Part shown: positions 1-64,000 of the stretch, one piece after another
Numbering within the stretch: the first letter of the stretch is position 1
Layout of the letters: the number at the start of each line of letters is the position of its first letter
Made by a program: the position numbers and the translations under genes
Assembly: GCA_038893995.1 (NCBI GenBank)
Contig: JAWAQK010000002.1
Coordinates: 20,529-84,528 of the forward strand
Direction of reading: 5' to 3'
From: Candidatus Thorarchaeota archaeon
GTDB lineage: Archaea > Asgardarchaeota > Thorarchaeia > Thorarchaeales > Thorarchaeaceae
Length of the DNA: 64,000 bases
Notes under the pieces: generated by a model
Database searches by the model: none
The model's input: the letters and a program-made list of their open reading frames with translations, nothing else
Told to the model about the DNA's origin: nothing

Positions 1-1
1 A

Positions 2-673
2 CGAATATCGATAGTTGGGGTTGGCAGAGAGATCCCTCTCCATGATCCTACTCTTCTTGACTCCAGTACTCTCAGTACTCTTCAGAGGAACATGATCAGG
101 TTCGAACCGTACTCATCCCAGCAGCTCTATGACATACTGAATGCCAGAGCTAAGATTGCGTTTCAACCAGGTGCCGTGATGGATGAAACCTTACAGCTGA
201 TATGCGACATCGCCTCGGAACACGGAGATGCAAGATATGCAATCGAACTGCTATGGCGCGCTGGCAAGCAGGCCGAACGTGAAAGGTCTGATAGAGTTGT
301 ACCTGATCATGTACGACTAGCTAAATCCGACATTCACCCAGAGATACGAAAAGAGGTCATCACCACGCTCCCTCTTCAGCTGAAGCTGCTGTTACTGGCA
401 ATCGCTCGACAGCTGAGAGAAACTCGCAATGCATATGTGACGATCGGTGAGGTGGAAGACATGTACAGGAGTGTTTGCGAGGAATATGGCGAAGAGCCTC
501 GTACACACACACAGATTTGGACGTGGGTCCAGGATCTTGGTGCACAGGACATCATTGAGGCAAAACGATCCAGTGTGGGCAGAAGAGGACAAACCACGCT
601 CATAGGTCTCTCTGAAGTTCCTGCAGAGATGTTGGAAGAATGTCTCCTTGAACTCATCGAGAAGGATGGATGA
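2..673 (+). CDS. cdc6: Orc1/Cdc6 replication initiator, C-terminal part (5' end outside window)
   Basis: Frame is open from the window edge. The lid/winged-helix region (IRFEPYSSQQLYDILNARA ... TQIWTWVQDLGAQDIIEAK) is typical of the archaeal Orc1/Cdc6 C-terminus. Confidence 0.8.
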   Translation, partial: RISIVGVGREIPLHDPTLLDSSTLSTLQRNMIRFEPYSSQQLYDILNARAKIAFQPGAVMDETLQLICDIASEHGDARYAIELLWRAGKQAERERSDRVVPDHVRLAKSDIHPEIRKEVITTLPLQLKLLLLAIARQLRETRNAYVTIGEVEDMYRSVCEEYGEEPRTHTQIWTWVQDLGAQDIIEAKRSSVGRRGQTTLIGLSEVPAEMLEECLLELIEKDG

Positions 674-962
674 AGTCATGGATACACATGGGAAAGACCG
701 GGTGTCGCTCGAACAGGTATTCTCTTCTAGAGGCAGGATCAAGATCATTAGGGAACTCGCCTTCTCAAACGAGCTAAACATATCAGAGATTTGCAAGAGA
801 GTGGGCCTCAACCACAGCACAACTAGGAGTCATCTTGATGTCCTCATTGCATCAGGCTTAATAGACGAAAAGATGTTTGGCCGAATCAAGATCTACAGAT
901 ACCGTCTCGAGGACATGCGTGCACGTTCACTCAAGAACCTGTTTGAGTTGTGGGAAGCATAG
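648..962 (+). CDS. ArsR/SmtB-family winged-helix transcriptional regulator (alternative starts at 666 or 678)
   Basis: 104 aa with an HTH signature: IIRELAFSNELNISEICKRVGLNHSTTRSHLDVLIASGLIDEKMFGRIKIYRL. Confidence 0.5.
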   Translation: MNSSRRMDEVMDTHGKDRVSLEQVFSSRGRIKIIRELAFSNELNISEICKRVGLNHSTTRSHLDVLIASGLIDEKMFGRIKIYRYRLEDMRARSLKNLFELWEA

Positions 963-1790
963 ATGCCATCGTATCTCTGCAGAGTGTTCTATCTGGGAAC
1001 CAACTACTATGGTTCACAGATTCAGCCCGGCTTACCCACCATACAGGGTGAATTGATAGACGCAATATCCCGCTGGAGTGGCGAAACGCATTCTGAAGAG
1101 TCTGTGAGGCTGGCCGGACGTACTGACAGAGGAGTACACAGCATAGGTCAACTTGTTCTAATAAGGACCGGTCTCCCCATATCGCTGAAAGAAATCAATA
1201 AACAACTACCAGACGATATCACCCTCTGGGCATTTCGTCAGGTTCCCTCAACCTATGAGCCTCGGTTTGAAGTTCTCCTGCGTCACTACTTGTACTGTCT
1301 AGAGATCTCTTCTCTCTCTCTTGACCTTGGGAGGATGTGCAATGCGGCCCGAATGTTGATTGGAACGCACGATTACTCTAGCCTGGCAAAACAAGATGGT
1401 AACAGACCAATGACTACTACTCTCCTGAACATCGATCTGTCCATTGCTGGCAATGTGCTGCTGATTGATGTCTATGGGACTGGCTTCCTCTGGAACCTCG
1501 TGCGTAGAATAGTGACCTTTCTCATGGATGTCGGAGTTGGTTTGCTCCCCGACGACGCCGCAAGGCTGATTCTAGATTCCTCCCCGCCCAGAAGATCTGG
1601 AAACAGGCCTTCCTACCCCGAAGGTCTGATTCTGGTTGAGTCTGCTGTTCCACTCTATCTAGCCCCGGATAAGGGGGCCATCAAGAGAATAAGAAAGACT
1701 ATCGCAACGAAGCTCGCCCTATACCAAAGATTATCGACTTCTCTAACCGTTGTAGATTGGATCACGTCAATGCAGCTTCTCATGGCTTGA
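963..1790 (+). CDS. truA: tRNA pseudouridine(38-40) synthase TruA/Pus1-like
   Basis: 275 aa with the catalytic motif AGRTDRGVHSIGQ (RTDxGVHA-type Asp motif). Confidence 0.75.
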   Translation: MPSYLCRVFYLGTNYYGSQIQPGLPTIQGELIDAISRWSGETHSEESVRLAGRTDRGVHSIGQLVLIRTGLPISLKEINKQLPDDITLWAFRQVPSTYEPRFEVLLRHYLYCLEISSLSLDLGRMCNAARMLIGTHDYSSLAKQDGNRPMTTTLLNIDLSIAGNVLLIDVYGTGFLWNLVRRIVTFLMDVGVGLLPDDAARLILDSSPPRRSGNRPSYPEGLILVESAVPLYLAPDKGAIKRIRKTIATKLALYQRLSTSLTVVDWITSMQLLMA

Positions 1791-2970
1791 CCCCGATCCA
1801 GTTCTGCATCAATTGTCCTTGACGCGGATTTCTCCGGACAATCTCTTTGATGACCCATAGAATCTCTGTTCTTGCTCGCGCATGAGAAATGCTTGCAGCT
1901 CTCGATATCATCTCGACCAGCAACTGTGTCTTCTCCAGTGCCTTTCCTCCCCTCCAGATCAATAACGGCCACTGCGGCTCAACATTCTCTACCTCTCTGT
2001 ATGGAGTTTCAGTCCTTGACCTCCCAACTCCGACCGAAATGAAATCGTATACATATCCCAGCATCTTCCAGTCTTGCCTTCTCATGATTCTTCCAAGCAC
2101 ATAGTCTGACAACGAGAGGGCGTCAAACCCACTTTCCAGTTCCTGTTCTGTGAGAAGGTACTTGCTGATGTTCTCTTCGAGCCATAGCACTAGCGTTTCA
2201 TGATCTACGTCTGTTTCCGCAACTGCCCTCCTCGCGCCATCAATGCTCGCAGCCATGAAAAGTCTCCTAATCGAACTAGAAACCCCGCGTAGGTGATCCC
2301 TGTCTGGTGGTTGCCATGTTTGACCATGATCAGACCTGCATGCAACCTCAAGGTCAAGAATGGCCGCTCTGAGGTCTCCTCCGGCTCTTTCTGCGATTGC
2401 CCTAAGGACTTCTTTCTCACACCTGGCGCCGCTTTCTCGCAAGACAACTGACAGGGCTTCCACTATCTTGTCCTCGGAAACTGGCTGGAATTGAAGGATC
2501 ATGCATTTCTTCTGGATAGCGTCAAAGCGTTTGTCCTCGATGTCATTTGCAGTCATTACTATAGGGTGCACTGCATGGTCAATGAGATCCTCGATTGCAC
2601 TTATTCCCCCTCTGTCGCTGGATCCTGAGATCCCATCGATCTCCTCGAGCAAGACAATTCTTCCCCTCCCATCGAGAGTTTCTTGTGTCGCTGATCTCCA
2701 GACCTGCGTTTCCACTACGGCCTTATTCCTGCTGTCGCTCGCATTGTACTCGACCAGTTCCAGGTTCAGGTCTCTCGAAAGTGCTACGACAGCTGATGTC
2801 TTTCCGATTCCTGGTCGTCCGACGAGTATTGCACCCCGATTCCTAGTGGTCTTCGGATCCCATCCTCTTACCCACTCGTAGAGCCTGTCGATCACTTCCT
2901 CATTTCCCACGAGGTCGCTCCGACACGTCGGCCTAAATCTCTCTGTCCACGGTTGGTCCACATTCGTCAT
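1780..2970 (-). CDS. rfcL: Replication factor C large subunit
   Basis: 396 aa, ERFRP...LVG, Walker A GRPGIGKTS, AAA+ clamp-loader architecture; adjacent to rfcS. Confidence 0.85.
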   Translation of the reverse strand: MTNVDQPWTERFRPTCRSDLVGNEEVIDRLYEWVRGWDPKTTRNRGAILVGRPGIGKTSAVVALSRDLNLELVEYNASDSRNKAVVETQVWRSATQETLDGRGRIVLLEEIDGISGSSDRGGISAIEDLIDHAVHPIVMTANDIEDKRFDAIQKKCMILQFQPVSEDKIVEALSVVLRESGARCEKEVLRAIAERAGGDLRAAILDLEVACRSDHGQTWQPPDRDHLRGVSSSIRRLFMAASIDGARRAVAETDVDHETLVLWLEENISKYLLTEQELESGFDALSLSDYVLGRIMRRQDWKMLGYVYDFISVGVGRSRTETPYREVENVEPQWPLLIWRGGKALEKTQLLVEMISRAASISHARARTEILWVIKEIVRRNPRQGQLMQNWIGVKP

Positions 2971-2973
2971 GTG

Positions 2974-3921
2974 CTATCTGTCTCCCATATGAACTAGAAG
3001 CGCAGTCATCTGGATCTCTCCATCCGCCCCCTCGGATATTCGAAACTCGGCCTCCGCAATTCGTTCGTAGATAGCAACCTGTTCCTTGGCTGACATACTC
3101 ATTTCCTCTACTATCCTGTGGACCTGACGGACCAAGTCATGGGGTGCTATCCCCTCTTGGTAGACCAAGTGTTTCATGATTTTCAATGCTTGTTCTAGTT
3201 TTCCGCCTTGCGACAATGTGATCATTTCCCTGATTGTGGCCGGGTCCGCCTGGCCCGAGATTGAATACACGATCTGACTGTTCAAAGTCTGCTTCAGTGA
3301 CGAGGCTGCCTGCAGCAGATTGATGGCTGCTCTCATGTCGCCCTCTGCAAGATAGAGAATTGCATCCATTCCTGTGTTGACAATCTTCACACCTTCGTTT
3401 TTGGCAATGAACTCTAAGCGCATTCGAATCACGTCGTCAGGGAGACGCGCAAATCGAAAGAGTGCACACCTAGACTGGATTGGTGGTATTATCTTGCTAG
3501 AGTAGTTACAAATCAGGATCATTCGACACGAATTTGCATGAGTTTCCATTGTCCTGCGCAGTGCATGCTGTGCGTCCGGCGTGAGATGGTCTGCCTCGTC
3601 CAGAACAAGTATCTTGAAGGGAGCATCCCCTGCCGGTACTGCACGCGCGAAATTTTTAACCTGATTCCGGACAACATCTATTCCTCTCTCATCGCTCGCG
3701 TTAAGCTCCATGAAGTTCTCATCAAAGGAGTCGCCAAAAAGATCCCGAGCCATTGCAATGGCCGCAGTTGTCTTGCTCGTACCTGGAGGTCCGCTAAATA
3801 GGCAGTGGGGGACGGCCTTTGCTTCCACAAAACTTCTTAGACTCTGAATGATGCTTTCCTGTCCCAAGATCTCCCTCAGTGTGCGTGGTCGGTACTTCTC
3901 GGTCCAAAGGCCCATGTCCAT
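2974..3921 (-). CDS. rfcS: Replication factor C small subunit
   Basis: 315 aa, EKYRP, Walker A GPPGTSKTT, Walker B VLDEAD, SRC motif (IQSRCALFRF). Confidence 0.9.
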   Translation of the reverse strand: MDMGLWTEKYRPRTLREILGQESIIQSLRSFVEAKAVPHCLFSGPPGTSKTTAAIAMARDLFGDSFDENFMELNASDERGIDVVRNQVKNFARAVPAGDAPFKILVLDEADHLTPDAQHALRRTMETHANSCRMILICNYSSKIIPPIQSRCALFRFARLPDDVIRMRLEFIAKNEGVKIVNTGMDAILYLAEGDMRAAINLLQAASSLKQTLNSQIVYSISGQADPATIREMITLSQGGKLEQALKIMKHLVYQEGIAPHDLVRQVHRIVEEMSMSAKEQVAIYERIAEAEFRISEGADGEIQMTALLVHMGDR

Positions 3922-4008
3922 TTCACATCACTCGTCCGCGGGACTCGCACTTAGAAACACCCTCAAAAATAGTTTCACATACTCTCAAAATCGAGGTGCA
4001 AACAAGAT

Positions 4009-4570
4009 GATGTCCCCCCTCTTCGCCGCCCAGGTCGCTGAGCGCGTGCAGATGCTCTTCAACAATGATTTTCGTTCATGTCAGTTCTCAAGGCCACTCC
4101 CCTCCATGAAACTGGGTGACCGTACAATCGGTCCCTTCGATGCCGGGAGCAGGGCTGAACTCCCTAATTGGATGATTGATATCCTGATCAGGAATGGTGT
4201 GGTCGAGTTGATGCCCGAAGATGCACTTGAGTCATCCATGAGAGTCAATAGTGCTAACGATCGTGAGAAGAGAGAGCCCGCTCTGCAGTCTGTCTGGCCA
4301 TACCTCTACTCTGCACTGAGATCCAAGATGCACCGGCTATCGCGCGACGCCTCCGAAATGGATCCGAAGACACATTCGGATCTTCAGACCACTAAGAAGA
4401 ACTTTGAGTCACTCTTGGAGAACCGGCTTACAAAGATCTTGCGGGTAGCCAAGTCCGGTTTCTACCAAGATAAGCTCAAGTTGATGACCTACGAAGAACA
4501 GTGGCTTTGCAAATCCATTGCGGACGTCATTACACGTTGGCGTGTAGCAGTATTGTCGTCTCGACCTTAG
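4009..4570 (+). CDS. GINS complex subunit (Gins51/Sld5-Psf1-like); ORF-track start at 3848 overlaps rfcS and is less likely
   Basis: About 187 aa. An A-domain-like helix with ELPNWMIDILIRNGVVEL (the LPxW(L/M)a..L...G motif of GINS subunits). Sits immediately upstream of mcm, as in many archaea. Confidence 0.5.
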
Positions 4571-4635
4571 CACTGCCGCTTATATACGGACATGACAAAC
4601 TAATACTTGCTCGACAGGTCTTCTCTGAGGCGAAT

Positions 4636-6711
4636 CCTATGGCTCTAGCAGACAACAGTTTGCAGTTGCGATTTGAGGACTTCCTTCGAAGCTACAAGGA
4701 TGAACATGGCACTCCCATATACTGGGTAAGAGTCCAGAACATGCCTATAGAGGGATCTACATCACTGACAGTGGACTTTCAGGAACTGGCCAGTTTCGAT
4801 AACGAATTCGCTAGGATTGCGAGAGAAGACCCCGACTTGATGTTGCTTCACTGTAATCGAGCATTGCTTGACGTCCTATCTCGTGAGGACCCAGACTACG
4901 TGAGTTCTCTCAGAGACAAAGACCTCCTTCGTATACGTATTGTCAACTACCCCGAGTACACTCCACTTCGTGCCATCAGATCCAAACACATTGGCAAACT
5001 CATCTACATCCGCGGGATCATGATGAGGGCCAGTGAAGTGAAACCCCTGCTAAGAGAGGCCCTGTTCCAGTGCAGGGTGTGCAAGCATGAATGGCATGAA
5101 CCTCAAGAAGAGGGCCGATATACTGAACCTCTGACATGCCCTGTGTGTAATGTGAAGACTCCTGTCCGTCTGATTCCCGAGAAGTCATATTTCACAGACT
5201 GGCAGAAGGTCCGAATACAAGAAACACCCGAGGAGCTTCCCCCAGGCCAGATGCCCAGGTCGCTTGATGTCATACTCGAGGGTGACATAGTTGACACATC
5301 TAGACCTGGAGACCTGGTGAAGATCTGTGGAATCTTGAGGACGTCTCCTGATTTCTCACGTAAGGGCAGCCGTCTGGCCACATTTAATGTCTACGTCGAA
5401 GCAAATGGCATTGAGATTGGCGAGAAAGAGTACGAAGAGCTAGAGATAAGCCCTGATGACGTGAAACAGATCGAGGAACTCTCACGCGATCCGTACGTTC
5501 ACCAAAGAATCTATGCATCGATCGCGCCGTCGATACAGGGATATGAACGTGTGAAGGAATCGATTGCGTTACTTCTGTTTGGTGGAGTCGGAAAGGTGTT
5601 GCCAGACGGGACTCGATTGAGGGGACGCTCGAATATACTCATGATTGGAGACCCGGGCACAGGCAAGAGCCAGATACTCAAGTTTATTGCAGGACTGGCA
5701 TCCAGGGGTCTGTACACCTCAGGCAAAGGCACCACAGCAGCAGGTTTGACGGCGGCCGTGATCCATGATACAGAAACGGGAGCAATGACTCTTGAGGCTG
5801 GAGCACTGGTACTGGCAGACCAGGGCATAGCTTGTATTGACGAGTTTGACAAGATGGATCCAGACGATAGAACTGCAATTCACGAGGCAATGGAACAACA
5901 TACAGTGAGTATCGCAAAGGCCGGGATTGTTGCCACACTCAATGCCCGGACCTCTATTCTTGCAGCAGCAAATCCCACACTGGGACGCTACGAACCCTCT
6001 CTTTCTCTTCAAGACAATATTCGGCTTCCATTCACGATCCTATCTCGGTTCGATCTAATATGGGTCATGATTGACACTGTTGAATCCACCAAGGACAGAG
6101 AGCTGGCTCGTTTCATCCTGACAATGCACCAGAGTCAGCGGACCCCTGACCAGAAGAGTGCTCCTCCAATTCCTCCCTCCCTGCTGAAGAAATACATCCG
6201 TCATGCAAGCAGGTTGAACCCACAGCTTACACCAGAGGCCGCTGAGGTCATTGAGAACTTCTACGTTGATCTACGAAAAACAGCGGAGGGCGGTGCCGGT
6301 CCGGTGCCGATAACTGCACGTCAATTGGAGTCTCTCGTGCGTTTAGCGGAGGCTCGTGCAAGAATGGCACTGAGGACAAAAGTCACCAAAGAGGACGCAC
6401 AAGCAGTGGTCAATCTGATGGAGGCATCTCTGCGGGATGTGGCCCTCGATCGTGTGACTGGCAAGATCGATATTGACACACTTGTTTCGAAGATGAGCGC
6501 TGCACAGAGGGGATCATCTGACATAATCCTCAAGGCCATGAAGGAGCTGGAGGCAGAGGGCTCCTCGACTGTGAGTGAAGAGGCGCTAGTGCAACGTGCA
6601 GCTCAGATGGGACTCTCTGTCGAACGCGCCCAAGAGGTGATCAAGAAGTTGCTTCAGGAAGGGATTCTATTCAACCCTCGAGAGGGGAAGATCAAGCGTG
6701 CACAGGGGTGA
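4636..6711 (+). CDS. mcm: MCM replicative helicase (alternative upstream start at 4501)
   Basis: Zinc finger CRVCKHEW...CPVCN, Walker A ILMIGDPGTGKSQ, Walker B CIDEFDKMD, arginine finger SRFDL, C-terminal winged helix; about 691 aa from 4636. Confidence 0.93.
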   Translation, partial: PMALADNSLQLRFEDFLRSYKDEHGTPIYWVRVQNMPIEGSTSLTVDFQELASFDNEFARIAREDPDLMLLHCNRALLDVLSREDPDYVSSLRDKDLLRIRIVNYPEYTPLRAIRSKHIGKLIYIRGIMMRASEVKPLLREALFQCRVCKHEWHEPQEEGRYTEPLTCPVCNVKTPVRLIPEKSYFTDWQKVRIQETPEELPPGQMPRSLDVILEGDIVDTSRPGDLVKICGILRTSPDFSRKGSRLATFNVYVEANGIEIGEKEYEELEISPDDVKQIEELSRDPYVHQRIYASIAPSIQGYERVKESIALLLFGGVGKVLPDGTRLRGRSNILMIGDPGTGKSQILKFIAGLASRGLYTSGKGTTAAGLTAAVIHDTETGAMTLEAGALVLADQGIACIDEFDKMDPDDRTAIHEAMEQHTVSIAKAGIVATLNARTSILAAANPTLGRYEPSLSLQDNIRLPFTILSRFDLIWVMIDTVESTKDRELARFILTMHQSQRTPDQKSAPPIPPSLLKKYIRHASRLNPQLTPEAAEVIENFYVDLRKTAEGGAGPVPITARQLESLVRLAEARARMALRTKVTKEDAQAVVNLMEASLRDVALDRVTGKIDIDTLVSKMSAAQRGSSDIILKAMKELEAEGSSTVSEEALVQRAAQMGLSVERAQEVIKKLLQEGILFNPREGKIKRAQG

Positions 6712-6726
6712 TCCGCCAACTTCCAA

Positions 6727-8958
6727 TTGACGGGGATGGTCAAGACGCTTGTAGGAGACCTTCCACTGAACCGAAGAGTCGTTGATGTTCTCAGAAACTT
6801 AGGTATCAATGAACTCTATCCTCCGCAAGAGCTCGCGTTTCGAAGCGGTGTCTTGGAGAGGAGAAACCTGGTACTATCCGCTCCCACAAGTTCAGGCAAG
6901 ACACTGGTTGCCGAGATATGTGCAGTTCACTCGATCCTGGAGCGTGGAGGCAAGGCCCTATACCTTGTTCCATTGAAATCTCTCGCGCGTGAGAAACTGT
7001 CGGAGTTTGCAAAGTACGAGTGTCTCGGGTTCTCCACAGTGGTTTCGGTCAGCGACTATGAGTCGTCACGACCAGAACTCGCAGATGCCGACATACTCAT
7101 TCTGACTAACGAGCGTGCTGACTCACTGATCCGTCAGAGGCCTGATTGGCTGAACGATGTCTCTGTGATGATTGCAGACGAGATTCACTTGGTTGGCGAC
7201 AAGACTCGTGGTCCAACGCTAGAGATGGTCATCGCTTGCATGAAACGTCTCTGTCAGGGCCTGCAGATCATAGCGCTCAGTGCAACAATACCCAATGTTG
7301 ATCAGATAGGTCGATGGCTAGATGCAGTTGTTGTCTCCAGTAACTGGAGACCTGTACCGCTTAGGGAAGGTGTACTGCTCGACAACGAGATCCACTACAG
7401 CGATTCATCAATCAGGGTCCTGACAGATACGGGTCGAACTGGCATAGAGAGTCTAATACAGACAGTCTTGAACGATGGTGGTCAAGTCTTGGTCTTTGTT
7501 TCGAGCCGTCGATCTGCAGTTTCACTTTCGAGAAGACTAGCTCCCTTGGCTGCATCACATCTGAGCGATGACGAACGCCATCAGCTATCCCTATATTCCA
7601 GAAGAATCAGTGTCGATGCATCTTCCCCTGTCTCCTCATCGGTTCTTCGCGAGATGATCGAACGTGGTTTGGCCTTTCATCATGCAGGACTATCAGATCG
7701 TGAGAGAGCAACAGTGGAGGATTGTTTCCGAAAACGTCTGCTAAAGATCATTGTTGCTACCCCTACACTTGCAGCAGGGGTCAATCTTCCGGCCCGCTGT
7801 GTCATAGTTCGTGATTACCGCCGCTTCGAGGATGGGTTGGGTAACAGACCTATCCCTGTATTGGAGTACAAGCAAATGGCTGGTAGGGCTGGCCGTCCGC
7901 TCTACGATACTTGTGGTGAAGGTATACTGATTGCACAGACCCCTGAGGAGCTCGATTTCCTTCATGACAACTATGTACTTGCTAATGCTGAGCCAACCGT
8001 TTCAAGGCTAAGGTCCACAAGGGCCCTTCGTTTTCATCTATTGGCCGCGATAGCTGGAGGGCTATCTAGAAACCTAGAGGAGATTCATGATCTTTTGGGC
8101 TATACCCTGTACTCTGTTCAGTTTCCCAGGCCTCGAATTGAAACAAGGCTGTCCCTAGCTCTGGAGTTCCTCGAACGCAAGGGCTTTGTGAAACACGAGT
8201 CTGGACAAATACTCCCCACATCCTTTGGACTTCGAACGTCTCGTCTCTACATCGATCCGCTGACAGCTGTCCTGTTCAGAAGTCGATTGCCAGACTCAGA
8301 TGACATTCCGGTCATTGGCCTCCTACATCTACTATGTCACACTCCAGATCAACCACTTGCGTATGTTTCACAGTCCGAGATCGATGAGTACTCCAATCTT
8401 CTCGAGTCATACATCGATGACCTCATTTTGAGCCCACCCTCTGAAGGCCCTCGATACTACCGATTTCTGTGCGAGTTGAAGACTGCATGCATACTTCACG
8501 ACTGGATATCCGAGAAGTCAGAACGCGAGATTACGGATCACTATAACATAGGAATGGGTGACGTCCATCGATATGTCGAGTCCACCCAGTGGCTGCTCTA
8601 CTCTGCAGGAGAGATTGCTCGTGTGCTAGGAATCCAAAAACCAGTGAAACTCCTACAAGAGATCCGACAACGCGTGAAGTACGGCGTCAATGCCGATCTT
8701 CTCGAGCTAGTTTCATTGAGGGGGGTGGGACGTGTCAGAGGGAGAATGCTGTACCAGCATGGACTGAAACGGCTTCAAGACCTATGTATGGCACCAGTTT
8801 CTCAGATAGCACGTGTACCGACTATCGGTCAATCACTGGCTGAATCCATAAAGCAGCAGCTGAGTGGTGTTGACAACCATGTCGGTTCACCGCCCCTAGA
8901 TGATGCCACTTTCGACAGCGACTACACAGGTCAGACTGTGCTCGATGACTTCGACTAG
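6727..8958 (+). CDS. hel308: Ski2-like DNA helicase Hel308/Hjm
   Basis: 743 aa with motif I APTSSGKT, DEIH box, motif VI QMAGRAGR, and the C-terminal ratchet/HhH region typical of Hel308. Confidence 0.88.
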   Translation: MTGMVKTLVGDLPLNRRVVDVLRNLGINELYPPQELAFRSGVLERRNLVLSAPTSSGKTLVAEICAVHSILERGGKALYLVPLKSLAREKLSEFAKYECLGFSTVVSVSDYESSRPELADADILILTNERADSLIRQRPDWLNDVSVMIADEIHLVGDKTRGPTLEMVIACMKRLCQGLQIIALSATIPNVDQIGRWLDAVVVSSNWRPVPLREGVLLDNEIHYSDSSIRVLTDTGRTGIESLIQTVLNDGGQVLVFVSSRRSAVSLSRRLAPLAASHLSDDERHQLSLYSRRISVDASSPVSSSVLREMIERGLAFHHAGLSDRERATVEDCFRKRLLKIIVATPTLAAGVNLPARCVIVRDYRRFEDGLGNRPIPVLEYKQMAGRAGRPLYDTCGEGILIAQTPEELDFLHDNYVLANAEPTVSRLRSTRALRFHLLAAIAGGLSRNLEEIHDLLGYTLYSVQFPRPRIETRLSLALEFLERKGFVKHESGQILPTSFGLRTSRLYIDPLTAVLFRSRLPDSDDIPVIGLLHLLCHTPDQPLAYVSQSEIDEYSNLLESYIDDLILSPPSEGPRYYRFLCELKTACILHDWISEKSEREITDHYNIGMGDVHRYVESTQWLLYSAGEIARVLGIQKPVKLLQEIRQRVKYGVNADLLELVSLRGVGRVRGRMLYQHGLKRLQDLCMAPVSQIARVPTIGQSLAESIKQQLSGVDNHVGSPPLDDATFDSDYTGQTVLDDFD

Positions 8959-10010
8959 TCAAAGAACCAGTCGTGGAGCTTCCTTTCTACGTAGTCGGCC
9001 AGCCTATCGGTCTCCTCAATCCGACCACTGGTCTTCACATGCCCCTCATCATAGTCCGTTACATCTCTGCCTGTCAGTTCCTCGACTAGGTTCAGTGATG
9101 CCCGGGCCATGACGTCAAGGTTATACCCCCCTTCTAGAAAGAAGGCCACTCTTCCTCTTGAATGGCTCTTTGCAAGCCTGGTGATTCTACGATTCATGGC
9201 CGCTATTCCACGGAGAGATAGACCGAGGTTGGTCAGCGGATCATCGAAGTGGCAGTCAAATCCCGCCGACACCAGCACGAATTCTGGCTTGTATACCTCC
9301 CCAATGGGCTCGATCACTCTTTCGAAGAGCAACTCGTAGTCCCGGTCTCCTGCGCCAGGATGGAGTGGCAGATTCACGTTGTACCCCCTCCCCTTTCCTT
9401 CGCCAATCTCGTCAGGATATCCAGTGCCGGGAAACAGCGTTCGTCCGTCCTGATGCAGTCCCACATAGAGCACTTGCTCTGTATCGTAGAATGCATTCTG
9501 AGTGCCGTTACCGTGGTGAGCATCGTAGTCTACTATCATTACCCGCTTGGTATCGAGCTCGTCTACCAGGTATTGTGCTGCCACAGCTATGTTGTTTATG
9601 AAACAGAAGCCGAGTGCTCTGCTCCTTTCAGCATGATGCCCGGGAGGTCTGCACATCACGTAGGCATTGTTACTAGCGTCTTGTCGGATCCTTTTGACCG
9701 CTTCTATACCTCCGCTCGCTGCGAGGAGCGCCGCCTCGTACGTATACGGGTTCCCCGCTGTGTCAGGTGTGAAGTATCCCCCTCCCATCTTCGACATTCT
9801 TTCTAGGCTCTGCAGATAGTCCTTACCATGAATTCGCAGCAGCGGTCGAGTGTCTGGCAGAGTTGGAGTCAACAACCTGACTTCCCGCTCCAGTAGGCCC
9901 GCCTCTCGGATCGTTTCGAGGCTTCTCTGGACCCTCTCCGGCCGTTCAGGATGACCGTGAGATATAACATGTTTGAGAAACATCTCATGGAAGACCAAAT
10001 CAGTGACCAT
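8955..10010 (-). CDS. Histone deacetylase-family protein (HDAC/AcuC/acetylpolyamine amidohydrolase-like)
   Basis: 351 aa with the HDAC signature PPGHHA, DYDAHHGNGTQ and FLEGGYN. Confidence 0.8.
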   Translation of the reverse strand: MVTDLVFHEMFLKHVISHGHPERPERVQRSLETIREAGLLEREVRLLTPTLPDTRPLLRIHGKDYLQSLERMSKMGGGYFTPDTAGNPYTYEAALLAASGGIEAVKRIRQDASNNAYVMCRPPGHHAERSRALGFCFINNIAVAAQYLVDELDTKRVMIVDYDAHHGNGTQNAFYDTEQVLYVGLHQDGRTLFPGTGYPDEIGEGKGRGYNVNLPLHPGAGDRDYELLFERVIEPIGEVYKPEFVLVSAGFDCHFDDPLTNLGLSLRGIAAMNRRITRLAKSHSRGRVAFFLEGGYNLDVMARASLNLVEELTGRDVTDYDEGHVKTSGRIEETDRLADYVERKLHDWFFD

Positions 10011-10096
10011 TCTCTACTCTCCTGGAACTCGGACCAGCATTTATCATACTCCTGTGACAACCTTTATTTTTACTTACACATCGAATCACAACACGT

Positions 10097-10232
10097 GGGT
10101 CGGTAGTCTAGCTTGGTATGATACTTGCTTGGGGTGGCCTGTTATTAGTTAGGGCCTCCAATATGCAAGAGGACGGGCGTTCAAGACCGCATGCGACTCA
10201 CGCATGCTCTGGAATTCGCCCCCGGCCCACCA
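10097..10232 (+). tRNA. tRNA-Pro(GGG) with two introns: 29 nt at position 37/38 and 30 nt inside the T-loop
   Basis: Acceptor GGGTCGG pairs with CCGGCCC, then A and an encoded CCA. Anticodon stem CTTGC/GCAAG is perfect; the loop TTGGGG is interrupted by a 29-nt insert containing a GGCC...GGCC hairpin. T-stem GGGCG/CGCCC flanks TTC[30 nt]AATT; the insert holds a 7-bp palindrome GCATGCG-ACTCA-CGCATGC. Confidence 0.6.
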
Positions 10233-10331
10233 CCTTTCCCGATAGCTCACAGATTTCTCCAGTCTGAATCTCTTGATGCGACAACGTTCATCACTAATGT
10301 TATATTCAAGTACCATGGTCCTAGGCATGAT

Positions 10332-10437
10332 GCCGGGGTGTCCCAGCGGCTACGGAGGCGGTCTCGAAGCCATTCAGATGCGGCGATAGAACCGCTGTGC
10401 TTTGCACTCGTGGGTTCGAGTCCCATCCCCGGCGCCA
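10332..10437 (+). tRNA. tRNA-Ser(CGA), class II, with a 21-nt anticodon-loop intron
   Basis: Acceptor GCCGGGG/CCCCGGC plus G and an encoded CCA. Anticodon stem GCGGT/ACCGC, loop CTCGAA, then a 21-nt insert. Long variable arm GTGC-TTT-GCAC. T-arm GTGGG-TTCGAGT-CCCAT. Confidence 0.8.
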
Positions 10438-10470
10438 CCCGATTTCCATGGTATTGTCCACCTATTACAC

Positions 10471-10480
10471 TCTCTTTTCT
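10471..10480 (+). terminator. Oligo-T tract downstream of tRNA-Ser(CGA)
   Basis: TCTCTTTTCT about 35 nt after the tRNA 3' end; archaeal terminators are T-rich. Confidence 0.3.
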
Positions 10481-10512
10481 AGTATTGTGCAAAGCAATCT
10501 CATGGTGGCCTG

Positions 10513-10800
10513 ATGGACTCCATAGGGCAAATGGTCAAGATGGGTCTTAGAGAAAGAGGCATCATCTGTCACTCTGCCTATGTGATTCATGAGGAGTCGG
10601 GATCGATCATACTCCTCTCATTTCCCGCCAAGGAGGGCAATTCCCTTACTCCTGCACGTGTGGAACGTGCACTGAACGCGTTGGGACTGGGTGAATTCTC
10701 AGTGCATAGTGATTTTGCTAGGCTGAGCGCAGCTTTCCTACACCTAGAGGTGTCCATGGGTTCAAGGACAGAATCCGAAAGAGAGAGCAGTGCTCGCTAG
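10513..10800 (+). CDS. Hypothetical small protein (95 aa)
   Basis: The only ORF in 10440-11015 and it does not overlap a better gene; no recognisable motif. Confidence 0.25.
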   Translation: MDSIGQMVKMGLRERGIICHSAYVIHEESGSIILLSFPAKEGNSLTPARVERALNALGLGEFSVHSDFARLSAAFLHLEVSMGSRTESERESSAR

Positions 10801-11015
10801 GGACCGCATCAACACAGTCTTTCCTTGCGTTGGAGCATGTCTCTAGTTCCAACTAGAGAATCCGCCCTTGCTATCTCATACGGCGGCGACTGAGTATTGC
10901 TGACCTGTGTGGACGTCAATTGACAGATTGGACTCCAACCATAAGTGCCGGCTGCCTGAACAACTTTCATGACCTATGGGGTCCATTAGTGCAGTTTGCA
11001 TGACTGTGCTTTTGA

Positions 11016-11160
11016 TGGCGGGCGCGCCAGGATTTGAACCTGGGACATCTTGCTTGCTTCAAGTGACCGTAGAAGACCATTCAAGGATCACAGACCGAAG
11101 GCAAGCGCCCTATTGGCTCTTCGAGGACAATGTCCCGAATCCAAACTAGACTACGCGCCC
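11016..11160 (-). tRNA. tRNA-Arg(TCG), probable, with about 70 nt of insertions: about 25 nt next to the D-stem/position 26 and about 40 nt at 37/38
   Basis: Minus-strand acceptor GGGCGCG/CGCGCCC with G and an encoded CCA. Intact T-arm CCAGG-TTCAAAT-CCTGG. Anticodon stem CTTGC/GCAAG with loop CTTCGG interrupted by about 40 nt. A second insert lies between D-stem 3' strand GGAC and the anticodon stem. Confidence 0.55.
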
Positions 11161-11217
11161 ACACCTACTGAGCTTGGATGTTTACCATAAGTACTTTGTC
11201 CACCTACTCATACAACC

Positions 11218-11457
11218 TTACCTTAAGCCCAACTCCTTCTGCCATGCTTCAATGAAGTGTTCCAGAGATCTATCGTAGGAAGACTCCGCATCCTTGGGGA
11301 ACAGACAACCGGGCAACTCACGATGTGACCAGTGGTACTGCAGACAATCACAACAACGTCCCTTTCGTGCACAGCCAGGATAGCTGCAGGTACAGTGTTT
11401 CAGATTCTTTTCAATCTTGCATTCCGCCATGGACATCCCGATCCCATCACAAAACAA
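11218..11457 (-). CDS. Small cysteine-rich protein with a C..GCAxxGxCC.C motif (putative redox/metal-binding)
   Basis: 79 aa containing CTCSYPGCARKGRCCDCLQYH, which matches the C_GCAxxG_C_C-type signature. Confidence 0.45.
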   Translation of the reverse strand: MFCDGIGMSMAECKIEKNLKHCTCSYPGCARKGRCCDCLQYHWSHRELPGCLFPKDAESSYDRSLEHFIEAWQKELGLR

Positions 11458-11512
11458 GTGAAAGGACCTTAAAACAGATTAGGTAACACATGGTCCGGAA
11501 CTCAGCAAGCAC

Positions 11513-12277
11513 ATGACATGGGAAAGTCGGATTGAAAAAGAGAAAGGAGACCGCCAAGTCATCAGTCTGGACCAGATGCAGTCTCTCGAGAGGATCATTG
11601 TACAAGGTTTCAACAGGAAGAGGTTTGTGATTCGGCGCAGGTTCCGAAGCAGAAAGAACACCGTCCTGCACATAAGAGTGATGTCGGATAGTGGGCCCGA
11701 TGAAGATATTGTTGCAAAGTTGTTTGAGAAGAACACCCTCAGTGTTGAACGCGATGTCCTCCTGGGTTGCACGGAAGCGGGGATTCCTGTCCCCAGGTTG
11801 ATTGCTGCTGACAACGACGTGATACTGATGGAGTACGTCCCAGGTGCGAACATGGTGGACCTAATCAATTGCAGCTACGCGGAATCGATGATAGACGCGC
11901 TTGCAGAATGGTACCACAGGTTCCACCACTCAATGAAACGAAACAGGGGCGACTCAATCCTGAGGAATTTTATCTGGACGCACCGAGGAGTGGTTGGGGT
12001 CGACTTTGAGGAGTCAGCATCAGGGGAATGGATTGACGATATCGCAGGGATTGCTGCGAGTCTTCTCGATACAGATCCAGTATTCGACGTGCGCAAGAGG
12101 GCTTTGGCCTGGCGGTTACTTGACAGATACCTGGCATGTCTGCGGGAGTGCAGGACCCGCGAACTCGAAAGAGTGTTCGTTGAGAGAGTAGCAGACTGTC
12201 TGTCACAGACCGCGGGGAAACGCAACAGCGTCGATATCCACCTGCTCTCTGAACGAGTCAGACGGAGAGGATTCTGA
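11513..12277 (+). CDS. Atypical protein-kinase-like protein (RIO/Bud32/Kdo-kinase-like fold)
   Basis: 254 aa with a hinge-like VILMEYVPG, a catalytic-loop-like DSILRN (D-x4-N) and a DFG-like VGVDFEES. Confidence 0.45.
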   Translation: MTWESRIEKEKGDRQVISLDQMQSLERIIVQGFNRKRFVIRRRFRSRKNTVLHIRVMSDSGPDEDIVAKLFEKNTLSVERDVLLGCTEAGIPVPRLIAADNDVILMEYVPGANMVDLINCSYAESMIDALAEWYHRFHHSMKRNRGDSILRNFIWTHRGVVGVDFEESASGEWIDDIAGIAASLLDTDPVFDVRKRALAWRLLDRYLACLRECRTRELERVFVERVADCLSQTAGKRNSVDIHLLSERVRRRGF

Positions 12278-12372
12278 GACTTGGTGAAACTGAAAAGTCC
12301 AGTACCGCCGATATCACAGTGCCATTCGAGGCCCCGGGGATGGGGGGCCCCGAACTTGGCCATTTGCAGTCG

Positions 12373-13062
12373 CTACCTAGCTGAGCGAGCTACTCGTTCG
12401 CGTTCGTCCTTTCTAGAAACTGCAAAGCTCGCAAGATCTCCCTTGTAGGCCAGAAGCAACTCATCTGCAATGCATTCTTCGAAGGACTTTGCACTGTTGT
12501 GCGTGTTTCTTGATGCCCCTACTACCAGATATCTGAGGGCGATGTCGATTCTACGCTGAGGTCCTATGTCCACGGATCTCGGGTATGCCATACCCCCATA
12601 TGATATTCTGGTCGTTTCCTCGGCAGGAGCTGCGTTCTCGATTGCAGTCACAAGAACCTGAATTGGATTCATTCCAGTGCGGTACTCTATCATCTCAAAG
12701 GCTCTTTTCACGAGTCCTATGGCTCTCGCCTTCTTTCCTGCATTGCGGCCAGTCCGCGTCTTCTTCTCTCGTCTATTGCCTCCGCTTAGGAGCTTGTTCA
12801 CAAATCTCTCAACAATCGGCACCTGCGACTTGTGAAACTTGCGATTTGCATGTCGCCCCGATGTATGTGGTATCAGCATGGGCTTGAGCGAGATATAGCG
12901 TCTGAGACCGACATCTTGCACTTGAACATCATCGGTACTCCATCTTCCAAACAGCAGGAACTTTTCTGCACTGCTATCCCCTGAATGCTGAGTGTCTGTT
13001 TCAATCGGTTTCTCGCCATTCTCCTCTGTAGACTCAGGGGTTCTTCTCTCATCTTCCGTCAT
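12373..13062 (-). CDS. rps7: 30S ribosomal protein S7 (uS7) with an N-terminal extension
   Basis: 229 aa, LLFGRWSTDDVQVQDVGLRRYISL ... conserved S7 core; immediately downstream of S12. Confidence 0.85.
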   Translation of the reverse strand: MTEDERRTPESTEENGEKPIETDTQHSGDSSAEKFLLFGRWSTDDVQVQDVGLRRYISLKPMLIPHTSGRHANRKFHKSQVPIVERFVNKLLSGGNRREKKTRTGRNAGKKARAIGLVKRAFEMIEYRTGMNPIQVLVTAIENAAPAEETTRISYGGMAYPRSVDIGPQRRIDIALRYLVVGASRNTHNSAKSFEECIADELLLAYKGDLASFAVSRKDERERVARSAR

Positions 13063-13067
13063 TCAGA

Positions 13068-13520
13068 TCACCTGATCGGCTTCTCCTTCTTGCCATATAT
13101 GAGGGCTTCCAGAGACACGCCATTCACCTTACATACTCTCCATCTTACGCCGGGGAGATCTCCGTATGCCCCTCCGTAAGCTCCGCCAATGCCCTCGACT
13201 ACGACCTGGTCGTGCTCATCGATGAACTTGAGTCCACCGTCACCCGGTATGAATGCAGTCACTTGCTTACCATTCTTGGAGAGCTGCACTCTGACTGCCT
13301 TCCTTATGGCTGAATTTGGCTGCTTGGATTCGATACCGACCTTCTCAAGGACAATCCCGCGTGCCTGCGGTGCCCCTTCCAGGGGGTCAGTCCTCTTGGC
13401 GAGCTTGAGCACACGCCTCTTGTACTCAGCCTTCTTCCATCGGAATTTCTTGCGTCGGGACTTGAGTGGTCGGGCAGCAAACTCGCCGAGTGGGCTTTTC
13501 GAACGATTCAATTGACTCAT
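13068..13520 (-). CDS. rps12: 30S ribosomal protein S12 (uS12)
   Basis: 150 aa, [13 protein letters not shown] ... KVNGVSL, typical uS12. Confidence 0.9.
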
Positions 13521-13601
13521 CCCCGTTCATTGTTCTCAGTTACTTGCTAGGCAGTGCTCACCACTGGGCTTAACTTAAAAGTATTATGAAAAGGAGGACG
13601 A

Positions 13602-14039
13602 TCAATCTATCATAACACTATCAAGTCCAAAGTGCCTCTTGGCTAACCTTCGCGCACGCTCTACATTCCGTCCGTCCTTGCCTATTGCTATTCCACGATC
13701 CTCAGGCTTGACACTGACAGTCGCCACCAGGGCTCCACTTGCATTTTGACTTATTCTCACTCTCTCAACTCTCGCAGGTGCCAGCGCCCTCTTTACAAAC
13801 TCCTCGGCCGTGTCTGCGTGCTCGACAATATCAACGGTCTTGCCAAGCGCTTCCGATGCTGCACGGACATTTGATCCCCCTTTTCCCACTGCTCGGCCCA
13901 ACTGTTTCTCTCGAACTACAAATATCACTCTGTCCGTTTCATCGTCACGAATGACATCTATAGGAGATACGCCAGTTATCCTCTCGAATGTGGCAATAAG
14001 AGCCATATCTTCCATTGTCAGCTTGAAACTAGGCAACAC
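13602..14039 (-). CDS. nusA: Archaeal NusA-like transcription factor (two KH domains)
   Basis: 145 aa with GRAVGKGGSNVRAASE and GIAIGKDGRNVERARRLA KH motifs; positioned between L30e and S12 as in the conserved operon. Confidence 0.85.
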   Translation of the reverse strand: MLPSFKLTMEDMALIATFERITGVSPIDVIRDDETDRVIFVVREKQLGRAVGKGGSNVRAASEALGKTVDIVEHADTAEEFVKRALAPARVERVRISQNASGALVATVSVKPEDRGIAIGKDGRNVERARRLAKRHFGLDSVMID

Positions 14040-14046
14040 GTCCGCC

Positions 14047-14340
14047 TCATATCAAGTTCAGTATCTTTGAATCGCCAGGATCAATGATTGCAATAGCTGA
14101 AACCATGAATGGTTTTCCAATCAGTTCACCTAGCTCCCACGACGAGCCACTGTACTTGTAGACTGGAACGTTCGCAAGTCTTGCATATCTCTCGATATCA
14201 TTGCTCTCATTGCTGGGACAGTTACCTGAAACGATCACAAGTTTTGCGGTGCCGTTTCTAGTGGCTTGAATGGATGACCTTGTTCCAATATGGCACTTTC
14301 CCGTCCTTACTGCTATTGCTACAGATTGATTGAAACTCAT
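14047..14340 (-). CDS. rpl30e: 50S ribosomal protein L30e
   Basis: 97 aa, GKCHIGTRSSIQATRNGTAKLVIVSGNCP..., L30e/L7Ae fold. Confidence 0.85.
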   Translation of the reverse strand: MSFNQSVAIAVRTGKCHIGTRSSIQATRNGTAKLVIVSGNCPSNESNDIERYARLANVPVYKYSGSSWELGELIGKPFMVSAIAIIDPGDSKILNLI

Positions 14341-14426
14341 CTTGAGCCACCTATCGACTCCTTGTCTTGAACCCAGTCTGAACGTACTCCCGAGGCTCTG
14401 TTTTTAACAATTACGCCCCGTGTCTC

Positions 14427-18305
<3,879 letters not shown>

Positions 18306-18306
<1 letters not shown>

Positions 18307-21300
18307 TAGATCATCTCCTTCAATCTGAGTCTACAGGCGAGACCGAGTGACATCATCTCCTGGATCAGTAGCTTGAACGCATACGATACTACTACGCTGC
18401 TGACCTTCACACTCGGTCCACACACAGGGCAGTAGTACTGGTCCTTGTTTCGGTCGTATACTCCTATGAGCCCACATTGTTCACATACTAGCATGTTGCT
18501 CTTGTCTGACTCATCGAGGAGCCTTCCCTTCAACAGGATTGCTGCGCCATGACCTATCAGCACATCCCGTTCCATCTCACCGAAACGAAGACCTCCTTCT
18601 CTGGCTCTCCCTTCTGTGGGTTGCCTCGTAAGGATCTGCACTGGGCCCCTTGCACGAGCATGTATCTTGTCCGCAACCATGTGATGTAACCGTTGATAGT
18701 ATATCACGCCGATGAAGATGTCTGTCTTAAGCTTCTCTCCTGTGACTCCAGAGTACATGACTTCACGACCATTATACTGGAATCCATGGGACTGCAGGAC
18801 CCTGAATAGCTCATCCTCAGTAACTCCGCAGAAGGGAGTGGCGTCCTGCTGCTTTCCCTCCATGCACCCAGCCTTGCCGGCTATCATTTCCATTATCTGT
18901 CCTATCGTCATCCTGCTTGGAATTGCATGGGGGTTCATGATCAGATCTGGGACAACACCGTCCTCAGTGAATGGAACATCTTCCTGTGGCACGATGTACC
19001 CTATCACACCCTTCTGACCATGGCGTGATGCGAACTTGTCTCCGAGTTCTGGAATCCTGAGGTCCCTGACCTTCACTTTCACGAGCCTGTTACCGTCAAT
19101 GGTTTCGGTCAGTATGACCGTATCTATCACACCTGATTCCCCGTGACGGACCGCATTGGATGTCTCACGCCTATCAGGCAATGGGAACTCAAACTCTGAG
19201 TATTCCTCAAGGAATCTGGGAGGCGATGTCCTTCCTATCAGGACGTCACCTCCCTGAACTTCCACTTCGGTTTCGATGATGCCATCTTCACCAAGATTAC
19301 GATACGACTCAGATGCACGATACCCTCGGACGCTTCGCTCAGGTATCTCAAACTTGTCTTCTTGTCCACCCGGGTATTTTCGTTCCTCACTTTCGTATAC
19401 ACGGGCGAAGCTGCTTCTTCCTAGTCCTCTCTCGATAGAGGCCTTGTTCATTATCAAGGCATCTTCAATGTTGTATCCCTCGAACGATAGCACTGCGACA
19501 ACGAAGTTCTGACCCGCAGGTCTCTCTTCATATCCTATCGAGTCCATTGCACGAGTCTTGACAATGGGAACCTGTGGATAGTGAAAGAAATGCGACCTCG
19601 TGTCTGTTCTGAACTTGAAGTTTGAGGCAGGAACTCCGATTGACTGTTTCGCCATGCCCGCCATGTACACGTTTCTGGGGGATTGATTTCGTTCTGGAAA
19701 CGGTATGAGTGCGGCAGAGATCCCCAGAATAGTTGACGGAACTATCTCCAGATGAGTGGTATTCGGACCTATATTCTCTGGATACAATGCGATCAGAGTG
19801 TTCTCCTCTTCTTCTGCATCCAAGAACTCCACGATACCGTTTCGTAACAGATCTGAGAAACCCCAGGTTCCCTCCGTAATCATTCTGAGATGTTCGTCAG
19901 TCAGTCTGCTACGCCCATTTTCAACGACTATCAGTGGTCTTCTGACACGACCTGCATCGCAGTTTACTTGGACTTCATTCGTCTTCTTATAGTAGGCTAT
20001 GTTGACCTCCTGATCTATTTCGCCTGCTCTTCTTCGTTGACGAATGGTCTTGACAAGCACCTCCGGTGCTGGATGTACTCCTACTAGACGGCCGTTCAAG
20101 AACACGTCTGCTGATTTAGTAGTGCGTTTCCCTCTTATCCTCTCAATGGGCTCTACGTCTGCCTTGATCAGTGCTCTCTCAACCTCCTCCTCGGAGGTTC
20201 CTACTGAGATGTGAGCCATCATTGCGATGTTCTTGACTAGCCCACAGTTGGGCCCTTCGGGAGTTTCATTTGGACAGATCTTTCCCCAGTGTGTTGAGTG
20301 CAGGTCACGTGCCTCGAAATGTGGTTGCGACCGAGAAAGCGGAGAAACAACTCTTCTCAGATGCGACAGTGATGAGATGTAGTTTGTTCTATCAAGTAGC
20401 TGAGACACACCTGCCTTTCCACCGACCCAATTACCAGTTGCAAGTGCATGTTTCATCCTCTGGGTGATCACGTCAGCTCTGACAGCGGTTCTGATGTTGG
20501 GTTTTCTGCCTCTAACTGCGTTTCGCTCGAGCTGGTACTTGATGTCTCTGGTCAGCGAGTAGAGGGCCAGTCTAAAGAGTGACATCAAGAGGTCTCCGGA
20601 AAGCTTCAATCTCTTGTTTGCGTAGTGATCCTTGTCGTCTGGGTCTCGTTTGAGCAGAACTAGTTCGAGGAGTCGCTCGACCATCTGCCCAAGGTAATAT
20701 GCTTTTGCAAGATTGTGTTTCTCTTCTGTACCTATGTGTGGCAGAAAGTATCTCTCAAGGACCTTCTGTGCTCGCACAAGACGGTACTCCTTGGTTTGAC
20801 CGACTGCGACTCGTTTGCCTATGAAGTCGAGTGCATTCTCTCGTGTGGTACCCCCTTCGGCATCAGCCCCAGCATTTATTGGTGCTGCTTGTTCCATCGT
20901 CACAATGAGCTCATTTCGAATCTCCTCATCATCTGAGATGATATCGACAATCTCCTTGTCGGATTCAATACCGAGTGCCTTCATAAGGATCGCGAGCGGT
21001 ATCCTTCCTGGCACAGACGGAAAGACCACACGAAGTTCTCCAGTCCGCTTTCTTTCGATGGTGACTGGTGCCCTGAATCCCTTTGCTGTTGAAAACACCT
21101 TTGCAATATGGGTATAGCTTGAGCTCTTGCTTGCCTCCTCGATCAATACCCTATTGGGCGCCAGATCTTCTTGTGTGACTAGTACTCTCTCTGATCCGTT
21201 GATGATGAAATATCCTCCAGGATCCTTGGGGTCTTCTCCATGTTTGATCAGCTCCTCCGGTGACATGCCATATAGCAGACACTTCTCACTTCGTAGCATG

Positions 21301-21671
21301 ATTGGCAGGTCGCCAATGTACACCCTCTGAGTTTCCATCCTTGTAATATTGGCGCCTTCTTTTCTTACCGGCGTCATCTCCAAGTAAAGCTTGCTTGCAT
21401 AGGTCAGATTCCTGATGCGTGCTTCGTTGGGATAGAGTAGGTGCTCGCTACCGTCTGCCTCCCTCACGGTGGGAGCTTCTACGGTGATCTGGCCGAACTC
21501 CACGTAGTATCCCTCTACCTTCGGAGTCAATCTACCTATGCTATCCACGACTTCCTGGAGTCCGTACTTCACGAAACGGTTAAACGAGTCCAGATGTTGA
21601 CCCACGAGGCCTCTCTCTCTAAAGTAGGCCTCAATCACTGGCCAGTATTTTTGTCGCTCTTCCAGACCCAC
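18306..21671 (-). CDS. rpoB: DNA-directed RNA polymerase subunit B (unsplit)
   Basis: 1121 aa single ORF with a C-terminal zinc ribbon CEQCG...CPVCG. B'/B'' are fused, as in TACK, Thermococcales and Thermoplasmata. Confidence 0.93.
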
Positions 21672-21841
21672 CTTGCCATCACTACCTGACTACTCAGAGG
21701 ACGAAGTAATGTTACAGGTTCCCAAGTGTTCAACATCCTCAGTCTTTGGTCCCATTTGATGCCGACCAGCCACTGTAACAGCCGTCCGTTTTACGCTCTG
21801 CTCGGCCCGTATCTGCAGACCCAGGCATTGAACGTTATACA

Positions 21842-21972
21842 TGGCGGGCTCGGCGGGATTTGCTCCAATACCGAGACACGCTCGGTCCGATTGAACCCGC
21901 AACCCTCAGGTGTCTCTCTCGGTTTCCCTTGAGATAAAAGCCTGCTGCGCTGCCTGGTTGCGCCACGAGCCC
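21842..21972 (-). tRNA. tRNA-Lys(TTT) with two introns: about 23 nt at 37/38 and about 31 nt in the T-loop
   Basis: Acceptor GGGCTCG/CGAGCCC with G and an encoded CCA. D-arm GCGC-AACCAGGCA-GCGC. Anticodon stem GCAGG and loop CTTTTA, then an insert with a TCTC...GAGA hairpin. T-stem GCGGG/CCCGC flanks TTCAA[about 31 nt]AT. Confidence 0.6.
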
Positions 21973-22291
21973 ATGCGGTTCAATCCAGGCGCGATCTGTT
22001 CCTTGTTCGGTACCATCTGGAGTGATGACTCACCCGCTATTGTTCTGACTGGTCACACATGCCTGAGCGGCAGAACTGCCTAGCAACGGAACCGGTGCTG
22101 GAACTGATAAAAGGCTTTCGATGAATCACACATTTCATGACTATGTCATCTCGTCTTACAGTTGTCTGAACTATTCCTTGCGTATCCATTGTCTGATCCG
22201 TCTAGGAGTAGCCATCTGGCCGACAAACTTAATAGGCATTAGGAGTGGCCGTCAATGTGGAGTGCTAGGATACATCTCCGCGTATCGAAGT

Positions 22292-22427
22292 GCCCCTGTG
22301 GTGTAGTCCGGCTAGCATACTAGACTGTCACACTTGGTTGACAGGTGTCCCAAGGGCTAGTCTGGTAACCCGGGTTCAAATTGGGTTGTGGTAAGCACAT
22401 CCCATGAAGGTCCCGGCGGGGGCGCCA
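22292..22427 (+). tRNA. tRNA with two insertions: about 25 nt in the anticodon loop and 30 nt in the T-loop. Anticodon is tentatively CAC (Val)
   Basis: Acceptor GCCCCTG/CGGGGGC (one G-U pair) with G and an encoded CCA. T-stem CCGGG/CCCGG flanks TTCAAAT[30 nt]. Best anticodon arm is AGACT-GTCACA-[25 nt]-T-AGTCT. The D-loop is long and the variable loop would be 6 nt, so the isotype is uncertain. Confidence 0.45.
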
Positions 22428-22438
22428 TCTTCTTTTCG
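22428..22438 (+). terminator. Oligo-T tract after the tRNA
   Basis: TCTTCTTTTCG immediately after the CCA end. Confidence 0.35.
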
Positions 22439-22656
22439 TCCTCTCAGGCTTGTGAACATATGTGAGGGATTCGGTGTGCTTCTCTTCTGGCTATCTGGTG
22501 AGCTTTGGGGACGTTCCCTATTGGCTATATCACTCTCGGACAAGTTTTCCTCTGGCACCTATTCGACGTGTTTGCCATGCCAGTGTTGATCCTTGTTCTG
22601 TGCTGTATCTAGTCACAACGTTTATGTGGAGTTCAGTATCGTTCCTCCTTCGAAGC

Positions 22657-22793
22657 GCCGGGATTTCCTAGCCTGGACGACTCTATGTGTCGGGGCAATA
22701 TGGAGCCAGCCTGCTAAGTTGGTGTGCTTGCACGCGAGGGTTCAAATGGCATCTGCACAGGCCGGATGCCTGAAACTCCCTCTCCCGGCGCCA
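22657..22793 (+). tRNA. tRNA-Ser(GCT), class II, with two introns: about 23 nt in the D-loop and 30 nt in the T-loop
   Basis: Acceptor GCCGGGA/TCCCGGC with G and an encoded CCA. D-arm TCC-TAGCCTGGAC[insert]GGA-G parallels the Ser(CGA) gene. Anticodon arm CCAGC-CTGCTAA-GTTGG. Variable arm GTGC-TT-GCAC. T-stem GAGGG/CCCTC flanks TTCAAAT[30 nt, hairpin GGCATC/GATGCC]. Confidence 0.6.
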
Positions 22794-23195
22794 TGACTCC
22801 ATTGTCGGGCCATTCTCTGTTTCTGAGTGTGACGCTCACGAGTTCATATCTTGAGGTTGGATTCTGCTAGATCTCTTCTACCACGACTCTGTTGACGTGA
22901 TTCTAGGCATTGGCTGCTGAGGTCCCTACATCGCCGGAATCCCGATGCCATGACTTATTCAATCTAGTAAGATTGTACGATTAGGGTGTCGAGTATGGAG
23001 TCGAGAACATGATCTGTCCAACCCTGTGATGTGAGATGTACCAATCCTTCCGACTGAGTCAGAGGGTGTATCACTAGACCGTTCCCATTTGCCACGCAAA
23101 TTCAGTAGCGAGTGGGGTGATGCGGTTCCCGAAACCTGCTGCCTGTAACTGCTGCCATAGAACAGAAAAGAATCGGACTCGGGCCACTCGCCCGG

Positions 23196-23210
23196 TCCGA
23201 AGAAAAGACA
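23196..23210 (-). terminator. Oligo-T tract just after the tuf stop codon
   Basis: The minus strand reads GTGTGTCTTTTCTTCGG immediately 3' of the EF-1alpha stop. Confidence 0.35.
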
Positions 23211-23212
23211 CA

Positions 23213-24538
23213 CTACTGTCTCTTGTTCACTGAGAGCACTATTCCGACCGCCACGGTCATTCCCATGTCACGAACGGCGAATCTGCCAAGCTGAGGTATC
23301 TCCTTGTATGGTTCAATGACCATTGGCTTCAGGGGGACAAGCTTGGCTATCATTGACTCGCCCTTCTTCACAAACTCAGGATTCTCTTGAATGACCTGTC
23401 CAGAGCGTTGGTCGATCTTCTTCAAGATCTGATCAAATCTACAGGCGACCTGAGCCGTGTGTGCATGAATTACGGGTGTGTAGCCCGCCGCGATGGCCGA
23501 AGGATGTTGGATGACCATTAGCTGGCCCGTGAAGTCAAGTGCCACAGTGGGCGGGTTTTCAACGGGCCCCGCAACATCTCCTCTTCCAAGGTCTTTCCTC
23601 TCAATACCACGGACGTTAAAGCCTATGTTGTCACCTGGAACTGCCTCTGGTAGCTGCTCGTGGTGCATCTCAATGGACTTGACCTCTCCCACCTTGTTGG
23701 GTGGCATGAAAACCACCTTCTGTCCTGGCTTCAGGATCCCAGTTTCAACACGTCCGACTGGAACCGTGCCAACCCCCTTTATGGAGTATACATCATTAAT
23801 GGGTATCCTGAGAGGCTTGTCAACCGGTTTCGGTGGGATTGGTGTGGAGTCAAGTGCCTCGAGGAGACAGGGTCCGTTGTACCATGGTGTGAGGTTTGGT
23901 GTCCTGACCTTAAGGTTAGCAGCGTCTATGGCTGAGGTCGGAATGAAGGGGATCTGGTCGACCTTGTAGCCTATTCCCTTAAGGAAGCCACTGACCTCGT
24001 CCTTGATCTCTTTGTATCTTGCCTCACTGTACTTCACTTCGTCCATCTTGTTGATACAGACGATCAGACCCATGACACCAAGAGTCATGGCCAGGTATGC
24101 ATGCTCTTTTGTCTGACCACCAGGTCCCACACCTGCTTCGAACTCTCCGGTCTTGGCGGAGACAACAAGAAGCCCTACGTCCGCTTGGGACGCCCCGGTG
24201 ATCATGTTCTTGATGAAGTCCTTGTGGCCAGGCGCATCGATTATGGTTATGTACCGGTGTTCGGTCATGAACTTGAAGAACGCAATGTCAATTGTGAGAC
24301 CGCGTTCTCTTTCCTCCTTCAGTCTATCCAGAGCGAACGCCCACGCCCAAGACGGACGGCCTAGTCGCTCGGCCTCTGCCTTGTGCTGCTGGAACGTACG
24401 CTCATCCACGGCGCCGGTTTCGTATAGTAGGCGGCCCGTCATAGTACTCTTGCCATGATCAACATGGCCTATGACGACCAAGTTCACATGTTCTTTATCC
24501 TTCTTGCTCAACGTGAGAACCTCGGATTCGTGGGTCAT
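23213..24538 (-). CDS. tuf: Translation elongation factor 1-alpha (EF-Tu)
   Basis: 441 aa with GHVDHGKST, DAPGH and NKMD GTPase motifs and the EF-1alpha domains II/III. Confidence 0.95.
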   Translation of the reverse strand: MTHESEVLTLSKKDKEHVNLVVIGHVDHGKSTMTGRLLYETGAVDERTFQQHKAEAERLGRPSWAWAFALDRLKEERERGLTIDIAFFKFMTEHRYITIIDAPGHKDFIKNMITGASQADVGLLVVSAKTGEFEAGVGPGGQTKEHAYLAMTLGVMGLIVCINKMDEVKYSEARYKEIKDEVSGFLKGIGYKVDQIPFIPTSAIDAANLKVRTPNLTPWYNGPCLLEALDSTPIPPKPVDKPLRIPINDVYSIKGVGTVPVGRVETGILKPGQKVVFMPPNKVGEVKSIEMHHEQLPEAVPGDNIGFNVRGIERKDLGRGDVAGPVENPPTVALDFTGQLMVIQHPSAIAAGYTPVIHAHTAQVACRFDQILKKIDQRSGQVIQENPEFVKKGESMIAKLVPLKPMVIEPYKEIPQLGRFAVRDMGMTVAVGIVLSVNKRQ

Positions 24539-24584
24539 TCGCTCCGCTCTTTGGGAGCCTCACGTGTTGTGATGACCTGTGTGT

Positions 24585-24590
24585 TTAAAG
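24585..24590 (-). promoter_or_regulatory. TATA-like box upstream of tuf
   Basis: TTTAAA about 47-52 nt upstream of the tuf ATG on the minus strand. Confidence 0.3.
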
Positions 24591-24882
24591 GTTACGGCTC
24601 TCACATATAGCCTTCCCAGAAGTAAGGATTGTACGCAGGAACTCTAAGATGCTGCTTTTGAAATCTGGAACTGGAGATGCTGTTTGGGCAGTCCTACTTT
24701 ACGACACTGACTAGCTCCCATCAGAAGCAATCTCGAACTACCCCGTAGGCTCGTAGAAATGACGCCCCGCGACAATATGCGGGGTTCTCCCCTAGAAACT
24801 GCCGTGAGCGAGATGTGGCTTGATTCACGGCCCTGTGTCGTATGGCTTGGCCAGATCGAACGATATTATTAGATTCATTGAC

Positions 24883-24889
24883 AATAAAT
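24883..24889 (+). promoter_or_regulatory. TATA-like box upstream of the SDR gene
   Basis: AATAAAT about 34 nt upstream of the ATG at 24923. Confidence 0.3.
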
Positions 24890-24922
24890 GCATATGATGG
24901 CTGATTGTGGGCCTGATCTACC

Positions 24923-25687
24923 ATGAACCTCAGGCTTGAGAATATGACAATACTTGTGACAGGTGCCTCTAGAGGACTAGGATTTGCAGTTGCAAGGGCT
25001 CTGTCCTCCGAGGGTGCACGAGTCATATTGTGCAGTAGGAACGAAACTCGATTGAGGAAGGCAGTCGATCAGTTGGGAGACTCTGCTTCATACATCGTTG
25101 CTGATGTTTCAAGAGCAGCCGACATCCAAATGATGGTACGGCATGTTCGTGATTCCATAGGCGTCCTTGACGGTCTCTTTGTAAACACAGGTGGTCCTCC
25201 CACTGGCAAGTTCCTCGGACTATCAGACGATGATTGGAGGTCAAGCTTTGAACTCACAGTCATGAGTGCTGTAAGGCTCACACACGAGTGCCTTCCGTTG
25301 CTCACGAAGTCAAGATCCTCCTCCATCCTGTACAACACGTCGATATCCATTAAGGAGCCTATTGAGAACTTGATACTATCAAATTCTCTCAGACTCTCGA
25401 TAATCGGTTTGATGAAGTCCCTCGTAAACGAGCTGGGTCCAGACGGACCGAGGGTCAATGCGGTGTGTCCCGGGTATTTTCGTACAGAACGCATCGAAGA
25501 AGTTCTCGCCAGCTCGAGTGAGAAGGATGAATCGCTCGGCAGGTTAGAACGCAATATTCCTCTTCGCCGAATTGGCGATCCGGCAGAATTTGGAGCATTC
25601 TGCGCCTTCATCATGAGCCCAGTTGCAAGCTATATCCATGGAGCTGTTCTGGTTATAGACGGAGGACTATACCGTGGGATGAGCTAA
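24923..25687 (+). CDS. Short-chain dehydrogenase/reductase (SDR, 3-oxoacyl-ACP-reductase-like)
   Basis: 254 aa with cofactor motif TGASRGLG, NTGG, and the S...Y...K catalytic triad region. Confidence 0.8.
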   Translation: MNLRLENMTILVTGASRGLGFAVARALSSEGARVILCSRNETRLRKAVDQLGDSASYIVADVSRAADIQMMVRHVRDSIGVLDGLFVNTGGPPTGKFLGLSDDDWRSSFELTVMSAVRLTHECLPLLTKSRSSSILYNTSISIKEPIENLILSNSLRLSIIGLMKSLVNELGPDGPRVNAVCPGYFRTERIEEVLASSSEKDESLGRLERNIPLRRIGDPAEFGAFCAFIMSPVASYIHGAVLVIDGGLYRGMS

Positions 25688-26652
25688 GACATTTCATCTG
25701 GATTACTAGTCAACCTGTTGAGTGCCAATCTTGCGTAGTCCCGGACTTGGCTGTCGGAATCATCCAGCAAAGATACTAGTTTGCCCTCCGCGGGAGGATA
25801 TGGTGTCACACTGAGTGCCCATGCAGCCATCCGTCTGACGGAGGCATCCGTGGACTCCAGCAGTTGTGCTATCATTCGAAGAAGCACTTCTGAACGGTTC
25901 TCTAGCACCAGTCTTATCAACCGAGCCTGCTCTGCGGGTGCTGCTCTTTTCATCGCATCAGCTAGACCTTGAAGTGCTCTGGGACTGTTGATGGCTCTGA
26001 GGGCTCTTATTGACCAGTCCCGAACTTCGTCATCCGTGTCCTCCAGTGCTGCTAGGAGACTGACCACAGAGTCCGGTGATGCAATCCTGCAGAGTGCCCA
26101 TGCGCCTGCACGGCGGATCCTGGCATCTGGATCGCCAAGGGAAGCACAGAGTAGTCCGATGTCCAATTCGTCTGGGTCTATCGTCATTGCGTATAATGCT
26201 TCCACCCTTAGCATGACGTCTTCGTTGCAGTTTCGTGCTACTGTTCTAATCAGACTCCCATAGCGTTTGGGGTCGACGGATGCAAGTATGTGAAGTGCCC
26301 ACTTTCTCTCTTCGAAGACCCGATTGCAGTCTTCTAACACCTCTACGAAACACTGAGAGAGCGACTCGATTTTTCCTCGATATGCCACATGAAGTGCCTC
26401 GAGTCTTACTGAGGGGTCACTGTCCTGTAACGCAAGCTTCACGGACATCCTAGCGAGAACGGGGTCCATCAGATCCAGAATGTTCAGGATTCCATGCTTG
26501 AACTCCCTTGTTCCCTTCTTGCTCCAGATTATCTCGAGACTCTTCTGAAACAAGCTGGAATGGGCATTGACATAGTCTGCGGCCTCCGTTCTAGTTACCT
26601 TCTGACCGATGCTGGCGACTAGATCCCGCAGTATTCTCTCTTCTGTTTCCAT
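25684..26652 (-). CDS. HEAT-repeat protein (PBS-lyase HEAT-like repeats)
   Basis: 322 aa with repeated LxDxDxxVRxxAxxAL units (LGDPDARIRRAGAWALCRI, LEDTDDEVRDWSIRALRAI, LLDDSDSQVRDYARLAL). Confidence 0.65.
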   Translation of the reverse strand: METEERILRDLVASIGQKVTRTEAADYVNAHSSLFQKSLEIIWSKKGTREFKHGILNILDLMDPVLARMSVKLALQDSDPSVRLEALHVAYRGKIESLSQCFVEVLEDCNRVFEERKWALHILASVDPKRYGSLIRTVARNCNEDVMLRVEALYAMTIDPDELDIGLLCASLGDPDARIRRAGAWALCRIASPDSVVSLLAALEDTDDEVRDWSIRALRAINSPRALQGLADAMKRAAPAEQARLIRLVLENRSEVLLRMIAQLLESTDASVRRMAAWALSVTPYPPAEGKLVSLLDDSDSQVRDYARLALNRLTSNPDEMS

Positions 26653-26670
26653 TCTGTTTCCTCCAGCATT

Positions 26671-27675
26671 TTAGACGTATATCTTGAATGCATCTGCGTG
26701 TGGTTTCCTGAAACCTTTCAGGTCTGGTTCAGACATACTTGCTCCATGATAGGCCGCCATTTGTAGAGCAATGATGTGAGGTATTACCTGGACAAGCGGA
26801 AACCCGATCCCCGTGGCTCTTGCACAGTTGACGTAGATCGGCCGGGCACCAAGTGATGCAACTACGCTCATGAAGACATCATCTGATGGGTTCTGAAATC
26901 GATTGCCGATCAGAATAACACGGTCTCCACACTGGAGAGACAAAACCTGATGATGTCTAAACTCCTCTGTCAACCCAACAACAGACCTCACCAGTGACAT
27001 TTCGCTGAACTTCATGGCTCCTACCTGGGCAGAAACATAGTTTGCCCCCTCCGATACTATGAACATGACACCATCCTGGGTGAGCACCTCCCCGATCTTC
27101 CTGCCCTCCGTTTCTGACCATCTCATAGCTGTACCGAATTTGCTAGTCAACTGCAAGAGATCGCCTACTAGCCCTGAAATATCTGGGTCTGAGTCGCTGA
27201 TGAGCGCAAGCAAGAGTGCAATCGCCGAAGTAGTCGTTACCGAAGGTGGCAAATCGTAGGTGGCCACTCCGGAATCCGTCCTCAATACGTAATCTGCTAT
27301 CTCGGAAGCGGGACTATGTTCCGCGTCGGTCAGGAGCACCACCGGGGTCCCTCTGCTCTTTGCGTGTCTCATCGCCCTCAACGTTTCGATACTGCGACCC
27401 GATGCAGTGACGGCAACCAGCATGCCGTCATTTCCCAAATAGACTTGCTCGATCTCTGTTGGAGAAATCGCTGCCGACGGTATGCCGATCGATTGGAGCG
27501 CCCATTCACCGAACTGCGCCACACCGTACGAGTCTCCGCACCCGGTGAATATCAACCGACGTGCCTCAATGAATCGTTTCTTGATTTCATCATCAATGTT
27601 CTTTCGGAGCACACGCGGAATCGTGTGTTCCTGTGATTTGATGGTCTGATAGTACTGGTCTAGAAACTTCGACAT
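26671..27675 (-). CDS. Two-SIS-domain sugar phosphate isomerase (GlmS C-terminal-like; possibly GlmD-type glucosamine-6-phosphate deaminase)
   Basis: 334 aa with two SIS modules (GCGDSYGVAQ ... VAVTASGRSIETL and a second module ending VSEGANYVSAQ...). Confidence 0.55.
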   Translation of the reverse strand: MSKFLDQYYQTIKSQEHTIPRVLRKNIDDEIKKRFIEARRLIFTGCGDSYGVAQFGEWALQSIGIPSAAISPTEIEQVYLGNDGMLVAVTASGRSIETLRAMRHAKSRGTPVVLLTDAEHSPASEIADYVLRTDSGVATYDLPPSVTTTSAIALLLALISDSDPDISGLVGDLLQLTSKFGTAMRWSETEGRKIGEVLTQDGVMFIVSEGANYVSAQVGAMKFSEMSLVRSVVGLTEEFRHHQVLSLQCGDRVILIGNRFQNPSDDVFMSVVASLGARPIYVNCARATGIGFPLVQVIPHIIALQMAAYHGASMSEPDLKGFRKPHADAFKIYV

Positions 27676-27849
27676 CTTAGACGCACAGGCTCTTGAGCAC
27701 AGACTAACAGAGGATGCTCGAATTCCTTTAAGTGCAAATCTGTGTGTCCCTTAGGCTTGCGGTGTATCGCATAGTCAAGTTTGTGAAGTGTAGAATCGAG
27801 ATGGACTTCAGGAACTGCATATAACCTGCTCTCAGACTGCTGTACTAGA

Positions 27850-28326
27850 TCACACCACTGACTTCGACTGACCGACGCCTGTCTTATGACTCACGTAATC
27901 CGCGTAGGCCCTTCGTGCAAGATCATTAGCTCGCATATTCTCCTCTCTAGGTATCCATCTGATTTCGATCTCGATGCCTCTCCTGCTAAGCTCTCCAATC
28001 AGTTGCTTCAGTCTGCTGTGCAGAGGTCCAATCCTCTTGGACTTGACTGCATATTCCCCCCTGATCTGTCTTATCACCAACTGACTGTCTCCACGTATGA
28101 CCACACGGTCCCCCTCACCTACTAGAGGCGCGACCGCCTCCAGCGCGCTGATGAGACCTGAGTACTCTGCCACGTTATTTGTCATATCGGATCCTTCCCC
28201 CACAATACCACCAGCAGAGGCTATTTCCACTCCACTCTCTATCACCGTATATCCCCAGCTTGCCACTCCTCCTGGGTTGACAGGCTCACATGCCCCATCG
28301 AAACTAATGTGGAAGACCCTTGACAT
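27850..28326 (-). CDS. rnhA: Ribonuclease H (RNase HI-like, RVT_3 family); ORF-track start at 28359 is also possible
   Basis: FDGA ... NNVAEYSGLISALE ... GDSQLVIRQI ... WIPREENMRANDLA carry the DEDD catalytic residues of type-1 RNase H. Confidence 0.7.
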   Translation of the reverse strand: MSRVFHISFDGACEPVNPGGVASWGYTVIESGVEIASAGGIVGEGSDMTNNVAEYSGLISALEAVAPLVGEGDRVVIRGDSQLVIRQIRGEYAVKSKRIGPLHSRLKQLIGELSRRGIEIEIRWIPREENMRANDLARRAYADYVSHKTGVGQSKSVV

Positions 28327-28378
28327 CTGACATACCCTCTTCTGTCTACGCATTCTCACAAGTATTCGGCAAGTAGGT

Positions 28379-28688
28379 GCAGCGGCCCACTCAGCGTCGA
28401 TTGTCCTTCCCAGTCAGCTCTCTCGTCGCTCTTCTCGGGGCGGCTTCCTCTGGGGCTCCTCCGCTCTGCCTTAGGGCTGTTCCCGCCAGGGCCTGACCCG
28501 GTTCGGCAGTCTAAGCACACCTGCATCAGTTCTACAACTGATGTTGTGGCCGCGTCGGACTCCAGAGACCACCCGTCACCGTCCTTCGACGAATGCTGTC
28601 CTGGTCCGGTTTCAACCTCTGCGGTGTTACTGGCGCCACTATTGCCTTGTGGTTTAAGCCGTGGCAAACGGCCCGCCCTTCCCGCTGC
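28379..28688 (-). ncRNA. Signal recognition particle RNA (7S/SRP RNA), probable
   Basis: The minus strand has the helix-8-like segment GGUCAGGCCCUGGCGGGAACAGCC (compare the bacterial/archaeal consensus GGUCAGGUCCGGAAGGAAGCAGCC). A terminal helix pairs GCAGCGG with CCGCUGC about 310 nt apart. The region has only low-complexity ORFs. Confidence 0.5.
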
Positions 28689-28750
28689 AAATCTTTACTG
28701 GCCGGCTTCTCATAAAAGGATTCTCCTGGGTTGCATAGTTGTCCAAGTCC

Positions 28751-30553
28751 TCAGATGATGACGCCGGCATTCCTCTTGATCTGTATGATCTCTTCAAGAA
28801 CATCAAGTTCTGACTGTGACAATTCTGTACGGAATCTTTTCTTGATCGCCATGATATGTTTCTGGGGAACGTCGACATAGAGTGTCTCCCCAGGCTTAAT
28901 CTGCCTTCCCACAGTTGGTCCCCGGATTGATATGGCGACCTCCATTCCATCAGACGCTTCATCAATCGTTACTCCTCGATCCTGGATCTGCATTACGGTC
29001 CCAATCCGCTTCCCACTGGAGTTGATCAGGTCATTCTTGGCTCTGAGCAAACCATGAACTCTGACTCCCACAATCGCTGGATCCTTGTTACGAAACACGT
29101 ATTCCGGAAGGAGTTCAATCTTTGCAGGTCTGACGATGCTGTTCAACGATTCTGCCTTAGCTTGTTCTCTCTTCAACATTACCCATGCGTTGTATTCATC
29201 GAAGAGCCGATAGATCACAGTGTTCACAAAGAGCTGAACTCCGTATTCAGCCGCCAGATCTTCAATATCGGGGGCTATCTTTACGTTGAAACCGAGGACA
29301 ACCGCATTGATGGGATCTGAGTCTCCAGCTGCCCTCGCCTCCAAGATATCCCTTTTGACGATAGGTCCCACGTCTGCTATCCTCACTTGCACTTTTCTCT
29401 CCTGGAGGTACTGAGTTACGGCCTCCAAAGAACCAAGTGTATCCGCCTTCAGGACTATCCCCGAGGAATCTCTCTGTATTCTGATTGCATTGATCTCCTC
29501 TCTTATTCTTCTGCTGATCTCCTCGAGGTCATCGTCTTCGCCGATGGCATAGACTGGTGCACCAGCAACTGCTCCATGAATGTCGGGGGACACGATCTTG
29601 ACTCCTGCTGCTGCATGGACCTCATCAACGGGGGTAAATCTTTCCCTGGGATCTCGTATCTCGTCTAGTGGTTTGGGGAGCAACAGACTTCGGATCTTGG
29701 CAACAATCACATCTTCAAGCCCGCCAATAACAACAGTGTCAGTTCTCTTCAGCACACCTTCATAGATTATGGTGTCGAGTGTCATGCCGAGGCCCGGTTC
29801 CTCTCTAACCTCAAGCACTGCTCCTCGGGCGGGTCCCTCTGACATTCTTAGTCTGTCCTTCATGTACTGCTGAGTCAATCCCGAAAGAACCATCAGCAAT
29901 TCGGGGATGCCCTCTCCCGTCCGGGCACTGGTCGGTATTATCGCGACGGTCCTTGTGAAGTCCTTTACACGGTCGAATCTCTCGGAGTCAATTCCATTCG
30001 CAGAAAGTGCGCCAACGATCTCATAGATGAGTTTGTCAATCTGTCTACGAGTACCCTCATCCTGTGCGTTGATGCTCTGAACGAGAGTCATATTCGGTTT
30101 CTCTCTCCAACCGGGCACTTTGTCCAACTTGTTTGCCGCCACAACGAACGGTGTCTTCCCTGACCGTAGTATCTTCAGCGACTCGTAGGTCTGAGTCATA
30201 GGTCCATCATTAATGTCTATCACCAGTATTGCAATATCCGCAATGGCTCCCCCACGTCTCCTGAGGTTGAGATATGCCTCATGCCCTGGTGTGTCAATAA
30301 ATAGCAGGCCATCTATCAGGAGTTCCACCTTTGTCAGATCGAGCAGGTTTCCACACATTGACCTTATGGTTTCGAGGGGAAAAAATGAGGCTCCGATGTG
30401 TTGCGTCATTCCTCCCACCTCCCGCTCTTGAACAGCAGTTCCCCTCATCTTGTCTAAGAGGGAGGTCTTTCCGTGGTCGATGTGCCCAAGTACAGTGACA
30501 ATCGGCGATCTCAACTTGGCCTTTCCAGGAGTCACAGATTCAGGCATGGTCAC
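28751..30553 (-). CDS. infB: Translation initiation factor aIF5B (IF-2 homolog)
   Basis: 600 aa with GHIDHGKTS, DTPGH and NKLD motifs and the beta-barrel domains of IF2/eIF5B. Confidence 0.92.
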   Translation of the reverse strand: MTMPESVTPGKAKLRSPIVTVLGHIDHGKTSLLDKMRGTAVQEREVGGMTQHIGASFFPLETIRSMCGNLLDLTKVELLIDGLLFIDTPGHEAYLNLRRRGGAIADIAILVIDINDGPMTQTYESLKILRSGKTPFVVAANKLDKVPGWREKPNMTLVQSINAQDEGTRRQIDKLIYEIVGALSANGIDSERFDRVKDFTRTVAIIPTSARTGEGIPELLMVLSGLTQQYMKDRLRMSEGPARGAVLEVREEPGLGMTLDTIIYEGVLKRTDTVVIGGLEDVIVAKIRSLLLPKPLDEIRDPRERFTPVDEVHAAAGVKIVSPDIHGAVAGAPVYAIGEDDDLEEISRRIREEINAIRIQRDSSGIVLKADTLGSLEAVTQYLQERKVQVRIADVGPIVKRDILEARAAGDSDPINAVVLGFNVKIAPDIEDLAAEYGVQLFVNTVIYRLFDEYNAWVMLKREQAKAESLNSIVRPAKIELLPEYVFRNKDPAIVGVRVHGLLRAKNDLINSSGKRIGTVMQIQDRGVTIDEASDGMEVAISIRGPTVGRQIKPGETLYVDVPQKHIMAIKKRFRTELSQSELDVLEEIIQIKRNAGVII

Positions 30554-30683
30554 TCACCGCGATAGGTATGATGGCCTCAAGTGGGTCTATTTATCAAATT
30601 GCCGGAGCGTCTTCTGATCGATGCTCTTCGGAATCCTAAAAAAGAGGCACCGTTGCTGCGAGCTAAGAAACTGACATGAGACA

Positions 30684-31373
30684 ATGGATGGATACATCAT
30701 GGAAAGCTCGTTGGTAGTGATAAAGCCTGATGGTACCGTCCGCAGACGGGTGGGCGCTCTGACAATAGAACGCATCATCGGGATGGGGTATCAGGTGTCT
30801 GCATTCAAGGAGATGCATGTTTCCGAATCGCTTGCGCGTGCCCACTACTCTGTACATCTCGGGAAGCCATTCTTCTCTTGGTTGGTCCGGTTCATGACCT
30901 GCGCTAGGGTTGTGGCTATGATCATAGATGGACCAGATGTTATTCAAGGCATACGTGCTCTGCTGGGCGCGACTTTCGTCCAGAAGGCAGATCCAGAGTC
31001 CATACGTGGTCGTTACGGGCTAATAGGGGGCATTAACATAGCTCACGCGTCAGATGGCCCCGAGACCGCAAGACAGGAGATTGAACTATGGACCAAGCAT
31101 GGCGGTTTGAAACGATCTCGAAATGCAGGAACTGAGGCCCTATCATACATATCTCGGTATGCTCACGGTGAGGTCGATCTCACGATGCAGATTCGGGGGT
31201 TGCTGCAGTCAACAATCCTCAATGGCCATGTAGGCGAATCTGTGCAGACTGAGCTTGAGTCCCTGTTAAGGCAGGAGGCATGTGACATCACTGACGAAGA
31301 AGTCATGAAGCTATCAGAAATAATCCTCGATCTTGTAAGGGAAGAATGTGAGAAGGCCAAGAGTCACGCGTAG
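30684..31373 (+). CDS. ndk: Nucleoside diphosphate kinase with an approximately 80-aa C-terminal extension
   Basis: SLVVIKPDG, RGRYGLIGGINIAHASDG (active-site His) and EIELW. The C-terminal 80 aa has no NDK homology. Confidence 0.8.
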   Translation: MDGYIMESSLVVIKPDGTVRRRVGALTIERIIGMGYQVSAFKEMHVSESLARAHYSVHLGKPFFSWLVRFMTCARVVAMIIDGPDVIQGIRALLGATFVQKADPESIRGRYGLIGGINIAHASDGPETARQEIELWTKHGGLKRSRNAGTEALSYISRYAHGEVDLTMQIRGLLQSTILNGHVGESVQTELESLLRQEACDITDEEVMKLSEIILDLVREECEKAKSHA

Positions 31374-31426
31374 ATACCTCTACTTGACTACTGTGTAGAC
31401 TTAGGGTATCCCCCGTCATTCTTAGA

Positions 31427-31627
31427 TCATGTGCCAGTTCCCACGCCCTTCTGGTACAGGAGCGTCCACTTAGTTTCCCTTGGTTTCATTCCTCTGTCGA
31501 TACTACTGACCTTGCACTTGTTGGAGCAGAACCATAAGACTGCTCCATCCTTCGTCCTCACAAATGCGATACCGGTCCCCGGCTCTATGTCCCGCCCACA
31601 GAATGTACACCTCTGTGTTCCGACCAT
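31427..31627 (-). CDS. rpl24e: 50S ribosomal protein L24e
   Basis: 66 aa, CTFCGRDIEPGTG...FCSNKC zinc ribbon. Confidence 0.85.
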   Translation of the reverse strand: MVGTQRCTFCGRDIEPGTGIAFVRTKDGAVLWFCSNKCKVSSIDRGMKPRETKWTLLYQKGVGTGT

Positions 31628-31630
31628 CTC

Positions 31631-31855
31631 TCAGCGCCTCCTCATCTTCCTTGCTTCGCGTTCCGTCTCACGTAGGATCAGTATGTCCCCCACCCTCACG
31701 GGTCCCTTAACATTCCTTGTGAGAACTCGCCCCTCATCCCTCCCCTCCAGCACCTTGACCCGTACTTGTGTGATCTCGCCGGTTACCCCAGTACGTCCCA
31801 GTAGCTGGATCACCTCGGCAGGAATGGATGGCTCCTTTTCCTCACTCATGAACAC
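31631..31855 (-). CDS. rps28e: 30S ribosomal protein S28e
   Basis: 74 aa, [47 protein letters not shown]. Confidence 0.88.
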
Positions 31856-31868
31856 TGCTCACCTCGAC

Positions 31869-32240
31869 CTACTTGCGGAGGCCCTCTATCTTCTGGATGA
31901 TATCTACGACCATGTCCTTGGCCTTTCCCTCGATCAGGATTGCAACAGCAGCGGTTGGTCGTTCAATACCTGCTGCAGCGCCAAGGCCCTTCCGACTGTC
32001 CACAAATATATACGGTGTCTTCTTGTCGTCACAGAGTCCTGGCAGATGCATGATCACCTCCGACGGTTCGACGTCTTCCGCGATTAGAACAAGACGAGCA
32101 CTGCCACGCTCTACACACTTGGTTGTTTCGTTGATTCCCTTCTTGATACGACCTGAGTCTCTGGCGATCTGCAGGGCCTCCAAGGCCTTCTTTTTGAGTT
32201 CCTCTGTCGCTTCCCAATTGACAAAGCTTGGTCTTGGCAT
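31869..32240 (-). CDS. rpl7ae: 50S ribosomal protein L7Ae (K-turn binding)
   Basis: 123 aa, KKGINETTKCVERGSARLVLIAEDVEP ... L7Ae/L30e fold. Confidence 0.88.
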   Translation of the reverse strand: MPRPSFVNWEATEELKKKALEALQIARDSGRIKKGINETTKCVERGSARLVLIAEDVEPSEVIMHLPGLCDDKKTPYIFVDSRKGLGAAAGIERPTAAVAILIEGKAKDMVVDIIQKIEGLRK

Positions 32241-32355
32241 ACCTTCTACCTCTGTTCTTCTACATCATTGGTGAAGTAGCACGACTAGATGTCCTCTCTA
32301 GCTGTGTTCCACCGGTTTTCTGACGACCATCTTTTAAAACTGTCGAACCGATCCG

Positions 32356-33348
32356 TCAGTAGAGTGATCTGATACTATCAACAAGATCTTCGTCTGTGAA
32401 ATTGTCTAGGACCGAGTACCTTCCCCGCTTCTTCATTATTTCGAGCGCGTGATGTATGTCATCCAGGAACGTTTCCAAGGTGATCGGAAGCTCATGCAGC
32501 CTACAGGGTAATCCTCTAGTTCGCATGACCCGTCGGATCTTGTTCAAGTCATGGATCGCATATCCTATCTCCTCAAGAAAATGTACACATATGGGTGTTG
32601 CAAAGGCCACCTGTATCCCATGCAGGCCTACTCCTCTTCTATCCATCGCGTGAGATATGGCATGTTCTGTTCCAGAGCATGGTCTCGAGCTTCCTGCAAG
32701 ACACATCGCCCTTCCCGCGTCTATCTCGGCATGTACGAGTGTTTCCAAGTCATCGTGTTCTAGCACTTTGCAGAGCGCCGATGCCATTGTTCGATAGCTG
32801 TCCTCAACGAAGGACTCCCCCACTGCCTCAGCAGCAAGTTTCCACTCAGCTAGGCTTGATGCCTTACTGATAATGTCCCCTGTCCCGGCTCGTTTCAACT
32901 CCTTGGGTGCTCTTGACATTATGTCGAGGTCCGCAATGACGGCCACCGGAAGCTTGCACTTCCTAGAGTACCGGTAACCATTCTGACTTACGGAAGCCGC
33001 TTCGCTGGCAATTCCATCATGAGACGCTGCCGTTGGCACGGATATCCAATCTAGCCCAGTTTCGGCAGCTAGCAGCTTGGCCGTGTCGATACTCCGCCCT
33101 CCCCCGAAACCAAGTATGACCGACGCAGAATCGGTTTCGATCCCACGAATCTCGTGGGATGACAGCACCCATCTGATGTCTGATGAAACTATGCTCTCTA
33201 TCTGCTTTCTGTAGATGGACAGTATAGACTCGTCGGTGACACATATTACCCGATGTCCTGCGGTGTATTGTGAGAGCTTCTCTATCGCACCCCTTGCAAC
33301 TACTACATGGTTGGGACAAACATCGTTCATGTCAAGGACCCCTATCAA
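32356..33348 (-). CDS. egsA: Glycerol-1-phosphate dehydrogenase [NAD(P)+]
   Basis: 330 aa with GFGGGRSIDTAK and DHDG-like metal-binding residues; an archaeal lipid-backbone enzyme. Confidence 0.82.
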   Translation of the reverse strand: MIGVLDMNDVCPNHVVVARGAIEKLSQYTAGHRVICVTDESILSIYRKQIESIVSSDIRWVLSSHEIRGIETDSASVILGFGGGRSIDTAKLLAAETGLDWISVPTAASHDGIASEAASVSQNGYRYSRKCKLPVAVIADLDIMSRAPKELKRAGTGDIISKASSLAEWKLAAEAVGESFVEDSYRTMASALCKVLEHDDLETLVHAEIDAGRAMCLAGSSRPCSGTEHAISHAMDRRGVGLHGIQVAFATPICVHFLEEIGYAIHDLNKIRRVMRTRGLPCRLHELPITLETFLDDIHHALEIMKKRGRYSVLDNFTDEDLVDSIRSLY

Positions 33349-33467
33349 CTAGATCTGGTGGGTTCACTAGTCATATCGCTAACATTCGACTCAATGTTAT
33401 CACTGTAACACGACATCTGAAATCCTCTTCATGTGGTCTATTCACCGACCGTTAGGAGCATGAGCAA

Positions 33468-33965
33468 ATGACGCAGTACATCAAAGTTGCCCTTATGGGC
33501 TCTGGATATGCGGGAAAGTCCACGCTGATTAAGCTATTGACTGACACGCCCGCCAGGCTCGACGGCAATTACAAACCTACAGCCGGAATGGACTGTGGGA
33601 CCATCACACTCGATGGCGGAACAAAGATAACGTTAGTTGAAATGGGTGGTCAGAGCCATTTCGAGTTCCTATGGCCAGACTTCCTGCAAGGCAGTAGTAT
33701 GGTCGTGGTCGTCACCGAGAGCACCCCCAAGGCTGTCCTGAAAACCCGTCAACTGCTTGAGAGCTACAAGGACCATCTTGCTGGGCGTCAAGTAGTTGCA
33801 ATAGCTAACAAGCAAGACCTGCCAGGCTCGATGAAACCAGAGTCTGTACAAGATCTTCTGGGTGTCCCTACCTACGGCATGGTCGCGATAGACCCCAAAC
33901 AGAGAATGCAGGGCTACAAGGTATTGATCGAAGGTCTTAGAGGTCTGGTCCAAGTGGCAGGCTAG
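33468..33965 (+). CDS. Small Ras-superfamily GTPase (Arf/Sar/Rab-like)
   Basis: 165 aa with P-loop GSGYAGKST, switch I T in DCGT, DxxG as EMGGQ, and NKQD (ANKQDL). Confidence 0.7.
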   Translation: MTQYIKVALMGSGYAGKSTLIKLLTDTPARLDGNYKPTAGMDCGTITLDGGTKITLVEMGGQSHFEFLWPDFLQGSSMVVVVTESTPKAVLKTRQLLESYKDHLAGRQVVAIANKQDLPGSMKPESVQDLLGVPTYGMVAIDPKQRMQGYKVLIEGLRGLVQVAG

Positions 33966-34103
33966 TCCATCGCTGCAGTGTCTTGCTTGCGCTTCCACCG
34001 TACAGTAATCCTTTTATGTGCTCTGGCTCGAAAGCATCCCAGCCCAGGACACGGGCGAGTGAGCCAACCAGGCTGTCTGTTGTTGGCGAGTCCGTCCGGG
34101 ACA

Positions 34104-34943
34104 ATGTCTTTTGGGTCAAGTGTACTGGAGTACGATTCAGAATTGGAGGTATCCGTCCTTCGCAAGGAAAGCGACTCAATCACCCTTCTAGTCGAGGGTA
34201 TTGATGTTGCCTTGGCTAATGCATTGCGAAGAACAATGTTGGCAGGACTACCTACCATGGCAATTGATGAGGTCCTTATCCTCGAGAATACAAGTGTCAT
34301 GTACGACGAGATACTTGCTCATCGACTAGGTCTCATACCCCTCACTACTCCACTCGACGACTACAACCTGCCAGATGACTGTGAGTGCGGTGGCAAGGGT
34401 TGTAGTCTGTGCCAATGTACACTGACTCTTGAAGTGGAGGCAAACAACCAGGAACTGATGGTGTACTCTCGAAATATTTTATCACAAGATCCCAAGGTCG
34501 TTCCCGTAACGGGCGATATTCCCATCGTGAAACTCGCGCCTCACCAGAAGATCATCGTGGAGGCGTATGCACGTCTCGGAAGAGGCAGTGAACATGCGAA
34601 GTTTCAGCCTGTGTCCACAGTAGCATACAAATATGTTCCTGTTGTCAGTATCAACAGAGAGAAATGCACTAGATGCGGTGCATGTGCAGACTCGTGTCCC
34701 AAGGGGATATTGGTACTCGAGAACAATGTCATATCGACCCAGAACACACTTGAGTGTACTCTGTGTGAGATGTGTGTTCGGGAGTGCGAACCGGGTGCAA
34801 TCTCTGTAGAACACAGAGAAGGTAGTTTCATTTTCAAGATCGAAACTACCGGTGCTCTCTCAACAAAGGAGATTGTAGAACGTTCAGCGGAAATTCTGAA
34901 GGGAAGGATCCAAGTGGCCCTCGACTTTGCAAACACATTATGA
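34104..34943 (+). CDS. rpoD: DNA-directed RNA polymerase subunit D with a 4Fe-4S ferredoxin-like insert (ORF-track start 33978 is probably too far upstream)
   Basis: ANALRRTMLAGLPTMAIDEV... plus CTRCGACADSCP and CTLCEMCVREC cluster motifs. Confidence 0.88.
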   Translation: MSFGSSVLEYDSELEVSVLRKESDSITLLVEGIDVALANALRRTMLAGLPTMAIDEVLILENTSVMYDEILAHRLGLIPLTTPLDDYNLPDDCECGGKGCSLCQCTLTLEVEANNQELMVYSRNILSQDPKVVPVTGDIPIVKLAPHQKIIVEAYARLGRGSEHAKFQPVSTVAYKYVPVVSINREKCTRCGACADSCPKGILVLENNVISTQNTLECTLCEMCVRECEPGAISVEHREGSFIFKIETTGALSTKEIVERSAEILKGRIQVALDFANTL

Positions 34944-35323
34944 ATGGAGCTGATCAAATTATGGCTCGAATGGGAACAACTAATCCTAACACGCTCGCGC
35001 TTATCCGCGCACTCCGTCGCGCCTCCGTGCAGCACAACGCAGGAATTTGGAAACGGGTCGCTGAGATAGTTTCACGGCCCGCTAGGAAGCGCGTTGTAGT
35101 AAACGTTGGTGAGATCGAGAGGCACACTCATGACGGTGACCTTGTGGTCGTGCCTGGCAAAGTACTGGGCTCAGGAAATCTCAATCATCGCGTCACTGTT
35201 GCTGCACTGAGCGCATCTGCCTCAGCGCGTCAGATCATTATCACCGCAGGTGGGTCGTTGATGACCATAGAGGAAATGCTCAAGTTGGCTCCTACTGGAG
35301 CCGGTGTAACCATACTTGTTTGA
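34940..35323 (+). CDS. rpl18e: 50S ribosomal protein L18e
   Basis: 127 aa, TNPNTLALIRALRRA...; follows rpoD as in the conserved cluster. Confidence 0.8.
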   Translation: MNGADQIMARMGTTNPNTLALIRALRRASVQHNAGIWKRVAEIVSRPARKRVVVNVGEIERHTHDGDLVVVPGKVLGSGNLNHRVTVAALSASASARQIIITAGGSLMTIEEMLKLAPTGAGVTILV

Positions 35324-35790
35324 GGGTGTTCATGATGAGCCAGCAAGACATCAAGGTGTTTGATGCTGAACAAATGGTCATTGGGCGTCTGCTGACAGTC
35401 GCCGCGAAAGCTGCCCTCATGGGGAGCAACGTAGTCATAGTCAACGCAGAGAAGGCGATAGTCACCGGCGATCGAAGGGCGCAAATAGAGTCGTTCAAGA
35501 GGAAACGTGAGATACGCGCCAACTACAATCCGCGTAAGGGCCCCTTTCACGAACGTCGTCCAGACAAGCTTGTCAGAAAGATGATACGGGGCATGCTTGC
35601 TTGGCCAACTCCACGTGGAAAGGCTGCGTACAAACGGGTGTCCGTTCACGTCGGCGTTCCACCAGAGTATTCTGCTGTGGAGAAGATAGTGCTTGAGGAT
35701 GCACGTTACGACAGTCTGAGAAACAAATGCATTACCATCGCAGACCTTTGCTATGAACTGGGCTGGAGAAACAGGGGGGCGATGAGTTGA
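35320..35790 (+). CDS. rpl13: 50S ribosomal protein L13 (uL13)
   Basis: 156 aa, VIVNAEKAIVTGDRRAQIESFKRKREIRANYNP. Confidence 0.85.
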   Translation: MRVFMMSQQDIKVFDAEQMVIGRLLTVAAKAALMGSNVVIVNAEKAIVTGDRRAQIESFKRKREIRANYNPRKGPFHERRPDKLVRKMIRGMLAWPTPRGKAAYKRVSVHVGVPPEYSAVEKIVLEDARYDSLRNKCITIADLCYELGWRNRGAMS

Positions 35791-36188
35791 TGAAAGTGGT
35801 AGTCAGTTCTGGAAAAAGGAAGACATCTGTCGCAAAGGCAACTGTGAAGAAGGGCTCCGGTCGCATTCGAGTGGATGGGAAACCACTCGCCATCATCCAA
35901 CCCGAGATAGCAAGAATGCGAATTATGGAACCATTGATGCTCCTTGGAGAAGGTTGGAAGCAGTATGACATCTCGGTCAAAGTACGGGGTGGTGGGTTCA
36001 TGAGCCAGGCGGATGCTGTACGTATGGCGATAGCCACCGGCCTTGTAAAGATGAGCCAGGACTACGAGGCAAAGGCTAGAATGATGCAACACGACAGGTC
36101 GATGCTCGTGGGCGATCCAAGAAGAACTGAGTCAAAGAAATTCGGAGGTCCCTCAGCACGATCGAGGTATCAGAAGTCATACAGATGA
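35787..36188 (+). CDS. rps9: 30S ribosomal protein S9 (uS9)
   Basis: 133 aa, SGKRKTSVAKATVKKGSGRIRVDG ... C-terminal SRYQKSYR. Confidence 0.88.
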   Translation: MMKVVVSSGKRKTSVAKATVKKGSGRIRVDGKPLAIIQPEIARMRIMEPLMLLGEGWKQYDISVKVRGGGFMSQADAVRMAIATGLVKMSQDYEAKARMMQHDRSMLVGDPRRTESKKFGGPSARSRYQKSYR

Positions 36189-36203
36189 TCGAGGTGTACA
36201 CAG

Positions 36204-36419
36204 TTGATAATCCCGGTCAGATGCTTTACTTGCGGAAAAGTTGTTGCTGACAAGTATGAACAGTTCCGACGTGAGATACAGCAGGGTGAGACTCCAGCGG
36301 CAGTGCTTGATCGACTAGGCCTCAAGCGGTACTGCTGTCGCAGAATGCTCATGTCACACATCGACATAATTGACAGTTTCATTGCGTTTTCGGTTGTTGA
36401 TTCATCGGAGGCAAGATAG
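36204..36419 (+). CDS. rpoN: DNA-directed RNA polymerase subunit N (Rpb10)
   Basis: 71 aa, [21 protein letters not shown]...YCCRRML zinc-binding motif. Confidence 0.88.
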
Positions 36420-36420
36420 A

Positions 36421-37056
36421 ATGAGTGAAGAGGAAACTGCCGAGGTCAATCTTCTCATATCAATGGACAAGTATCTCGCCGCTGGTTGTCACATTGGCAC
36501 ACAGGTGAAGACGAAGGATATGGAACCATTCGTCTATCGACAGAGGCCGATTGGACTCTATGTCCTAGACGTACGGAAGACTGACGAACGGATTCGAACT
36601 GCTGCACGATTCATATCACGATTTGAGCCTGACAAGGTCGTCGTTGTTTCTGGAAGAGTCTACGGAAAACGTCCAGTTCAAGAATTTGCAAGGTACACTC
36701 GTGCAACTGCCTTCACTGACCGATTCGTGCCTGGCACATTCACCAACCCTCAGCTTGCTGGTTCAAGGCCATATACCGAACCAGAGGTAGTACTGATTAC
36801 GGACCCCCGTACAGATCAGCAGGCTCTTTCAGAGGCGTCTCGAATCGGTGTTCCTGTGATTGCTTTGTGCGATACCGACAATGTCACGACTAATGTAGAC
36901 CTGGTGATTCCGTCCAACAACAGGGGGCGTAAGGCGCTAGCCCTTGTGTACTACCTATTGACAAAGCAGGTCCTTATTGAGAGGGGTGAGATTCCCGCTG
37001 ATGGAGAACCTGCATTCACCCCCGATGACTTCGAACCTCAAGCACAGAAGCTCTAA
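36421..37056 (+). CDS. rps2: 30S ribosomal protein S2 (uS2); the ORF track extends to 36370
   Basis: LLISMDKYLAAGCHIGTQ ... LVIPSNNRGRKALALV; the ATG at 36421 lies 1 nt after the rpoN stop. Confidence 0.85.
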   Translation: MSEEETAEVNLLISMDKYLAAGCHIGTQVKTKDMEPFVYRQRPIGLYVLDVRKTDERIRTAARFISRFEPDKVVVVSGRVYGKRPVQEFARYTRATAFTDRFVPGTFTNPQLAGSRPYTEPEVVLITDPRTDQQALSEASRIGVPVIALCDTDNVTTNVDLVIPSNNRGRKALALVYYLLTKQVLIERGEIPADGEPAFTPDDFEPQAQKL

Positions 37057-37445
37057 CTGAGTATCGTGACTGTTCCATTGGTGGCATCAACTTCGGCAGT
37101 CCGTCCAGTTACGAGCTTGCTGAGATCTACTTTGTCAACTGCAGGTATTTCTCCAATGATACACCCTACCGCTACCACGGGGTCCATCGACTCATTGATG
37201 ATGGCAAGCGGCGCCTTTCCCGCCTTGCTCAACGCATAGAGAACGTATGAACCAACCGTGCTACCCTTTCCAGTTGGGAATGCAAGTATCTTGTTGGATA
37301 TCGATACTCCCTCGAGGGGGTGTCCTTTTTCTACGATCTGTCCCGTCTTTGGGTCGCATCCCCCGAAGAACGATATGTCCGATCTACTTACGAGGAGCTC
37401 ACCTGTGACCTTTCCCCTGAATATGCTACGACAACGAATGATCAT
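37053..37445 (-). CDS. AcnX small subunit (DUF126 swivel domain): phosphomevalonate dehydratase small subunit
   Basis: 130 aa from MIIRCRSIFRGKVTGELLVSRSDISFFGGCDPKTG ... The ATG overlaps the stop of the preceding AcnX large subunit (ATGA). Confidence 0.7.
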   Translation of the reverse strand: MIIRCRSIFRGKVTGELLVSRSDISFFGGCDPKTGQIVEKGHPLEGVSISNKILAFPTGKGSTVGSYVLYALSKAGKAPLAIINESMDPVVAVGCIIGEIPAVDKVDLSKLVTGRTAEVDATNGTVTILS

Positions 37446-38599
37446 CCCTGTACAGCCTCCCTTATGCACTCCTCCACGGTCCTTATCTCCGTCTTGAACT
37501 TGTTCTTCCCACGAGCATAGAAGCATGCCTTTGCTGAGTCTGTCATCAGACCCCTGAACATTCCCTTGAGTGGTGCAACTGCGCAACAGGCATCACTCAC
37601 TAGGAATGCTCCCGCTTTCTCAATCATGTCGTAATAGCCCATCTTGACGGCAAGCTCCTTCGTAGGTTTGGCCGTCGTTATCCACACAGTCTTTCCGTGT
37701 GCCACATGTTTCCCCCTAAGAAGTCGGGCAATCTCAGCGATTTCAGCTATGCTTGCATGCGGGCAACCAATGCTGATGAAGTCTATGTCTGCACCCTCGT
37801 CGTCCAGTTCCGCCTTTGCTTTCTCCAGGTCTTCCTGTGAGATAGTTTCGACCTTCTCTGGAATAGTTGTGCGGTTTGGTGTGATCCCCTCGATATGAAA
37901 GATCGCAACTCCTCCGTATGTTGCAATGGACGCGCAGAGCGCCTTCAGTTCATCGGTCGAGGCGCGTGATATGCCCTCAATGTACGGGATCGAATTTCTG
38001 GTCCTGTTACCAATTACCTGCCCGAGTAGTCCGAAGTCCACTGTATTCTCGAGCCTTGCCTCAACCAAGTACCTGACTTGAGCCATCCTATTCTTGTCTA
38101 GGTGAAGACCATATTCTGCTGTTCGGCCAGTCAGAGCTGCAGCGATTGCACTCGGTCCGCCCTCGCGGTTCGTATAGGCCCCAATGACGGAGTTCGCAAA
38201 ACAGACGGCGGAGGACTCTGCCCATGCAATGTGTTCGCCATAGTGTGGCAGATTACCGATCAGGTATGGTGTGCATGTGCAAGTCGTAATGACGCCCATT
38301 CTCCTGAATGCATCTATTACTCTCTCTTGGTCGCGTGCAAATTCCTCTGATATTCCGTGCTTTTTCCATTCTGTCAGGTCCATCCCTGCTGGGTTGAGGG
38401 TCGTCAGGACGCGTACTTGTCCGTCCTCCGCCATTTCTGCAAGGTACTCAAGGCCATACTCCCCTAGGTTGTCATAGGACACCCCTGCTATCTGAACACT
38501 GGAAACAGGTATGAGTCTTGTGGCACCATAGATCTCTCCCAATGCCGTAATGATCTCCATTGCCTTCCGGGTGGCCTTTCCGTACTCTCCATTCAGCAT
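37442..38599 (-). CDS. AcnX large subunit (DUF521 aconitase-X catalytic domain): phosphomevalonate dehydratase large subunit
   Basis: 385 aa of the aconitase-X family (SVQIAGVSYDNLG ... CTCTPY ... ISIGCPHAS). Confidence 0.75.
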   Translation of the reverse strand: MLNGEYGKATRKAMEIITALGEIYGATRLIPVSSVQIAGVSYDNLGEYGLEYLAEMAEDGQVRVLTTLNPAGMDLTEWKKHGISEEFARDQERVIDAFRRMGVITTCTCTPYLIGNLPHYGEHIAWAESSAVCFANSVIGAYTNREGGPSAIAAALTGRTAEYGLHLDKNRMAQVRYLVEARLENTVDFGLLGQVIGNRTRNSIPYIEGISRASTDELKALCASIATYGGVAIFHIEGITPNRTTIPEKVETISQEDLEKAKAELDDEGADIDFISIGCPHASIAEIAEIARLLRGKHVAHGKTVWITTAKPTKELAVKMGYYDMIEKAGAFLVSDACCAVAPLKGMFRGLMTDSAKACFYARGKNKFKTEIRTVEECIREAVQG

Positions 38600-38633
38600 G
38601 CGTTTCTCTTCAGATGTAAGTTCTAACGTGCCC

Positions 38634-39941
38634 TCATTCCTCCGAGTACTTTCTTATGTCGACCTCATGAAACTTGGCCTTCTCAAAGCTCTTTCCCTTC
38701 GTTGTCAGCTTCTTGGTACAATCAAAGCCTATCTTCGTCGTGAGCTTTGTATCGGGTTCGGCGCTAGGGTCCAGAGAGCTCCCAGGTTCGCGTCCTCTGA
38801 CTATCATGTCAGAGTCTCCCTGAAATCTGGTCGCCATTGCCCATTCTCGCTCTTGTTCATCATAGATGTCTATGTCATCGTCATACACCCAGACATGTTT
38901 TGCACTTGTGTGTCCTCGGAACGCACCTTCGATCGCCAGCTTTCCGTCATCGTCCTTTTGTTTCTTGATCTTGACTGCAACGTGTAGCCAGCTGGCACCT
39001 CCAGGAGTCATGCTGACATCGAGAACCTGAACTCCCTTCTCGCGCACGCTCTGGTATATCGTTGGTTCTCTCGGCATTCCCATGAGAATCTTGTGCTCAA
39101 GACGTCCTGGCAAGAGCGCCTGCCAAATGGCATTTCTTCTGTGCGTGATTCGCTTGACTTCAAATACTGGTTCTTGTCTTACCACATCGACGGTTTCCGT
39201 AAGGTCTATGAACGGGCCCTCAGCGGCCTTTTCATTCAAGTAGACTCTTCCCTCCAGAACAAACTCACAATCTGCGGGGATCCTTAGATCAACCGAACTT
39301 GCATGGGTCAGTCTTATGGGGCGCAAGGCATTGGCAATCTCGAGCTCATCGATCCCCGTCTTGACCGAAGTTGCAGCCGCTATCAATACCTCTGGCGTGT
39401 TTCCGACACAGAATGCGGCATCGAGTTCTCCAGCCCTCTGAAGGAACTTGTGAAAATCTCTGCCAGACACGATCCTCACTGAGAAATGTCGTGAGTCAAT
39501 CTGCATGGCTCTGTGGAAATCAAGGTTCTGTCCATACTCCGGATCCTTTGCAACAACAACAGCAGATGAAATGTAAGGCCCCCCGTCTACGACGTTATGT
39601 CGAAGTATTGGCAGATCGTTGAGATCGACAACGGATCTGGTGACCTCCTGGCACGGTGCTCCATCGATAAGCTCCGGAGGACTCCTCTTCTCAATGGCTT
39701 TAGCTAGTGTTGGTATGATGTCTTGAACACCTATGCCAAAGTAGTCTGCTATCTGTTGCTTTGTACAGAACAGGTTCCCCGCAACACGAAATGAAGACTC
39801 CTTTACCTTCTCGAAGAGAGCTGGCTTTGGTTCTAGACACTTGAGAATACCAGCAATCTCAAGATCCTTCGAAACTGCGGTCCTAATCGTTCGAATGCTT
39901 CCCTTTTTGATCAGTTGGTTGATGTATTCCTCTAGTATCAT
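38634..39941 (-). CDS. UbiD-family decarboxylase (candidate trans-anhydromevalonate-5-phosphate decarboxylase)
   Basis: 435 aa with UbiD-fold signatures; clustered with mvk and acnX. Confidence 0.7.
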   Translation of the reverse strand: MILEEYINQLIKKGSIRTIRTAVSKDLEIAGILKCLEPKPALFEKVKESSFRVAGNLFCTKQQIADYFGIGVQDIIPTLAKAIEKRSPPELIDGAPCQEVTRSVVDLNDLPILRHNVVDGGPYISSAVVVAKDPEYGQNLDFHRAMQIDSRHFSVRIVSGRDFHKFLQRAGELDAAFCVGNTPEVLIAAATSVKTGIDELEIANALRPIRLTHASSVDLRIPADCEFVLEGRVYLNEKAAEGPFIDLTETVDVVRQEPVFEVKRITHRRNAIWQALLPGRLEHKILMGMPREPTIYQSVREKGVQVLDVSMTPGGASWLHVAVKIKKQKDDDGKLAIEGAFRGHTSAKHVWVYDDDIDIYDEQEREWAMATRFQGDSDMIVRGREPGSSLDPSAEPDTKLTTKIGFDCTKKLTTKGKSFEKAKFHEVDIRKYSEE

Positions 39942-39950
39942 GCTCTCACC

Positions 39951-40892
39951 TCAGACTCCAAAGGATGTTACCCAGACATCCGTCGCTCCAGCTTCTCTCA
40001 ACGCGCCAGCGACAACTTGCGCTCCTTTCTCATCGTCAGTGAGTGCGATCATGTTGCCTCCCCTTCCTGTACCCGTGAGTTTTGCACCAACTGCACCTCG
40101 CCTGATTGCAGTGTCAACCAGAGTATCGAGTTCGGGACAGGACACGGTCAGCTGTTGAAGTAGTCTGTGGTTCTCATTCATTAGCTTTCCAACTCTCTTC
40201 TTGTCGAGCTCAAGTAGCGCATCTCGTGCTTGCACTATGAGCCTGTCATATTGTTGTAGAATATTGTCAAACCATGATCTATCACTCTGAGCCAGTCTTC
40301 TCACATCATCAACCACAGCTTTTGTACTAGATGTCAGACCCGTTGCTGCTATCACCAAGTTCAGAGGTCTTTTCAGTTTGAGAACCTCGAACACGGGCTT
40401 GTCGGAGGATGTGGGTTTCTGATACCACACTAGTCCGCCGAATGTGGAGGCCGTGTTGTCTATGCCCGACGGAGTGCCATGGTATCCCTTTTCCCCCTCG
40501 TACGCTGCGAGATTGATTTTTTCATCGTCGTAATTCAAATCGAACTCTTCGTTCAGTGCTCGCGCAATTGCTACACAGCTCGCAGCACTAGCGCCAATCC
40601 CAGAGGCACACACAAGATCTCCCGAAAGCTGTATGTGAATGCCTTTCTCTGAGAGATCTATGCCCATGTATCGAATTATGTTGTCTATCGATGCTGTCTG
40701 CTCGTCTGCTTTCTCTTTCTTGTAACCTGGTACTTCCGGGCGCAGGTCCTCAAGTTTCCATCCTGGTGTTGATGTTCGATGAACGGTGGCAATGGTTTCG
40801 GCAGAGATACCTGCGGCCAGTGCTGGTCTACCGTAGACCACAAAGTGTTCGCCAAAGAGAATGGCCTTGCCTTTTCCAGATCCTACAGCCAT
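39951..40892 (-). CDS. mvk: Mevalonate kinase (GHMP kinase)
   Basis: 313 aa, N-terminal GKAILFGEHFVVYG, GHMP motif ASGIGASAAS, C-terminal GAKLTGTGRGG. Confidence 0.85.
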   Translation of the reverse strand: MAVGSGKGKAILFGEHFVVYGRPALAAGISAETIATVHRTSTPGWKLEDLRPEVPGYKKEKADEQTASIDNIIRYMGIDLSEKGIHIQLSGDLVCASGIGASAASCVAIARALNEEFDLNYDDEKINLAAYEGEKGYHGTPSGIDNTASTFGGLVWYQKPTSSDKPVFEVLKLKRPLNLVIAATGLTSSTKAVVDDVRRLAQSDRSWFDNILQQYDRLIVQARDALLELDKKRVGKLMNENHRLLQQLTVSCPELDTLVDTAIRRGAVGAKLTGTGRGGNMIALTDDEKGAQVVAGALREAGATDVWVTSFGV

Positions 40893-41100
40893 GTTCTACA
40901 CGCCCTGTAGTTTGTTGATGCGACGACATTCGGTGCTTTTGAAGTCTTCCTTCGACGGATCACCAATCCCGAAAAGGCGTCTTCATCGTGCGTGGTTGTT
41001 CATGACTACACGGGCGATGTTGTCGCATGAGAACCAGGTCAGAGTCGTGGATTATTTGATAATATCAACTGCGGTCGTCGTCTGCTAGAATGTTACAATC

Positions 41101-41178
41101 TGGTGGGCCGGGCCGGATTTGAACCGGCGGCCTCTTGGTCCCGAACCAAGAATCATAGCCAATCTAGACCACCGACCC
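41101..41178 (-). tRNA. tRNA-Pro(CGG), intronless
   Basis: Acceptor GGGTCGG/CCGGCCC with A and an encoded CCA. D-arm GTCT-AGATTGGCTA-TGAT. Anticodon arm CTTGG-TTCGGGA-CCAAG. T-arm GCCGG-TTCAAAT-CCGGC. Confidence 0.9.
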
Positions 41179-41203
41179 GCCAACTATCGCCAGGAACGGC
41201 GTC

Positions 41204-41211
41204 GATTTAAT
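41204..41211 (-). promoter_or_regulatory. TATA box for tRNA-Pro(CGG)
   Basis: The minus strand reads ATTAAATC, centred about 26-30 nt upstream of the mature tRNA 5' end. Confidence 0.45.
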
Positions 41212-42043
41212 CGTTTCGTTGAGAGTTCCGTAATTGTTCTACTGTACCGATATACAGTCCTTCTGTGGTGTATGCATCTATCCGTGAAGAATCGATACAT
41301 CTCAGGTCAAGAATGGGGCCTTCTAGGTTGACCCCTGAGTCATCGACTGGCCTACCATGGATCAGAGGGTTGTAGCAGGGCAACACAACAATCTTCAATG
41401 TTGTTCTGTTGATGTTGATTCCTGTTGCCTCTGAAATACAGTGTCCCCTCACCCTACACACTAGAACGACTGGAGTGGTTCCAATGCCAACTCTTCTGGC
41501 AGGTTGGCCAACATCTTTAGCCGTGAGTGTGCGCATTCTCCTAACACACGGATGGTGATGCCCCATGACGACCATATCACACCGAAGTACGTCACCGGAT
41601 GGCCATGCATGACCATGTACAAGTCCTACTCTTGTTCCGTCCATCACTATGACTTGGCCTCTTGGATCAGAAACTTCCACATCGCGCGGCAGTAACGCAC
41701 GGAGACCTCCATCATGATTTCCAGGAATGATGTGGACCTTGCTGTGCTTCGCTATTGCCTCAACAAATTCTGGAATGACACTCCAGTTGTAGAGTCTATC
41801 AATGAGAATGGTATGTTTCAAGTCTCCAACGATGTACAGACTGTCTACACTGTGTTTCTCTAGGAGGCCTGAGAGTGACACCATCATTTCATTCTTCTCG
41901 TCCTGAATCAAGGTGTCACTGAGTCCCTGAATCTCAGATGAGTATCCAATGTGCAAGTCGGATACGATCGCGATCGTTTCGCGAGTCGAATGGATGACAA
42001 GAGCTCTGCTGTCTAGTACTGATCGCACAAGTGTTGGATTCAT
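41207..42043 (-). CDS. Calcineurin-like metallophosphoesterase (the ORF track extends to 42133; start probably MNPTL at 42043 or M at 42079)
   Basis: Motifs DLHIG, GDLKH, GNHD, GHAWP and GHHH of the MPP superfamily. Confidence 0.65.
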   Translation of the reverse strand: MNPTLVRSVLDSRALVIHSTRETIAIVSDLHIGYSSEIQGLSDTLIQDEKNEMMVSLSGLLEKHSVDSLYIVGDLKHTILIDRLYNWSVIPEFVEAIAKHSKVHIIPGNHDGGLRALLPRDVEVSDPRGQVIVMDGTRVGLVHGHAWPSGDVLRCDMVVMGHHHPCVRRMRTLTAKDVGQPARRVGIGTTPVVLVCRVRGHCISEATGININRTTLKIVVLPCYNPLIHGRPVDDSGVNLEGPILDLRCIDSSRIDAYTTEGLYIGTVEQLRNSQRND

Positions 42044-42091
42044 AATATCGTTAAAAGGCAAATGAAGTGTGAATGACATCTGTGACCAGAA

Positions 42092-42475
42092 ATGCTCTCG
42101 AGTCTTGAGATCGAGCTGCTCTCTGAACCACACCTAGCTCAGAAGGTCATCGAGTATTTCAAGGACAAGTACGGTAAGAGATTCATCAGCGCCCTAAGGG
42201 CGGCAGAAGAAGGAAGAGTCCTGAAGTACCAATTTGTCCCAAGTGGGGTGATCGCCTGGACTGTGCAGGGTCGCAAGCGGGAGTACCTTGTTGTCCCGGA
42301 GGTCTACTGCAGCTGCAGGAGTTTCTATCAGAGTGTTGTGATATCTCGGCAGTGTGACGTCTGCTACCATCTTTTGGCTCAGAAGATCGCCGAATCAAGA
42401 GGAACGTTCGTAACCAAACACCTTGATGATGACGCACGTCGAAGGCTCTACAAGTCCTGGCGACGTACAGACTGA
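42092..42475 (+). CDS. SWIM-type zinc-finger protein
   Basis: 127 aa with CSCRSF...C.VCYHLLAQ (CxC-x(n)-CxH SWIM signature). Confidence 0.5.
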   Translation: MLSSLEIELLSEPHLAQKVIEYFKDKYGKRFISALRAAEEGRVLKYQFVPSGVIAWTVQGRKREYLVVPEVYCSCRSFYQSVVISRQCDVCYHLLAQKIAESRGTFVTKHLDDDARRRLYKSWRRTD

Positions 42476-42529
42476 TTCTGGGATAGATTTAAAACTCGGT
42501 CATTGGGTAGGCCTCCGAAGTGAGATCGG

Positions 42530-43633
42530 GTGGGCCCTATTATGGAACGTGGTGCCTGTTTCAAGGTCTGTGTCCTGCTGCTCGTTGTGCTCATGACCTG
42601 TAAGCCCGTTACTGTAAGTGCCCAGGTTCTGGATCAAGTCGTGGTACTTTTTGATGCCTCCCACTCGCCTCAGTTTGCTCCTGATGATGACGAACAGGGT
42701 CTGGGCCTGATACTCAAGATGGTGAACTCTTCAACAAGGTACATGGTGCGTGTTCACAAGGGTTCCCCGCTCAACACGAGTATCCTTGATGACGTGGACA
42801 TACTGATCGTGGCATCGCCAGACAAGTCCAATCCATTCTCCCGCTCCGAAATCTTAGCCATATCGGAGTCAATTGCAAACGGAACTTCTCTTCTTGTTCT
42901 CGGAGACCCCTGTATTGACCAGAAATCAAAATACTGGTCTACTGAGCGACTTCGCGACATGGGCGAGAATATAGCTCTGAACCAGTTTCTTGACTCATTG
43001 AACATCAGTGCTGTTCGCTTCAGTATCAACTATACTGTTGGGGGTGATGCCTGGGGCGATACGATGTTCGACTATGATCACGCCCTGAATAAGACATCTC
43101 CCTCTGTAATCCGACTTGGCTCTGCATCGTGGGCCTCCGCGCACCCAATATTCCGGAACATAAACGAGCTGGTACTTATGACATCGACTCTCAAACCGCT
43201 CAATAGTTCCACATTGATCGGTAGGAGCGAAAAGAGCTCGTTTGCACAGTTCAGAAAGGGGCCAAATACCTTTGCGAACTTGAGTTTTCCGAACATGAGT
43301 CTTGAGGAATTCAGAAATCGTCCTCTCTCATATTCAGCCATCAACGGTACTTTCCCATCATGGCTCAGTGCTTTTGAGTATGGATCGAGTAGGGTTGTGA
43401 TCTCCGGATCGACGATAATGTTCTCCGGCCTATCTCTTGACCTTCCTAGTTCTGATGCGCGGAAAGATGACAGATGGTTCTATACTGCGGACAATTCCAA
43501 GCTGTTCCTGAACATATTGAGTTGGCTCTCTGAACGCCACGTCAGTCCTCCCAGTGCAATCACTCAGGTCTTGATAGTTTCATCAGTCCTTCTTGCAGTA
43601 GGGGTACTTTACTACGTTGTTCGAAGAGAGTAA
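42530..43633 (+). CDS. Secreted, membrane-anchored hypothetical glycoprotein
   Basis: N-terminal signal peptide (CFKVCVLLLVVLMTCKPVTVSA), a C-terminal transmembrane helix plus RRE, and more than 10 N-x-S/T sequons. Confidence 0.55.
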   Translation: MGPIMERGACFKVCVLLLVVLMTCKPVTVSAQVLDQVVVLFDASHSPQFAPDDDEQGLGLILKMVNSSTRYMVRVHKGSPLNTSILDDVDILIVASPDKSNPFSRSEILAISESIANGTSLLVLGDPCIDQKSKYWSTERLRDMGENIALNQFLDSLNISAVRFSINYTVGGDAWGDTMFDYDHALNKTSPSVIRLGSASWASAHPIFRNINELVLMTSTLKPLNSSTLIGRSEKSSFAQFRKGPNTFANLSFPNMSLEEFRNRPLSYSAINGTFPSWLSAFEYGSSRVVISGSTIMFSGLSLDLPSSDARKDDRWFYTADNSKLFLNILSWLSERHVSPPSAITQVLIVSSVLLAVGVLYYVVRRE

Positions 43634-43702
43634 CATCATCAAGCACAGCGAGTGAATGAGGTGTTTCGACGCGCTGGCCACTCTACTGACATAGAGATTG
43701 TT

Positions 43703-46519
43703 CTACCAGAAACCCCGTGTCCTGGCGTATTGCTCTTCTGCTGCAGCAATTGCCCTAAGTAACGAGACTCTGTCCATTCTGCTAGGCGACAATATCCTGG
43801 ATGCCATAGTCGGCCCGATGCCCCTTCCAGCTAGGACCATGACTGCCCTCTTGCCGTACTCAGCCACTAGCTGAGCAGTAAGATCCATCTGTCGTACTAG
43901 CCTATTCGACGAAACCCTGTTCCGACGACCATCATAGGTACTATCCTTCTGGTCCCCCCTCCGGATCTTGAATACAGATATCATCCTTGATAGGCAGGTC
44001 GGGCACGTCACGATTTCGTCCAGTGAGTAGACCTTACGAACTGCGCTCCAGCTGCAGTTTCGGCACTGGAGCCGGAGTTCTGTGGATAGAAGCCTTCGCT
44101 CGAGCAGGGCGAGGATCTCTTCTTCCTCCAGGGTTTCGCCAACCAGTTCAAACCTGGACCTCCCTTCGACTATCGACTGTGCAAGTGGGGACATTGACGC
44201 TGGAATCACGATTTGAAATTGTATTCTGCCATTCCTGCAGTCTTCGAGGAACTCAATCACGCGTTTCTCATCCGTTTTCTGAAAGAGGACCTCGTTGAGT
44301 GCCTCATCGAACACGGGCGTGTTTCTCAGCAATCTGATAAGATTTCTTGCTACGTTCGAGCTAGCCTCCGGTTCTATGACGCCCATTCTCTTGGCAACTT
44401 GTGCAAATCTGGACAGAAACGCATCTGTATTCTTTAGAGCCAACCGCAGCAGTGTTCTTGTCTGTGCAGCTTCAAGCCCTTTGAGCACGCATTCAATCTC
44501 GGAAGGGTCAATGTGCTGAGAGGTAGAGAGTAGTATCCTGTATGGATCGCTCTCCATTCCTATGTCAATCCCATGTCTTGTGGACAGAAGAGCAGACAGC
44601 AGCAGGCCAAGTGTCTCATTGGCCCTTGTTCCCAGAGGCACATGAACAACGAGCCCCATACTTGTGCTCTCGATGACGACGCGCTTGACAGATGGAATCA
44701 CGCCAAGTATATGCATGCTAGCGTCGATGCACTGTATCACATACTCTGCTGCTTCCTTAGTCAGCCGATATCGTTTCTCTAGCCATTTGCAAGCCCTCTT
44801 CTTTGTCATGGTTGCGACGTGATTCCAAACGGAAGACACTTCGACAGCCACCTCATAAGGAACTGGAATCATCTCTCCCGTCCATCGCGGAGGCGCAGTA
44901 TCAGTACTGACTGCAGGTCTGCATAGTACCTCCTCATCTATGCTGACGACATCGTACGTCCTACCTGCAATCACAAGGCTCGTACCTGCCGCCACATTGG
45001 TCTTGACATACTCCTCATCGAGGACTCCTACAGTTCTCCTTGTCAGTATGTCCAATACTGGTACTTGTCTGACATCGGGTATTGTTCCCAGATGTTCGTA
45101 GTAGAACTTCCTTGTCCTCCTCGTGGCTGCAACACGGTCTCCAATAACTGAGATCAGAGATCTCCGCTTCATGAACTCTATGAGACGCTCGATGTGTGAT
45201 CTGTTGAACATCCTGAACGGACATGTTTCCCTTGTCATCTCAAGCAGCTCGGTCAAGCTCACACTCCCGGAATCCAAGACAGCACCACATATCTGATGGC
45301 AGAGGACATCCCACGATTCCATCGGTATCTCGACATGCTCGACCTTGTTCAGAATTGCTCTCCGCACAATTACACCTGACTCAGTCACATCATCGAGGTT
45401 CATTGTTGCGATGACAACACCCTCTGCAGCACCCCCTACCCGATGAGATGCTCTCCCTGCCCTCTGCAATTCCCTTGATACATTACGTGGACTGCTATAC
45501 TGTACCACGAGGTCCGCCTGGCCTATGTCTATTCCTAGCTCCAGACTGGAAGTAGCTATCATTGCTTTGCAAGAGCCATTCTTGAACTCGTCTTCTGCCT
45601 CAAGCCGTTCGGACTTCGAGAGAGAGCCATGATGGACTCTGAGCTTGAGTGACGGATCGATTACCCTCATCTTAAGACCTAGTAGTTCAGCAAACGATCG
45701 CGTGTTGGTGAATATCAATGTCGAACTGTGTGTGTTTATCAGATCTAGGATCCTCTTCAGTCGCGCCACGTTGTATGGTGAGACCTTGATCTCCCGAGCA
45801 ATCCTCATGTCTTCGTCATCTGGCACGGGCATCTCAACCCGTAGAATCATCCGTCGTGATTCAAATCCTCCCCAGATGATTCTGACGTACTGATCCGTTC
45901 CGCCCAACCATCCAGCAACAGTCCTGGGGTTACCAACAGTGGCCGAGAGTCCTATGCGCTGAATTCGTGAACCGGCTATTCTCTCAAGTCTCTCCAGACC
46001 GAGACTGAGCTGTACACCTCTCTTGCTACCGGCCAGTTCGTGTACCTCATCAATCACGGCCGTTCGTACGTTTCTGATGTGCATCTGCATTCTCGGAGCA
46101 GGGATGATCGCCTGTAGTGTTTCGGGAGTGAGGATCAGCAGGTCTGGTGGATTCTCCAATTGCTTCTTGCGGAAGTGTTGTGATGTGTCTCCGTGACGTA
46201 CACTCACACTCAGACCAACATGGGTACAGATTCTCTCGATGCGCTCGAGCAGATCCCTGTTCAGCGCACGAAGTGGGGTTATGTATAGCAGCCTCACGCC
46301 GCCTGAAGAACGATCGTCAGTCTGTTCTAACATCTTACTTAACAGTGGAAGCAGTGCTGCCTCCGTCTTTCCAGATCCCGTGGGAGCTACGATCAGGAAG
46401 TTATCTCTGGACCGAAGAATCTCGGGTATTGCTGCTACCTGAATTGGAGTTGGTTCGACTATTCCTCTATCTGCTAGGACTTCTCTTATCCGATCATGCA
46501 ACAGCTCAAACACATTCAT
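43703..46519 (-). CDS. lhr: Lhr-family large ATP-dependent helicase
   Basis: 938 aa with APTGSGKTEAA, DEVHE and QRAGRA superfamily-2 motifs, plus the long C-terminal Lhr-specific domains. Confidence 0.85.
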   Translation of the reverse strand: MNVFELLHDRIREVLADRGIVEPTPIQVAAIPEILRSRDNFLIVAPTGSGKTEAALLPLLSKMLEQTDDRSSGGVRLLYITPLRALNRDLLERIERICTHVGLSVSVRHGDTSQHFRKKQLENPPDLLILTPETLQAIIPAPRMQMHIRNVRTAVIDEVHELAGSKRGVQLSLGLERLERIAGSRIQRIGLSATVGNPRTVAGWLGGTDQYVRIIWGGFESRRMILRVEMPVPDDEDMRIAREIKVSPYNVARLKRILDLINTHSSTLIFTNTRSFAELLGLKMRVIDPSLKLRVHHGSLSKSERLEAEDEFKNGSCKAMIATSSLELGIDIGQADLVVQYSSPRNVSRELQRAGRASHRVGGAAEGVVIATMNLDDVTESGVIVRRAILNKVEHVEIPMESWDVLCHQICGAVLDSGSVSLTELLEMTRETCPFRMFNRSHIERLIEFMKRRSLISVIGDRVAATRRTRKFYYEHLGTIPDVRQVPVLDILTRRTVGVLDEEYVKTNVAAGTSLVIAGRTYDVVSIDEEVLCRPAVSTDTAPPRWTGEMIPVPYEVAVEVSSVWNHVATMTKKRACKWLEKRYRLTKEAAEYVIQCIDASMHILGVIPSVKRVVIESTSMGLVVHVPLGTRANETLGLLLSALLSTRHGIDIGMESDPYRILLSTSQHIDPSEIECVLKGLEAAQTRTLLRLALKNTDAFLSRFAQVAKRMGVIEPEASSNVARNLIRLLRNTPVFDEALNEVLFQKTDEKRVIEFLEDCRNGRIQFQIVIPASMSPLAQSIVEGRSRFELVGETLEEEEILALLERRLLSTELRLQCRNCSWSAVRKVYSLDEIVTCPTCLSRMISVFKIRRGDQKDSTYDGRRNRVSSNRLVRQMDLTAQLVAEYGKRAVMVLAGRGIGPTMASRILSPSRMDRVSLLRAIAAAEEQYARTRGFW

Positions 46520-46931
46520 CGGCTAGCTTTCCTTTCTTGATGCGGCGCTGAAAGTCATTGATGACTATCCGTATGTCGGTCGATAGGGTGATATCCGCTT
46601 GTCTTGCAAGCTCTTGAAGCTTGTCCAATGCGCTCTCACATAGAACATTCTCTGAAACTATCTCTTCGATTATCGTTCTCATCTCTCGAAGATACACTAG
46701 ATATGGGGCACATGACTGGAATGACTCGGCAAGCAGTGTCCTGCATGAATCTATACGTTCACCATCATTCTTCAGATTGTTCCTGCCCCCAAACGCTGTA
46801 GGCCAGAATGAACACCAAGGCGAACAATCCAAGCATCAACATGACTATGTAGAGCACATTCTGAAGCGTCTGCATTGGAATCTGGCGACTCTGCGTCTAG
46901 TGCACTTAAAACAGTTGCTACTGCCCGTTGC

Positions 46932-47180
46932 CTACTCAGATCTTTGCATCTCTGAGAATCTGTCGACAAATGTCCCGTAGACGTCAACCGGTTCAGTTAG
47001 AGAGGTCACCTTCTCGATCGTCATGTCAAGCCCGCACGACCCACATCTGACGGTGGCAATGCCCTCCTCCTGATACACTTCAATCTTTATTGCAACCTCT
47101 CCGCAGTTAGGGCACGCGTACACGTCGGGAATTCGCTTCTGGGGTCGTCGAATCACCTTTTGCCTACGTCTTCTTCCCAT
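46932..47180 (-). CDS. elf1: Transcription elongation factor Elf1 homolog (zinc ribbon)
   Basis: 82 aa with a basic N-terminus, CPNCG...RCGSCG and EPVDVY, matching the Elf1 family. Confidence 0.6.
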   Translation of the reverse strand: MGRRRRQKVIRRPQKRIPDVYACPNCGEVAIKIEVYQEEGIATVRCGSCGLDMTIEKVTSLTEPVDVYGTFVDRFSEMQRSE

Positions 47181-47330
47181 TAGATCACCCTTGTCGTTTC
47201 TTCATCTGGATGAGCAAGGATTATGGAGAATAAAGCCAGCCAAGGGTCCCGGGGGCCTGTTTTAAGCATTTTGATGCCTCAGTGACCCAAACAAAAGACT
47301 TCTTATTGGGAAGGTGTCGCACTTGCCCAA

Positions 47331-47570
47331 ATGTCCTCCCTCAGTAAGAACCTAAGATGTATTCTCCGGATCTTGGAAGACAAAGGTCCCCTCACCACAG
47401 CAGAGATACTTCAGGCTGCTAACTCTGAAGCATACCGCGGTATATGCGATGAGTGTGTGGGAGGCGACTCGTTTGTTGCTGCTGCAAATCAGCTCGTGGA
47501 AATGGGACTTGTGACGAAACAGCTGCGAAAAGGTGGATACCACTGGCAAAGGACGGGTGTGAGCGCGTGA
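47331..47570 (+). CDS. Small winged-helix-like protein (hypothetical)
   Basis: 79 aa, LRCILRILEDKGPLTTAEILQAAN...; its stop overlaps the likely GTG start of the downstream cysteine desulfurase. Confidence 0.3.
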   Translation: MSSLSKNLRCILRILEDKGPLTTAEILQAANSEAYRGICDECVGGDSFVAAANQLVEMGLVTKQLRKGGYHWQRTGVSA

Positions 47571-48811
47571 CGGACTGGAAGAGAATCAGAGGGGACTTTC
47601 CCGTTCTCAGTAGACTGATTCGAGGAAAGCCCATAGTGTACCTTGACAGTGCATGTATGGCACTCAAGCCAAGACAGGTCATTCGTGCCATGAACGACTA
47701 CTATGAACTCCAGTCTGCGTGTGGCGGTCGCAGTCTGCATACACTTGGTAAGGAGGTTTCCGACGCTGTTCATGTAGCACGAGAGAGTATGTGCAGATTC
47801 ATCAATGCATCCGACAGTCGCGAGTGCATATGGACGAAGAATGCCACCGAATCCTTGAATATCGTTGCACATTGCGTGGAACTTCCAAAGGGGTCGAAGA
47901 TCGTCACAACATCACTGGAACACCATAGTGGCTCGTTGCCATTTGTTGAACGCGCTCGGCATGACGGACTAAAACTGGAAGTGGTAAAGTCCAGGGATGA
48001 CGGGACGTTTGACATTGAGGATTGGAAACGTGCAATCGACTCAGACACTCGACTTGTATCTGTTGTGCATTCATCGAACGTCACTGGAACAGTCGCCCCC
48101 CTACGAGAGATTGTTGAGATCGCACACGACAGGAACGCACTTGTTGTTTCTGATGACGCGCAATACGCTCCACACCATCCCATGGACGTTCGTTCCTCCG
48201 ACGTAGACTTCTCTGCAATCTCGATCCATAAGATGTGCGGACCTACCGGGATGGGCCTTCTCTACGGCAAGCTCGAGCATCTTGAGTCGATGAAGATGTT
48301 TGTCACAGGTGGTGACACGGTCAGCGATGTACGTTTCGAGGACGGTGAGATCCTGCCTACTTACCTCGGTCCTCCCGCCAAGTTTGAGGCGGGGCTTCAA
48401 AACTACGCTGGAATAATAGGATCGGGAGCAGCCGTCGACTATCTAACTTCTGTCGGTATGCATAATGTGGAGCACAGAGAGTATGCTCTCCTTCGTGCAA
48501 CACTCAGACAATTGAAGGACATCAAGGGAATCAGAATCATTGGTCCCGACGATCCTGACCTTAGATCTGGCGTGGTTACATTTACGGTGGACGAGATTAG
48601 ATCCGCACACGATGTTGCACTCTTTCTGAGTGAAGAGCATAACATCATGTGTAGATCCGGTTGGCACTGTACCGGCCCCTATCATTACCAGGTCGGAATA
48701 CCCCCCGTCTATGGTACCGTCCGTGCAAGCTTCTACTTGTATAACAATATGGATGATGTTCGCACGTTCCTTCACGCGCTCTGCGACCTTCTGGAATCTA
48801 GCATGGAATAG
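47567..48811 (+). CDS. Cysteine desulfurase (SufS/CsdA-like, class V aminotransferase). GTG start inferred; the ORF track begins upstream at 47453
   Basis: RGDFPVL...YLDSA N-terminus, SIHKMCGPTG (PLP lysine) and CRSGWHC (active-site Cys). Confidence 0.75.
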   Translation: MTDWKRIRGDFPVLSRLIRGKPIVYLDSACMALKPRQVIRAMNDYYELQSACGGRSLHTLGKEVSDAVHVARESMCRFINASDSRECIWTKNATESLNIVAHCVELPKGSKIVTTSLEHHSGSLPFVERARHDGLKLEVVKSRDDGTFDIEDWKRAIDSDTRLVSVVHSSNVTGTVAPLREIVEIAHDRNALVVSDDAQYAPHHPMDVRSSDVDFSAISIHKMCGPTGMGLLYGKLEHLESMKMFVTGGDTVSDVRFEDGEILPTYLGPPAKFEAGLQNYAGIIGSGAAVDYLTSVGMHNVEHREYALLRATLRQLKDIKGIRIIGPDDPDLRSGVVTFTVDEIRSAHDVALFLSEEHNIMCRSGWHCTGPYHYQVGIPPVYGTVRASFYLYNNMDDVRTFLHALCDLLESSME

Positions 48812-48897
48812 CCATTGTCAAACTGTTTCTTTGGACACCTGCATCCGGATTCCTTTCGTTAGACGCACGGCACGGTCTCACGTTGCGGTCTGACCTC

Positions 48898-50655
48898 TCA
48901 ACCCAACTTACTGAGGTCCTCTTCGACCTCCTGTCTCAAGCGCCTTATCTCCTCAAACAGACTGGATTCCTGGACCTCCCTGGCTGACACCTCGAAAGAG
49001 TCTCTGAATTTCCTCACAGTACCACGGACTGTAATTCTGGCCCCTCTTATCTCTTCTAAGAGTCCGGTTCCCCCTTTCCCCTTCTCGCTGATTTCAATCG
49101 CACTGGCCCGTGCCAACTCCTCTGCAACAGAGTCGAACAGAGTGACCCTCACTGTGTTTCCAGATCCATCATCCAGCGTGATCTTGTATAGGAGAATTGG
49201 CACCGGCTTGTGCACCTTTCCGTGTGCACTACACGCGTATCCTTCCTCAGATTCATCCACCTTCTTTCTACATCCCGGGTGATCACAGGCCAAGTAGAAT
49301 ATGTCCGACTCCTGTACTGCCACTACTATTCCCTCAACCTCAATGTATTTCTTCTCGAATGAATCGTCTATGTCGCACATTCTGACCCTCTTAGGTCTAG
49401 GTTGCAAGTGTTCCTCGAGAGATGAGATCTCCACATCTGTGATCACGATGTCCTCTGGGTTTCTCTCCAGTTCTCCCTGTCTTCCCACATGAAGTTCCGG
49501 TTCTCCTCGAATCCCCTCCTTCACATAACAATGCCTGATCCTTACCAGATCTCCTTCTCTGAGTTGAGAAGCCAGCTCCGCCTTCTCGTTCCAGAATGTG
49601 ACTCTGACGGCTCCTGAATTGTCCGCGACCACGACGTTTCTGAGCCTGCCACTTCTCCCCTCCTTCTCGAATCTCCTTTCCTCCATCACACTTATGACCT
49701 TGGCCTCTATGTCCACATCGGTCATGCTGGTTTCGAGTCTCGAAATGGGTGTGAGTCCAACAGATCTAGTCTGCGTTTCGAAACTGGCCTGGTCAACATC
49801 GATCTTGTAATCCAGGTTTCTTTCAATCACTGATGATCTGCCGGCATGAACCTCTATCTCGCCATTAAGTCCCTGCTTGGTGTAAGCCCCCGTGAGTCTT
49901 ACTACCTCCCCCACATTCACATCCTTCATCTTCTCTGCATGGGCGTCCCAAAACACTATTCTGGCCGATCCTGTTTCATCAGCGCCTCTGATACTCATGA
50001 TCGTCCCTTTCGTGCCATCTCGACTGCGCGTAAATGTCTTGAGTCCCTGTGTTTGGACAACTTTGAATACTAGTGTGATGTCGCTTGCTGGAACCTGAAG
50101 ACTACCGATCTTGACCGTTTCCTGTTTCACATTGACTACGGACTTGAATACATCCGCTTCTTCTCCGTCCATGACCCTCATCTCCCCTGTGTGGCCGAGG
50201 CTCAACTCAAGGGCATCTCTTAGTCCCCTCCTTGCAGAGGCTCCTCGTATCTGGATCACATCACCGACAGAGATCTCGCCTTCTTCTACGACCTTCGTCT
50301 TGTCATCCCACAGGGCAACTCGTATCTGTCCTGACTCATCTGCTACGACGATACTGGCTACCTTGCCTTCTCCACTACTCTTAGAGAAGGTCCTCACTGG
50401 GTCAATCCTTACTATCATTGCTGTAAGCACAACATTCCTCATGTTCTCATTCAGATCTGATATGCGCATCCTTGAAGACCTGGGCTGCTGTAGGTCGACA
50501 CCAAGTTCTCTCGCGACGATCATGGCCGCAGACTCGTCATTGATCAGGTCCATTCCAATATGCTGACGCTTCTTTCGGATGAGGTCCAGGATCTGCTTTC
50601 GGTCGTACTCCGTGTTTCTCAATACTATCTCAATCATTTCTTCTAGTGTTAGCAA
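48898..50655 (-). CDS. rpa: Replication protein A (multi-OB-fold ssDNA-binding protein with a C-terminal zinc finger)
   Basis: 585 aa with about four tandem OB folds (repeated ...V.V.G.V... blocks) and a CDHPGCRKKV...CSAHG zinc motif. Confidence 0.8.
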   Translation of the reverse strand: MLTLEEMIEIVLRNTEYDRKQILDLIRKKRQHIGMDLINDESAAMIVARELGVDLQQPRSSRMRISDLNENMRNVVLTAMIVRIDPVRTFSKSSGEGKVASIVVADESGQIRVALWDDKTKVVEEGEISVGDVIQIRGASARRGLRDALELSLGHTGEMRVMDGEEADVFKSVVNVKQETVKIGSLQVPASDITLVFKVVQTQGLKTFTRSRDGTKGTIMSIRGADETGSARIVFWDAHAEKMKDVNVGEVVRLTGAYTKQGLNGEIEVHAGRSSVIERNLDYKIDVDQASFETQTRSVGLTPISRLETSMTDVDIEAKVISVMEERRFEKEGRSGRLRNVVVADNSGAVRVTFWNEKAELASQLREGDLVRIRHCYVKEGIRGEPELHVGRQGELERNPEDIVITDVEISSLEEHLQPRPKRVRMCDIDDSFEKKYIEVEGIVVAVQESDIFYLACDHPGCRKKVDESEEGYACSAHGKVHKPVPILLYKITLDDGSGNTVRVTLFDSVAEELARASAIEISEKGKGGTGLLEEIRGARITVRGTVRKFRDSFEVSAREVQESSLFEEIRRLRQEVEEDLSKLG

Positions 50656-50787
50656 TGGAATTCCCTTCGATTCCAGTGTGTTTCACCTGAAATTACCCGC
50701 TGGCCACCTTTAAACGTCTTCATTGATGGATCTCTTCACCGTCATGATGATAAGCGACCAGATCATCCTCTGCGTTCGCGAACTGAC

Positions 50788-53700
50788 TTGAGTGGTCAAG
50801 ATTACTCTCTGCCAAAACATAGCCCAAGCTACGCAGAGTACTTCAGGACGATAAGCGACGAGATTGGAAGGATATACGAAATTGCCTCTCGTGCCAGGGC
50901 AAAGGGCATTGATCCCTCAGAGAAAGTCGAGATCCCGCCAGCACACGATCTTGCTGCCCGAGTCGAGGCCACTCTTGATGGCCCTGTAGGTATTGCAAGG
51001 AGAATCCGCGAGCTGCAAAGATCAATGAGCCGCGAAGAGGTGGCTTTCCAATTAGCACGAGAGGTTGTAGAGGGCCGATTTGGTGAAATAGGCAGCGACG
51101 AAGTGACCAATCCAGCCCTGAGAGAGGAGAAGGCCGCTGACAAGGCGGTCCGTGTTGCTCTCTCCATTCTGACTGAAAGCATAACAGCCGCGCCCCTGGA
51201 GGGAATTGCAAAGGTCAAGATCCATGGTTCGAATGAAGACCGGTACTTGGCCCTCTACTTGGCTGGTCCAATCAGGGCCGCTGGTGGTACCGAGGCAGCG
51301 GTCACAGTACTGGTCGCAGACTACGTTCGACAGGTCCTGGGGTTGCCTCCACTAAGACCTACAGAGAAAGAGGTAGAACGTGCAGTTGAGGAAGTCGAGC
51401 TTTATGCTAGAAACGTACATCTCCAGTATCCCGTGAATTCTGACCTGATACGGTTTGCTGCAAGGCACCTCCCCATCATGCTCACAGGCGAACCTACTGA
51501 AGAGATAGAAGTGTCCGGGACACGAGATCTAGAACGAATTGAAACAAACAGGGTTCGGGGAGGCGCGGTACTGGTTCTGAATGATGGAGTGGTGGGTAGG
51601 GCTGCAAAGTTGGCCAAGATCGTGAATCGCCTGAACATTCCCGGCTGGTCCTGGTTAGACGAGATTGTCGCTAGGACATCAAAGACAAAGAGCATTGAAA
51701 CCGATGACGAACGTCAGAAGCTACTCGCTCCGAAACAAGACTATCTTGTCGATGTGATTGCTGGTCGCCCTGTGTTTTCACACCCATCCAAGATTGGAGG
51801 TTTTCGTGTCAGATATGGTCGATCTCGCAATACCGGTCTTGCTGCAGTGGGGCTCCATCCCGCGACCATGGTCGTTCTCAGTGAGTTTCTCGCATCCGGG
51901 ACGCATATCCGAACAGAGAGACCCGGTAAGGGTTCCATTGTGGCGCCGGTCGACACAATCGAGGGCCCAATCGTCCTACTGGTTGATGGTTCCGTCAGGC
52001 AGCTGAATGATGTGAATGAAGCACGCGCCTGCATGGGATCTATCAAGAAAGTGCTTTACCTTGGCGATATACTGATCGCACTGGGAGAGTTTCTCGAGAA
52101 CAATCATCCCCTTGTACCTTCTGCATACTGCGAGGAATGGTGGTCTCACGACCTAGAGCAGAAGACACAGGCCCTGTCTCGAAATCAGCTCGCGAGCTTG
52201 CTTCGAGATTCTGGAGTTTCTCCAGAAGAGTATGAGTCTTTCGTGCATAATCCACTGACCCACTACCCGACTCCGCAACAGGCAGTCCTGATGTCCAAAC
52301 TACTTGATATTCCATTGCACCCGAGGTATGTATATCGTTGGAATGCGTTGAGCCCGGTAGAGTTTGATGAATTCAGAACCTGGCTTCTGACATCGTACGG
52401 GGAAATAGTGGAAGACGGTCGCAGACTGATAAAAGCGCCTGACAATTCACGATTCAAGGCCATGTTGGAGCGTATTGGTGCGCCTCACAGGTACCTGCAG
52501 GGCTCAAGAGAAATTGTACTCCTTGATGATCCGCTCACTATACTAGAACAGCTCGGCAACAGAGAGCATGAACCACAGGGCTCAACCACGCTCGACGCAG
52601 TCAACTCGGTTTCGAACGTCAGAGTCGGTGACAGACTCGGGTTTCACATAGGTGCGAGAATGGGCCGGCCTGAGAAGGCAGAAGCAAGAAGAATGAAACC
52701 CCCCGTTCAAGTGCTCTTCCCAGTAGGCCGAGATTCCTCAACCGAGAGAAACTTGGAGAGGGTGGCACGAAATCAGGAGTCCTTACCCCCACTGGACACC
52801 TATATGAGTCCCATGGAAACCGGGTATGGAATACCCAGAAACGTCGAAACTGATTCCGGTAGAGGTGTACTGGTAGAGCTGGTTGTGAGAGTGTGTCCTA
52901 ACTGCGGAAACGAGACTTTCGAGCCCATGTGTCCCGTGTGTCGAGTACGTACGCAGGTGAAGCGATGGTGTTCGCAGGAGGGATGCGGTCTCTATGTTGA
53001 CGAGACTAGGGGTCTCTGTCCACGCAGCCACAATGTGAATCTTATCAGATCAACGAAGGTCCGCAGGGTCGATATCGATGCATATCTCGAGCGCGTCAAA
53101 CAGGAGATTTCGGAGAGTGACGCGTTCGATGTCAGAGGGGTACTTGGCCTAACCAGTGAACTCAAGATTCCCGAGTATCTCGGCAAGGGCATTTTGCGCG
53201 CAAAACATGGCGTGTATTGCTATCGAGATGGTACTGCAAGATTCGATGCGACTGATGCACCTTTGACTCATTTCACACCTAAAGAGGTGGGGGCGTCAGT
53301 CGGTCGCCTGCGCAGCCTCGGATACTCAGTTGACTATCAAGGGAACCCGTTGGTGTCCGACGACCAGATACTCGAGTTGAAGGTTCAGGATATTGTCGTG
53401 TCAGAGGCATGCGTTGAGTATCTATTCCGCGTTGGTCAGTTTGTTGATGATTGTTTGGAAAAAATCTACGGGCTGGATCGATACTACCGTTTTGCCAGTC
53501 TTGAGGACCTGATTGGGCATCTGGTCATCGGTCTTGCACCGCACACATCCGCGGGGATTGTCGGACGCATCATTGGCTTCACTGATGCAAGTGTCTGCTA
53601 CGCCCACCCATACTGGCATGCTGCAAAACGCCGCAACTGTGATGGTGATGAGGACTCAGTGATGCTCGTTATGGATGCTCTTCTCAACTTCTCCAAGTCC

Positions 53701-54378
53701 TTCCTACCCGCCGGAAGGGGTGGCTTCATGGATGCTCCTCTGGTCCTCTCGGTGATACTGAACCCACAGGAGGTCGATGATGAAAGTCATAACATGGATG
53801 TCTGCTTCCGATACCCATCTCGATTCTACGATGCAACTCGTCAGATGGTCAGCCCAAAGACCTTTGAACGTGTAGTGGACACTGTCAAGGCTCGTCTGGG
53901 GACAGAGGCTCAGTATGAGGGTTTCGGATTCACGCACGGGACGTCTTCAATTCATATGGGTCCTAGAGTGTCCCGGTACAAATTGTTGAACACCATGGCG
54001 GACAAGTTGAAGGCTCAGCTCGCCCTGGCCAAAACCATAGCAGCTGTTGATCCTCGCGATGTCGCTGAGAGGGTCTTGTCCCATCACTTCATTCGTGACA
54101 TTCGTGGCAATCTCAGGGCCTTTACCACACAGAGGTTTCACTGTTTCAGATGTCGAAGGATTTTTCGTAGAGTCCCGTTGTCCGGTCGCTGCACATGCGG
54201 TGCCCCCCTTTCACTGACAGTGCGGAAGAAAAACATCTCCAAGTATCTTGAGATTGCAGAAACCACGATTGCAGAGCATGGTCTGGGCCCCTACCTATTA
54301 GATCGTCTGCGTTTGATGAAGTCATCACTGGACTCGATGTTTCTCTCTGAGCAGACCAGTCTGACAGATTTCTACTGA
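50788..54378 (+). CDS. polC: DNA polymerase II (PolD) large subunit DP2
   Basis: 1196 aa with the conserved DP2 N-terminus (YFRTISDEIGRIYEIASRARAKGID), zinc motifs CPNCGNETFEPMCPVCR and CFRCRR...CTCG; no intein. Confidence 0.9.
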   Translation: MSGQDYSLPKHSPSYAEYFRTISDEIGRIYEIASRARAKGIDPSEKVEIPPAHDLAARVEATLDGPVGIARRIRELQRSMSREEVAFQLAREVVEGRFGEIGSDEVTNPALREEKAADKAVRVALSILTESITAAPLEGIAKVKIHGSNEDRYLALYLAGPIRAAGGTEAAVTVLVADYVRQVLGLPPLRPTEKEVERAVEEVELYARNVHLQYPVNSDLIRFAARHLPIMLTGEPTEEIEVSGTRDLERIETNRVRGGAVLVLNDGVVGRAAKLAKIVNRLNIPGWSWLDEIVARTSKTKSIETDDERQKLLAPKQDYLVDVIAGRPVFSHPSKIGGFRVRYGRSRNTGLAAVGLHPATMVVLSEFLASGTHIRTERPGKGSIVAPVDTIEGPIVLLVDGSVRQLNDVNEARACMGSIKKVLYLGDILIALGEFLENNHPLVPSAYCEEWWSHDLEQKTQALSRNQLASLLRDSGVSPEEYESFVHNPLTHYPTPQQAVLMSKLLDIPLHPRYVYRWNALSPVEFDEFRTWLLTSYGEIVEDGRRLIKAPDNSRFKAMLERIGAPHRYLQGSREIVLLDDPLTILEQLGNREHEPQGSTTLDAVNSVSNVRVGDRLGFHIGARMGRPEKAEARRMKPPVQVLFPVGRDSSTERNLERVARNQESLPPLDTYMSPMETGYGIPRNVETDSGRGVLVELVVRVCPNCGNETFEPMCPVCRVRTQVKRWCSQEGCGLYVDETRGLCPRSHNVNLIRSTKVRRVDIDAYLERVKQEISESDAFDVRGVLGLTSELKIPEYLGKGILRAKHGVYCYRDGTARFDATDAPLTHFTPKEVGASVGRLRSLGYSVDYQGNPLVSDDQILELKVQDIVVSEACVEYLFRVGQFVDDCLEKIYGLDRYYRFASLEDLIGHLVIGLAPHTSAGIVGRIIGFTDASVCYAHPYWHAAKRRNCDGDEDSVMLVMDALLNFSKSFLPAGRGGFMDAPLVLSVILNPQEVDDESHNMDVCFRYPSRFYDATRQMVSPKTFERVVDTVKARLGTEAQYEGFGFTHGTSSIHMGPRVSRYKLLNTMADKLKAQLALAKTIAAVDPRDVAERVLSHHFIRDIRGNLRAFTTQRFHCFRCRRIFRRVPLSGRCTCGAPLSLTVRKKNISKYLEIAETTIAEHGLGPYLLDRLRLMKSSLDSMFLSEQTSLTDFY

Positions 54379-55331
54379 GGTTTGTCCTCCCTGAAGAGTA
54401 TTGGGAGTAGGTCCATGTCCTCAATCATTCCGATCAGACTTCCGGCATATGAGAGAACAGGGGCCTGATCAATGTCACTCTTACGTAGCGTCCTGACACA
54501 CTCTGAAACGGATGTGACTTCCGTCACAGTGATGACATTTCTTGTCACAATCCTCTCAACCGGTACGTCGGGTAGTTTCAGCAGCTTGCTTGTGACTACA
54601 AGGAAGTCCTTCGAAGTCCATCCCCACTCGACTGAGGACTCTGTTTCGCTGTGGGTTACCATCACCTTGTCCTCGGTGGATTCCTCTGACATTTTGATGA
54701 AGTCGCTCACCGAGATTACCCCGGTGACACCCCCTCTCGAGTTGAGCACGACTAGGGCATTCTCGCCCGCCATCTCCATTATCATATAGGCCAGGGGCAG
54801 CGGGGTCTGATCCCAGACCGCTGACACCTTCCTTCTCACGAATCCACTTATGTTCTCTTCTTCGAGGCCTTTCGAATCCTTCAATGCGGCATCAAGTACA
54901 TCGAGTACTGAAACTAGTCCTACCAGGTCATGCTGGGCATCTACTACTGGCACCACGCGATTTCCGGTTTCAACCATCTTCTTGGCAACAGTTGCTAATT
55001 CGTCGTCCTCCGTGACCGTTGTCGGGTTCCTGTTCATCAGCATCGCAAGCTGGTCCTCATCCGCCTTTCTCAGCAGGTCGAACCTTGTGACCATACCCAC
55101 CAAGTTTCTCGTCCCTTTCTTGACTACTGGAATGCTGTCTAATTGTTTCTCCGCCATCAGGTGCAATACATCCTCTCTCGAACCTGGTACGGAAACGTAG
55201 ACCATGTCTGTCCGCATGCACTTGGATACCCTCATAGTCGAACACTCCGGTACTCGAGATGACCACTCATCACTGCTTCCGCCAAAGATGATATTGGCTC
55301 TCTCAGAACGTTGAACAAGCTGGAATTTCAA
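54372..55331 (-). CDS. CBS-domain protein (four CBS domains); start may be the downstream M at 55235
   Basis: Repeated CBS pair motifs (VVDAQHDLVGLVS, VLNSRGGVTGVISVSD, etc.). Confidence 0.7.
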   Translation of the reverse strand: MKFQLVQRSERANIIFGGSSDEWSSRVPECSTMRVSKCMRTDMVYVSVPGSREDVLHLMAEKQLDSIPVVKKGTRNLVGMVTRFDLLRKADEDQLAMLMNRNPTTVTEDDELATVAKKMVETGNRVVPVVDAQHDLVGLVSVLDVLDAALKDSKGLEEENISGFVRRKVSAVWDQTPLPLAYMIMEMAGENALVVLNSRGGVTGVISVSDFIKMSEESTEDKVMVTHSETESSVEWGWTSKDFLVVTSKLLKLPDVPVERIVTRNVITVTEVTSVSECVRTLRKSDIDQAPVLSYAGSLIGMIEDMDLLPILFREDKPQ

Positions 55332-55503
55332 GCGTACCTTTTTAAGATATCTTCAGCTGGGAAGAGGTCAAGCTATCAGTTCATCAAGCTCGATTTCTAG
55401 CTCACAGCAGTGTTGAGCTTCGTCATGGAATCAGGGCTCTGGCCACAAGCGATATAACGACCCCCTCATATGCAACACCCAGAATCAGCTCAGAGGGACA
55501 GAC

Positions 55504-56826
55504 TTGAAGAGCACCAGAGAGGTCTACGATCACATCTTCAGCCTTATCGAGCAGCACGAAAAGTGGATGACGAAGACAATCAACTTGATCGCGTCTGAGA
55601 ATGTTTCATCGCCAGCCGTAAGGTCTGCAATAGTATGTGATTTTCGTGACAGGTATGCTGAGGGCTGGCCTGGAGAGAGAGTCTACGCGGGCTGTGTCTA
55701 CATTGACCAAGTGGAAACAATGTGTATCGACCTTGCAAAGGAACTCTTCAGGGCAGAATTTGCGGATGTAAGACCGGTGTCCGGCGTGGTAGCCAATCTT
55801 GTGATGTACACTGCAATGATGCAGCCGCTGGACAGGATGATGGCACTGTCGATCGCTGATGGTGGACACATATCTCATGCAAGAGCGAACCTGGGCGGGA
55901 CTGCTGGAGCAGTCAGAGGACACAAGGTACGGAACTGGATCTTTGACGAGTCTGAGTTCAACATAGATGTCGATGCTAGTATCAAGGAGATTCGGAGGCT
56001 TGAGGCCGAGGGAGATCACATAAGCTTCCTCCTGTTTGGTGGAAGTGTGTTCCCATTTCCTCACCCGGTCAAGGAGTTCAGGGACGTCGCGGATGAGTTC
56101 AGTATGACCATAGGCTATGATTCCGCGCACGTTTCAGGTCTTATTGCAGCCGGCCGGTTTCAAGATCCATTAAGGGAGGGCGCCGACATCATGACTGCCT
56201 CGACCCATAAGACATTGCCTGGTCCCCAGCACGGCATTGTCTTGTCCAAGGCCAAGTATGCCGACGCAATCAAGACCGCTTCGTTTCCAGGGTTGTTGAG
56301 CAACCACCACCTCCATAACGTGGCGGGGTTGGCAATTGCGCTCACAGAGATGCTGGAGTTTGGAAAGGCCTATGCGGATCAAATCATAAGGAATGCAAAG
56401 GCTCTTGCTCAGTCGTTGCATAACAGAGGCTGGAATGTGGTTGCTGAGCACAAGGGCTTCACTCAGTCACATGTGGTCCTATGTGATGTTTCCGAGACTC
56501 CACTGAAGAACGGTCGTGCTGTTGAAGAACGGCTGGAACGAGCTGGCATCATCATCAATCGTAATCTGCTACCGTGGGACAAACGAATGGGCCGTGACTA
56601 CAAGACTCCCGGCGGAATTCGACTTGGGACCAGCGAAGTCACACGGCTTGGGATGAAGGAATCAGAGATGGACGAAATTGCCGATTTCATTCACAGGGTC
56701 GTCATGAAGGACGAGGATGTCTTGAAGATAAGCGATGAGGTCAGGGAGTTTCGTAGTGAGTATCAGCGTGTCCACTATGCATTCGAGAATGAAACGCCTG
56801 CATACGCACATCTCAGATTCAGGTAG
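55504..56826 (+). CDS. glyA: Serine hydroxymethyltransferase (archaeal type)
   Basis: 440 aa, INLIASENVSS, PLP lysine region TASTHKTLPGPQHG. Confidence 0.9.
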   Translation: MKSTREVYDHIFSLIEQHEKWMTKTINLIASENVSSPAVRSAIVCDFRDRYAEGWPGERVYAGCVYIDQVETMCIDLAKELFRAEFADVRPVSGVVANLVMYTAMMQPLDRMMALSIADGGHISHARANLGGTAGAVRGHKVRNWIFDESEFNIDVDASIKEIRRLEAEGDHISFLLFGGSVFPFPHPVKEFRDVADEFSMTIGYDSAHVSGLIAAGRFQDPLREGADIMTASTHKTLPGPQHGIVLSKAKYADAIKTASFPGLLSNHHLHNVAGLAIALTEMLEFGKAYADQIIRNAKALAQSLHNRGWNVVAEHKGFTQSHVVLCDVSETPLKNGRAVEERLERAGIIINRNLLPWDKRMGRDYKTPGGIRLGTSEVTRLGMKESEMDEIADFIHRVVMKDEDVLKISDEVREFRSEYQRVHYAFENETPAYAHLRFR

Positions 56827-56846
56827 TTACAGGGAGGTGGACACTC

Positions 56847-57131
56847 GTGGACATCTGTGAGGCCCAGTCTCATATGAAACAGATCTACGGCTTACGCGAT
56901 CGAGATGCCGGAGTAAATGTGGCTCTGCTTCGTACCTACCAGGAACTGGCAGAGCTTAGCGAGGCGGTGATGTCAAATCTATCAACCAGAGAGTTGGCTG
57001 GAGAGCTGGCCGACCTACTTGCGTGGGTATGCTCTCTGGCCAACCTCCTTGATATCGATCTGAATGGTGCATTCTTGGCAAAGTATGGTCGAGGTTGTTC
57101 GAGGTGCCATTCCTCGCCATGTATCTGCTAG
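56847..57131 (+). CDS. MazG-like nucleotide pyrophosphohydrolase domain protein with a C-terminal Cys cluster
   Basis: 94 aa, E..EL.EL.EA / ELADLLAW all-alpha NTP-PPase signature, ending CSRCHSSPCIC. Confidence 0.6.
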   Translation: MDICEAQSHMKQIYGLRDRDAGVNVALLRTYQELAELSEAVMSNLSTRELAGELADLLAWVCSLANLLDIDLNGAFLAKYGRGCSRCHSSPCIC

Positions 57132-57319
57132 CTTCGAGTCTGTTCACTGTTCAGATGTGTCAGGTACCTGGTAGACGACTCCTGATGTAAAGAACAGGTC
57201 GGGAATGTGATCTTGCACTGACCTCAGTATCCCCTCCCCTGCCCTGTTCGATCGTAGACACCCCCAGTCAAAAGAGATAAAAATGGTTCAGTTGAGCTCG
57301 TTGCTGGAGGCTCCAGACG

Positions 57320-57502
57320 GTGCCCAAGACAACAAAGAAGCGCAGTGGGAAGAAGGGATCCGGACCGATGCCATCCGGTGGGGCGGGTCTCATAAGATTC
57401 TTCGAAGACGAAACCCCTGGTGTCAAGGTCGGTCCCGTCGTGGTGGTCGTACTAGCCGCCATGCTCATTGTTGCTACGGTACTTGCGCATGTGCTGACTT
57501 GA
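57320..57502 (+). CDS. secG: Preprotein translocase subunit Sec61beta (SecG)
   Basis: 60 aa, GAGLIRFFEDETPGVKVGP followed by one transmembrane helix. Confidence 0.8.
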   Translation: MPKTTKKRSGKKGSGPMPSGGAGLIRFFEDETPGVKVGPVVVVVLAAMLIVATVLAHVLT

Positions 57503-57571
57503 ACGAACGTATCCGAGCCTAAGAATTATAAGGCCTTCCCAGTGCACCCCACCAGGGTCGGTGAAGCAGCA

Positions 57572-57850
57572 ATGAAAGTGAGTTCATCCGTGAATCGGTA
57601 CTGTCCCAGATGCAGGGGATACAGAGAACACTCAACATCGATCTACAAGAAGGGAAAGGACCGATCCTTGTCCGCTGGCGCCCGAAGAATGAGGCGACGT
57701 ACCAAGGGTTACGGATCGTTTCCAAAACCAATTCAAAAACGTTTTTCGAAGACCACCAAGAAAGTTTCATTGAAGTATAAGTGCAAGGAATGTGGTTATC
57801 AAAGTCAGAAGAAAGGCATGCGTCTCAAGAAGGTCGAGATTGAGCGATAG
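57572..57850 (+). CDS. rpl44e: 50S ribosomal protein L44e (eL42); ORF-track start at 57542
   Basis: NRYCPRC...H..IYKKGK...KGYGS...KTTKK...KCKECG. Confidence 0.85.
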   Translation: MKVSSSVNRYCPRCRGYREHSTSIYKKGKDRSLSAGARRMRRRTKGYGSFPKPIQKRFSKTTKKVSLKYKCKECGYQSQKKGMRLKKVEIER

Positions 57851-57971
57851 ACCCTTCACTGTTTTCTACTACTCATGTCGATAGAGTTATAATCACCAGA
57901 AGAAGTGTGGTCCTAGCTGCCCCAGAAGCAGCCTCCATTCCCGGAGTCATGTGGATTGAAACCAGAGGTGA

Positions 57972-58178
57972 TCAGATCTGAGTAAGGGTGATATTATTCC
58001 CCAGCCCACATCACGCTTCCTGCGAGTGAAATGTCTGGACTGTGATAACGAGCAGATCATATTCGGTTGCGCCTCTACGGAGGTCAAGTGTCTGAAGTGC
58101 GGAAAGCTTCTTGCACGACCCTCTGGAGGAAAGGCGCGTCTTGAGCCCACAGCCCGAGAATTGGAGATTCTGCAGTAG
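57972..58178 (+). CDS. rps27e: 30S ribosomal protein S27e, with the start codon unresolved (no ATG, GTG or TTG in the first 18 codons)
   Basis: Translation gives ...TSRFLRVKCLDCDNEQIIFGCASTEVKCLKCGKLLARPSGGKARLE, the C4 zinc ribbon of S27e. It is missed by the ORF track. The open frame follows an in-frame TGA at 57969; the first GTG is at 58026. Confidence 0.7.
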   Translation, partial: SDLSKGDIIPQPTSRFLRVKCLDCDNEQIIFGCASTEVKCLKCGKLLARPSGGKARLEPTARELEILQ

Positions 58179-58210
58179 ACTCCTTTCTGGCTTCACAAAC
58201 TGGAGATGAA

Positions 58211-59011
58211 ATGTGTATGGTCCTCAGGAGAGCTGAATGGCCCCAGGTCGATGACTTCGCAATTGCGGTCGCGACGAAAGTTACGTCCTACGGCGCATAT
58301 GTGACTCTACCCGAGTACAACAACAAGGAGGGTTTCATTCACATCTCTGAGATCAGCAGCACATGGGTACGCAATATTCGAAATCACATACACGAGAACC
58401 AGCGGGTCGTCGTCAAGATCTTGCAGGTCGATCCAGAGAAGGGACAGATTGACTGCTCGCTCCGAAGAGTATCGGCCGAGGCTGCCCGTGCCAAGAACAA
58501 CGAGTGGAAGCGAGCCCAGAAGGCAGAAAGAATCCTCGAACAGCTTGCAAGCGACTCGAATATGACCCTTCAGGAGACCTATCGGGCGGTGGGCTGGCCC
58601 CTCGAAGATCATTTTGGAGAGATCTACACAGCGCTCGAGAAGATAGCCGTAGAAGGGGAGGCTGCACTTGTGTCGGTTGACATACCCCGCGAGCTTCGCG
58701 CGCGTCTAATAGAACTTGCCAGGTCAAGGATTGAGACTCCCTCAGTGGAGTTGGATGGCGAGCTGAATATACAGGTCCCAGGGATTGATGGCGTTGAGGT
58801 GATCAAGAAAGCGCTATTAGCTGGTCTCAGTGTTGCGAAGAATAACAGGAGCTCCACAGTTGATATCTACACGTTAGGATCTCCTCGTTACAAGTTGAGG
58901 ATCACTGGTCCTGACTACAAAGAGGCAGAGTCAGTCCTGTCCGCGGTCGTTGAGGCTGTTTCTGGTATCGTTCGTGCGCAGGGTGGAGTTGTTTCGCTCA
59001 CCAGGAAGTAG
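58211..59011 (+). CDS. eif2a: Translation initiation factor aIF2 alpha subunit
   Basis: S1 domain (VATKVTSYGAYVTL...GFIHISEISSTWVRNI), then helical and alpha/beta domains; about 265 aa. Confidence 0.88.
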   Translation: MCMVLRRAEWPQVDDFAIAVATKVTSYGAYVTLPEYNNKEGFIHISEISSTWVRNIRNHIHENQRVVVKILQVDPEKGQIDCSLRRVSAEAARAKNNEWKRAQKAERILEQLASDSNMTLQETYRAVGWPLEDHFGEIYTALEKIAVEGEAALVSVDIPRELRARLIELARSRIETPSVELDGELNIQVPGIDGVEVIKKALLAGLSVAKNNRSSTVDIYTLGSPRYKLRITGPDYKEAESVLSAVVEAVSGIVRAQGGVVSLTRK

Positions 59012-59018
59012 ATCGCAT

Positions 59019-59207
59019 ATGCCATCGCTATTCAAGTGCGCCCAGTGTGGTTCATACACACTGCGGGACACATCTTGTCCAAAATGCAATGGCAAGGTAT
59101 TTGATCCAGAGCCTCCGAAGTTTAGCCTAGTTGACAAGTATGCGGAGTATAGACGAAGGGCAAGGAAGATGGGCCGAAGTGCCACAGGCATGAATCAGTC
59201 AACATGA
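59019..59207 (+). CDS. nop10: H/ACA ribonucleoprotein subunit Nop10; the ORF track begins at 58950
   Basis: MPSLFKCAQCGSYTLRDTSCPKCNG...PPKFSLVDKYAEYRRR; conserved L44e-S27e-aIF2alpha-Nop10 neighbourhood. Confidence 0.8.
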   Translation: MPSLFKCAQCGSYTLRDTSCPKCNGKVFDPEPPKFSLVDKYAEYRRRARKMGRSATGMNQST

Positions 59208-59391
59208 TGGACCTCGTCTGCAGCGGGCGGCAGTCGACGGTCGAATTCTGGACTGTGTGCCTTGTTTCAACAGTTTGCTTTCGCCGCCCGTGCAGTCTAT
59301 TTGATGTCCACTCCTCACCTCTTGGTCTCGGCATCGACCTGTCCTACGCATGTTCACCCTGTCACATCTAGTCTTTCGGATCTGTCCGTAC

Positions 59392-62130
59392 CTAATACAG
59401 ATCTACGGGTACCCAGAATGAGTACCAATTGGTCATCAGTGTTGGCAGACCTGATTGGGTGTTCCTCCAGTACAGGAACTGGATCTGATAGTTCATTCCC
59501 GGTTTCATGGATAGATCCTGGGAGTCACGAGAGTTGAGTGGTATTATGTACTCAACGACTTTGTTTCCAGCACCGGACTCCGATGGGTTAATACCCGTGC
59601 TGTCCTGCTTCCAGGCGCCTCCTTCGACTGAGTAACCGTCATAGTGTGCCTGACCGTTGTAATTGACTGCATGGATATCCACGAAATCGGTTCTTCCGAT
59701 CTGAGACAATTGGATACCGATTGCGTCATTGGCATAATCGTAGTTCTCCATCTCAATCCCGATGTACATATGGGTCTCATTTGCCCTCATGTAGATGTCA
59801 GCATAGTGCCCCGCGCCGAATACTACGCTTCGCTTGGCAAATGTGCGCTCGGTAGCCCCGATTTGTCCATCCGCCTTGGCAAAGTGGAGAGATCCCTTCT
59901 CCGTCTTCCATTCCGCGCTGGTGCGATTCTGATATTGGTAGAGCATTGTGTAATCTATCTCGTATATCTTGACCAATCCGTATCGGTAACTGACAAAGAC
60001 CGGCTTGAATGCACCGTGGAGAGTGGTCGGAATGTTATTGACCCACCTGGTATCAGTTTCCTTCTCTATGTAGTACCTGTCGTATGCCAGTCGGTCACTT
60101 GACAGGGTTGTGCCCTGAGTTGACCTTGGTTCTTCAAATAGCATCAGCTTATAGAGGGTCGAACGGAAGAATGCATCAAGTGTATACTCGTCCTCCTTTA
60201 CGTCTGCCGTATTCGGATTGTCACCGAGGTAGATTGCATCATCTATCTTACTTGATCCAAGTCTGTCCTCAGCTATGCGTACCATCCAGGGCCATTTTCC
60301 GTCATCTCCTCCCACTCCAGGGACACGATGTCCCCAGTACACAAGGACATGAGTGGCATTCCAGATCTTGAACGTCTTCAGTGACTCGGTGAGGTTCAGC
60401 GCCATCAAGGCGTATCCCATCAGTGCTATTTGTGTGGAATTATGCGTGGAGTTATCCACGATTGTACGGGCTCCGCCTGCGGTGCCAATCCAGTATCCGT
60501 AGTCCCACCAGGAAGCTATTGTTGCTGATGGTGGGAGCGTCCTGATGAACGTCATCGCAGTCTGCCAGTCTGTATGTGAAGAATCATATGCAAACTCAGG
60601 ACGATTGGACGCGCTTGTGGCAAAACTGACGCCTGTGAAGACAGTCATTGAAAGCATTAGACCAACCACAAGGTATGCGGCGAGTGCATGTTCTGAAGTC
60701 AGAGCCGAGCTCACCCTGAACCTTCGTCTCTCGAAAACTGATTTCTGGACGACTATTCTTGCAAAGGGTGCTAACACTCCATTGACCGCGACGGCACCCA
60801 ATACGGCTGCTCCCACAGACAGAATCAGTGCTAGCCTTATCATACTACCCGTAAAGTACACTGAGGAGATCCCGTAGAGCACTAGCAGGATGTCCTCGTC
60901 TCTTCGTCTCTTGAATAGGAAGTACATTCCCAGCGGCATGAACAGGACAAGTACTGAGAGGTTGCTGTAGAAGCTTGACCACGGACTTGGAAGGTGTTCT
61001 GCAACTGATGCAAATATGCGTTGTTCCATCCTGAAGAACGGGTTTACCACTGTGAGAAACTTTCCGCCGATGGTCAGGAATGGTGTGGACTCAAGTGTAG
61101 CTATCTGCAACCCGATGTTGCCTGTATAGACGAAGTATCCTACCACTCCAATCGCCGACGTGATGGCTCCGAACAATATCGGACGCAAGTATGAACCAAA
61201 CGCGTCCATTGCAGCTGCACGTTGCCCCGCCATCCTGATCCAGATTTCATACCCAACCAGGAGTACTCCAATCCCAACAGGTACCATGAATGACACCGAG
61301 CTGATATCGGAGAATCCGTTGCGAGGAACCAAGTTGCCTATGAACAGCCCAAGTGCAATAGTGATTGTGTAGGTGGACAACAATCTCTGGCTGTATCTTC
61401 CAAAGAGTATCATCAAGAACGCATACAGTGCAAATAGGCTCACTAGGAAGTCAGCTGCACCCCATGATGCATTGAGGTACGCAATGGCAAGGCCTGCTCC
61501 TACTGCGGACAGTGTCGAGTTTCGTTTAAGCGACCTAACAAACAGCCAAAGAGCCAGTACGATCGCAAAGACTCCTAAAGACTCGTTGTCAAAGAACCCG
61601 GCTATCGATCTCTGCATGTATGCAGGGAGAACCGCCATGAAAAGGGCTGTGAGCATGCCGACTGTGTTGTTAGACGTCTCCCGTCCGAGAAAGAATGAGA
61701 GCAGAACAGTAATTGCTCCCATGATTGCTGGGAATACCAGTGCCACATAGGTGATACTCACCTCTATTCCCAACGCGTTGGCCAGATAGTACACAAATGC
61801 TCCCGTGAACGGTACACCCAGGTACGCTCTCTCCGCGATCTGACGCCCAAATGGAACCCAGCTCGTGTCGTCATACCAGCTGAAGAAAGCCACATAGCCA
61901 TGTTGAGCTACATACTCAACTAACTTCAGCTGGAACCATGGGTCAAAGGCACGTGGAATTGGCTGGGACTGCATCAATGGATATAGCCGCATCATGAGTG
62001 CCAATATCAGAATCATTGGCATTGTCACTGCTACTATCACAGTTCCACGGGTGATCTTTGCCTTTGGTCTATGAAAGACAAGCGACAGAAACTTTGATGC
62101 GGACTTCTTGAGTCTGCTGAGTTGGGGCAT
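59392..62130 (-). CDS. aglB: Oligosaccharyltransferase AglB (STT3 family)
   Basis: 912 aa with about 13 N-terminal transmembrane helices and the WWDYGYWI motif. Confidence 0.88.
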   Translation of the reverse strand: MPQLSRLKKSASKFLSLVFHRPKAKITRGTVIVAVTMPMILILALMMRLYPLMQSQPIPRAFDPWFQLKLVEYVAQHGYVAFFSWYDDTSWVPFGRQIAERAYLGVPFTGAFVYYLANALGIEVSITYVALVFPAIMGAITVLLSFFLGRETSNNTVGMLTALFMAVLPAYMQRSIAGFFDNESLGVFAIVLALWLFVRSLKRNSTLSAVGAGLAIAYLNASWGAADFLVSLFALYAFLMILFGRYSQRLLSTYTITIALGLFIGNLVPRNGFSDISSVSFMVPVGIGVLLVGYEIWIRMAGQRAAAMDAFGSYLRPILFGAITSAIGVVGYFVYTGNIGLQIATLESTPFLTIGGKFLTVVNPFFRMEQRIFASVAEHLPSPWSSFYSNLSVLVLFMPLGMYFLFKRRRDEDILLVLYGISSVYFTGSMIRLALILSVGAAVLGAVAVNGVLAPFARIVVQKSVFERRRFRVSSALTSEHALAAYLVVGLMLSMTVFTGVSFATSASNRPEFAYDSSHTDWQTAMTFIRTLPPSATIASWWDYGYWIGTAGGARTIVDNSTHNSTQIALMGYALMALNLTESLKTFKIWNATHVLVYWGHRVPGVGGDDGKWPWMVRIAEDRLGSSKIDDAIYLGDNPNTADVKEDEYTLDAFFRSTLYKLMLFEEPRSTQGTTLSSDRLAYDRYYIEKETDTRWVNNIPTTLHGAFKPVFVSYRYGLVKIYEIDYTMLYQYQNRTSAEWKTEKGSLHFAKADGQIGATERTFAKRSVVFGAGHYADIYMRANETHMYIGIEMENYDYANDAIGIQLSQIGRTDFVDIHAVNYNGQAHYDGYSVEGGAWKQDSTGINPSESGAGNKVVEYIIPLNSRDSQDLSMKPGMNYQIQFLYWRNTQSGLPTLMTNWYSFWVPVDLY

Positions 62131-62259
62131 TCAGTACCGCTTCTCCCTTAGGTTGGGTTGTGCATCGTGCCCCCAGTAGCGCTAAAAAGATTACGTTCGG
62201 CCTAGGCATGTACAGCTTCGTCCCCCGATGGAGGGACAGGCAGTACGTCGCCTGCGACC

Positions 62260-62673
62260 CTAGAGCGACTTGATGTAATCGGCGTACTCCGTGTCGTTCA
62301 TGAGCTTCTTCAAATCTGGATCCAGCGACGAGGGTTTCATCTTGAACAACCATCCCGCACCATAAGGATCTTCGTTGACGATCTCGGGCGATTTCTCAAG
62401 GTTCTTGTTGACCTCTATCACTGTTCCAGAGATAGGTGAGAAGACATCTGAAGAGGCCTTCATGGATTCGACCAGGCCGCATGGGGCGCCTGCCTTCAGT
62501 TCTGTACCCACTTCACTTACCTCCACGAAAGTTATCTCGTGGAGCGCATTCTGTGCGTAGTCTGTAATTCCGACTATGACCACATCACCCTCGACCCGTG
62601 CCCATTCGTGGTCTTTCGTGTAGTATAGCCCGGGTACGACCCTTTTCCCATCAGTCATTGAATACACCACCAA
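62260..62673 (-). CDS. gcvH: Glycine cleavage system H protein
   Basis: Lipoyl-lysine motif ESMKASSDVFSPISG, and N-terminal HEWARVEGD. Confidence 0.85.
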   Translation of the reverse strand: MVVYSMTDGKRVVPGLYYTKDHEWARVEGDVVIVGITDYAQNALHEITFVEVSEVGTELKAGAPCGLVESMKASSDVFSPISGTVIEVNKNLEKSPEIVNEDPYGAGWLFKMKPSSLDPDLKKLMNDTEYADYIKSL

Positions 62674-62712
62674 CTTCCCGCATTGTTCGTGCTTAAATGA
62701 ATTCCTTCTCGA

Positions 62713-63852
62713 CTACTGCTGCACCCTGTCTTCTCCGTACCTTCTCGTGTCGTAGAATGGCCAATCAACTACTCTCGCCTTTCTCACCCGACCCTTTATG
62801 TCTATCCCGACCTCGGCTCCTGTACTGACAGTATCAGGTTTGACGTATGCCATTCCAATGCCGTTCTCAAGAGTTGGCGAGAGGCCACCGCTTGTCACCT
62901 CCCCAATCTGAGTGTCATCCAATAGGACCGCATAATGCTGGCGCGGAATTCCTCTCTCTATCATTACTAACCCTATTCGTGTTTTCTTCCCTCCTTTCTC
63001 CTTGTGCTGCCTAACAATGTCGTATCCAATGTAGTGGGGTTCGACCTTGAATTTCACAGCGTAGGCTATTCGCGCCTCAATGGGGGAGGTGTCCTCATCG
63101 AGTTCATGGCCGTAGAGCACGAATCCCGCTTCCAGTCGGGTTGAGTCTCTTGCTCCCAGTCCACACGGCTTTACTCCAAACTCGGCACCCTGGTGAAGTA
63201 GTTCCTCCCAGAATGATATCGCCTTATTCTTACCCTCGGCGGTCATTGGCGTGTCGAGAAGGAGGATCTCGCCCCCTGCTTCTCCTGTGTAACCCGTCCT
63301 GCACAGATAACAGTCGTAGCCCGCCAGCTTCAACCGGTGGCAGCTGAATCGTGGAAACTCACTCACATCTCTACCCGCGAGCCTGGACAGTAGTTCTAGT
63401 GCTCTGGGTCCCTGAACGGCAATCATGCTGACCTCTGCAGATCTATCAATGACCTGCACATTGAAACCTCTTGAATGGTCGATCATGTGTCTGTAGATCT
63501 TTGGCCCGTTTGATGCATTTGTGACCCATATGTATTCCAGATCTCCCACACGGTATAACAACAGGTCGTCCATTACCCCCCCTCTCTCGTTTAGGCAGGT
63601 AGAATAGTGCCCCTCCCCTACTTGCAGCTTGGTCACGTTATTTGTGGTCAGAGTTTGGAGAAACTCCGCAGATTGCGGACCGCTGACAAAGAATCGGGAC
63701 ATATGACTGGTGTCGAATATACCTACACTGTTGCGGACCGCCATGTGCTCTTCCCGGATGTCTGTGTAACGGACCGGCATTTCCCATCCGGCGAATTCTA
63801 CCATGTCGGCATTGTTCACATGCCAGTCGTAGAGTTGTGTTCTCATAGGCAT
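62713..63852 (-). CDS. gcvT: Glycine cleavage system T protein (aminomethyltransferase)
   Basis: 379 aa, LYDWHV...GWEMPV...GIFDTSHM, typical GcvT. Confidence 0.88.
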   Translation of the reverse strand: MPMRTQLYDWHVNNADMVEFAGWEMPVRYTDIREEHMAVRNSVGIFDTSHMSRFFVSGPQSAEFLQTLTTNNVTKLQVGEGHYSTCLNERGGVMDDLLLYRVGDLEYIWVTNASNGPKIYRHMIDHSRGFNVQVIDRSAEVSMIAVQGPRALELLSRLAGRDVSEFPRFSCHRLKLAGYDCYLCRTGYTGEAGGEILLLDTPMTAEGKNKAISFWEELLHQGAEFGVKPCGLGARDSTRLEAGFVLYGHELDEDTSPIEARIAYAVKFKVEPHYIGYDIVRQHKEKGGKKTRIGLVMIERGIPRQHYAVLLDDTQIGEVTSGGLSPTLENGIGMAYVKPDTVSTGAEVGIDIKGRVRKARVVDWPFYDTRRYGEDRVQQ

Positions 63853-64000
63853 TCATAGTCACCTTTATGATGGTTGTTCAATCATAGAACCGCAGCTGTG
63901 CCTCAAAACAGCGACTGACGAGGCATGTCATTTGGTACTGTATAGGACAGTCACGATAAGGAAGCTCAGCTGTGGCCATGGACATGGCCCCCGTGTGATG

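Follow-up and report, generated by a model that had tools for sequence, protein, structure and literature searches.

Does the 64,000-nt stretch of archaeal DNA analyzed here (the window) bring together genes of conflicting ancestry, and from what kind of organism does it come? It encodes an Elf1 homologue, the large subunit of the DNA polymerase PolD, RpoB as a single ORF, an AcnX mevalonate cluster, an Arf-like GTPase and multi-intron tRNA genes. The initial annotation, which had listed these six features, read them as mixed lineage signals. All six are real, and the reading of them as mixed is an interpretation that the data do not support, as no feature conflicts with another when the Asgard archaea are taken into account. 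Elf1, PolD and unsplit RpoB are found together in that group, and this has been published, as have Asgard small GTPases. We conclude, with a probability of about 95%, that the window is ordinary chromosomal DNA, not a chimera, and comes from a Thorarchaeota MAG (class Thorarchaeia, Asgard archaea) that is already in GenBank. Its gene complement, including the two-intron tRNA genes, is the normal, published Asgard set and does not indicate a new lineage. With a known Asgard class, a GenBank deposit and the expected genes, the lineage question is settled and its answer already known.

Exact NCBI matches, labeled "MAG: Candidatus Thorarchaeota archaeon", exist for RpoB, DP2 (the PolD large subunit), Elf1, the GTPase and five further proteins that were tested. 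Among ten proteins spread over the window, nine are exact NCBI or Logan entries and eight lie on a single 109,366-bp contig, the majority of these eight being found in two NCBI assemblies; a Logan contig identical to the RpoA region also exists. GC content is flat along the window (0.495–0.520).

Placement was based on an RpoB distance tree, together with the best-hit taxonomy of DP2 and the GTPase. RpoB (18306-21671, minus strand; 1121 aa in one ORF, with Rpb2 domains 1-7) has a 100% identical counterpart among NCBI Thorarchaeota proteins, and nearly all named members of the next 73 clusters, at 83–90% identity, are from Thorarchaeota. RpoB proteins of Hel, Loki, Jord and Freyr archaea are 65–70% identical to that of the window, and Desulfurococcales RpoB is only 57% identical. 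An RpoB tree was one of the checks that the initial annotation had proposed; in our neighbor-joining tree, the window groups with Thorarchaeota in 500/500 bootstraps, is nested inside the Thorarchaeota clade in 443/500 and is sister to A361 plus B65_G9 in 388/500. Two sequences intended as outgroups were excluded (wrong ORF, distance >2), after which support rose to 500/500. DP2, 30 kb away from RpoB, and the GTPase-rpoD block at 33 kb likewise have their best matches in Thorarchaeota. For DP2, one NCBI Thorarchaeota protein matches at 100%; the next best matches are 63–67% identical and the named ones are nearly all from Thorarchaeota. Thus, of the lineages that had been suggested, the Asgard-like one was correct, and Bathyarchaeia, Thaumarchaeota and Aigarchaeota were not. 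Nor is this a poorly sampled lineage with conflicting signals, as a scan of GTDB r232 species genomes found ~65 Thorarchaeota species with RpoB at 83–89% identity. Among the lineages sampled, B65_G9 and A361 are the closest to the window. Since the best non-self match of DP2 is only 67% identical, the source organism is a distinct species or genus inside Thorarchaeia. In essence, the markers fall firmly within a characterized group with known tRNA-intron biology, the outcome that the initial annotation had set against its own proposal.

Could the contig nonetheless be a chimera or mis-binned join, in which a TACK archaeon supplied Elf1 and the multi-intron tRNAs and a euryarchaeon supplied PolD? 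The sole point in favor is the earlier impression of mixed signals. Against it, GC is uniform, the same 109-kb contig occurs in two NCBI assemblies and in part in an independent Logan assembly, RpoB (18–21 kb), GTPase/rpoD (33–37 kb) and DP2 (51–54 kb) are all nearest to Thorarchaeota, and two-intron tRNAs occur at 10–11 kb and at 22 kb alike, all of which makes such a join extraordinarily improbable. We give just as little credence to an origin in the TACK groups Bathyarchaeia, Thaumarchaeota or Aigarchaeota. Although these groups likewise combine Elf1, PolD and unsplit RpoB, there are zero TACK sequences among the 120 best RpoB matches or the 120 best DP2 matches, the 57% identity of Desulfurococcales RpoB compares with 83–90% for Thorarchaeota, and the grouping with Thorarchaeota was recovered in every bootstrap.

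A further possibility is that the window represents a new Asgard lineage, of class or phylum rank, whose likeness to Thorarchaeota is limited to RpoB. The lack of any DP2 relative above 67% identity would fit this idea, as would the finding that, at 90% identity, most proteins looked up form clusters with no other member. However, RpoB is nested in Thorarchaeota rather than sister to them, and its identities of 88–90% are of the order usually seen within a family. Across Thorarchaeota, the GTPase is 70–84% identical, the gene order around it is kept and the orthologous tRNA-Lys-rpoB arrangement is common to the window and Thorarchaeota. A new lineage of this rank is therefore very unlikely, and we return to a member of the known class Thorarchaeia.

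The transcription and replication genes fit this placement. On the same strand as rpoB lie the genes for RpoA′ (15649-18306, minus) and RpoA″ (14427-15635, minus), which together contain Pfam Rpb1 domains 1-5; the split (14427-18306, minus) is the usual archaeal arrangement. Downstream of rpoA″ are the genes for L30e, NusA-KH, S12 and S7 (12373-14340, minus; Pfam), and a second block carries rpoD (likely start 34104), L18e, L13, S9, rpoN and S2 (33978-37056, plus; Pfam and translation). The Elf1 homologue (46932-47180, minus; 82 aa) matches PF05129 (E=2.5e-18; 66.4 bits against a cut-off of 29.8) and has a C4 zinc ribbon (CPNC...CGSC) and a basic N-terminal tail. Every one of its PDB sequence matches is Elf1, and it scores 81.5 bits against NF011482, under the NCBIfam equivalog cut-off of 109. 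Its exact NCBI match, MEM2141639.1, is annotated as hypothetical; that an Elf1 has been left so in the public record is a lesson for annotation. DP2 (50788-54378, plus; 1196 aa, without an intein) contains all three Pfam domains (N-terminal, central and catalytic; PF03833, PF24844 and PF24846), with E values between 1e-98 and 1e-138. No gene for DP1, its small-subunit partner, was seen among the window ORFs scanned; presumably it is located elsewhere in the genome. Between rfcS and mcm lie 579 nt (3922-4500) that were searched for a replication origin; they contain neither an AT-rich stretch nor any convincing family of repeats, and a 240-aa ORF in this gap has no Pfam match.

The Arf-like small GTPase (33468-33965, plus; 165 aa) matches PF00025 (E=9.6e-14; 51.7 bits against 22.3) and is encoded 138 nt ahead of the likely start of rpoD. 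Its nucleotide-binding motifs G1-G4 are GSGYAGKS, T38, EMGGQ and NKQD, and its P-loop begins at residue 11, leaving ~10 residues before it. The protein is 70–84% identical across Thorarchaeota and is better conserved than RpoD itself, and the window retains the Thorarchaeota order L7Ae, G1P dehydrogenase, GTPase, rpoD. Like the Asgard ArfR GTPases, it has the Pfam Arf-family signature, and its closest solved structures are Arl8, Arl2 and the Arf GTPase entries 8ouk-8oun, which we take to be the structures of the preprint work on Asgard ArfR. It differs from the ArfR GTPases in being fixed beside rpoD in Thorarchaeota and in having no N-terminal amphipathic helix, and its G3 motif is EMGGQ, compared with DxGGQ in Arf. 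As that helix is the defining feature of ArfR (bioRxiv 10.1101/2024.02.28.582541), the protein is best called an Arf-like small GTPase rather than a true Arf-family member. It is one of many Asgard small GTPases.

The mevalonate cluster (37053-40892, minus) consists of genes for mevalonate kinase (39951-40892; TIGR00549, 237.1 bits against a cut-off of 163), a UbiD-family decarboxylase (38634-39941; UbiD N, core and C domains, TIGR00148 subfamily) and the large (37442-38599; PF04412, 4.8e-146) and small, or swivel (37053-37445; PF01989, 2.9e-34; NF003046, 168 bits against a cut-off of 163), subunits of AcnX, all on the minus strand. AcnX scores 295 against the cis-3-hydroxyproline dehydratase model, whose cut-off is 700, as expected for the mevalonate type, and its two subunits are a candidate phosphomevalonate dehydratase. 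From its position between mevalonate kinase and AcnX, the UbiD-family protein, which passes the family-level model TIGR00148 only, is a candidate anhydromevalonate-phosphate decarboxylase. The initial annotation had counted the AcnX route among its lineage signals; because, of the mevalonate pathways in Archaea, the archaea-type one is the most widespread and occurs in most Asgard archaea (PMC11052028), it is uninformative in this respect.

The window contains seven tRNA genes, five with two introns, one with one and one with none, for a total of 11 introns. These were found by splicing out candidate bulge-helix-bulge (BHB) introns and running ARAGORN on the result, and by a separate scan for acceptor stems and T-arms. 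The introns are short BHB elements that lie in the D-loop or at 37/38, 38/39, 58/59 or 59/60. tRNA-Pro(GGG) (10097-10232, plus) has introns at 10135-10163 (37/38, 29 nt) and 10186-10215 (59/60, 30 nt). tRNA-Ser(CGA) (10332-10437, plus), with a single intron at 10369-10389 (37/38, 21 nt), gives a weak Rfam tRNA-Sec match and was parsed by hand; ARAGORN confirms the spliced form. Introns of tRNA-Arg(UCG) (11016-11160, minus), which scores 41 bits against Rfam tRNA with two insertions, are at 11114-11140 (D-loop, after G19, 27 nt) and 11055-11094 (37/38, 40 nt). tRNA-Lys(UUU) (21842-21972, minus; Rfam 38.9 bits) contains introns at 21912-21934 (37/38, 23 nt) and 21860-21890 (58/59, 31 nt). tRNA-Asp(GUC) (22292-22427, plus) was missed by Rfam and default ARAGORN, and the exon boundaries, set against 78-nt intron-less orthologues, place its introns at 22332-22360 (38/39, 29 nt, relaxed motif) and 22381-22410 (59/60, 30 nt). 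ARAGORN solutions for the first of these (22343-22368 and 22352-22369) have mismatched anticodon stems and were replaced by 22332-22360. In tRNA-Ser(GCU) (22657-22793, plus), introns occupy 22677-22698 (D-loop, after G19, 22 nt) and 22747-22776 (59/60, 30 nt), and tRNA-Pro(CGG) (41101-41178, minus; ARAGORN, Rfam 56.4 bits) has no intron.

Might these introns be artefacts of decaying pseudogenes or of an over-fitted search? In keeping with that concern, standard tools miss most of the genes: default ARAGORN finds one of the seven, Rfam two at its gathering score and three at an E-value threshold, where it also gives the weak tRNA-Sec-like match at the Ser(CGA) locus. The BHB motif is strict (hBHBh′) in six of the 11 introns and relaxed in five (two hBH, two HBh′ and one with 3/4 pairs in helix H). 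However, the same pipeline made zero calls when run on reversed sequence or on coding sequence of twice the length. All seven genes keep a perfect 7-bp acceptor stem and an encoded CCA, and ARAGORN accepts every spliced product as a full-length tRNA. The spliced Lys and Asp tRNAs match intron-less Thorarchaeota orthologues (77 nt for Lys) except for a few scattered substitutions. Between species, only tRNA exons are conserved in 21973-23212, where we found no further tRNAs or conserved RNAs. There is thus little chance that the introns are spurious, and we regard them as genuine. An 84-aa ORF abutting EF1-alpha (22959-23213) has no family match, the spacers of this rpoB-side tRNA island are not conserved in relatives and we treated the ORF as non-coding, as we did other small ORFs in the tRNA islands, which also lack family matches.

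The enzyme that would excise the introns is the (alpha-beta)2 splicing endonuclease of broad specificity known from Asgard archaea, probably encoded in this organism by genes outside the window. Asgard archaea, in a survey that included Thorarchaeota SMTZ1-83, have (alpha-beta)2 EndA with an L1 loop as well as disrupted tRNA genes (PMC5829648), and in Atabeyarchaeia and Freyarchaeia 92–95% of tRNA genes contain introns, more than half of them several (PMC11291895). Multi-intron tRNAs, which had been taken as a Thermoproteales trait, are therefore not restricted to that order. With default ARAGORN recovering 1/7 and Rfam at its gathering score 2/7, the tRNA counts that are used for grading the quality of Asgard MAGs are underestimates.

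A side observation concerns the rapid turnover of intron positions between orthologous tRNA genes of Thorarchaeota. Upstream of rpoB, the tRNA-Lys gene has 0, 1 or 2 introns in at least five positions across 59 species; the window's gene has two, and 57 of the 59 orthologues have none or one. For tRNA-Asp, orthologues have 0 to 3. This turnover and the linkage of the GTPase to rpoD are small leads, modest side results. A speculative reading, which we consider rather unlikely to hold, is that Thorarchaeia may be a laboratory of tRNA-intron mobility in which the window's lineage ranks high in a recent burst of gains and, separately, that the GTPase may be a housekeeping protein tied to transcription or translation, not to membrane trafficking.

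The window had also been described as rich in S/T/Q, moderately charged and mesophilic-looking. Across its 52 Pfam-supported genes, S+T+Q is an ordinary 15.1% and D+E+K+R is 25.5%; the IVYWREL fraction, 0.4345, does not look mesophilic, corresponding to ~72°C by the Zeldovich formula. In a growth-temperature check, RpoB composition alone did not separate lineages. Given the abundance of information-processing proteins in the window, its composition is no guide to growth temperature in either direction.

How do these genes compare with known systems? The archaea-type mevalonate pathway, consisting of mevalonate kinase, AcnX dehydratase and UbiD-family decarboxylase, has been characterized in Aeropyrum pernix. 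As in that pathway, mevalonate kinase, the UbiD-family protein and the AcnX subunits are encoded here, side by side on one strand; the pathway here is predicted from genes, and isopentenyl-phosphate kinase and UbiX genes are absent from the window. Intron-rich tRNA sets with the same traits as the window's have reportedly been described for Thermoproteales by Sugahara in 2008 and Fujishima in 2010. The Atabeyarchaeia/Freyarchaeia sets (PMC11291895) also resemble it: their BHB introns are short, occupy canonical as well as non-canonical sites, number several to a gene and differ from one relative to the next. Unlike these and the Thermoproteales sets, the set described here belongs to Thorarchaeia, with seven genes visible within the window. 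A further comparison is with Thorarchaeia MAGs (B65_G9, A361, SMTZ1-45, SMTZ1-83 and AB_25; closed chromosomes CP070658 and CP070761). The window is a separate species-level lineage, its best RpoB match being 89% identical among GTDB species genomes and 90% in the protein collection, and its best DP2 match only 67%. It nevertheless shares with these MAGs an RpoB of 83–89% identity and the gene orders tRNA-Lys-rpoB-rpoA′-rpoA″ and L7Ae, G1P dehydrogenase, GTPase, rpoD, L18e, L13.

The window comes from a Thorarchaeota contig that is already known and holds the genes expected of an Asgard archaeon. Its RpoB has a 100% match at NCBI, a protein recorded under "MAG: Candidatus Thorarchaeota archaeon" and encoded on a 109,366-bp contig. 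The next 73 RpoB clusters are 83–90% identical, and the named ones are nearly all Thorarchaeota, with a few labeled as other Asgard archaea (Hod-, Sif-, Loki- or Promethearchaeota); Hel-, Loki-, Jord- and Freyr-archaeal RpoB proteins are 65–70% identical. When one genome per GTDB species was scanned, ~65 Thorarchaeota genomes matched at 83–89%, a Helarchaeote at 68% and all others at ≤62%. In a neighbor-joining RpoB tree (500 bootstraps, two mis-extracted outgroup ORFs removed), the window grouped with Thorarchaeota in 500/500 replicates, was nested inside them in 443/500 and was sister to two Thorarchaeota lineages, A361 and B65_G9, in 388/500.

Could the contig join DNA from more than one source? 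The best matches of both the Arf-like GTPase and PolD DP2, encoded 30 kb from RpoB, are Thorarchaeota, although for DP2 at only 63–67% identity. Exact database entries exist for 9 of 10 proteins sampled along the window; eight of the ten are NCBI Thorarchaeota proteins on the 109,366-bp contig, most in two assemblies, and the rpoA region is identical in an independent Logan assembly. Since RpoB, DP2 and the GTPase share a Thorarchaeota affinity and identical entries have been deposited, the contig is not chimeric. Among 5.8 billion proteins, DP2 relatives top out at 67% identity, compared with 90% for RpoB; either the PolD of this lineage has diverged unusually far from that of other Thorarchaeota, or nothing close to it has been sampled. 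The organism itself is a separate species or genus, and the Asgard class to which it belongs is well sampled. Asgard archaea were among the lineages considered in the initial annotation, and that part stands; its proposal that the markers conflict and may point to a new lineage is refuted on the grounds it had itself chosen, the phylogenetic placement of the markers.

The markers that had been described as mixed lineage signals are all present, but they co-occur in Asgard archaea. DP2 lies exactly at the reported coordinate (50788–54378), and all seven Rpb2 domains are found in a single, unsplit 1121-aa RpoB ORF. Elf1, located via its C4 zinc ribbon (46932–47180, minus strand), matches PF05129 with 66.4 bits, and its relatives among solved structures are Elf1 proteins only; NCBI record MEM2141639.1 labels this homolog "hypothetical protein." Elf1 occurs in TACK and Asgard archaea and PolD in all archaea except Crenarchaeota; Elf1, PolD and unsplit RpoB occur together in Asgard archaea, and expansion of small GTPases is a hallmark of Asgard genomes. 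In the AcnX mevalonate cluster, the mevalonate kinase scores above the NCBIfam equivalog cut-off and both AcnX subunits are unambiguous, while the UbiD-family protein is a candidate anhydromevalonate-phosphate decarboxylase named from gene position only. This route carries no lineage information. Multi-intron tRNAs, which had been read as a Thermoproteales trait, are not confined to that order and occur in Asgard archaea too (PMC5829648, PMC11291895). Asgard archaea including Thorarchaeota SMTZ1-83 have been surveyed for disrupted tRNA genes, and their splicing endonuclease EndA is an (alpha-beta)2 enzyme that owes its broad specificity to an L1 loop (PMC5829648). In Atabeyarchaeia and Freyarchaeia, 92–95% of tRNA genes contain introns, with several introns in more than half of these genes (PMC11291895).

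Insertions of intein size are present in the RpoB (P0061, P0064 and P0094–P0109, ~1610–1630 aa) and DP2 (P0141, P0148, P0216, P0219 and P0247, ~1650–1670 aa) of some Asgard relatives. Most of these proteins match intein-splicing Pfam families, P0148 being without such a match; the window RpoB and DP2 contain no inteins.

GC content is ~51% over the 64-kb window (0.495–0.520 in 4-kb bins) with no compositional break, and ~86% of the window consists of ORFs with Pfam support. With families assigned by Pfam and NCBIfam scans, the predicted gene content is that of a typical archaeal information-processing region. Replication is represented by the Cdc6/Orc1 C terminus, both RFC subunits, MCM, a Hel308-type helicase, Lhr helicase, RPA and PolD DP2. 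One transcription/translation block runs from EF1-alpha through a tRNA-only spacer to rpoB, rpoA′, rpoA″, L30e, NusA, S12 and S7; in the other, minus-strand genes for L7Ae and G1P dehydrogenase face a plus-strand series of the GTPase, rpoD, L18e, L13, S9, rpoN and S2. Also encoded are aIF5B, the mevalonate kinase/UbiD-family decarboxylase/AcnX large and small subunit cluster, Elf1, L44e, S27e, aIF2-alpha, the STT3/AglB oligosaccharyltransferase and glycine-cleavage genes. Archaea usually have rpoH upstream of rpoB and the S10 gene after EF1-alpha; both are absent from the EF1-alpha/rpoB region of the window. Apart from three tRNA genes, the 1.5-kb interval between EF1-alpha and rpoB (21672–23212) is spacer that is not conserved, and an 84-aa ORF at 22959–23213 looks non-coding. 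Within the replication-gene cluster, a 579-nt gap (3922–4500) separates divergent rfcS and mcm; a search of this gap for a replication origin revealed neither an AT-rich stretch nor repeats resembling those of origins, and a 240-aa ORF (3848–4570) has no family match. An archaeal SRP RNA at 28378–28689 (minus strand) scores 81.9 bits; as the Rfam gathering score is 96.5, it would escape default annotation. ORFs at 28356–28667 and 28654–28965 overlap this RNA and are spurious.

The proteins had also been described as rich in S/T/Q, moderate in charge and mesophilic, which their composition does not support (S+T+Q 15.1%, D+E+K+R 25.5%). The IVYWREL fraction of 0.4345 corresponds to ~72°C by the Zeldovich regression, for a gene set biased toward information-processing proteins. 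Because of this bias, and because the composition of RpoB by itself fails to distinguish Thorarchaeota from thermophiles, we draw no conclusion about temperature.

A gap of 138 nt separates the GTPase gene (33468–33965, plus strand) from the probable start of rpoD downstream, within a neighborhood spanning 31869–37056. The protein matches the Pfam Arf family and, in structure databases, Arl8, Arl2 and PDB entries 8ouk–8oun, deposited as "Arf GTPase." Its P-loop starts at residue 11, leaving it without an N-terminal amphipathic helix. A study of Asgard ArfR proteins treats this helix as the defining Arf feature (bioRxiv 10.1101/2024.02.28.582541); in contrast to Arf so defined, the window protein is "Arf-like" only. 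Scoring the parts that each related contig reaches, the order L7Ae, G1P dehydrogenase, GTPase, rpoD, L18e, L13 is kept in 24/24 related metagenomic loci, across which the GTPase is 72–84% identical versus 58–73% for RpoD. The arrangement is retained with a homolog at 55% identity, and the rpoD linkage is absent for Baldr- and Ranarchaeia homologs (≤48%). This linkage hints at a housekeeping role for the GTPase.

Default ARAGORN detects one tRNA in the window and Rfam two at the gathering score; at E<1, the Rfam count is three, and a pair of large insertions interrupts each of two of these hits. Two independent searches, one splicing out enumerated bulge-helix-bulge (BHB) candidates and running ARAGORN on the products, the other scanning for acceptor stems with T-arms, yielded seven genes in total. 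An island at 10097–11160 contains tRNA-Pro(GGG) (10097–10232, plus; introns at 37/38 and 59/60), tRNA-Ser(CGA) (10332–10437, plus; 37/38) and tRNA-Arg(UCG) (11016–11160, minus; D-loop after G19 and 37/38). A second, at 21842–22793, contains tRNA-Lys(UUU) (21842–21972, minus; 37/38 and 58/59), tRNA-Asp(GUC) (22292–22427, plus; 38/39 and 59/60) and tRNA-Ser(GCU) (22657–22793, plus; D-loop after G19 and 59/60). Only tRNA-Pro(CGG) (41101–41178, minus) has no intron. ARAGORN recognizes all seven predicted spliced products as full-length tRNAs, 3′ CCA is encoded in 7/7 genes, and the intron motifs are strict hBHBh′ in 6/11 cases and relaxed in 5/11. The pipeline made zero calls on reversed sequences and on twice as much coding DNA. 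The multi-intron tRNAs noted initially are thus real and well beyond chance. Default ARAGORN finds 0/6 of the intron-containing genes and Rfam at the gathering score 1/6; in similar MAGs, tRNA genes will be undercounted.

The tRNA-Lys(UUU) gene that precedes rpoB has orthologs in 59 related genomes (loci among L002–L080), nearly all Thorarchaeota and one a Helarchaeota-labeled MAG. Thirteen orthologs have no intron (77 nt), 44 have one and two have two, as does the window gene. The single introns occupy at least five different sites, including 37/38, the variable loop, 53/54 and 59/60 in the T-loop. For tRNA-Asp, orthologs have zero (5 genomes), one (9), two (3) or three (1) introns, and nucleotide-level conservation at both loci is confined to exons. 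Comparison of these sequences indicates rapid and frequent gain and loss of tRNA introns within the Thorarchaeota class. The pattern resembles that described for Thermoproteales, and we found no description of such turnover in Thorarchaeia in the searchable literature. It is an extension of a known phenomenon rather than a new kind of feature.

Follow-up and report, generated by a model that had tools for sequence, protein, structure and literature searches.

A conserved island of DNA-replication genes in a Thorarchaeota-like Asgard archaeon

In Pyrococcus abyssi, the oriC island (cdc6, DP1, DP2, RFC-s and RFC-l) contains the PolD genes and lies directly beside an origin that has been demonstrated and that bears ORB repeats. 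The closest published analogue of the locus described here, the cdc6-2 replication island of Saccharolobus (Sulfolobus) solfataricus, is not known to be origin-adjacent. That island consists of RFC-s, RFC-l, Cdc6-2, Gins23 and MCM (cited in Berthon et al. 2008, PMC2643942). For Asgard lineages, a 2025 study (PMC12680538, Extended Data Fig. 8) reports four main replication-gene clusters, with Cdc6 shown when it lies nearby; it assigns Asgard GINS proteins to the GINS15 and GINS23 types and describes an rfcS3-rfcS2-rfcL operon in Lokiarchaeales.

Here we describe six DNA-replication genes (Orc1/Cdc6, RfcL, RfcS, Gins23, MCM and Hel308) found within 9 kb, at positions 2 to 8958 of the window, by which we mean the whole 64,000-nucleotide stretch of DNA analysed. 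They were recognised from open reading frames and from Pfam and NCBIfam matches, cover core replication functions and make up six of nine consecutive genes, in the following order:

2 to 673, plus strand: 3' two-thirds of orc1/cdc6 (223 codons and the stop), comprising the AAA+ lid and C-terminal winged helix; the start lies outside the window
666 or 678 to 962, plus strand: small winged-helix DNA-binding protein of ArsR-like fold (94-98 aa; Pfam HTH_5, 34.5 bits, cutoff 22)
963 to 1790, plus strand: truA, tRNA pseudouridine(38-40) synthase (NCBIfam TIGR00071, 154.2 bits, cutoff 142.85; Pfam PseudoU_synth_1)
1780 to 2970, minus strand: rfcL, clamp-loader large subunit (396 aa; NF003229, 304.9 bits, cutoff 280)
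2974 to 3921, minus strand: rfcS, clamp-loader small subunit (315 aa; NF001679, 443.8 bits, cutoff 303; Rep_fac_C and AAA)
3922 to 4006, intergenic: putative divergent promoter region of rfcS and gins23 (85 nt), with TATA-like boxes facing both ways, as read from the sequence
4007 to 4570, plus strand: gins23, Psf2/Psf3-type GINS subunit (187 aa), from profiles, solved-structure matches and an AlphaFold2 model
4639 to 6711, plus strand: mcm, replicative helicase (690 aa, no intein; NF040949, 838 bits; MCM_N, MCM_OB, MCM, MCM_lid and MCM_WH_arc)
6736 to 8958, plus strand: hel308/hjm, Ski2-type fork-repair helicase (740 aa), from solved-chain and Pfam matches; alternative TTG start at 6727
8955 to 10010, minus strand: histone-deacetylase-family gene (Pfam Hist_deacetyl, 9.7e-92), converging on hel308 with a 4-nt overlap; no replication role is shown for it

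A first-pass annotation of this DNA had already placed cdc6, the large and small RFC subunits, GINS, MCM and Hel308 within 9 kb, and all are present with essentially unchanged coordinates. The ORF positions likewise bear out the divergent layout it described, with rfcS-rfcL on the minus strand versus gins-mcm-hel308 on the plus strand, and its view that only an ArsR-like gene and truA separate cdc6 from the replication block. The close spacing it noted in gins-mcm-hel308 also holds, but its figures of 16-65 nt do not: gins23 adjoins mcm across 68 nt, and mcm and hel308 are 24 nt apart, or 15 nt counting to the alternative TTG at 6727. By a rough estimate for a genome of about 3500 genes, about 25 of them of this kind, the probability of six core replication genes clustering in this way is less than 1e-6, and the clustering is far above random expectation.

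The island is flanked by core housekeeping genes, namely the rpoB/A'/A'' operon, ribosomal protein genes and EF-1alpha. Archaeal integrated elements often carry extra copies of cdc6 and mcm, and the block could on that ground be taken for a replication module that an integrated plasmid or virus had brought along, with its own cdc6 and mcm; in one related locus (L003) a TnpB-like remnant and a duplicated tRNA fragment indeed lie just upstream. We consider this highly improbable, given that the flanks are RNA polymerase and ribosomal protein operons, that neither an integrase nor a repeat border was seen and the composition does not shift (GC 0.49-0.52 throughout), that RFC, Gins23 and Hel308 would be atypical cargo, and that the position of the island is conserved in all relatives.

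The part of cdc6 lying in the window matches Cdc6_lid (5.8e-25) and Cdc6_C (4.8e-25) in Pfam and an ORC1-type model in NCBIfam, the latter with 197 bits over the partial gene. Its N-terminal ATPase part lies outside the window and is partly visible in contig L015, which is 100% identical to the window and reaches 432 nt further left, still within cdc6; judging from homologues of 401 aa, the left end of this contig is about 100 nt short of the start codon. Among solved chains, the Cdc6 protein is most similar to that of Pyrobaculum (1fnn, 6e-43), followed by S. solfataricus Cdc6-1 (2qby_A, 1e-31). The full ranking by bit score is 1fnn (199), S. solfataricus Cdc6-1 (2qby_A, 168), Ape ORC1 (2v1u, 139), Ape ORC2 (1w5s, 107) and S. 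solfataricus Cdc6-3 (2qby_B, 67), and because of this ranking the predicted protein is assigned to the Orc1-1 class, nearer to Cdc6-1/ORC1 than to Cdc6-2/ORC2.

Both RFC subunits are identified by equivalog-level profile matches to predicted proteins of adjoining genes. By eye only, the C-terminus of RfcL (QGQLMQNW) resembles a PCNA-binding motif, as does the C-terminal QTVLDDFD of Hel308.

The GINS gene had been proposed from a motif only and placed at 4009-4570. Its identity is upheld, as a subunit of Gins23/Psf2 type, but its start is not: position 4009 is out of frame, with 13 stop codons in the translation. The gene begins instead with the ATG at 4007, and on the identical contig L001 the called GINS protein is 187 aa long. 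The protein matches the NCBIfam Gins23 model at 8.3e-17 (61.5 bits against a naming cutoff of 120) over 134 of 159 model positions, and the same model is matched by all 78 aligned homologues, at best with 9e-43. A profile of the family matches S. solfataricus GINS (9moj_C, 1.3e-25), Thermococcus kodakarensis Gins23 (3anw_B, 2.3e-16) and human PSF2 (5e-15). The AlphaFold2 model (pLDDT 95.5) has strands in residues 22-68 followed by helices in residues 77-184, a predicted fold in which an N-terminal beta-rich B domain precedes the helical A domain. Its top Foldseek matches are 9moj_D/C, 2e9x_B and 3anw_B (probability 1.00, TM-scores 0.6-0.8), that is, chains C and D of S. solfataricus GINS, human Psf2 and T. 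kodakarensis Gins23. Homology to Gins23/Psf2 is found, then, by profile, by solved structures and by model. Among the window ORFs scanned with Pfam there was no Gins51.

The MCM protein scores slightly below the curated NF040949 cutoff (838 versus 940 bits) but aligns end to end with the model, over positions 3-681 of 682. Four of its Pfam domains are above their cutoffs, and MCM_WH_arc is below (18.5 versus 26.1 bits). Its start is the ATG at 4639 rather than the GTG at 4501: in the long ORF homology sets in only at residue 56, and on contig L001 the called MCM has 690 aa. Hel308 has full-length matches to S. solfataricus 2va8 (1.7e-147), Pyrococcus furiosus Hjm 2zj2 and Archaeoglobus fulgidus 2p6r, all with E values of about 1e-145 over residues 6-710. 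Its NCBIfam equivalog scores are below naming cutoffs (770 versus 887 and 596 versus 1200); the Pfam domains DEAD, Helicase_C, HTH_61, Helicase_dom4_arc and HHH_5 indicate that the full five-domain architecture of Hel308/Hjm is present.

We think it likely that the locus is a replication-gene island on the chromosome of a Thorarchaeota-like Asgard archaeon, built of three tightly packed units. The first unit would comprise orc1/cdc6, the winged-helix gene and truA, probably as one transcript because their stops and starts overlap or abut: the winged-helix ATG at 666 overlaps the cdc6 stop, or that at 678 follows it by 4 nt, and the winged-helix stop abuts the truA start. Last in this putative unit, truA converges on rfcL with an 11-nt overlap. 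A second unit on the opposite strand would be rfcS-rfcL, with rfcS 3 nt upstream of rfcL, and the third gins23-mcm-hel308, which would share the 85-nt back-to-back promoter region with rfcS. In that spacer a TATA-like box, CAAAAATAG, faces gins23 and another, TTTCTAAG, faces rfcS on the minus strand; semi-conserved TAAAAG boxes occur in relatives, and we infer that positions 3922-4006 act as a promoter region. Upstream of mcm there is a TATA-like GCTTATATACGG at about 50 nt, and a GAGG 8 nt before the ATG. This clustering, with its predicted operons, promoters and co-regulation, would allow a co-timed and balanced output of the initiator Orc1, the CMG components MCM and Gins23, RFC and the fork-restart helicase Hel308.

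The winged-helix gene that overlaps or abuts cdc6 is the most interesting by-product of the analysis. Its product matches the structures of HlyU, ArsR and BigR weakly (E values of about 1e-3) and scores below the cutoff of NCBIfam HTH_metalloreg (40.3 versus 55). The metal or metalloid ligand residues typical of ArsR/SmtB metalloregulators (CXC in helix 3, or a His/Asp/Glu cluster in helix 5) were not recognised: the sequence contains only one Cys and lacks CXC. It should accordingly be called an ArsR-like winged-helix protein rather than a metal sensor. It is 64-78% identical across Thorarchaeota MAGs and 57% identical to its homologue in a Heimdallarchaeota contig, again directly after cdc6; between the window genome and this contig its conservation is at least equal to that of Cdc6. 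Where the downstream side of cdc6 was examined in loci L003 to L018, the gene lies directly downstream in all except L005 and L008, and tblastn revealed no homologue in the available DNA of these two loci. The cdc6-winged-helix pair also occurs in lineages without the rest of the island (L011), and L007 retains only part of the island. The protein would be the best candidate for a local regulator of the island. That it is a dedicated and so far unrecognised partner or regulator of Asgard Orc1, either as an origin-binding accessory factor or as a repressor that times the island, is a speculative and rather unlikely extension of this idea.

The arrangement recurs in nine other loci, with variants in L006, L007 and L016. 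Order and orientation are identical in seven (L003, L004, L009, L010, L012, L013 and L017), whose proteins are only 32-77% identical to those of the window. The deacetylase gene occupies the same place in six of these seven (L017 ends inside hel308) and in L016. Since the island of L016 is without hel308, this gene is not an obligatory member. Collinearity among Thorarchaeia extends well beyond the island, to POR, T2SSE-ATPase and TFIIB-like genes upstream and HDAC and LigT genes downstream, so that conservation within this group could be general genome collinearity. The clustering might on this account be a historical accident of slow genome rearrangement, of no functional consequence and with the genes expressed independently; truA and the deacetylase gene, which have no known replication role, are equally conserved in the block, and mcm appears to carry its own TATA box. 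Against this stands the much more distant L006 (Cdc6 43%, MCM 46%), whose flanks differ from those of the window: all eight genes are together, with truA and rfcS-rfcL inverted, and the replication genes are still adjacent despite these flipped segments, which argues for retention of the neighbourhood over mere recent common ancestry. Independent support for such retention comes only from L006 and partly from L007. The same five genes also cluster in S. solfataricus, a member of a different phylum, and the cdc6-wHTH-truA overlaps and the 3-nt rfcS-rfcL gap suggest co-transcription. We consider an accident of this kind quite improbable. With its contiguous core genes and an arrangement kept in other genomes, the locus is an archaeal replication island.

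The first-pass annotation had further raised the expectation of an origin immediately upstream of cdc6, just outside the window. On this reading the island would mark a chromosomal origin, as at Pyrococcus oriC and Sulfolobus oriC1, with replication genes clustered near the site of replisome assembly. Orc1-1 is the usual class next to origins, and since the Cdc6 of this locus belongs to it the idea is unproven rather than refuted; moreover, a limited literature search returned no description of an Asgard origin, and such an origin may look different from known ones. The evidence from relatives runs the other way. In seven related loci read upstream of cdc6, a tRNA-Gly(CCC) gene, a C/D-box-like RNA gene of about 72 nt and three promoters take up all of the 220-440 nt in front of that gene; neither repeated ORB-like elements nor an AT-rich unwinding element were seen there, and no repeats turned up in the next 4 kb upstream. 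Within the window, 22 ORB-like matches (16.6 expected) are scattered through genes with no cluster, although the Asgard ORB motif may differ, so that the absence of a cluster is weak evidence; no 120-nt stretch exceeds 62% A+T, and the GC skew does not change sign. At third codon positions, genes on either strand show a GC skew of one and the same sign, the plus strand being C-rich, and the minus strand carries about 60% of coding bases; both are opposite to what is usual for a leading strand running rightward from just left of the window, although this evidence is weak. We regard an origin directly upstream of cdc6 as unlikely, and the island alone does not point to an adjacent origin.

The C/D-box-like element upstream of cdc6 is conserved in relatives only and is absent from the window. 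It appears to be an independent RNA gene, since in L011 it lies 3 kb from cdc6 on the other strand, which further weakens its reading as part of an origin. Like archaeal box C/D sRNAs it has a terminal stem that leads into xAU-GA (5' strand) and GA-stem (3' strand), another such pair around an internal loop or hairpin, and GA-to-GA distances of 16 and 17 nt, corresponding to canonical guide spacers of 11-12 nt; the L011 copy has a canonical CUGA D' box. Unlike them, its C/C' boxes are only xAUGA instead of RUGAUGA and its D box is xxGA. In its stems 94.9% of cells are paired, and sliding the partners lowers this to 27-48%. Four pairs are changed on both sides, and the L011 copy has a fully different terminal stem. 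There was no Rfam match, and the sequence searched did not contain the predicted target of the guide (anticodon loop CUCAAGA, C34). Geometry and stems fit a box C/D sRNA; the boxes are degenerate.

The five core genes of the S. solfataricus island recur at this locus, likewise packed into a few kb, with gins23 immediately preceding mcm and with rfcS adjoining rfcL in both. The locus differs in that its Cdc6 is of the Orc1-1 class instead of Orc1-2/Cdc6-2, a conserved winged-helix gene and truA follow cdc6, hel308 extends the block, and the host is an Asgard archaeon rather than a member of the Thermoproteota. With the Pyrococcus island it shares the clustering of cdc6 with both RFC subunits; in contrast, no origin features were recognised, its PolD DP2 gene lies about 42 kb away (50788-54378), and the block includes Gins23, MCM and Hel308. 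Whereas Lokiarchaeales have the rfc operon outlined above, only one rfcS, of canonical type, adjoins rfcL at this locus. Because the five-gene S. solfataricus island and Asgard clusters have already been published, the latter figured in 2025 (Extended Data Fig. 8 of PMC12680538), the island is of a known archaeal type. It is the Asgard counterpart of the Saccharolobus and Pyrococcus replication islands, and adds one island to the type known from S. solfataricus and Asgard archaea.

The replication genes that a first-pass annotation had placed within 9 kb at the left end of the window were all recovered by an ORF listing combined with Pfam and NCBIfam profile searches.

Genes of the replisome island (window positions, strand, identity and evidence)
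2-673, plus strand, 3' part of orc1/cdc6, running off the left edge of the window; Cdc6_lid and Cdc6_C, E about 5e-25
ATG 666 or 678 to 962, plus strand, ArsR-like winged-helix protein (wHTH); HTH_5, 34.5 bits
963-1790, plus strand, truA; TIGR00071 above cutoff
1780-2970, minus strand, rfcL; NF003229, 305 bits (cutoff 280)
2974-3921, minus strand, rfcS; NF001679, 444 bits (cutoff 303)
4007-4570, plus strand, gins23; NCBIfam Gins23, structure matches and AlphaFold2 model
4639-6711, plus strand, mcm; four Pfam domains above cutoff and a winged-helix match below it; NF040949, 838 bits
6736-8958, plus strand, hel308; full-length matches to solved Hel308/Hjm proteins

Several gene boundaries required correction. 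The GINS start previously set at 4009 is out of frame, the ATG lying at 4007. For mcm, a long ORF opening at GTG 4501 was rejected, given that homology begins at residue 56 (NCBIfam) and that the gene call on L001, a contig identical to the window, is 690 aa; the start is ATG 4639. The gaps in the gins23-mcm-hel308 run, put earlier at 16-65 nt, are 68 nt (gins23-mcm) and 24 nt (mcm-hel308), or 15 nt for the second if a TTG at 6727 is used as start. Hel308 aligns end to end with solved Saccharolobus, Pyrococcus and Archaeoglobus Hel308/Hjm proteins (E about 1e-145). The locus supplies clean Asgard Gins23, MCM, RFC and Hel308 sequences with corrected starts. The window MCM (690 aa) is intein-free, and an MCM intein was observed in two related loci (L012 10711-14388 and L016 14126-17767; Intein_splicing with LAGLIDADG_3 or HTH_3).

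The GINS identity had originally been proposed from a motif only. Pfam gave no match for the 4007-4570 protein, and the NCBIfam Gins23 model matched it with an E of 8.3e-17, under the naming cutoff. An exhaustive HMMER search returned 98 homologues; all 78 that were aligned match the same NCBIfam model, and the profile built from them finds the S. solfataricus GINS chain 9moj_C (1.3e-25), T. kodakarensis Gins23 (3anw_B, 2.3e-16) and human PSF2 (5e-15). An AlphaFold2 model made from the homologue alignment has a mean pLDDT of 95.5 and predicts an N-terminal beta-rich domain followed by a helical domain, the order of Psf2/Psf3/Gins23. Foldseek searches with this model returned GINS subunits only, with 9moj_D/C, 2e9x_B and 3anw_B at the top. 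Because the profile, structure and Foldseek matches are to GINS, homology to that family, on which the proposal depended, is present, and the agreement of NCBIfam profile, solved structures and model identifies the protein as Gins23. A partial protein labelled Candidatus Thorarchaeota by NCBI shares 97% identity with it, in keeping with a Thorarchaeota-like Asgard source of the window.

As read from the sequence, the neighbouring ends of cdc6, wHTH and truA overlap or abut, and truA converges on rfcL with an 11-nt overlap. The spacing between rfcS and rfcL is 3 nt. The divergent rfcS and gins23 are separated by an 85-nt spacer with TATA-like boxes facing each way, where relatives carry similar TAAAAG boxes; the gap upstream of mcm contains a TATA-like box and GAGG, and hel308 is convergent with a histone-deacetylase-family gene. 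From this layout we infer that the island genes would form three transcription units.

The island is confirmed as real and conserved, and as being of a kind already known. The same order and orientation, cdc6-wHTH-truA-(rfcL-rfcS, reversed)-gins23-mcm-hel308, was found in seven related loci (L003, L004, L009, L010, L012, L013 and L017), with the reversed deacetylase gene next after hel308 in all but L017, whose contig ends earlier. Identity to the window in these loci is 61-69% for Cdc6, 69-77% for MCM and 32-40% for Gins23; L016 has the island without hel308. These loci also have genes in common far beyond the island, so simple collinearity explains part of the conservation. More telling is L006, a JGI metagenome locus in which Cdc6 and MCM are only 43% and 46% identical to those of the window, and which appears more AT-rich and has different flanks; here cdc6, wHTH, truA, rfcS, rfcL, gins23, mcm and hel308 are still adjacent, with truA and rfc inverted. 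L007 retains cdc6-wHTH-x-truA-rfcS, and L011 and the Heimdallarchaeota contig L018 retain only cdc6-wHTH. Scans of genome and metagenome collections gave relatives at no more than 65% identity, the protein database contained no Cdc6 above 75% identity, and the only contigs identical to the window were three short ones from Logan.

Contigs identical to the window
L001, 8.2 kb, truA to the deacetylase gene
L002, 1.3 kb
L015, 1.9 kb, left end inside cdc6

Of all the proteins encoded in the block, only the wHTH has no role assigned to it. It has an ArsR-type HTH with a single Cys, and its sequence contains no metal-binding motif. Except in L005 and L008, where tblastn found no homologue in the DNA searched, its gene comes right after cdc6 in the loci examined, including the more divergent ones, and overlaps or abuts it.

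wHTH homologues directly downstream of cdc6
L018 2961-3287
L011 9558-9821
L007 4593-4889
L006 10677-10970

Dozens of homologues labelled Thorarchaeota are 64-78% identical to it; the annotations seen give generic ArsR/winged-helix names and no role. Between the window and Heimdallarchaeota the cdc6-adjacent wHTH is 57% identical and Cdc6 50%, and by this measure wHTH is conserved as well as Cdc6 itself. The pair is retained in L011 and L018 without the rest of the island. As a hypothesis, the wHTH is the leading candidate for a regulator acting locally or for a partner of Orc1, and as a candidate regulator linked to cdc6 it offers a practical lead.

In Asgard archaea, which of all known groups stand nearest to the eukaryotic host lineage, we know of no mapped replication origin or replication control circuit. 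The first-pass annotation expected an origin directly upstream of cdc6, left of the window. Two points count for this idea: an Orc1-1-class Cdc6, as found here, is the class usually located at origins, and Asgard origin motifs may differ from the known ones. L015 reaches 432 nt further left than the window and still ends within cdc6, whose start is estimated to lie ∼100 nt beyond it. In relatives the cdc6-upstream region is short, and all of it is taken up by the upstream gene's promoter, an intron-containing tRNA-Gly(CCC), a conserved C/D-box-like element of roughly 72 nt with its own TATA box, and a cdc6 TATA box some 35 nt ahead of the ATG. Repeat searches revealed no ORB-like arrays in this region or up to 4 kb beyond it, and the region has no AT peak; L016 and L017 have gene-call-free stretches of 2.3-2.4 kb upstream of cdc6, again with no repeats and no AT peak. 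Copies of ATGACAT that precede cdc6 in L003 were considered as initiator binding sites; this reading was rejected, since L004, 89% identical overall, keeps just two of the roughly five. At L003 8600-9250 the intron-containing tRNA-Gly gene is preceded by another, intact copy and by a TnpB-like zinc-finger remnant, an arrangement that looks like an old insertion at the tRNA.

Within the window the canonical ORB core TTCCANTGGAAA occurs 22 times, where 16.6 matches are expected; the matches are scattered and show neither enrichment nor clustering, although the Asgard motif may differ. The A+T content stays at or below 62% in every 120-nt stretch. Two large non-coding gaps, at 10.0-11.5 kb and 21.7-23.2 kb, were rejected as origin candidates, being occupied by intron-containing tRNA genes. 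These genes, of 103-142 nt, occur in clusters that fill both gaps, the largest non-coding ones of the window; ARAGORN does not detect them, and three reach or barely pass the Rfam threshold.

Intron-stretched tRNA genes in the tRNA clusters
10332-10434, plus strand
11019-11160, minus strand
21845-21972, minus strand

Probable further intron-bearing tRNA genes were noted by eye only at about 10096-10190, 22294-22428 and 22655-22795. GC skew shows no switch in the window and tracks the coding strand. At third positions the plus strand is C-rich whichever strand the genes lie on, and the RNA polymerase and ribosomal operons are biased to the minus strand; these two features argue weakly against a rightward fork that would begin immediately to the left of the window. 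The expected origin therefore finds no support in the window or in the cdc6-upstream DNA of relatives, and we consider an origin adjacent to the island's cdc6 unlikely. A second practical lead is that no origin features were found, a caution against equating cdc6-adjacent with origin in these genomes.

The C/D-like element upstream of cdc6 was found in eight related loci, and in L013 it is cut by the contig end. A covariance model located one further copy, in L011, 3 kb from cdc6 and on the other strand; no copy was found in the window, and no Rfam family matched.

C/D-like elements (the first eight lie 100-130 nt upstream of cdc6)
L003 9297-9368, plus strand
L004 295-366, plus strand
L009 9714-9785, plus strand
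L010 9836-9907, plus strand
L012 5218-5290, plus strand
L016 8644-8715, plus strand
L017 8412-8484, plus strand
L006 9204-9266, plus strand
L011 12524-12589, minus strand, covariance model match

The elements are 63-73 nt long and closed by a terminal stem of 7 bp. Inside it, a hairpin of 3 bp covaries (GUC/GAC, AUC/GAU, CGG/CCG), and xAU-GA and GA motifs are sited as in K-turns. In the stems 94.9% of cells are paired, compared with 27-48% when partners are slid. Measured from GA to GA, the spacings are 16 and 17 nt, matching the canonical geometry of C/D sRNAs with 11-12-nt guides. An ORB and a small ORF were both rejected as readings of the conserved blocks UGACCCCGAUGA and GGAUCUUGAGU: L003 and L006 do not share one reading frame, the stems covary, and L011 has a copy away from cdc6. 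The blocks are best read as a putative C/D-like RNA gene. Because the L011 copy, which has a canonical CUGA D' box, stands apart from cdc6 and has a distinct terminal stem (GUGGGC/GCCCAC), we regard the element as an independent sRNA gene and not an origin element. Its 3' guide AGAUCUUGAGU is invariant and would be predicted to pair with ACUCAAGAUCU, resembling the anticodon loop CUCAAGA; such pairing would put a 2'-O-methylation at C34. In the sequences of the window and relatives searched, the predicted target gave only chance matches inside genes.

The island adjoins an rpoB-rpoA'-rpoA''-L30e-NusA-S12-S7 operon, EF-1alpha and aIF5B, and the 64-kb window is unusually rich in replication genes, present as separate units.

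Further genes noted in the window
27850-28359, minus strand, RNase H-like gene
33468-33965, plus strand, small Arf/Roc/Ras-family GTPase gene, immediately upstream of rpoD and genes for ribosomal proteins
43703-46519, minus strand, Lhr-type large helicase (DEAD, DEAD_assoc, WH_Lhr)
48898-50655, minus strand, RPA-like protein with multiple OB folds (Rep_fac-A_C, CDC24_OB3)
50788-54378, plus strand, PolD large subunit DP2, divergent from the RPA-like gene across a 132-nt spacer
57542-57850, plus strand, ribosomal protein L44e, close to aIF-2alpha
58211-59011, plus strand, aIF-2alpha

A small GTPase so placed is typical of Asgard genomes. In other archaea an L44E-S27E-aIF2alpha-Nop10 cluster is linked to PCNA-PriS-Gins15 (Berthon et al., PMC2643942); none of these three genes was seen adjoining L44e and aIF-2alpha of the window.

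The RFC-Gins23-MCM-Cdc6 neighbourhood is known from Saccharolobus, as cited by Berthon et al. (PMC2643942), where MCM-Gins23 is one of two recurrent archaeal replication gene pairs. The locus adds little to existing knowledge of archaeal replication islands. The Saccharolobus grouping is likewise kept in the Thorarchaeia locus, which differs, however, in that its Cdc6 is of the Orc1-1 class, that wHTH and truA lie in between, and that hel308 is appended. The presence of the neighbourhood in both Saccharolobus and Thorarchaeia fits an old arrangement that Thorarchaeia share with Thermoproteota.

Follow-up and report, generated by a model that had tools for sequence, protein, structure and literature searches.

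Positions 10097–10232 on the forward strand of the stretch of DNA analysed here (64 kb; hereafter, the window) very probably constitute a functional, single-copy tRNA-Pro(GGG) gene of a Thorarchaeia-related Asgard archaeon, interrupted by two endonuclease-type (BHB) introns. A preliminary description of this interval had proposed a tRNA-Pro(GGG) with one intron at position 37/38 and a second in the T-loop. The letters of the interval match that description, with an encoded CCA and two inserts, and the proposal is supported on two counts: once both inserts are excised, the remaining sequence folds as a canonical cloverleaf that ARAGORN recognizes as a tRNA-Pro(GGG) of 77 nt, and a BHB is found at both junctions. 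The exon–intron anatomy, BHB geometry, orthology and covariation are shown by the present analysis. In archaeal tRNA splicing, the BHB is recognized by the endonuclease EndA and cut in each bulge, and the exons are ligated by RtcB. Relaxed motifs and non-canonical positions require an (αβ)2 or ε2 EndA with a specific loop, and among archaeal enzymes the (αβ)2 endonuclease of Asgard archaea is the one most closely related to the tRNA-splicing enzyme of eukaryotes. In our BHB scan, each strand had to contribute 4 nt to the central helix and, directly after them, a 3-nt bulge; the cut was placed after the second bulge nucleotide.

The mature tRNA is encoded in three forward-strand exons. Exon 1 (10097–10134; tRNA positions 1–37) was parsed by hand and agrees with the ARAGORN cloverleaf obtained after splicing; it holds the 5′ strand of the acceptor stem, the D arm (GTCT/TGAT), the 5′ strand of the anticodon stem and the loop TTGGGG with the anticodon GGG. 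Exon 2 (10164–10185; positions 38–59) comprises T38, the 3′ strand of the anticodon stem (GCAAG), the variable loop AGGAC, the 5′ strand of the T stem (GGGCG) and TTCAAG of the T-loop, whereas exon 3 (10216–10232) supplies T60, the 3′ strands of the T stem (CGCCC) and the acceptor stem (CCGGCCC), and the discriminator A73, which is followed by CCA in the DNA itself (10229–10232). The acceptor and anticodon stems had been described as perfect. This holds for the anticodon stem (CTTGC/GCAAG), in which every pair is perfect; the acceptor stem, GGGTCGG (10097–10103) paired with CCGGCCC (10222–10228), has six Watson–Crick pairs and a T4·G69 wobble. The strands of the T stem (GGGCG/CGCCC) stand 37 nt apart (10180–10216), equal to a 7-nt loop plus 30 nt. 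The spliced anticodon loop, TTGGGGT, has 7 nt with T33, the anticodon GGG and G37, which identifies the isoacceptor. As had been noted, the acceptor and D arm are shared with the intronless tRNA-Pro(CGG) gene at 41101–41178 on the reverse strand, and they are also common to 52 Thor tRNA-Pro(GGG) genes. Exon 1 equals that of the Thor orthologs except for A26, and the 73-nt spliced tRNA differs at three positions from an intronless ortholog, L110.

Standard tools do not call the gene as it stands. Neither ARAGORN in its default configuration (bacterial mode, no introns) nor Rfam in gathering or E-value mode reported a tRNA at 10097–10232. With its threshold lowered, ARAGORN -i produced a model with a false 3′ end inside intron 2 (10097–10201), together with approximately 70 spurious calls. 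When only the T-loop insert was cut out at the BHB-predicted sites, however, ARAGORN -i recognized the gene as tRNA-Pro(GGG) and reported its canonical intron as i(38,29). Negative Rfam results in gathering mode are unreliable for tRNAs, because the L110 tRNA is itself missed in that mode: a search of its 8-kb locus gave zero matches, whereas a 300-nt slice searched in E-value mode gave 54.6 bits on the tRNA family RF00005 (gathering threshold, 29). The L110 gene lies at 1009–1082 on the reverse strand of its locus and is lost to the speed filters of the gathering search. No intronless tRNA model fitting the region was found anywhere in 9950–10300, and the 64-kb window contains no second tRNA-Pro(GGG). 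The preliminary description had named two grounds for rejecting its proposal, namely the lack of a BHB-compatible fold at either junction and a better intronless model nearby; neither applies, because the BHB scan found a compatible fold at each junction and the 9950–10300 region holds no intronless model that fits better. The RNAfold z-score of the whole precursor was modest, at −2.5.

Intron 1 (10135–10163, forward strand; 29 nt) occupies the canonical 37/38 position, as established by the BHB scan and by the i(38,29) call of ARAGORN -i. The 29-nt insert that had been reported to follow TTGGGG, with its GGCC…GGCC hairpin, is seen at exactly these coordinates. Its motif has the strict hBHBh′ form, in which two 3-nt bulges enclose a 4-bp helix and further helices flank both sides. 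The central helix, TTGG (10129–10132) with CCAA (10158–10161), pairs at four of four positions, and the bulges are GGT (10133–10135) and TAT (10162–10164). The 5-bp anticodon stem acts as outer helix, and the inner helix can be drawn either as 2 bp or as GGCC/GGCC interrupted by a 1-nt bulge. An intron at this position is present in every tRNA-Pro(GGG) ortholog except one.

Intron 2 (10186–10215, forward strand; 30 nt) is placed at T-loop position 59/60, where the only in-frame BHB candidate was found. The frame TTCA-AG^A…TGGA-AT^T (hyphen, end of the central-helix segment; caret, cut) is the only one with two 3-nt bulges around a 4-bp helix resting on the T stem. Its central helix, TTCA (10180–10183) with TGGA (10210–10213), is a perfect 4 bp, the bulges are AGA (10184–10186) and ATT (10214–10216), and the T stem, with its normal 5 bp, forms the outer helix. 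Because a CC/TC 2×2 mismatch separates the central helix from the 7-bp hairpin that follows, the inner helix is not contiguous and the motif is a relaxed BHB: it matches an accepted relaxed form (hBH, HBh′ or BHL; here hBH/BHL-like) and falls short of strict hBHBh′. Cutting after the second nucleotide of each bulge yields the mature T-loop TTCAAGT. The intronless ortholog has this loop too, as do 19 of the 20 orthologs with a 37/38 intron only. Shuffling the T insert of the window produced an in-frame BHB in 123 of 5,000 shuffles.

The preliminary description had also drawn attention to a palindrome, GCATGCG-ACTCA-CGCATGC, and had taken it to form the central helix of a splicing motif. The palindrome is present (10189–10207, forward strand), but it forms the distal hairpin of intron 2, with 7 bp and a 5-nt loop; being a loop-capped hairpin, it was rejected as the central helix, which is TTCA/TGGA. 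It was likewise rejected as a repeat element, as the window holds no other exact copy and the sole further match (37755–37773) has two mismatches. The hairpin occurs in all low-energy folds of the T arm and stands where orthologous introns have the h′ helix, but shifted by 2 nt on each strand. Folding the T arm with RNAfold, as had been proposed, gave a divided answer: a BHB conformer does exist, at −18.9 kcal/mol, but the minimum free energy (MFE) structure, at −22.3 kcal/mol, pairs differently, through TTC:GAA and AGA:TCT, leaving 2-nt bulges. This puts the BHB conformer 3.4 kcal/mol above the minimum, and its central-helix pairs reach an ensemble probability of about 10% or less. A suboptimal fold at −20.9 kcal/mol retains the central helix and the 3′ bulge.

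These features bear on where the second junction lies. The T-loop had been read as TTC[30 nt]AATT, which corresponds to 56/57, and an alternative is that the gene does have two introns with the T-loop junction at 56/57, 57/58 or 58/59, each of which would give a mature loop of TTCAATT. Deletion of 30 nt at offsets 3–5 indeed always leaves this 7-nt loop, which ARAGORN accepts; moreover, 58/59 is the commonest T-loop position among the Thor orthologs and is also used by the tRNA-Lys gene in the window, and the BHB at 59/60 is both relaxed and distinct from the MFE fold. However, no frame other than 59/60 provides a 4-bp helix with two 3-nt bulges and any outer helix, even when one mismatch is allowed. 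This disposes of a BHB at 56/57, and a junction at 58/59 fails too, since it would need GTTC to pair with CTGG in the central helix. The loop TTCAATT occurs in no ortholog, whereas TTCAAGT, the product of cutting at 59/60, is the commonest mature loop. We therefore regard a junction elsewhere in the T-loop as quite improbable and retain 59/60 for intron 2.

To place the gene in its evolutionary context, we examined orthologs. Over 7 kb, the window is 99.96% identical to the NCBI MAG contig JAWBPJ010000033.1 (GCA_038825165.1). A degenerate D-arm pattern run against one genome per species recovered 117 loci, nearly all labelled Thorarchaeota or Promethearchaeota, with a few labelled Hermod-, Hod- or Heimdallarchaeota or just uncultured archaeon. 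At approximately 45 loci, again nearly all labelled Thorarchaeota or Promethearchaeota, the order Hel308 helicase–histone deacetylase (HDAC)–tRNA-Pro(GGG) is the same as in the window. The HDAC of the window is 51–59% identical to those of the syntenic loci, with the lineage of the window on its own long branch. Given the shared gene order and this degree of HDAC identity, we take these tRNA-Pro(GGG) genes to be positional orthologs. On the strength of tRNA similarity and of synteny with the labelled MAGs, the window probably comes from a Thorarchaeia-related Asgard archaeon; an origin in Thermoproteales was rejected because the genome scan matched almost exclusively Thorarchaeota and other Asgard MAGs and the synteny agreed. 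The set analysed comprised 53 tRNA-Pro(GGG) genes, including that of the window and its near-identical copy (L001). One gene (L110) is intronless, 20 have the 37/38 intron only, and 31 of the 53 combine the 37/38 intron with a T-loop intron of 28–30 nt.

For 30 of these 31 T-loop introns, all but that of L099+, a position could be assigned: 23 lie at 58/59 and seven at 59/60, the window and L001 being among the seven. The two positions are associated with different architectures. At 58/59, G53-TTC pairs with GAAY to make the central helix, and a T stem of 4 bp in a shifted register serves as outer helix, whereas at 59/60 TTCA pairs with TGRA or TGAG and the normal T stem takes the outer position. 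The 59/60 architecture is also found, with compensatory changes, in L015, L027, L052, L075, L081 and L120. Applied to both groups, a single cleavage rule yields TTCAAGT or TTCAAAT. A joint MAFFT alignment of the T-intron genes followed exon homology and broke the BHB register, and for this reason the genes were split into the 58/59 and 59/60 groups. Among the 20 distinct sequences of the 58/59 group, 89.7% of the cells are paired, against 26–55% with slid partners, and six pairs have changed on both sides. The six sequences of the 59/60 group behave likewise, with 95.6% paired cells against 36–46% for slid partners and eight pairs changed on both sides. The T-loop intron sequences are unrelated between clades and the BHB pairing is kept. 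Overall, an in-frame BHB is present in 29 of 30 distinct genes with a T insert, compared with 1.02 expected from shuffles, a pattern of compensatory conservation.

The variant of intron 2 carried by the window has only one counterpart, in the near-identical record L001, and among the 29 orthologous BHBs it is the only one with an inner length of 0. A metagenome scan for nearer relatives of this lineage recovered three loci, none of which has the same T-loop intron. With no independent relatives found, the variant is without covariation support of its own. On a neighbour-joining tree of the HDACs the T-loop intron states are patchy; L014 and L015, for instance, are alike in their 37/38 introns and differ in the position and sequence of their T-loop introns. 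This distribution suggests repeated gain, loss or sliding. We accordingly advance, as a tentative reading that we favour slightly less than its negation, that one Hel308–HDAC–tRNA-Pro(GGG) locus in Thorarchaeia-related Asgard archaea, at which the T-loop intron is absent, at 58/59 on a register-shifted T stem or at 59/60 on the normal T stem, with unrelated sequences and a patchy distribution, records recurrent gain, loss or 1-nt sliding within a single Asgard lineage, the copy in the window being a relaxed variant in mid-drift. As a separate observation, the 683-bp contig JAGXOC010000290.1 (L099) holds two tRNA-Pro(GGG) genes on opposite strands. One has a 37/38 intron only; the other, on the plus strand, has a 30-nt T-loop insert in which no recognizable BHB, and no BHB frame, was found. 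The pair may represent a mis-assembly, a mixture of strains or a decaying copy.

The gene lies in a neighbourhood (window 6727–13062) that comprises a Hel308-type helicase (6727–8958, forward strand), a class I/II histone-deacetylase-family protein (8955–10010, reverse), the tRNA cluster, a weak RIO/APH-like kinase match below the Pfam cut-offs (11513–12277, forward) and ribosomal protein S7 (12373–13062, reverse); in the matching NCBI contig, MCM lies farther upstream. A putative archaeal BRE/TATA promoter box, AACCTTTATTTTT (10059–10071, forward strand), is located approximately 34–26 nt upstream of the mature 5′ end. The motif AAYNTTTATYTT (10059–10070; approximately 34 nt upstream) is found at an equal distance in most orthologs and in the three metagenome relatives, and this TTTAT box is consistent with an archaeal BRE/TATA promoter. 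A bacterial promoter and terminator scan was uninformative for archaeal sequence. In one Thor subclade (L003, L004, L009, L039, L057, L066, L068–L070 and L096), the TTTAT box lies approximately 25 nt farther upstream, about 55 nt from tRNA-Pro(GGG), and the extra leader contains a conserved inverted repeat, CATGAG…CTCATG, just 5′ of the mature end. This repeat may be a leader-processing structure.

The gene might instead be a pseudogene, with a T-loop insert that is unspliceable and a tRNA gene that is disabled or decaying. Two observations could be read in this way: the T-loop BHB is imperfect, without a contiguous inner helix, and standard tRNA finders leave 10097–10232 uncalled. Against decay, however, none of the four stems is damaged and the exons match those of orthologs at 70 of 73 positions; the locus is syntenic and conserved, as is the promoter box; and the window offers no other tRNA-Pro(GGG). 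In addition, orthologs in dozens of MAGs have kept T-loop introns with compensated BHBs, and further tRNA genes of the window share the same build. A pseudogene is thus very unlikely, and a functional tRNA-Pro(GGG) remains our reading.

A second way to dismiss the gene would be to treat the region as protein-coding and the tRNA-like fold as incidental. Open reading frames (ORFs) of 49–119 aa do overlap the interval (10118–10267 and 10191–10550 on the forward strand; 10149–10328 on the reverse strand), and the preliminary description had judged two overlapping ORFs almost certainly spurious. That judgement stands: the NCBI record calls no gene at the interval, and the Pfam scan, which covered the two longer ORFs nearby, one of 119 aa (10191–10550, forward) and one of 81 aa (10247–10492, reverse), returned no match. 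The 119-aa ORF also runs through a second tRNA gene, tRNA-Ser(CGA), and conservation among orthologs tracks the tRNA exons and the RNA pairing, not a reading frame. A protein-coding reading of 10097–10232 is excluded for practical purposes.

The window contains at least six tRNA genes, five of six with introns and four of six with two, so the two-intron tRNA-Pro(GGG) is one instance of a genome-wide habit. The tRNA-Ser(CGA) gene (10332–10437, forward strand), 100 nt downstream of tRNA-Pro(GGG), has a 21-nt anticodon-loop intron whose central BHB helix pairs at three of four positions; an Rfam gathering search of the whole window misses it, and it scores 36 bits in E-value mode. The tRNA-Arg(TCG) gene (11016–11160, reverse strand) combines an anticodon-loop intron at approximately 11055–11094 with a 27-nt D-loop BHB intron at 11114–11140 (outer helix, 4 bp; inner helix, 6 bp). 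This gene is mis-called as tRNA-Pyl(CTA) by ARAGORN -i and missed by Rfam in gathering mode. In tRNA-Lys(TTT) (21842–21972, reverse strand), a 23-nt 37/38 intron (21912–21934) is accompanied by a 31-nt T-loop intron at 58/59 (21860–21890); the T-loop motif is an in-frame BHB in which GTTC/GAGC forms the central helix and the outer helix, shifted in register, has just 2 bp. Rfam finds the gene, with a score of 38.9 bits, by looping out the two inserts. The tRNA-Asp(GTC) gene (22292–22427, forward strand) has a T-loop intron at 59/60 (22381–22410) in a strict, in-frame hBHBh′ motif, TTCA-AAT…TGAA-GGT, with an inner helix of 4 bp, as well as a 29-nt intron in the anticodon loop, on its 3′ side; ARAGORN places the latter intron at 40/41, and default scans leave this gene uncalled.

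These observations suggest a pathway by which tRNA-Pro(GGG) would mature. That the gene is transcribed, which enzymes process it and where they actually cut are inferences. Transcription would be directed by the TATA-like box approximately 30 nt upstream and would give a precursor of about 136 nt. The anticodon arm of the precursor would fold into a strict hBHBh′, and the T arm could adopt a relaxed BHB consisting of the T stem, the TTCA/TGGA helix and the 3′ bulge ATT; the 5′ site AGA would sit within an internal loop that the 7-bp hairpin closes. An EndA of the (αβ)2 type with an L1 loop, as reported for Asgard archaea, would cut after the second nucleotide of each bulge and would thereby excise 10135–10163 (37/38) and 10186–10215 (59/60). 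An RtcB-type ligase would then connect the three exons; the product would be a 73-nt tRNA followed by its encoded CCA and having the T-loop TTCAAGT. One earlier study reports (αβ)2 EndA carrying the L1 loop in Asgard archaea, and also that a mini-helix of the hBH type, modelled on the 59/60 intron of ARMAN-2 tRNA-Cys, is cut by the (αβ)2 enzyme of A. pernix and not by loop-less enzymes (PMC5829648). In two reviews, 59/60 and 56/57 are listed among non-canonical intron positions and multi-intron tRNAs are covered (PMC4090602, PMC4033280).

For annotation, the practical consequence is that the genome would seem to lack tRNA-Pro(GGG) if BHB-aware tools were not used, because ARAGORN and Rfam miss the gene; the same problem affects at least three further tRNA genes of the window, which standard finders overlook or call wrongly. 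The Thorarchaeia-related lineage joins the Asgard groups with intron-dense tRNA genes, and the tRNA-Pro(GGG) locus provides a clean orthologous series in which to study how non-canonical introns turn over and which substrates the Asgard (αβ)2 endonuclease tolerates. If the interpretation of gain, loss or sliding is true, the locus would be a natural system for BHB intron movement and for the tolerance of Asgard EndA towards degraded motifs.

Multi-intron tRNA genes were reportedly described by Sugahara et al. in 2007 and 2008 in Thermoproteales and other Crenarchaeota. Like the gene in the window, these combine a 37/38 intron with a short non-canonical BHB intron in a strict or relaxed hBHBh′ motif, with splicing by a broad-specificity (αβ)2 EndA, as would apply in the window too. 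The host differs: that of the window is probably a Thorarchaeia-related Asgard archaeon, not a crenarchaeote. Intron transposition has been described in Thermoproteales. In the window, by contrast, the introns of different tRNAs show no likeness by eye, and hence there is no sign of transposition. A parallel to intron 2 is the 59/60 intron of ARMAN-2 tRNA-Cys, which interrupts the same point of the T-loop and is relaxed, with one side lacking a flanking helix or bulge (PMC5829648). That substrate was cut experimentally by the (αβ)2 EndA of Aeropyrum pernix (PMC5829648). The two introns differ in that the ARMAN-2 intron lies in another tRNA of a DPANN lineage whose native enzyme is of the ε2 type, and intron 2 of the window has a 5×2 internal loop.

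A further match is with the intron-rich tRNA sets of Asgard archaea themselves. Asgard genomes in which 92–95% of the tRNA genes contain introns, many of them with several non-canonical ones, were reported in 2024 (PMC11291895, with Supplementary Data 4). The sets of Atabeyarchaeia and Freyarchaeia resemble the window in having introns in most tRNA genes, many at non-canonical positions and several per gene (PMC11291895), and in those sets, as in the window, the extra introns are commonly missed by tRNA finders. PMC11291895 and PMC5829648 catalogue other classes, with Thor SMTZ1-83 surveyed by Kaneta et al.; the syntenic T-loop intron of tRNA-Pro(GGG) in Thorarchaeia and its 58/59 versus 59/60 polymorphism are not described in the portions consulted. 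Two-intron layouts have been well documented before, in Asgard archaea as in other archaea, and the gene is real but ordinary: its mechanism, insertion position and phylogenetic context all have published precedents, and it leaves current understanding unchanged.

Follow-up and report, generated by a model that had tools for sequence, protein, structure and literature searches.

The locus considered here raises the question of how a tRNA gene spread over 145 nt is to be parsed, that is, which of its nucleotides would remain in the mature tRNA and where the others interrupt it. It lies on the minus strand of the window, by which we mean the whole 64,000-nt stretch of Thorarchaeote DNA that was analyzed. 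The initial annotation had read it as a tRNA-Arg(TCG) with about 70 nt of insertions, bounded by a perfect acceptor helix and an intact T-arm, and the sequence agreed on all of these points. The Rfam model RF00005 matched 11019..11160 (minus strand) over its full length (model positions 1-71) with 41.0 bits against a gathering threshold of 29, at E=1.9e-07 in a 401-nt search and E=3.1e-05 for the whole window, which is far beyond chance, and ARAGORN assigned the spliced product to tRNA-Arg(tcg). Along the minus strand (window 11160..11016), the full gene reads GGGCGCG-TA-GTCT-AGTTTGG[attcgggacattgtcctcgaagagcca]ATA-GGGC-G-CTTGC-CTTCGG[tctgtgatccttgaatggtcttctacggtcacttgaagca]A-GCAAG-ATGTC-CCAGG-TTCAAAT-CCTGG-CGCGCCC-G-CCA. 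Its acceptor helix is a perfect 7 bp, with GGGCGCG at the start and CGCGCCC-G-CCA at the end; its T-arm is CCAGG-TTCAAAT-CCTGG, and the two inserts sum to 67 nt (27 + 40). Likewise, the intron of about 40 nt that had been placed within CTTGC-CTTCGG...A-GCAAG, with TCG as the anticodon, proved to be exactly 40 nt and lies at position 37/38. No ORF of at least 100 aa overlapped 11016..11160. The tRNA-Arg(TCG) gene of this Thorarchaeote (Asgard) is genuine and has the following parts:

11016..11160, minus strand: complete tRNA-Arg(TCG) gene, 145 nt (Rfam RF00005; ARAGORN on the in-silico spliced product)
11141..11160, minus strand: exon 1, with acceptor 5' strand GGGCGCG, U8 A9, D-stem 5' strand GTCT and D-loop AGTTTGG to G18G19 (sequence; gap-free orthologue alignment)
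11114..11140, minus strand: intron 1 of 27 nt (ATTCGGGACATTGTCCTCGAAGAGCCA), set between G19 and A20 of the D-loop (strict hBHBh'; without counterpart in the orthologues)
11095..11113, minus strand: exon 2, with D-loop ATA, D-stem 3' strand GGGC, G26, anticodon stem 5' strand CTTGC and anticodon loop CTTCGG
11107..11110, minus strand: D-stem 3' strand GGGC
11096..11098, minus strand: anticodon TCG
11055..11094, minus strand: intron 2, 40 nt (TCTGTGATCC...TTGAAGCA), at the canonical position 37/38 (BHB)
11016..11054, minus strand: exon 3, with A38, GCAAG (anticodon stem 3' strand), ATGTC (variable loop), the T-arm, CGCGCCC (acceptor 3' strand), discriminator G and CCA
11016..11018, minus strand: encoded CCA (genomic)

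ARAGORN in its default mode did not report this gene, its sole call over the whole window being tRNA-Pro(CGG). A whole-window Rfam scan at gathering thresholds also gave no match to it because of the speed filters; a short stretch or laxer filters recovered the match. The intron option of ARAGORN forced a tRNA-Pyl(cta) with a 57-nt intron on the span, and this call was rejected because the program permits one intron only, in the anticodon loop. ARAGORN was similarly rejected as an arbiter of splice products. When all combinations of BHB-flanked deletions were enumerated and filtered by ARAGORN, 117 different products were accepted, including Arg(tct) and Ser(tga), indicating that the program did not discriminate between them and that comparison with orthologues alone decides.

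The exact 25-nt 3' end of the tRNA was present in 16 species-representative genomes, 14 of them labelled as Thorarchaeota or Promethearchaeota MAGs and two (L005 and L007) as "uncultured archaeon". At 15 of these 16 genome loci, we found an intronless tRNA-Arg(TCG) of 76-78 nt (for example, GGGCGCGTAGTCTAGTCTGGATAGGGCGCCAGCCTTCGAAGTTGGATGTCCCAGGTTCAAATCCTGGCGCGCCCGCCA), which scored 59-62 bits with the Rfam tRNA model and carried the D-arm GTCT-AGTYTGGATA-RGGC. Deletion of pre-tRNA positions 21-47 and 67-106 left the 78 nt called tRNA-Arg(tcg), and this product aligned with the intronless Thorarchaeota orthologues over 78 columns without a gap, at 94% mean column identity. After removal of intron 1, the D-arm was GTCT / AGTTTGGATA / GGGC, an exact match to the orthologues. 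Since the orthologous D-arm fixes the D-stem 3' strand as GGGC, the first insert is located inside the D-loop after G18G19. The initial annotation had instead taken GGAC as that strand and placed an insert of about 25 nt between it and the anticodon stem (25/26); the insert is really 27 nt, starts after G19, and has the D-stem 3' strand of the orthologues downstream of it. Removal of intron 2 gave the loop CUUCGGA, the same as in the orthologue L001. In the aligned tRNA-Arg sequences, 210 of 210 pair cells of the cloverleaf were standard and all 21 pairs were kept; as a control, sliding the partners by 1 to 3 columns lowered pairing to 35-51%. The anticodon stem of the window gene showed two double compensatory changes (28-42 from C-G to U-A, and 29-41 from A-U to U-A). 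The intact cloverleaf pairs together with these changes argue for continued selection on the spliced product.

The archaeal BHB motif consists of two 3-nt bulges on opposite strands, a 4-bp helix between them, and flanking helices (hBHBh'). The geometry used here is reportedly that of Marck & Grosjean in 2003 and of the EndA-RNA structure. Its 5' strand runs through h, H (4 nt), a 3-nt bulge cut after the second nucleotide, and h', and its 3' strand through h', H, a 3-nt bulge again cut after the second nucleotide, and h. Applied to a 5-bp anticodon stem, this rule gave position 37/38, and when it was used to remove four other introns, from two further tRNA genes of the window, the anticodon loops and T-loops that resulted were standard.

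Around intron 1, the predicted motif was strict and complete. Its h is UCUA/UAGG (4 bp), its H is GUUU/GAGC (4/4, including two G-U pairs), its bulges are GG|A and CA|A, and its h' is UUCGGGAC/GUCC(U)CGAA, with 6 bp uninterrupted and 8 if one bulged U is allowed. The intron itself forms the hairpin TTCGGGAC-ATT-GTCC(T)CGAA. Of the 7,315 (i,j) positions that the precursor allows, this BHB ranked first, and shuffled intron 1 sequences reached H=4 with h' of at least 6 in 0.045% of trials. Because AT flanks both junctions, displacing the cuts by 1 or 2 nt would leave the product unchanged. By these motif criteria, intron 1 is a putative EndA-type BHB intron. The GGAC that had been assigned to the D-stem lies inside its hairpin. 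Also, the block TTGTC-CTCGAAG, which had been thought to resemble an anticodon arm, is the 3' half of the same hairpin; it is unable to form an arm, since no complementary 3' strand follows TTGTC. The suggestion that this block arose by recombination from a duplicated anticodon arm gained no ground: in local alignments of intron 1 against its own tRNA and an orthologous tRNA, with shuffled sequence as the null, 77% and 33% of shuffles, respectively, scored at least as high, and similarity of intron 1 to the orthologous anticodon arms was not significant.

Another register for intron 1 has the predicted folding energy in its favor. In the D region, the BHB conformer was predicted at -9.4 kcal/mol, compared with -14.8 kcal/mol for a competing fold that combines TTGG/CCAA with the mature D-stem, so that the BHB conformer is not the predicted minimum-energy fold. 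With TTGG/CCAA as the central helix, cuts would fall after pre-tRNA positions 22 and 50, leaving a 9-nt D-loop (AGUUUGGAU) that lacks A21. However, this arrangement has 3x2 and 1x3 internal loops and not the two staggered 3-nt bulges on opposite strands that EndA requires, and its product falls 1 nt short of every orthologue. With the strict BHB register, which was also found in L007, L017, and L018, the orthologous D-loop is regained exactly. A true intron 1 in the alternative register is thus improbable.

The motif at intron 2 is relaxed in its 5' bulge and still qualifies as a BHB. Its H is CUUC/GAAG (4/4), the second bulge is CA|A, and the 5-bp anticodon stem serves as h; on the 5' side, a 2x2 mismatch separates the bulge GG|U from the 6-bp helix GUGAUC/GGUCAC. 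This BHB ranked fourth among the precursor positions, and shuffles reached H=4 in 0.7% of trials. In the predicted local fold, the central helix was longer by two G-U pairs, which would move the 5' bulge by 2 nt. The alternative folds at introns 1 and 2 would both yield products unlike every orthologue. C/D-box motifs (RUGAUGA, CUGA) were absent from intron 2 on inspection by eye.

We then considered the surroundings of the gene, where two further features were located:

11218..11457, minus strand: small Cys-rich DUF6485 ORF directly upstream of the tRNA-Arg gene (synteny marker)
11186..11196, minus strand: promoter-like element AAGTACTTATG, at -36..-26 of the tRNA-Arg gene (register match to orthologues)

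The DUF6485 ORF adjoined tRNA-Arg(TCG) in 14 loci at 56-66% identity (tblastn), and the identical DUF6485 gene of L020 gave a Pfam PF20095 match. In the window, and likewise at no fewer than 14 other loci, it and a Bud32/RIO-like kinase ORF flank tRNA-Arg(TCG). From the cloverleaf, the collinear sequence, and this conserved neighborhood, the window gene qualifies as an orthologue of the Thorarchaeota tRNA-Arg(UCG). The tRNA gene is in the same orientation as the DUF6485 ORF in the window, L013, L015, and L018, and is inverted relative to it in some lineages (e.g., L001, L002, and L008-L010), indicating local inversions of the tRNA gene within a conserved neighborhood. When the 50 nt upstream of 18 loci (L001-L018) and of the window gene were set in register, the orthologous genes shared the element aGAAGTCCTTAAGtG at -37..-23, which is strongly conserved across Thorarchaeota. 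It is probably the BRE/TATA of the tRNA-Arg gene; upstream of the remaining tRNA genes in the window, no such element was evident.

The kinase-like neighbor protein had a counterpart with 100% identity in a "Candidatus Thorarchaeota archaeon" MAG. At the nucleotide level, this MAG (GCA_038825165.1, contig JAWBPJ010000033.1) was 99.955% identical to the window over 6.7 kb, and the Logan assembly of SRR27730018 was 100% identical over 5.0 kb. Both contained the tRNA-Arg gene with the two inserts unchanged, indicating that the inserts are not an assembly artefact. Diverged copies of introns 1 and 2 were not found in close relatives, the sole other copies (L020 and L021) being identical; all available copies of the exact gene are thus alike and carry no covariation to support the intron helices.

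Other genes of the window encode MCM, a Hel308-type helicase, RNA polymerase A'/A'', S7, S12, and NusA-KH, and its G+C content is ~51%. Exact-match queries with the S12 protein and with P0017 gave no hits. A match to archaeal SRP RNA at 28378..28689 (minus strand) scored 81.9 bits against a gathering threshold of 96.5 and probably represents a divergent Asgard SRP RNA. At 33468..33962 (plus strand), adjoining an RpoD / L18e / L13 / S9 cluster, a 165-aa ORF carries a small GTPase domain of the Arf/Roc/Ras family and is a 'eukaryotic signature' protein typical of Asgard archaea.

Five further tRNA genes were located in the window:

10097..10232, plus strand: tRNA-Pro(GGG), 136 nt, with introns of 29 nt at 37/38 and 30 nt in the T-loop (59/60), both with H 4/4 and h 5
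10332..10437, plus strand: tRNA-Ser(CGA), which has a long variable arm and is interrupted at 37/38 by a 21-nt intron (Rfam tRNA, 36 bits, local search)
21842..21972, minus strand: tRNA-Lys(TTT), with two introns, one at 37/38 (23 nt) and one in the T-loop at 58/59 (31 nt), both central helices 4/4
22292..22427, plus strand: tRNA-Asp(GTC)-like gene, in which a 30-nt intron cleanly interrupts the T-loop and an insert of ~29 nt follows the anticodon loop CTGTCAC
tRNA-Pro(CGG), uninterrupted

At least five of the six tRNA genes in the 64-kb window are thus interrupted, and recovery by standard means was low (one of six by ARAGORN, two of six by the default Rfam scan). tRNA-Pro(GGG) was missed by ARAGORN and all Rfam scans and was found by searching for an acceptor stem followed by CCA. 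In the whole-window scan, tRNA-Ser(CGA) appeared as a weak tRNA-Sec-like match only (26.9 bits). No single clean BHB fitted the ~29-nt insert of the tRNA-Asp-like gene, which may consist of nested or adjacent introns, as in other Asgard tRNAs.

The gene itself, the exon ends defined by its orthologues, the two BHB motifs, the synteny, and the identity across independent assemblies lead us to consider it very probable that this is a functional tRNA-Arg(UCG) gene with two protein-spliced BHB introns, one of 27 nt in the D-loop and one of 40 nt at 37/38. Transcription, EndA cleavage, and ligation would then proceed as follows. The precursor would be transcribed from an archaeal promoter ~30 nt upstream, and each exon-intron boundary pair would fold into a BHB with two 3-nt bulges around a 4-bp helix. 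The EndA splicing endonuclease, which in Asgard archaea is an (alpha-beta)2-type enzyme bearing the L1/CSL loop, would cut both bulges in each BHB, after which an RtcB-type ligase would join the three exons into a 78-nt tRNA whose CCA is already encoded. A Pfam scan of 20 mid-size ORFs of the 64 kb found no EndA/tRNA_int_endo or RtcB in the window.

A decaying tRNA pseudogene, whose inserts are never removed, would also be missed by ARAGORN and by the whole-window Rfam gathering scan, and would score, as this gene does, ~20 bits under its intronless orthologues (41 vs 59-62). However, the low score reflects the insertion penalty of the covariance model and not decay of the exons, whose 21 helix pairs are all intact, with compensatory changes. 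Removal of the two inserts, both in BHB motifs, restores the exact orthologous sequence, and the gene occupies the conserved syntenic slot of tRNA-Arg(TCG) and has kept the upstream element. In addition, the window has five other tRNA genes, of which four are interrupted, three of them in an equally clean BHB manner, indicating that interruption is the norm in the host genome. We therefore consider a pseudogene very unlikely. Scarcely credible is the parse first proposed, with a D-arm GTCT-AGTTTGGATTCG-GGAC and an intron of ~25 nt at 25/26 or 26/27 as the remnant of a duplicated anticodon arm: although GGAC (pre-tRNA positions 26-29) can pair with GTCT and the resulting 80-nt product is still called tRNA-Arg(tcg) by ARAGORN, its junction gave no BHB (H 0/4, h 0, h' 0), none of 30 neighboring junctions had a full central helix or a complete motif, and its 12-nt D-loop would be unlike those of all orthologues (AGTYTGGATA-RGGC).

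A functional gene with two BHB introns has precedents. BHB introns at sites other than the canonical one, the D-loop among them, have long been established in Crenarchaeota and other archaea, as have tRNA genes that carry two or three introns (PMC4090602, PMC4033280, PMC6379350). The initial annotation had regarded the intron position as a rare one; for the D-loop, where it truly lies, introns have been described before and their cleavage in vitro has been achieved (PMC3241643, PMC5829648). The pre-tRNA-Glu(UUC) of Methanopyrus kandleri has a D-loop intron at 20b/21 and a canonical intron at 37/38, both of which are substrates of the (alpha-beta)2 splicing endonuclease (PMC5829648). The gene described here similarly combines two BHB-type introns, in the D-loop and at 37/38, but it is a tRNA-Arg of an Asgard lineage (Thorarchaeota), its first insertion lies a few nucleotides earlier, after G19, and its D-loop motif is of the strict hBHBh' type, compared with the relaxed HBh' in M. 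kandleri (PMC5829648). EndA of Aeropyrum pernix needs no cofactors to excise a D-loop BHB intron in vitro (PMC3241643). By analogy with that substrate, pre-tRNA-Thr2(UGU), which also has a BHB intron in its D-loop, we propose that the same mechanism may operate in the Thorarchaeote, where splicing is predicted; the A. pernix precursor contains a single intron, and both the tRNA and the lineage differ. The two-intron tRNA-Arg is therefore a further instance of a documented archaeal arrangement and involves no new mechanism.

Multi-intron tRNA genes of Thermoproteales were reported by Sugahara et al. in 2008 and by Fujishima et al. in 2010 (summarized in PMC4090602 and PMC4033280). According to these summaries, they escape standard tRNA finders, as the Thorarchaeote genes do, and similar intron families across their tRNAs have been read as transposition; in contrast, the introns that we compared lacked significant mutual similarity. 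Introns 1 and 2 showed none to the six other introns of the window or to three D-loop introns elsewhere. The best pair was intron 1 and that of L018, for which 1.7% of shuffles scored at least as high, a value uncorrected for ~20 tests. A transposed intron family of the Thermoproteales type was rejected for lack of significant similarity between the introns. Among the Asgard archaea, Atabeyarchaeia and Freyarchaeia have introns in 92-95% of their tRNA genes, more than half of these genes having several, and many of the introns are non-canonical (PMC11291895). Their tRNA-Arg(TCG) has one predicted intron (PMC11291895, Supplementary Data 4), compared with two here, in the class Thorarchaeia.

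A metagenome scan for any insert of 18-48 nt at the tRNA-Arg D-loop site after G19 yielded L017/L019 and L018, and L007 also carries an intron there:

L007, 7648..7757: tRNA-Arg(GCG) with a 32-nt intron at the same D-loop site
L017, 519..626: syntenic tRNA-Arg(TCG) with a 30-nt D-loop intron, as in L019
L018, 660..768: syntenic tRNA-Arg(TCG) with a 31-nt D-loop intron

The L017/L019 and L018 genes are without a 37/38 intron. As observed, the introns of L017/L019, L018, and L007 have the same BHB register as intron 1 (H 4/4, 4/4, and 3/4), and their sequences are unrelated; the site is empty in 15 other species. It is conceivable, though we hold it with considerable doubt, that the D-loop site after G18G19 is a recurrent intron slot in Thorarchaeota tRNA-Arg genes, in a host lineage that is intron-rich like Atabeyarchaeia and Freyarchaeia.

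In practical terms, most tRNA genes of the window are missed by standard tools, and the tRNA counts and derived quality scores of such Asgard MAGs are underestimated, as already suspected by Kaneta et al. 2018 (PMC5829648). With this gene, the Asgard lineages whose tRNA genes are heavily interrupted come to include a Thorarchaeote, and a two-intron gene set against intronless syntenic orthologues offers a clean contrast for the gain and loss of BHB introns. Of mild interest is the reuse of one D-loop site by unrelated introns in orthologous tRNA-Arg genes of Thorarchaeota. If the slot is truly recurrent, it would point either to repeated independent gains at a hot spot or to one old intron with rapid turnover and frequent loss, and this Thorarchaeote would provide snapshots of how the archaeal relatives of eukaryotes gain tRNA introns.

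Follow-up and report, generated by a model that had tools for sequence, protein, structure and literature searches.

The window, by which is meant the whole 64-kb stretch of DNA analysed here (50.8% G+C), contains a tRNA-Ser(GCU) gene whose D-loop and T-loop are each interrupted by a short intron. The gene is flanked by the genes for RNA polymerase subunit B and EF-1alpha. For EF-1alpha the best matches show 85-92% identity; where they are named, the label is mostly Candidatus Thorarchaeota, which places the host in this group of Asgard archaea. To judge from the sequence, the locus at 22657-22793 (plus strand) is very probably a functional two-intron gene of a Thorarchaeota-like Asgard archaeon. 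The features of the locus and the two flanking genes are:

18306-21671, minus strand: flanking gene, RNA polymerase subunit B (identity read from the translation)
22621-22628, plus strand: putative archaeal TATA-like box TTTATGTG (TTTATG at 22621), starting 36 nt upstream of the mature 5′ end
22657-22676, plus strand: exon 1 (20 nt), with the acceptor 5′ strand GCCGGGA, U8 U9, the D-stem 5′ strand TCC(T) and the D-loop from A14 to G19
22677-22698, plus strand: D-loop intron (22 nt), ACGACTCTATGTGTCGGGGCAA, between G19 and U20 (linear nt 20/21)
22699-22746, plus strand: exon 2 (48 nt), with U20 A21 U22, the D-stem 3′ strand GGA, G26 and the anticodon arm CCAGC-CUGCUAA-GUUGG in its 5′ part, and the variable arm UGUGCUUGCACGC, the T-stem 5′ strand GAGGG and the T-loop UUCAAA (positions 54-59) in its 3′ part
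22747-22776, plus strand: T-loop intron (30 nt), TGGCATCTGCACAGGCCGGATGCCTGAAAC, at position 59/60, in a strict hBHBh′ motif
22777-22793, plus strand: exon 3 (17 nt), with U60, the T-stem 3′ strand CCCUC, the acceptor 3′ strand UCCCGGC, G73 and CCA
23213-24538, minus strand: flanking gene, EF-1alpha

The three exons are collinear on one strand and with their introns occupy 137 nt in all, in the order GCCGGGA-TT-TCC-TAGCCTGG (22 nt) TAT-GGA-G-CCAGC-CTGCTAA-GTTGG-TGTGCTTGCACGC-GAGGG-TTCAAA (30 nt) T-CCCTC-TCCCGGC-G-CCA. The acceptor stem is formed by GCCGGGA (22657-22663) and TCCCGGC (22783-22789), and the discriminator G with a genomically encoded CCA follows at 22790-22793. The anticodon GCU is at 22713-22715 in exon 2, within the anticodon arm CCAGC-CTGCTAA-GTTGG. 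The variable arm is TGTGCTTGCACGC, and the T-arm, GAGGG...CCCTC, is interrupted by the 30-nt insert, which displays a GGCATC/GATGCC hairpin. The 13-nt variable arm, the anticodon GCU and the discriminator G73 are those of a class II tRNA-Ser, and the architecture matches that of the Ser(CGA) gene at 10332-10437. This likeness had been pointed out in the first-pass annotation of the window, and a covariance model built from orthologs of the Ser(GCU) gene indeed matches both genes, with 58 bits for Ser(CGA) at 10332-10434.

Upstream of the gene a box of the form (A/C)(A/G)N(C/G)TTTA(A/T)G is conserved 33-36 nt from the tRNA in the window and in Thorarchaeota-like orthologs, the latter having (C/G)TTTAAG starting ~33 nt upstream of the tRNA 5′ end. 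Judged by its sequence and position, the box is probably a BRE/TATA promoter.

Standard searches pass over the gene. ARAGORN, run in default mode and in three intron modes (-i; -i0,120; -i -io or -ps), did not call the locus, and Rfam gave no tRNA match there at the gathering threshold, at E<=10 on 22400-23000 or at E<=5 on the whole window; the sole local Rfam matches, lincRNA-p21_2 and SNORD105, are at chance level. A Thorarchaeota genome annotated in this way would thus seem to lack tRNA-Ser(GCU). The introns were defined with a custom scan for bulge-helix-bulge (BHB) motifs. The scan required a 4-bp central helix H, with the splice sites two bases into each flanking 3-nt bulge, and outer and inner helices; a manual check against the canonical intron in the Ser(CGA) gene (10332-10437) validated this geometry.

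Removal of both inserts leaves an 85-nt sequence that ARAGORN calls as tRNA-Ser(gct), with a 7-bp acceptor stem, a long variable arm and a 5-bp T-stem. Among 86 BHB-compatible single or paired removals between 22650 and 22800, only one gives a tRNA, namely that of 22677-22698 together with 22747-22776, and a window-wide scan of pairs recovers the same two introns. The covariance model, for which nine orthologs, either spliced or without introns, but not the window sequence were used, matches 22657-22790 over its full length with 76 bits (E 3.5e-17), far above chance and the best match in the 64-kb window. In its alignment, ...CCUGG of the D-loop precedes one insert and UUCAAA of the T-loop the other. 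Assignments of the extra bases to the variable arm, the anticodon loop or other BHB-compatible segments were also tried; no tRNA results from them and the covariance model prefers none.

The claim of the first-pass annotation, a tRNA-Ser(GCU) with one intron in the D-loop and one in the T-loop, is therefore upheld by ARAGORN on the spliced form, by the covariance model and by the single productive removal out of 86. The structure-aware check that it proposed puts the inserts where it had seen them, and the better-scoring fold with the extra bases in the variable arm or anticodon loop, which it named as the result that would overturn the claim, was sought with the covariance model and the 86 removals and is preferred by neither. 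All strings that it quoted are read directly in the sequence at the coordinates given, among them TCC-TAGCCTGGAC at 22666-22678 and GGAG at 22702-22705, 23 nt apart, and the 30-nt T-loop insert with its hairpin lies inside a perfect BHB.

In this BHB of the T-loop intron the T-stem serves as the outer helix, with 5 bp between GAGGG (22736-22740) and CCCTC (22778-22782). The central helix H pairs TTCA (22741-22744) with TGAA (22771-22774), 4/4, and the bulges are AA|t and ac|T. An inner helix of 8 bp, GGCATCTG (22748-22755) with CGGATGCC (22763-22770), includes the GGCATC/GATGCC pairing. The motif ranked first in the BHB scan of the region (H 4/4, outer helix 5 bp, inner helix 8 bp) and has the strict hBHBh′ form, with cuts after the second base of 3-nt bulges and a 4-bp helix between them.

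The D-loop intron is of a looser type. Its central helix is complete, GCCT (22671-22674) pairing with GGGC (22693-22696) at 4/4, and is flanked by a 5′ bulge GG|a (22675-22677) and a 3′ bulge aa|T (22697-22699); the inner helix has 4 bp, CGAC (22678-22681) with GTCG (22689-22692). An outer helix abutting the 3′ bulge is absent: A14.A21 and U13.U22 are mismatched, and the D-stem lies beyond them. The geometry is thus not strict hBHBh′ and corresponds to the relaxed HBh′-type motif. The same relaxed form, consisting of H, one proper bulge and the inner helix, is found in all three genes that carry this D-loop intron, i.e., the window gene and two orthologs, L004 and L125. The 22-nt intron at 22677-22698 is the sole tRNA-compatible D-loop motif in the BHB scan. 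After splicing the D-loop reads TAGCCTGG|TAT, or UAGCCUGG|UAU as RNA, that is UAGCCUGGUAU.

It should be noted that relaxed motifs (H 4/4 plus a short inner helix) are common by chance, with about 6,000-7,000 loose candidates per strand of the window. The D-loop motif taken by itself is for this reason weak evidence, and its strength lies in its coincidence with junctions that orthologs define independently. The position of the D-loop junction is fixed because an intron-less syntenic ortholog, L114, reads TAGCCTGGTAT at this place, and the junction so defined coincides exactly with the cleavage sites of the relaxed HBh′-type motif.

Locus L114 (uncultured archaeon, locus 805-890, EF-1alpha 87% identical) has a Ser(GCU) gene without introns, GCCGGGGTTTCCTAGCCTGGTATGGAGCC...GGTTCAAATCCCTCCCCCGGCGCCA, and fixes the junctions of both introns. 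It is identical to the spliced window gene at 79 of 83 positions. The differences are confined to the variable-arm tip and to one compensatory acceptor pair, A7-U66 in the window and G7-C66 in L114; exon 1 is accordingly the L114 sequence save A7, which is compensated by T66.

Orthologs were collected by a scan of genomes with an anticodon-arm string, from contigs that encode close EF-1alpha homologs and by a scan of metagenomes. A 15-nt pattern scan of genome contigs gave at least 13 Asgard or uncultured-archaeon loci among at least 120 matches, which were mostly random bacterial ones. The Ser(GCU) gene adjoins EF-1alpha in the window and at seven orthologous loci, and the syntenic orthologs have 0, 1, 2 or 3 introns. 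Apart from the intron-less L114, the orthologs are:

L004, GCA_053491595.1, a Thorarchaeota-like MAG (by EF-1alpha similarity and synteny), 5664-5835, minus strand: 27-nt D-loop intron
L125, metagenome contig FWPU01003648.1, 11384-11551, plus strand: 28-nt D-loop intron
L006, L066, L075, L084, L085 and L124: canonical intron only
L082 and L099: canonical and 59/60 introns
L108 (Heimdallarchaeota): 59/60 intron only
L117, Hodarchaeota JAEOTC010000086.1, about 6540-6660, plus strand: single 30-nt D-loop intron at 21/22, with H CTGG/CCAG 4/4

Homologous D-loop introns at the identical site are found in two orthologs among the matches listed, L004 and L125, each of which has three introns (D-loop 19/20, canonical 37/38 and T-loop 59/60). 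In both, one-sided changes (GGGC or AGGT opposite the exon GCCT) leave the D-loop helix H intact at 4/4, and the inner helix is kept across the homologous introns while its length varies from 3 to 8 bp. Introns at 59/60 are also present in L004, L125, L082, L099 and L108. Between the window gene and L004 and L125 the exons are 87-95% identical, the D-loop introns 64-70% with indels and the T-loop introns 53-63%. Intron sites are shared with genomes at about 84-87% EF-1alpha identity, and the intron sequences have diverged. The canonical 37/38 intron carried by most orthologs among the matches listed is missing from the window gene. The single D-loop intron of the Hodarchaeota gene, placed at 21/22, points to an independent insertion in another Asgard lineage, as far as its sequence indicates.

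The region downstream of EF-1alpha was without a Ser gene in three syntenic loci, L001 (the closest named Thorarchaeota MAG, GCA_013388835.1), L002 and L003. At about 5960-6080 on the plus strand of locus L001, a different tRNA-like sequence with an apparent insert is located downstream of EF-1alpha.

Minimum free energy folding of the window precursor with RNAfold lacks the 4-bp TTCA/TGAA helix and pairs the D-loop intron slightly differently, so that the canonical BHB is reproduced for neither window intron, whereas it is reproduced for L004 and L125. The mismatch is put down here to nearest-neighbour energy models, which are limited in their treatment of 4-bp AU-rich helices with bulges on either side, and is not counted against the motif.

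Introns are a general feature of the tRNA genes found in the window. Besides Ser(GCU) these are:

10097-10232, plus strand: Pro(GGG), canonical and 59/60 introns (T-loop intron 10186-10215)
10332-10437, plus strand: Ser(CGA), canonical intron
11016-11160, minus strand: Arg(UCG), D-loop intron after G19 (the same site as in Ser(GCU)) and 40-nt canonical intron
21842-21972, minus strand: Lys(UUU), canonical and T-loop introns (T-loop intron 21860-21890)
22292-22427, plus strand: Asp(GUC), canonical and 59/60 introns (T-loop intron 22381-22410)
41101-41178, minus strand: Pro(CGG), no introns

Six of the seven genes carry introns, which argues that the pattern is genome-wide. T-loop introns of near-equal length, 30 or 31 nt, are present in four of the seven, Ser(GCU), Pro(GGG), Lys and Asp. 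The Arg(UCG) gene has a 27-nt D-loop intron (11114-11140, H GTTT/GAGC, bulge GG|a) and a 40-nt canonical intron (11055-11094, H CTTC/GAAG). When spliced it gives a clean 78-nt tRNA-Arg; unspliced it is miscalled ‘tRNA-Pyl’ by ARAGORN -i, and its Rfam tRNA score is 41 bits. The first-pass annotation had remarked that D-loop introns are uncommon. This is correct for archaea overall but not for the window, and since Arg(UCG) provides a second D-loop intron there, at the same site, such introns are not rare in this genome. By inspection, the T-loop introns of Ser, Pro, Lys and Asp show no similarity to one another beyond the bases forced by pairing, nor do the D-loop introns of Ser and Arg, and thus there is no sign of recent transposition. 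Another RNA gene candidate in the window is a full-length match to the archaeal SRP RNA (RF01857) at 28378-28689 on the minus strand, with 81.9 bits and E 1e-16; the gathering score is 96.5, and the match is therefore missed by threshold-based annotation.

The rejection of the locus by the standard finders, i.e., by ARAGORN with and without intron mode and by Rfam at the gathering threshold and at E<=10, is what would be expected of a decaying tRNA pseudogene or tRNA-like element from which the two insertions are never removed. Such a reading is very improbable. The exons are nearly identical to those of the intron-less ortholog and the sole change in a stem is compensatory, cleavage-competent BHB geometry is found exactly at the junctions of both insertions, and the intron sites persist in genomes at about 84-87% EF-1alpha identity while the intron sequences diverge. 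Synteny and the upstream TATA-like box are conserved as well, and the presence of introns in six of seven tRNA genes of the window also argues against decay.

A second alternative retains the gene and moves the D-loop intron. In the first-pass annotation the D-loop insert was taken as the ~23 nt that separate the two halves of the D-arm. The intron is present, but it is 22 nt long and starts 2 nt earlier, at 22677-22698 and not at 22679-22701. A 23-nt intron at 22679-22701 (GACTC...AATAT) would leave a mature D-loop UAGCCUGGAC and a tRNA reading ...CCUGGUAUGGAG, and ARAGORN likewise reports tRNA-Ser(gct) for the 84-nt sequence so obtained. However, the D-loop UAGCCUGGAC is found in none of 12 reconstructed orthologs, all of which have (T/G/A)AGCCTGGTA(T/A/C) before GGAG, and the intron-less L114 has TAGCCTGGTAT. 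The boundaries of the 23-nt version are also off the BHB cleavage sites, which only 22676/22677 and 22698/22699 fit, and the covariance model aligns ...CCUGG, the insert and then UGGAG. There is hardly any likelihood left for the 23-nt version. Other kinds of element, such as group I/II introns, the scar of a mobile element or parts of a tRNA that is split or permuted and needs trans-splicing, have nothing specific in their favour, apart from the existence of split/permuted tRNAs and of group I introns in tRNA genes of other lineages in the literature, and are effectively refuted by the anatomy of the locus, with next to no probability: the inserts, at 22 and 30 nt, fall far short of the size of a group I/II intron and no such Rfam family matches 22400-23000 at E<=10, the three exons follow one another in order on a single strand within 137 nt, and no terminal repeats or target-site duplications are present at the junctions.

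The two-intron Ser(GCU) gene, with junctions at 22676/22677 and 22698/22699 in the D-loop and with the 59/60 intron in the T-loop, would be expressed as follows. By the position of the TATA-like box about 36 nt upstream, a single precursor of 137 nt or more may be transcribed. Each intron with its adjoining exon bases is predicted to fold into a bulge-helix-bulge of two 3-nt bulges with a 4-bp helix between them. By analogy with other archaea, the splicing endonuclease EndA would cut after the second base of each bulge, and an RtcB-type ligase would join the three exons into an 85-nt class II tRNA-Ser with the CCA already encoded. Because the two introns disrupt the elbow formed by D-loop and T-loop, splicing would presumably have to precede formation of the L-shape. 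The relaxed, HBh′-like form of the D-loop motif would require an (alpha-beta)2 EndA of broad specificity with the L1/CSL loop. Kaneta et al. (2018) reported that Asgard archaea, including Thorarchaeota SMTZ1-83, encode an (alpha-beta)2 EndA with the L1 (CSL) loop, which confers broad specificity on the enzyme, and the relaxed motif classes HBh′ and hBH are defined in the same paper (PMC5829648). An (alpha-beta)2 EndA with the Crenarchaea-specific loop alone excises the D-loop intron of Aeropyrum pernix pre-tRNA-Thr(UGU) in vitro (Hirata et al. 2011, PMC3241643), and does so more slowly than it removes an anticodon-loop intron.

BHB introns at non-canonical positions (20/21, 22/23, 59/60) and genes with several introns are described from Crenarchaeota and Nanoarchaeota (Yoshihisa 2014, PMC4090602), in passages of which Sugahara 2007/2008 and Marck & Grosjean 2003 are cited for multiple-intron tRNA genes. 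The Ser(GCU) gene resembles the multi-intron tRNAs of Crenarchaeota/Thermoproteales in its short BHB-defined introns, of which there are several per gene, and its 59/60 intron is a textbook hBHBh′. It differs from the crenarchaeal genes in its Thorarchaeota-like Asgard host and in having only non-canonical introns, without one at 37/38. With A. pernix pre-tRNA-Thr(UGU) it shares an intron inside the D-loop; however, the A. pernix motif is a canonical BHB whose cleavage was demonstrated in vitro (PMC3241643), whereas that of Ser(GCU), a tRNA of another identity, is relaxed, has no adjacent outer helix and is known from sequence. Methanopyrus kandleri pre-tRNA-Glu(UUC) (PMC5829648) likewise combines a relaxed HBh′ D-loop motif with a second intron. 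There the D-loop site is 20b/21 and the partner is a canonical 37/38 intron, in contrast to the site after G19 and the T-loop partner found here. Furthermore, the M. kandleri EndA is without the L1 loop, which the Asgard EndA is reported to have (PMC5829648).

Among Asgard archaea, Atabeyarchaeia/Freyarchaeia have introns in 92-95% of their tRNA genes, often at non-canonical positions, and more than half of the genes have multiple introns (PMC11291895). Two-intron Ser(GCT) genes appear in Supplementary Data 4 of that paper, with a first coordinate 15 nt into the gene. These belong to another Asgard class, and the intron positions listed differ from the 19/20 plus 59/60 of the window gene. The tRNA sets of Thorarchaeota have been summarised (PMC5829648, Figure 7), and no gene-by-gene description was found in the literature consulted. 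Surveys of Asgard genomes found incomplete tRNA sets, which were attributed to undetected disrupted genes (PMC5829648).

The Ser(GCU) gene thus displays every sequence-level mark of a BHB-intron tRNA gene, with the D-loop intron in relaxed form only. Publications already describe introns in the D-loop and at 59/60, tRNAs with several introns, and how abundant these are in Asgard archaea, and no current concept is altered by the finding; its value lies in annotation and in the comparison of intron gain and loss. The exact junctions permit a correct annotation of the gene. Within a single Asgard order, orthologs at the same syntenic position carry anywhere from 0 to 3 introns, which documents that non-canonical introns have been both gained and lost there. 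The gene is also further evidence that ectopic tRNA introns are abundant in Asgard archaea in general, in association with a splicing endonuclease of broad specificity.

A further reading of the EF-1alpha-adjacent Ser(GCU) genes, put forward tentatively and regarded as rather unlikely, is that they make up a naturally occurring series in which introns turn over within Thorarchaeota, with the 37/38 intron lost in the window lineage and G18-G19 as a recurrent hot-spot. The site after G18-G19, used by both Ser(GCU) and Arg(UCG) in the window, would then be a hot-spot of insertion. The window lineage may have lost the widespread canonical 37/38 intron and kept two non-canonical ones, and the Hodarchaeota Ser(GCU) intron, two bases away at 21/22, may be an independent case. 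If the recurrence reflects site-directed intron gain, e.g., by reverse splicing or BHB-guided transposition, Asgard archaea would be a tractable system for the spread of tRNA introns.
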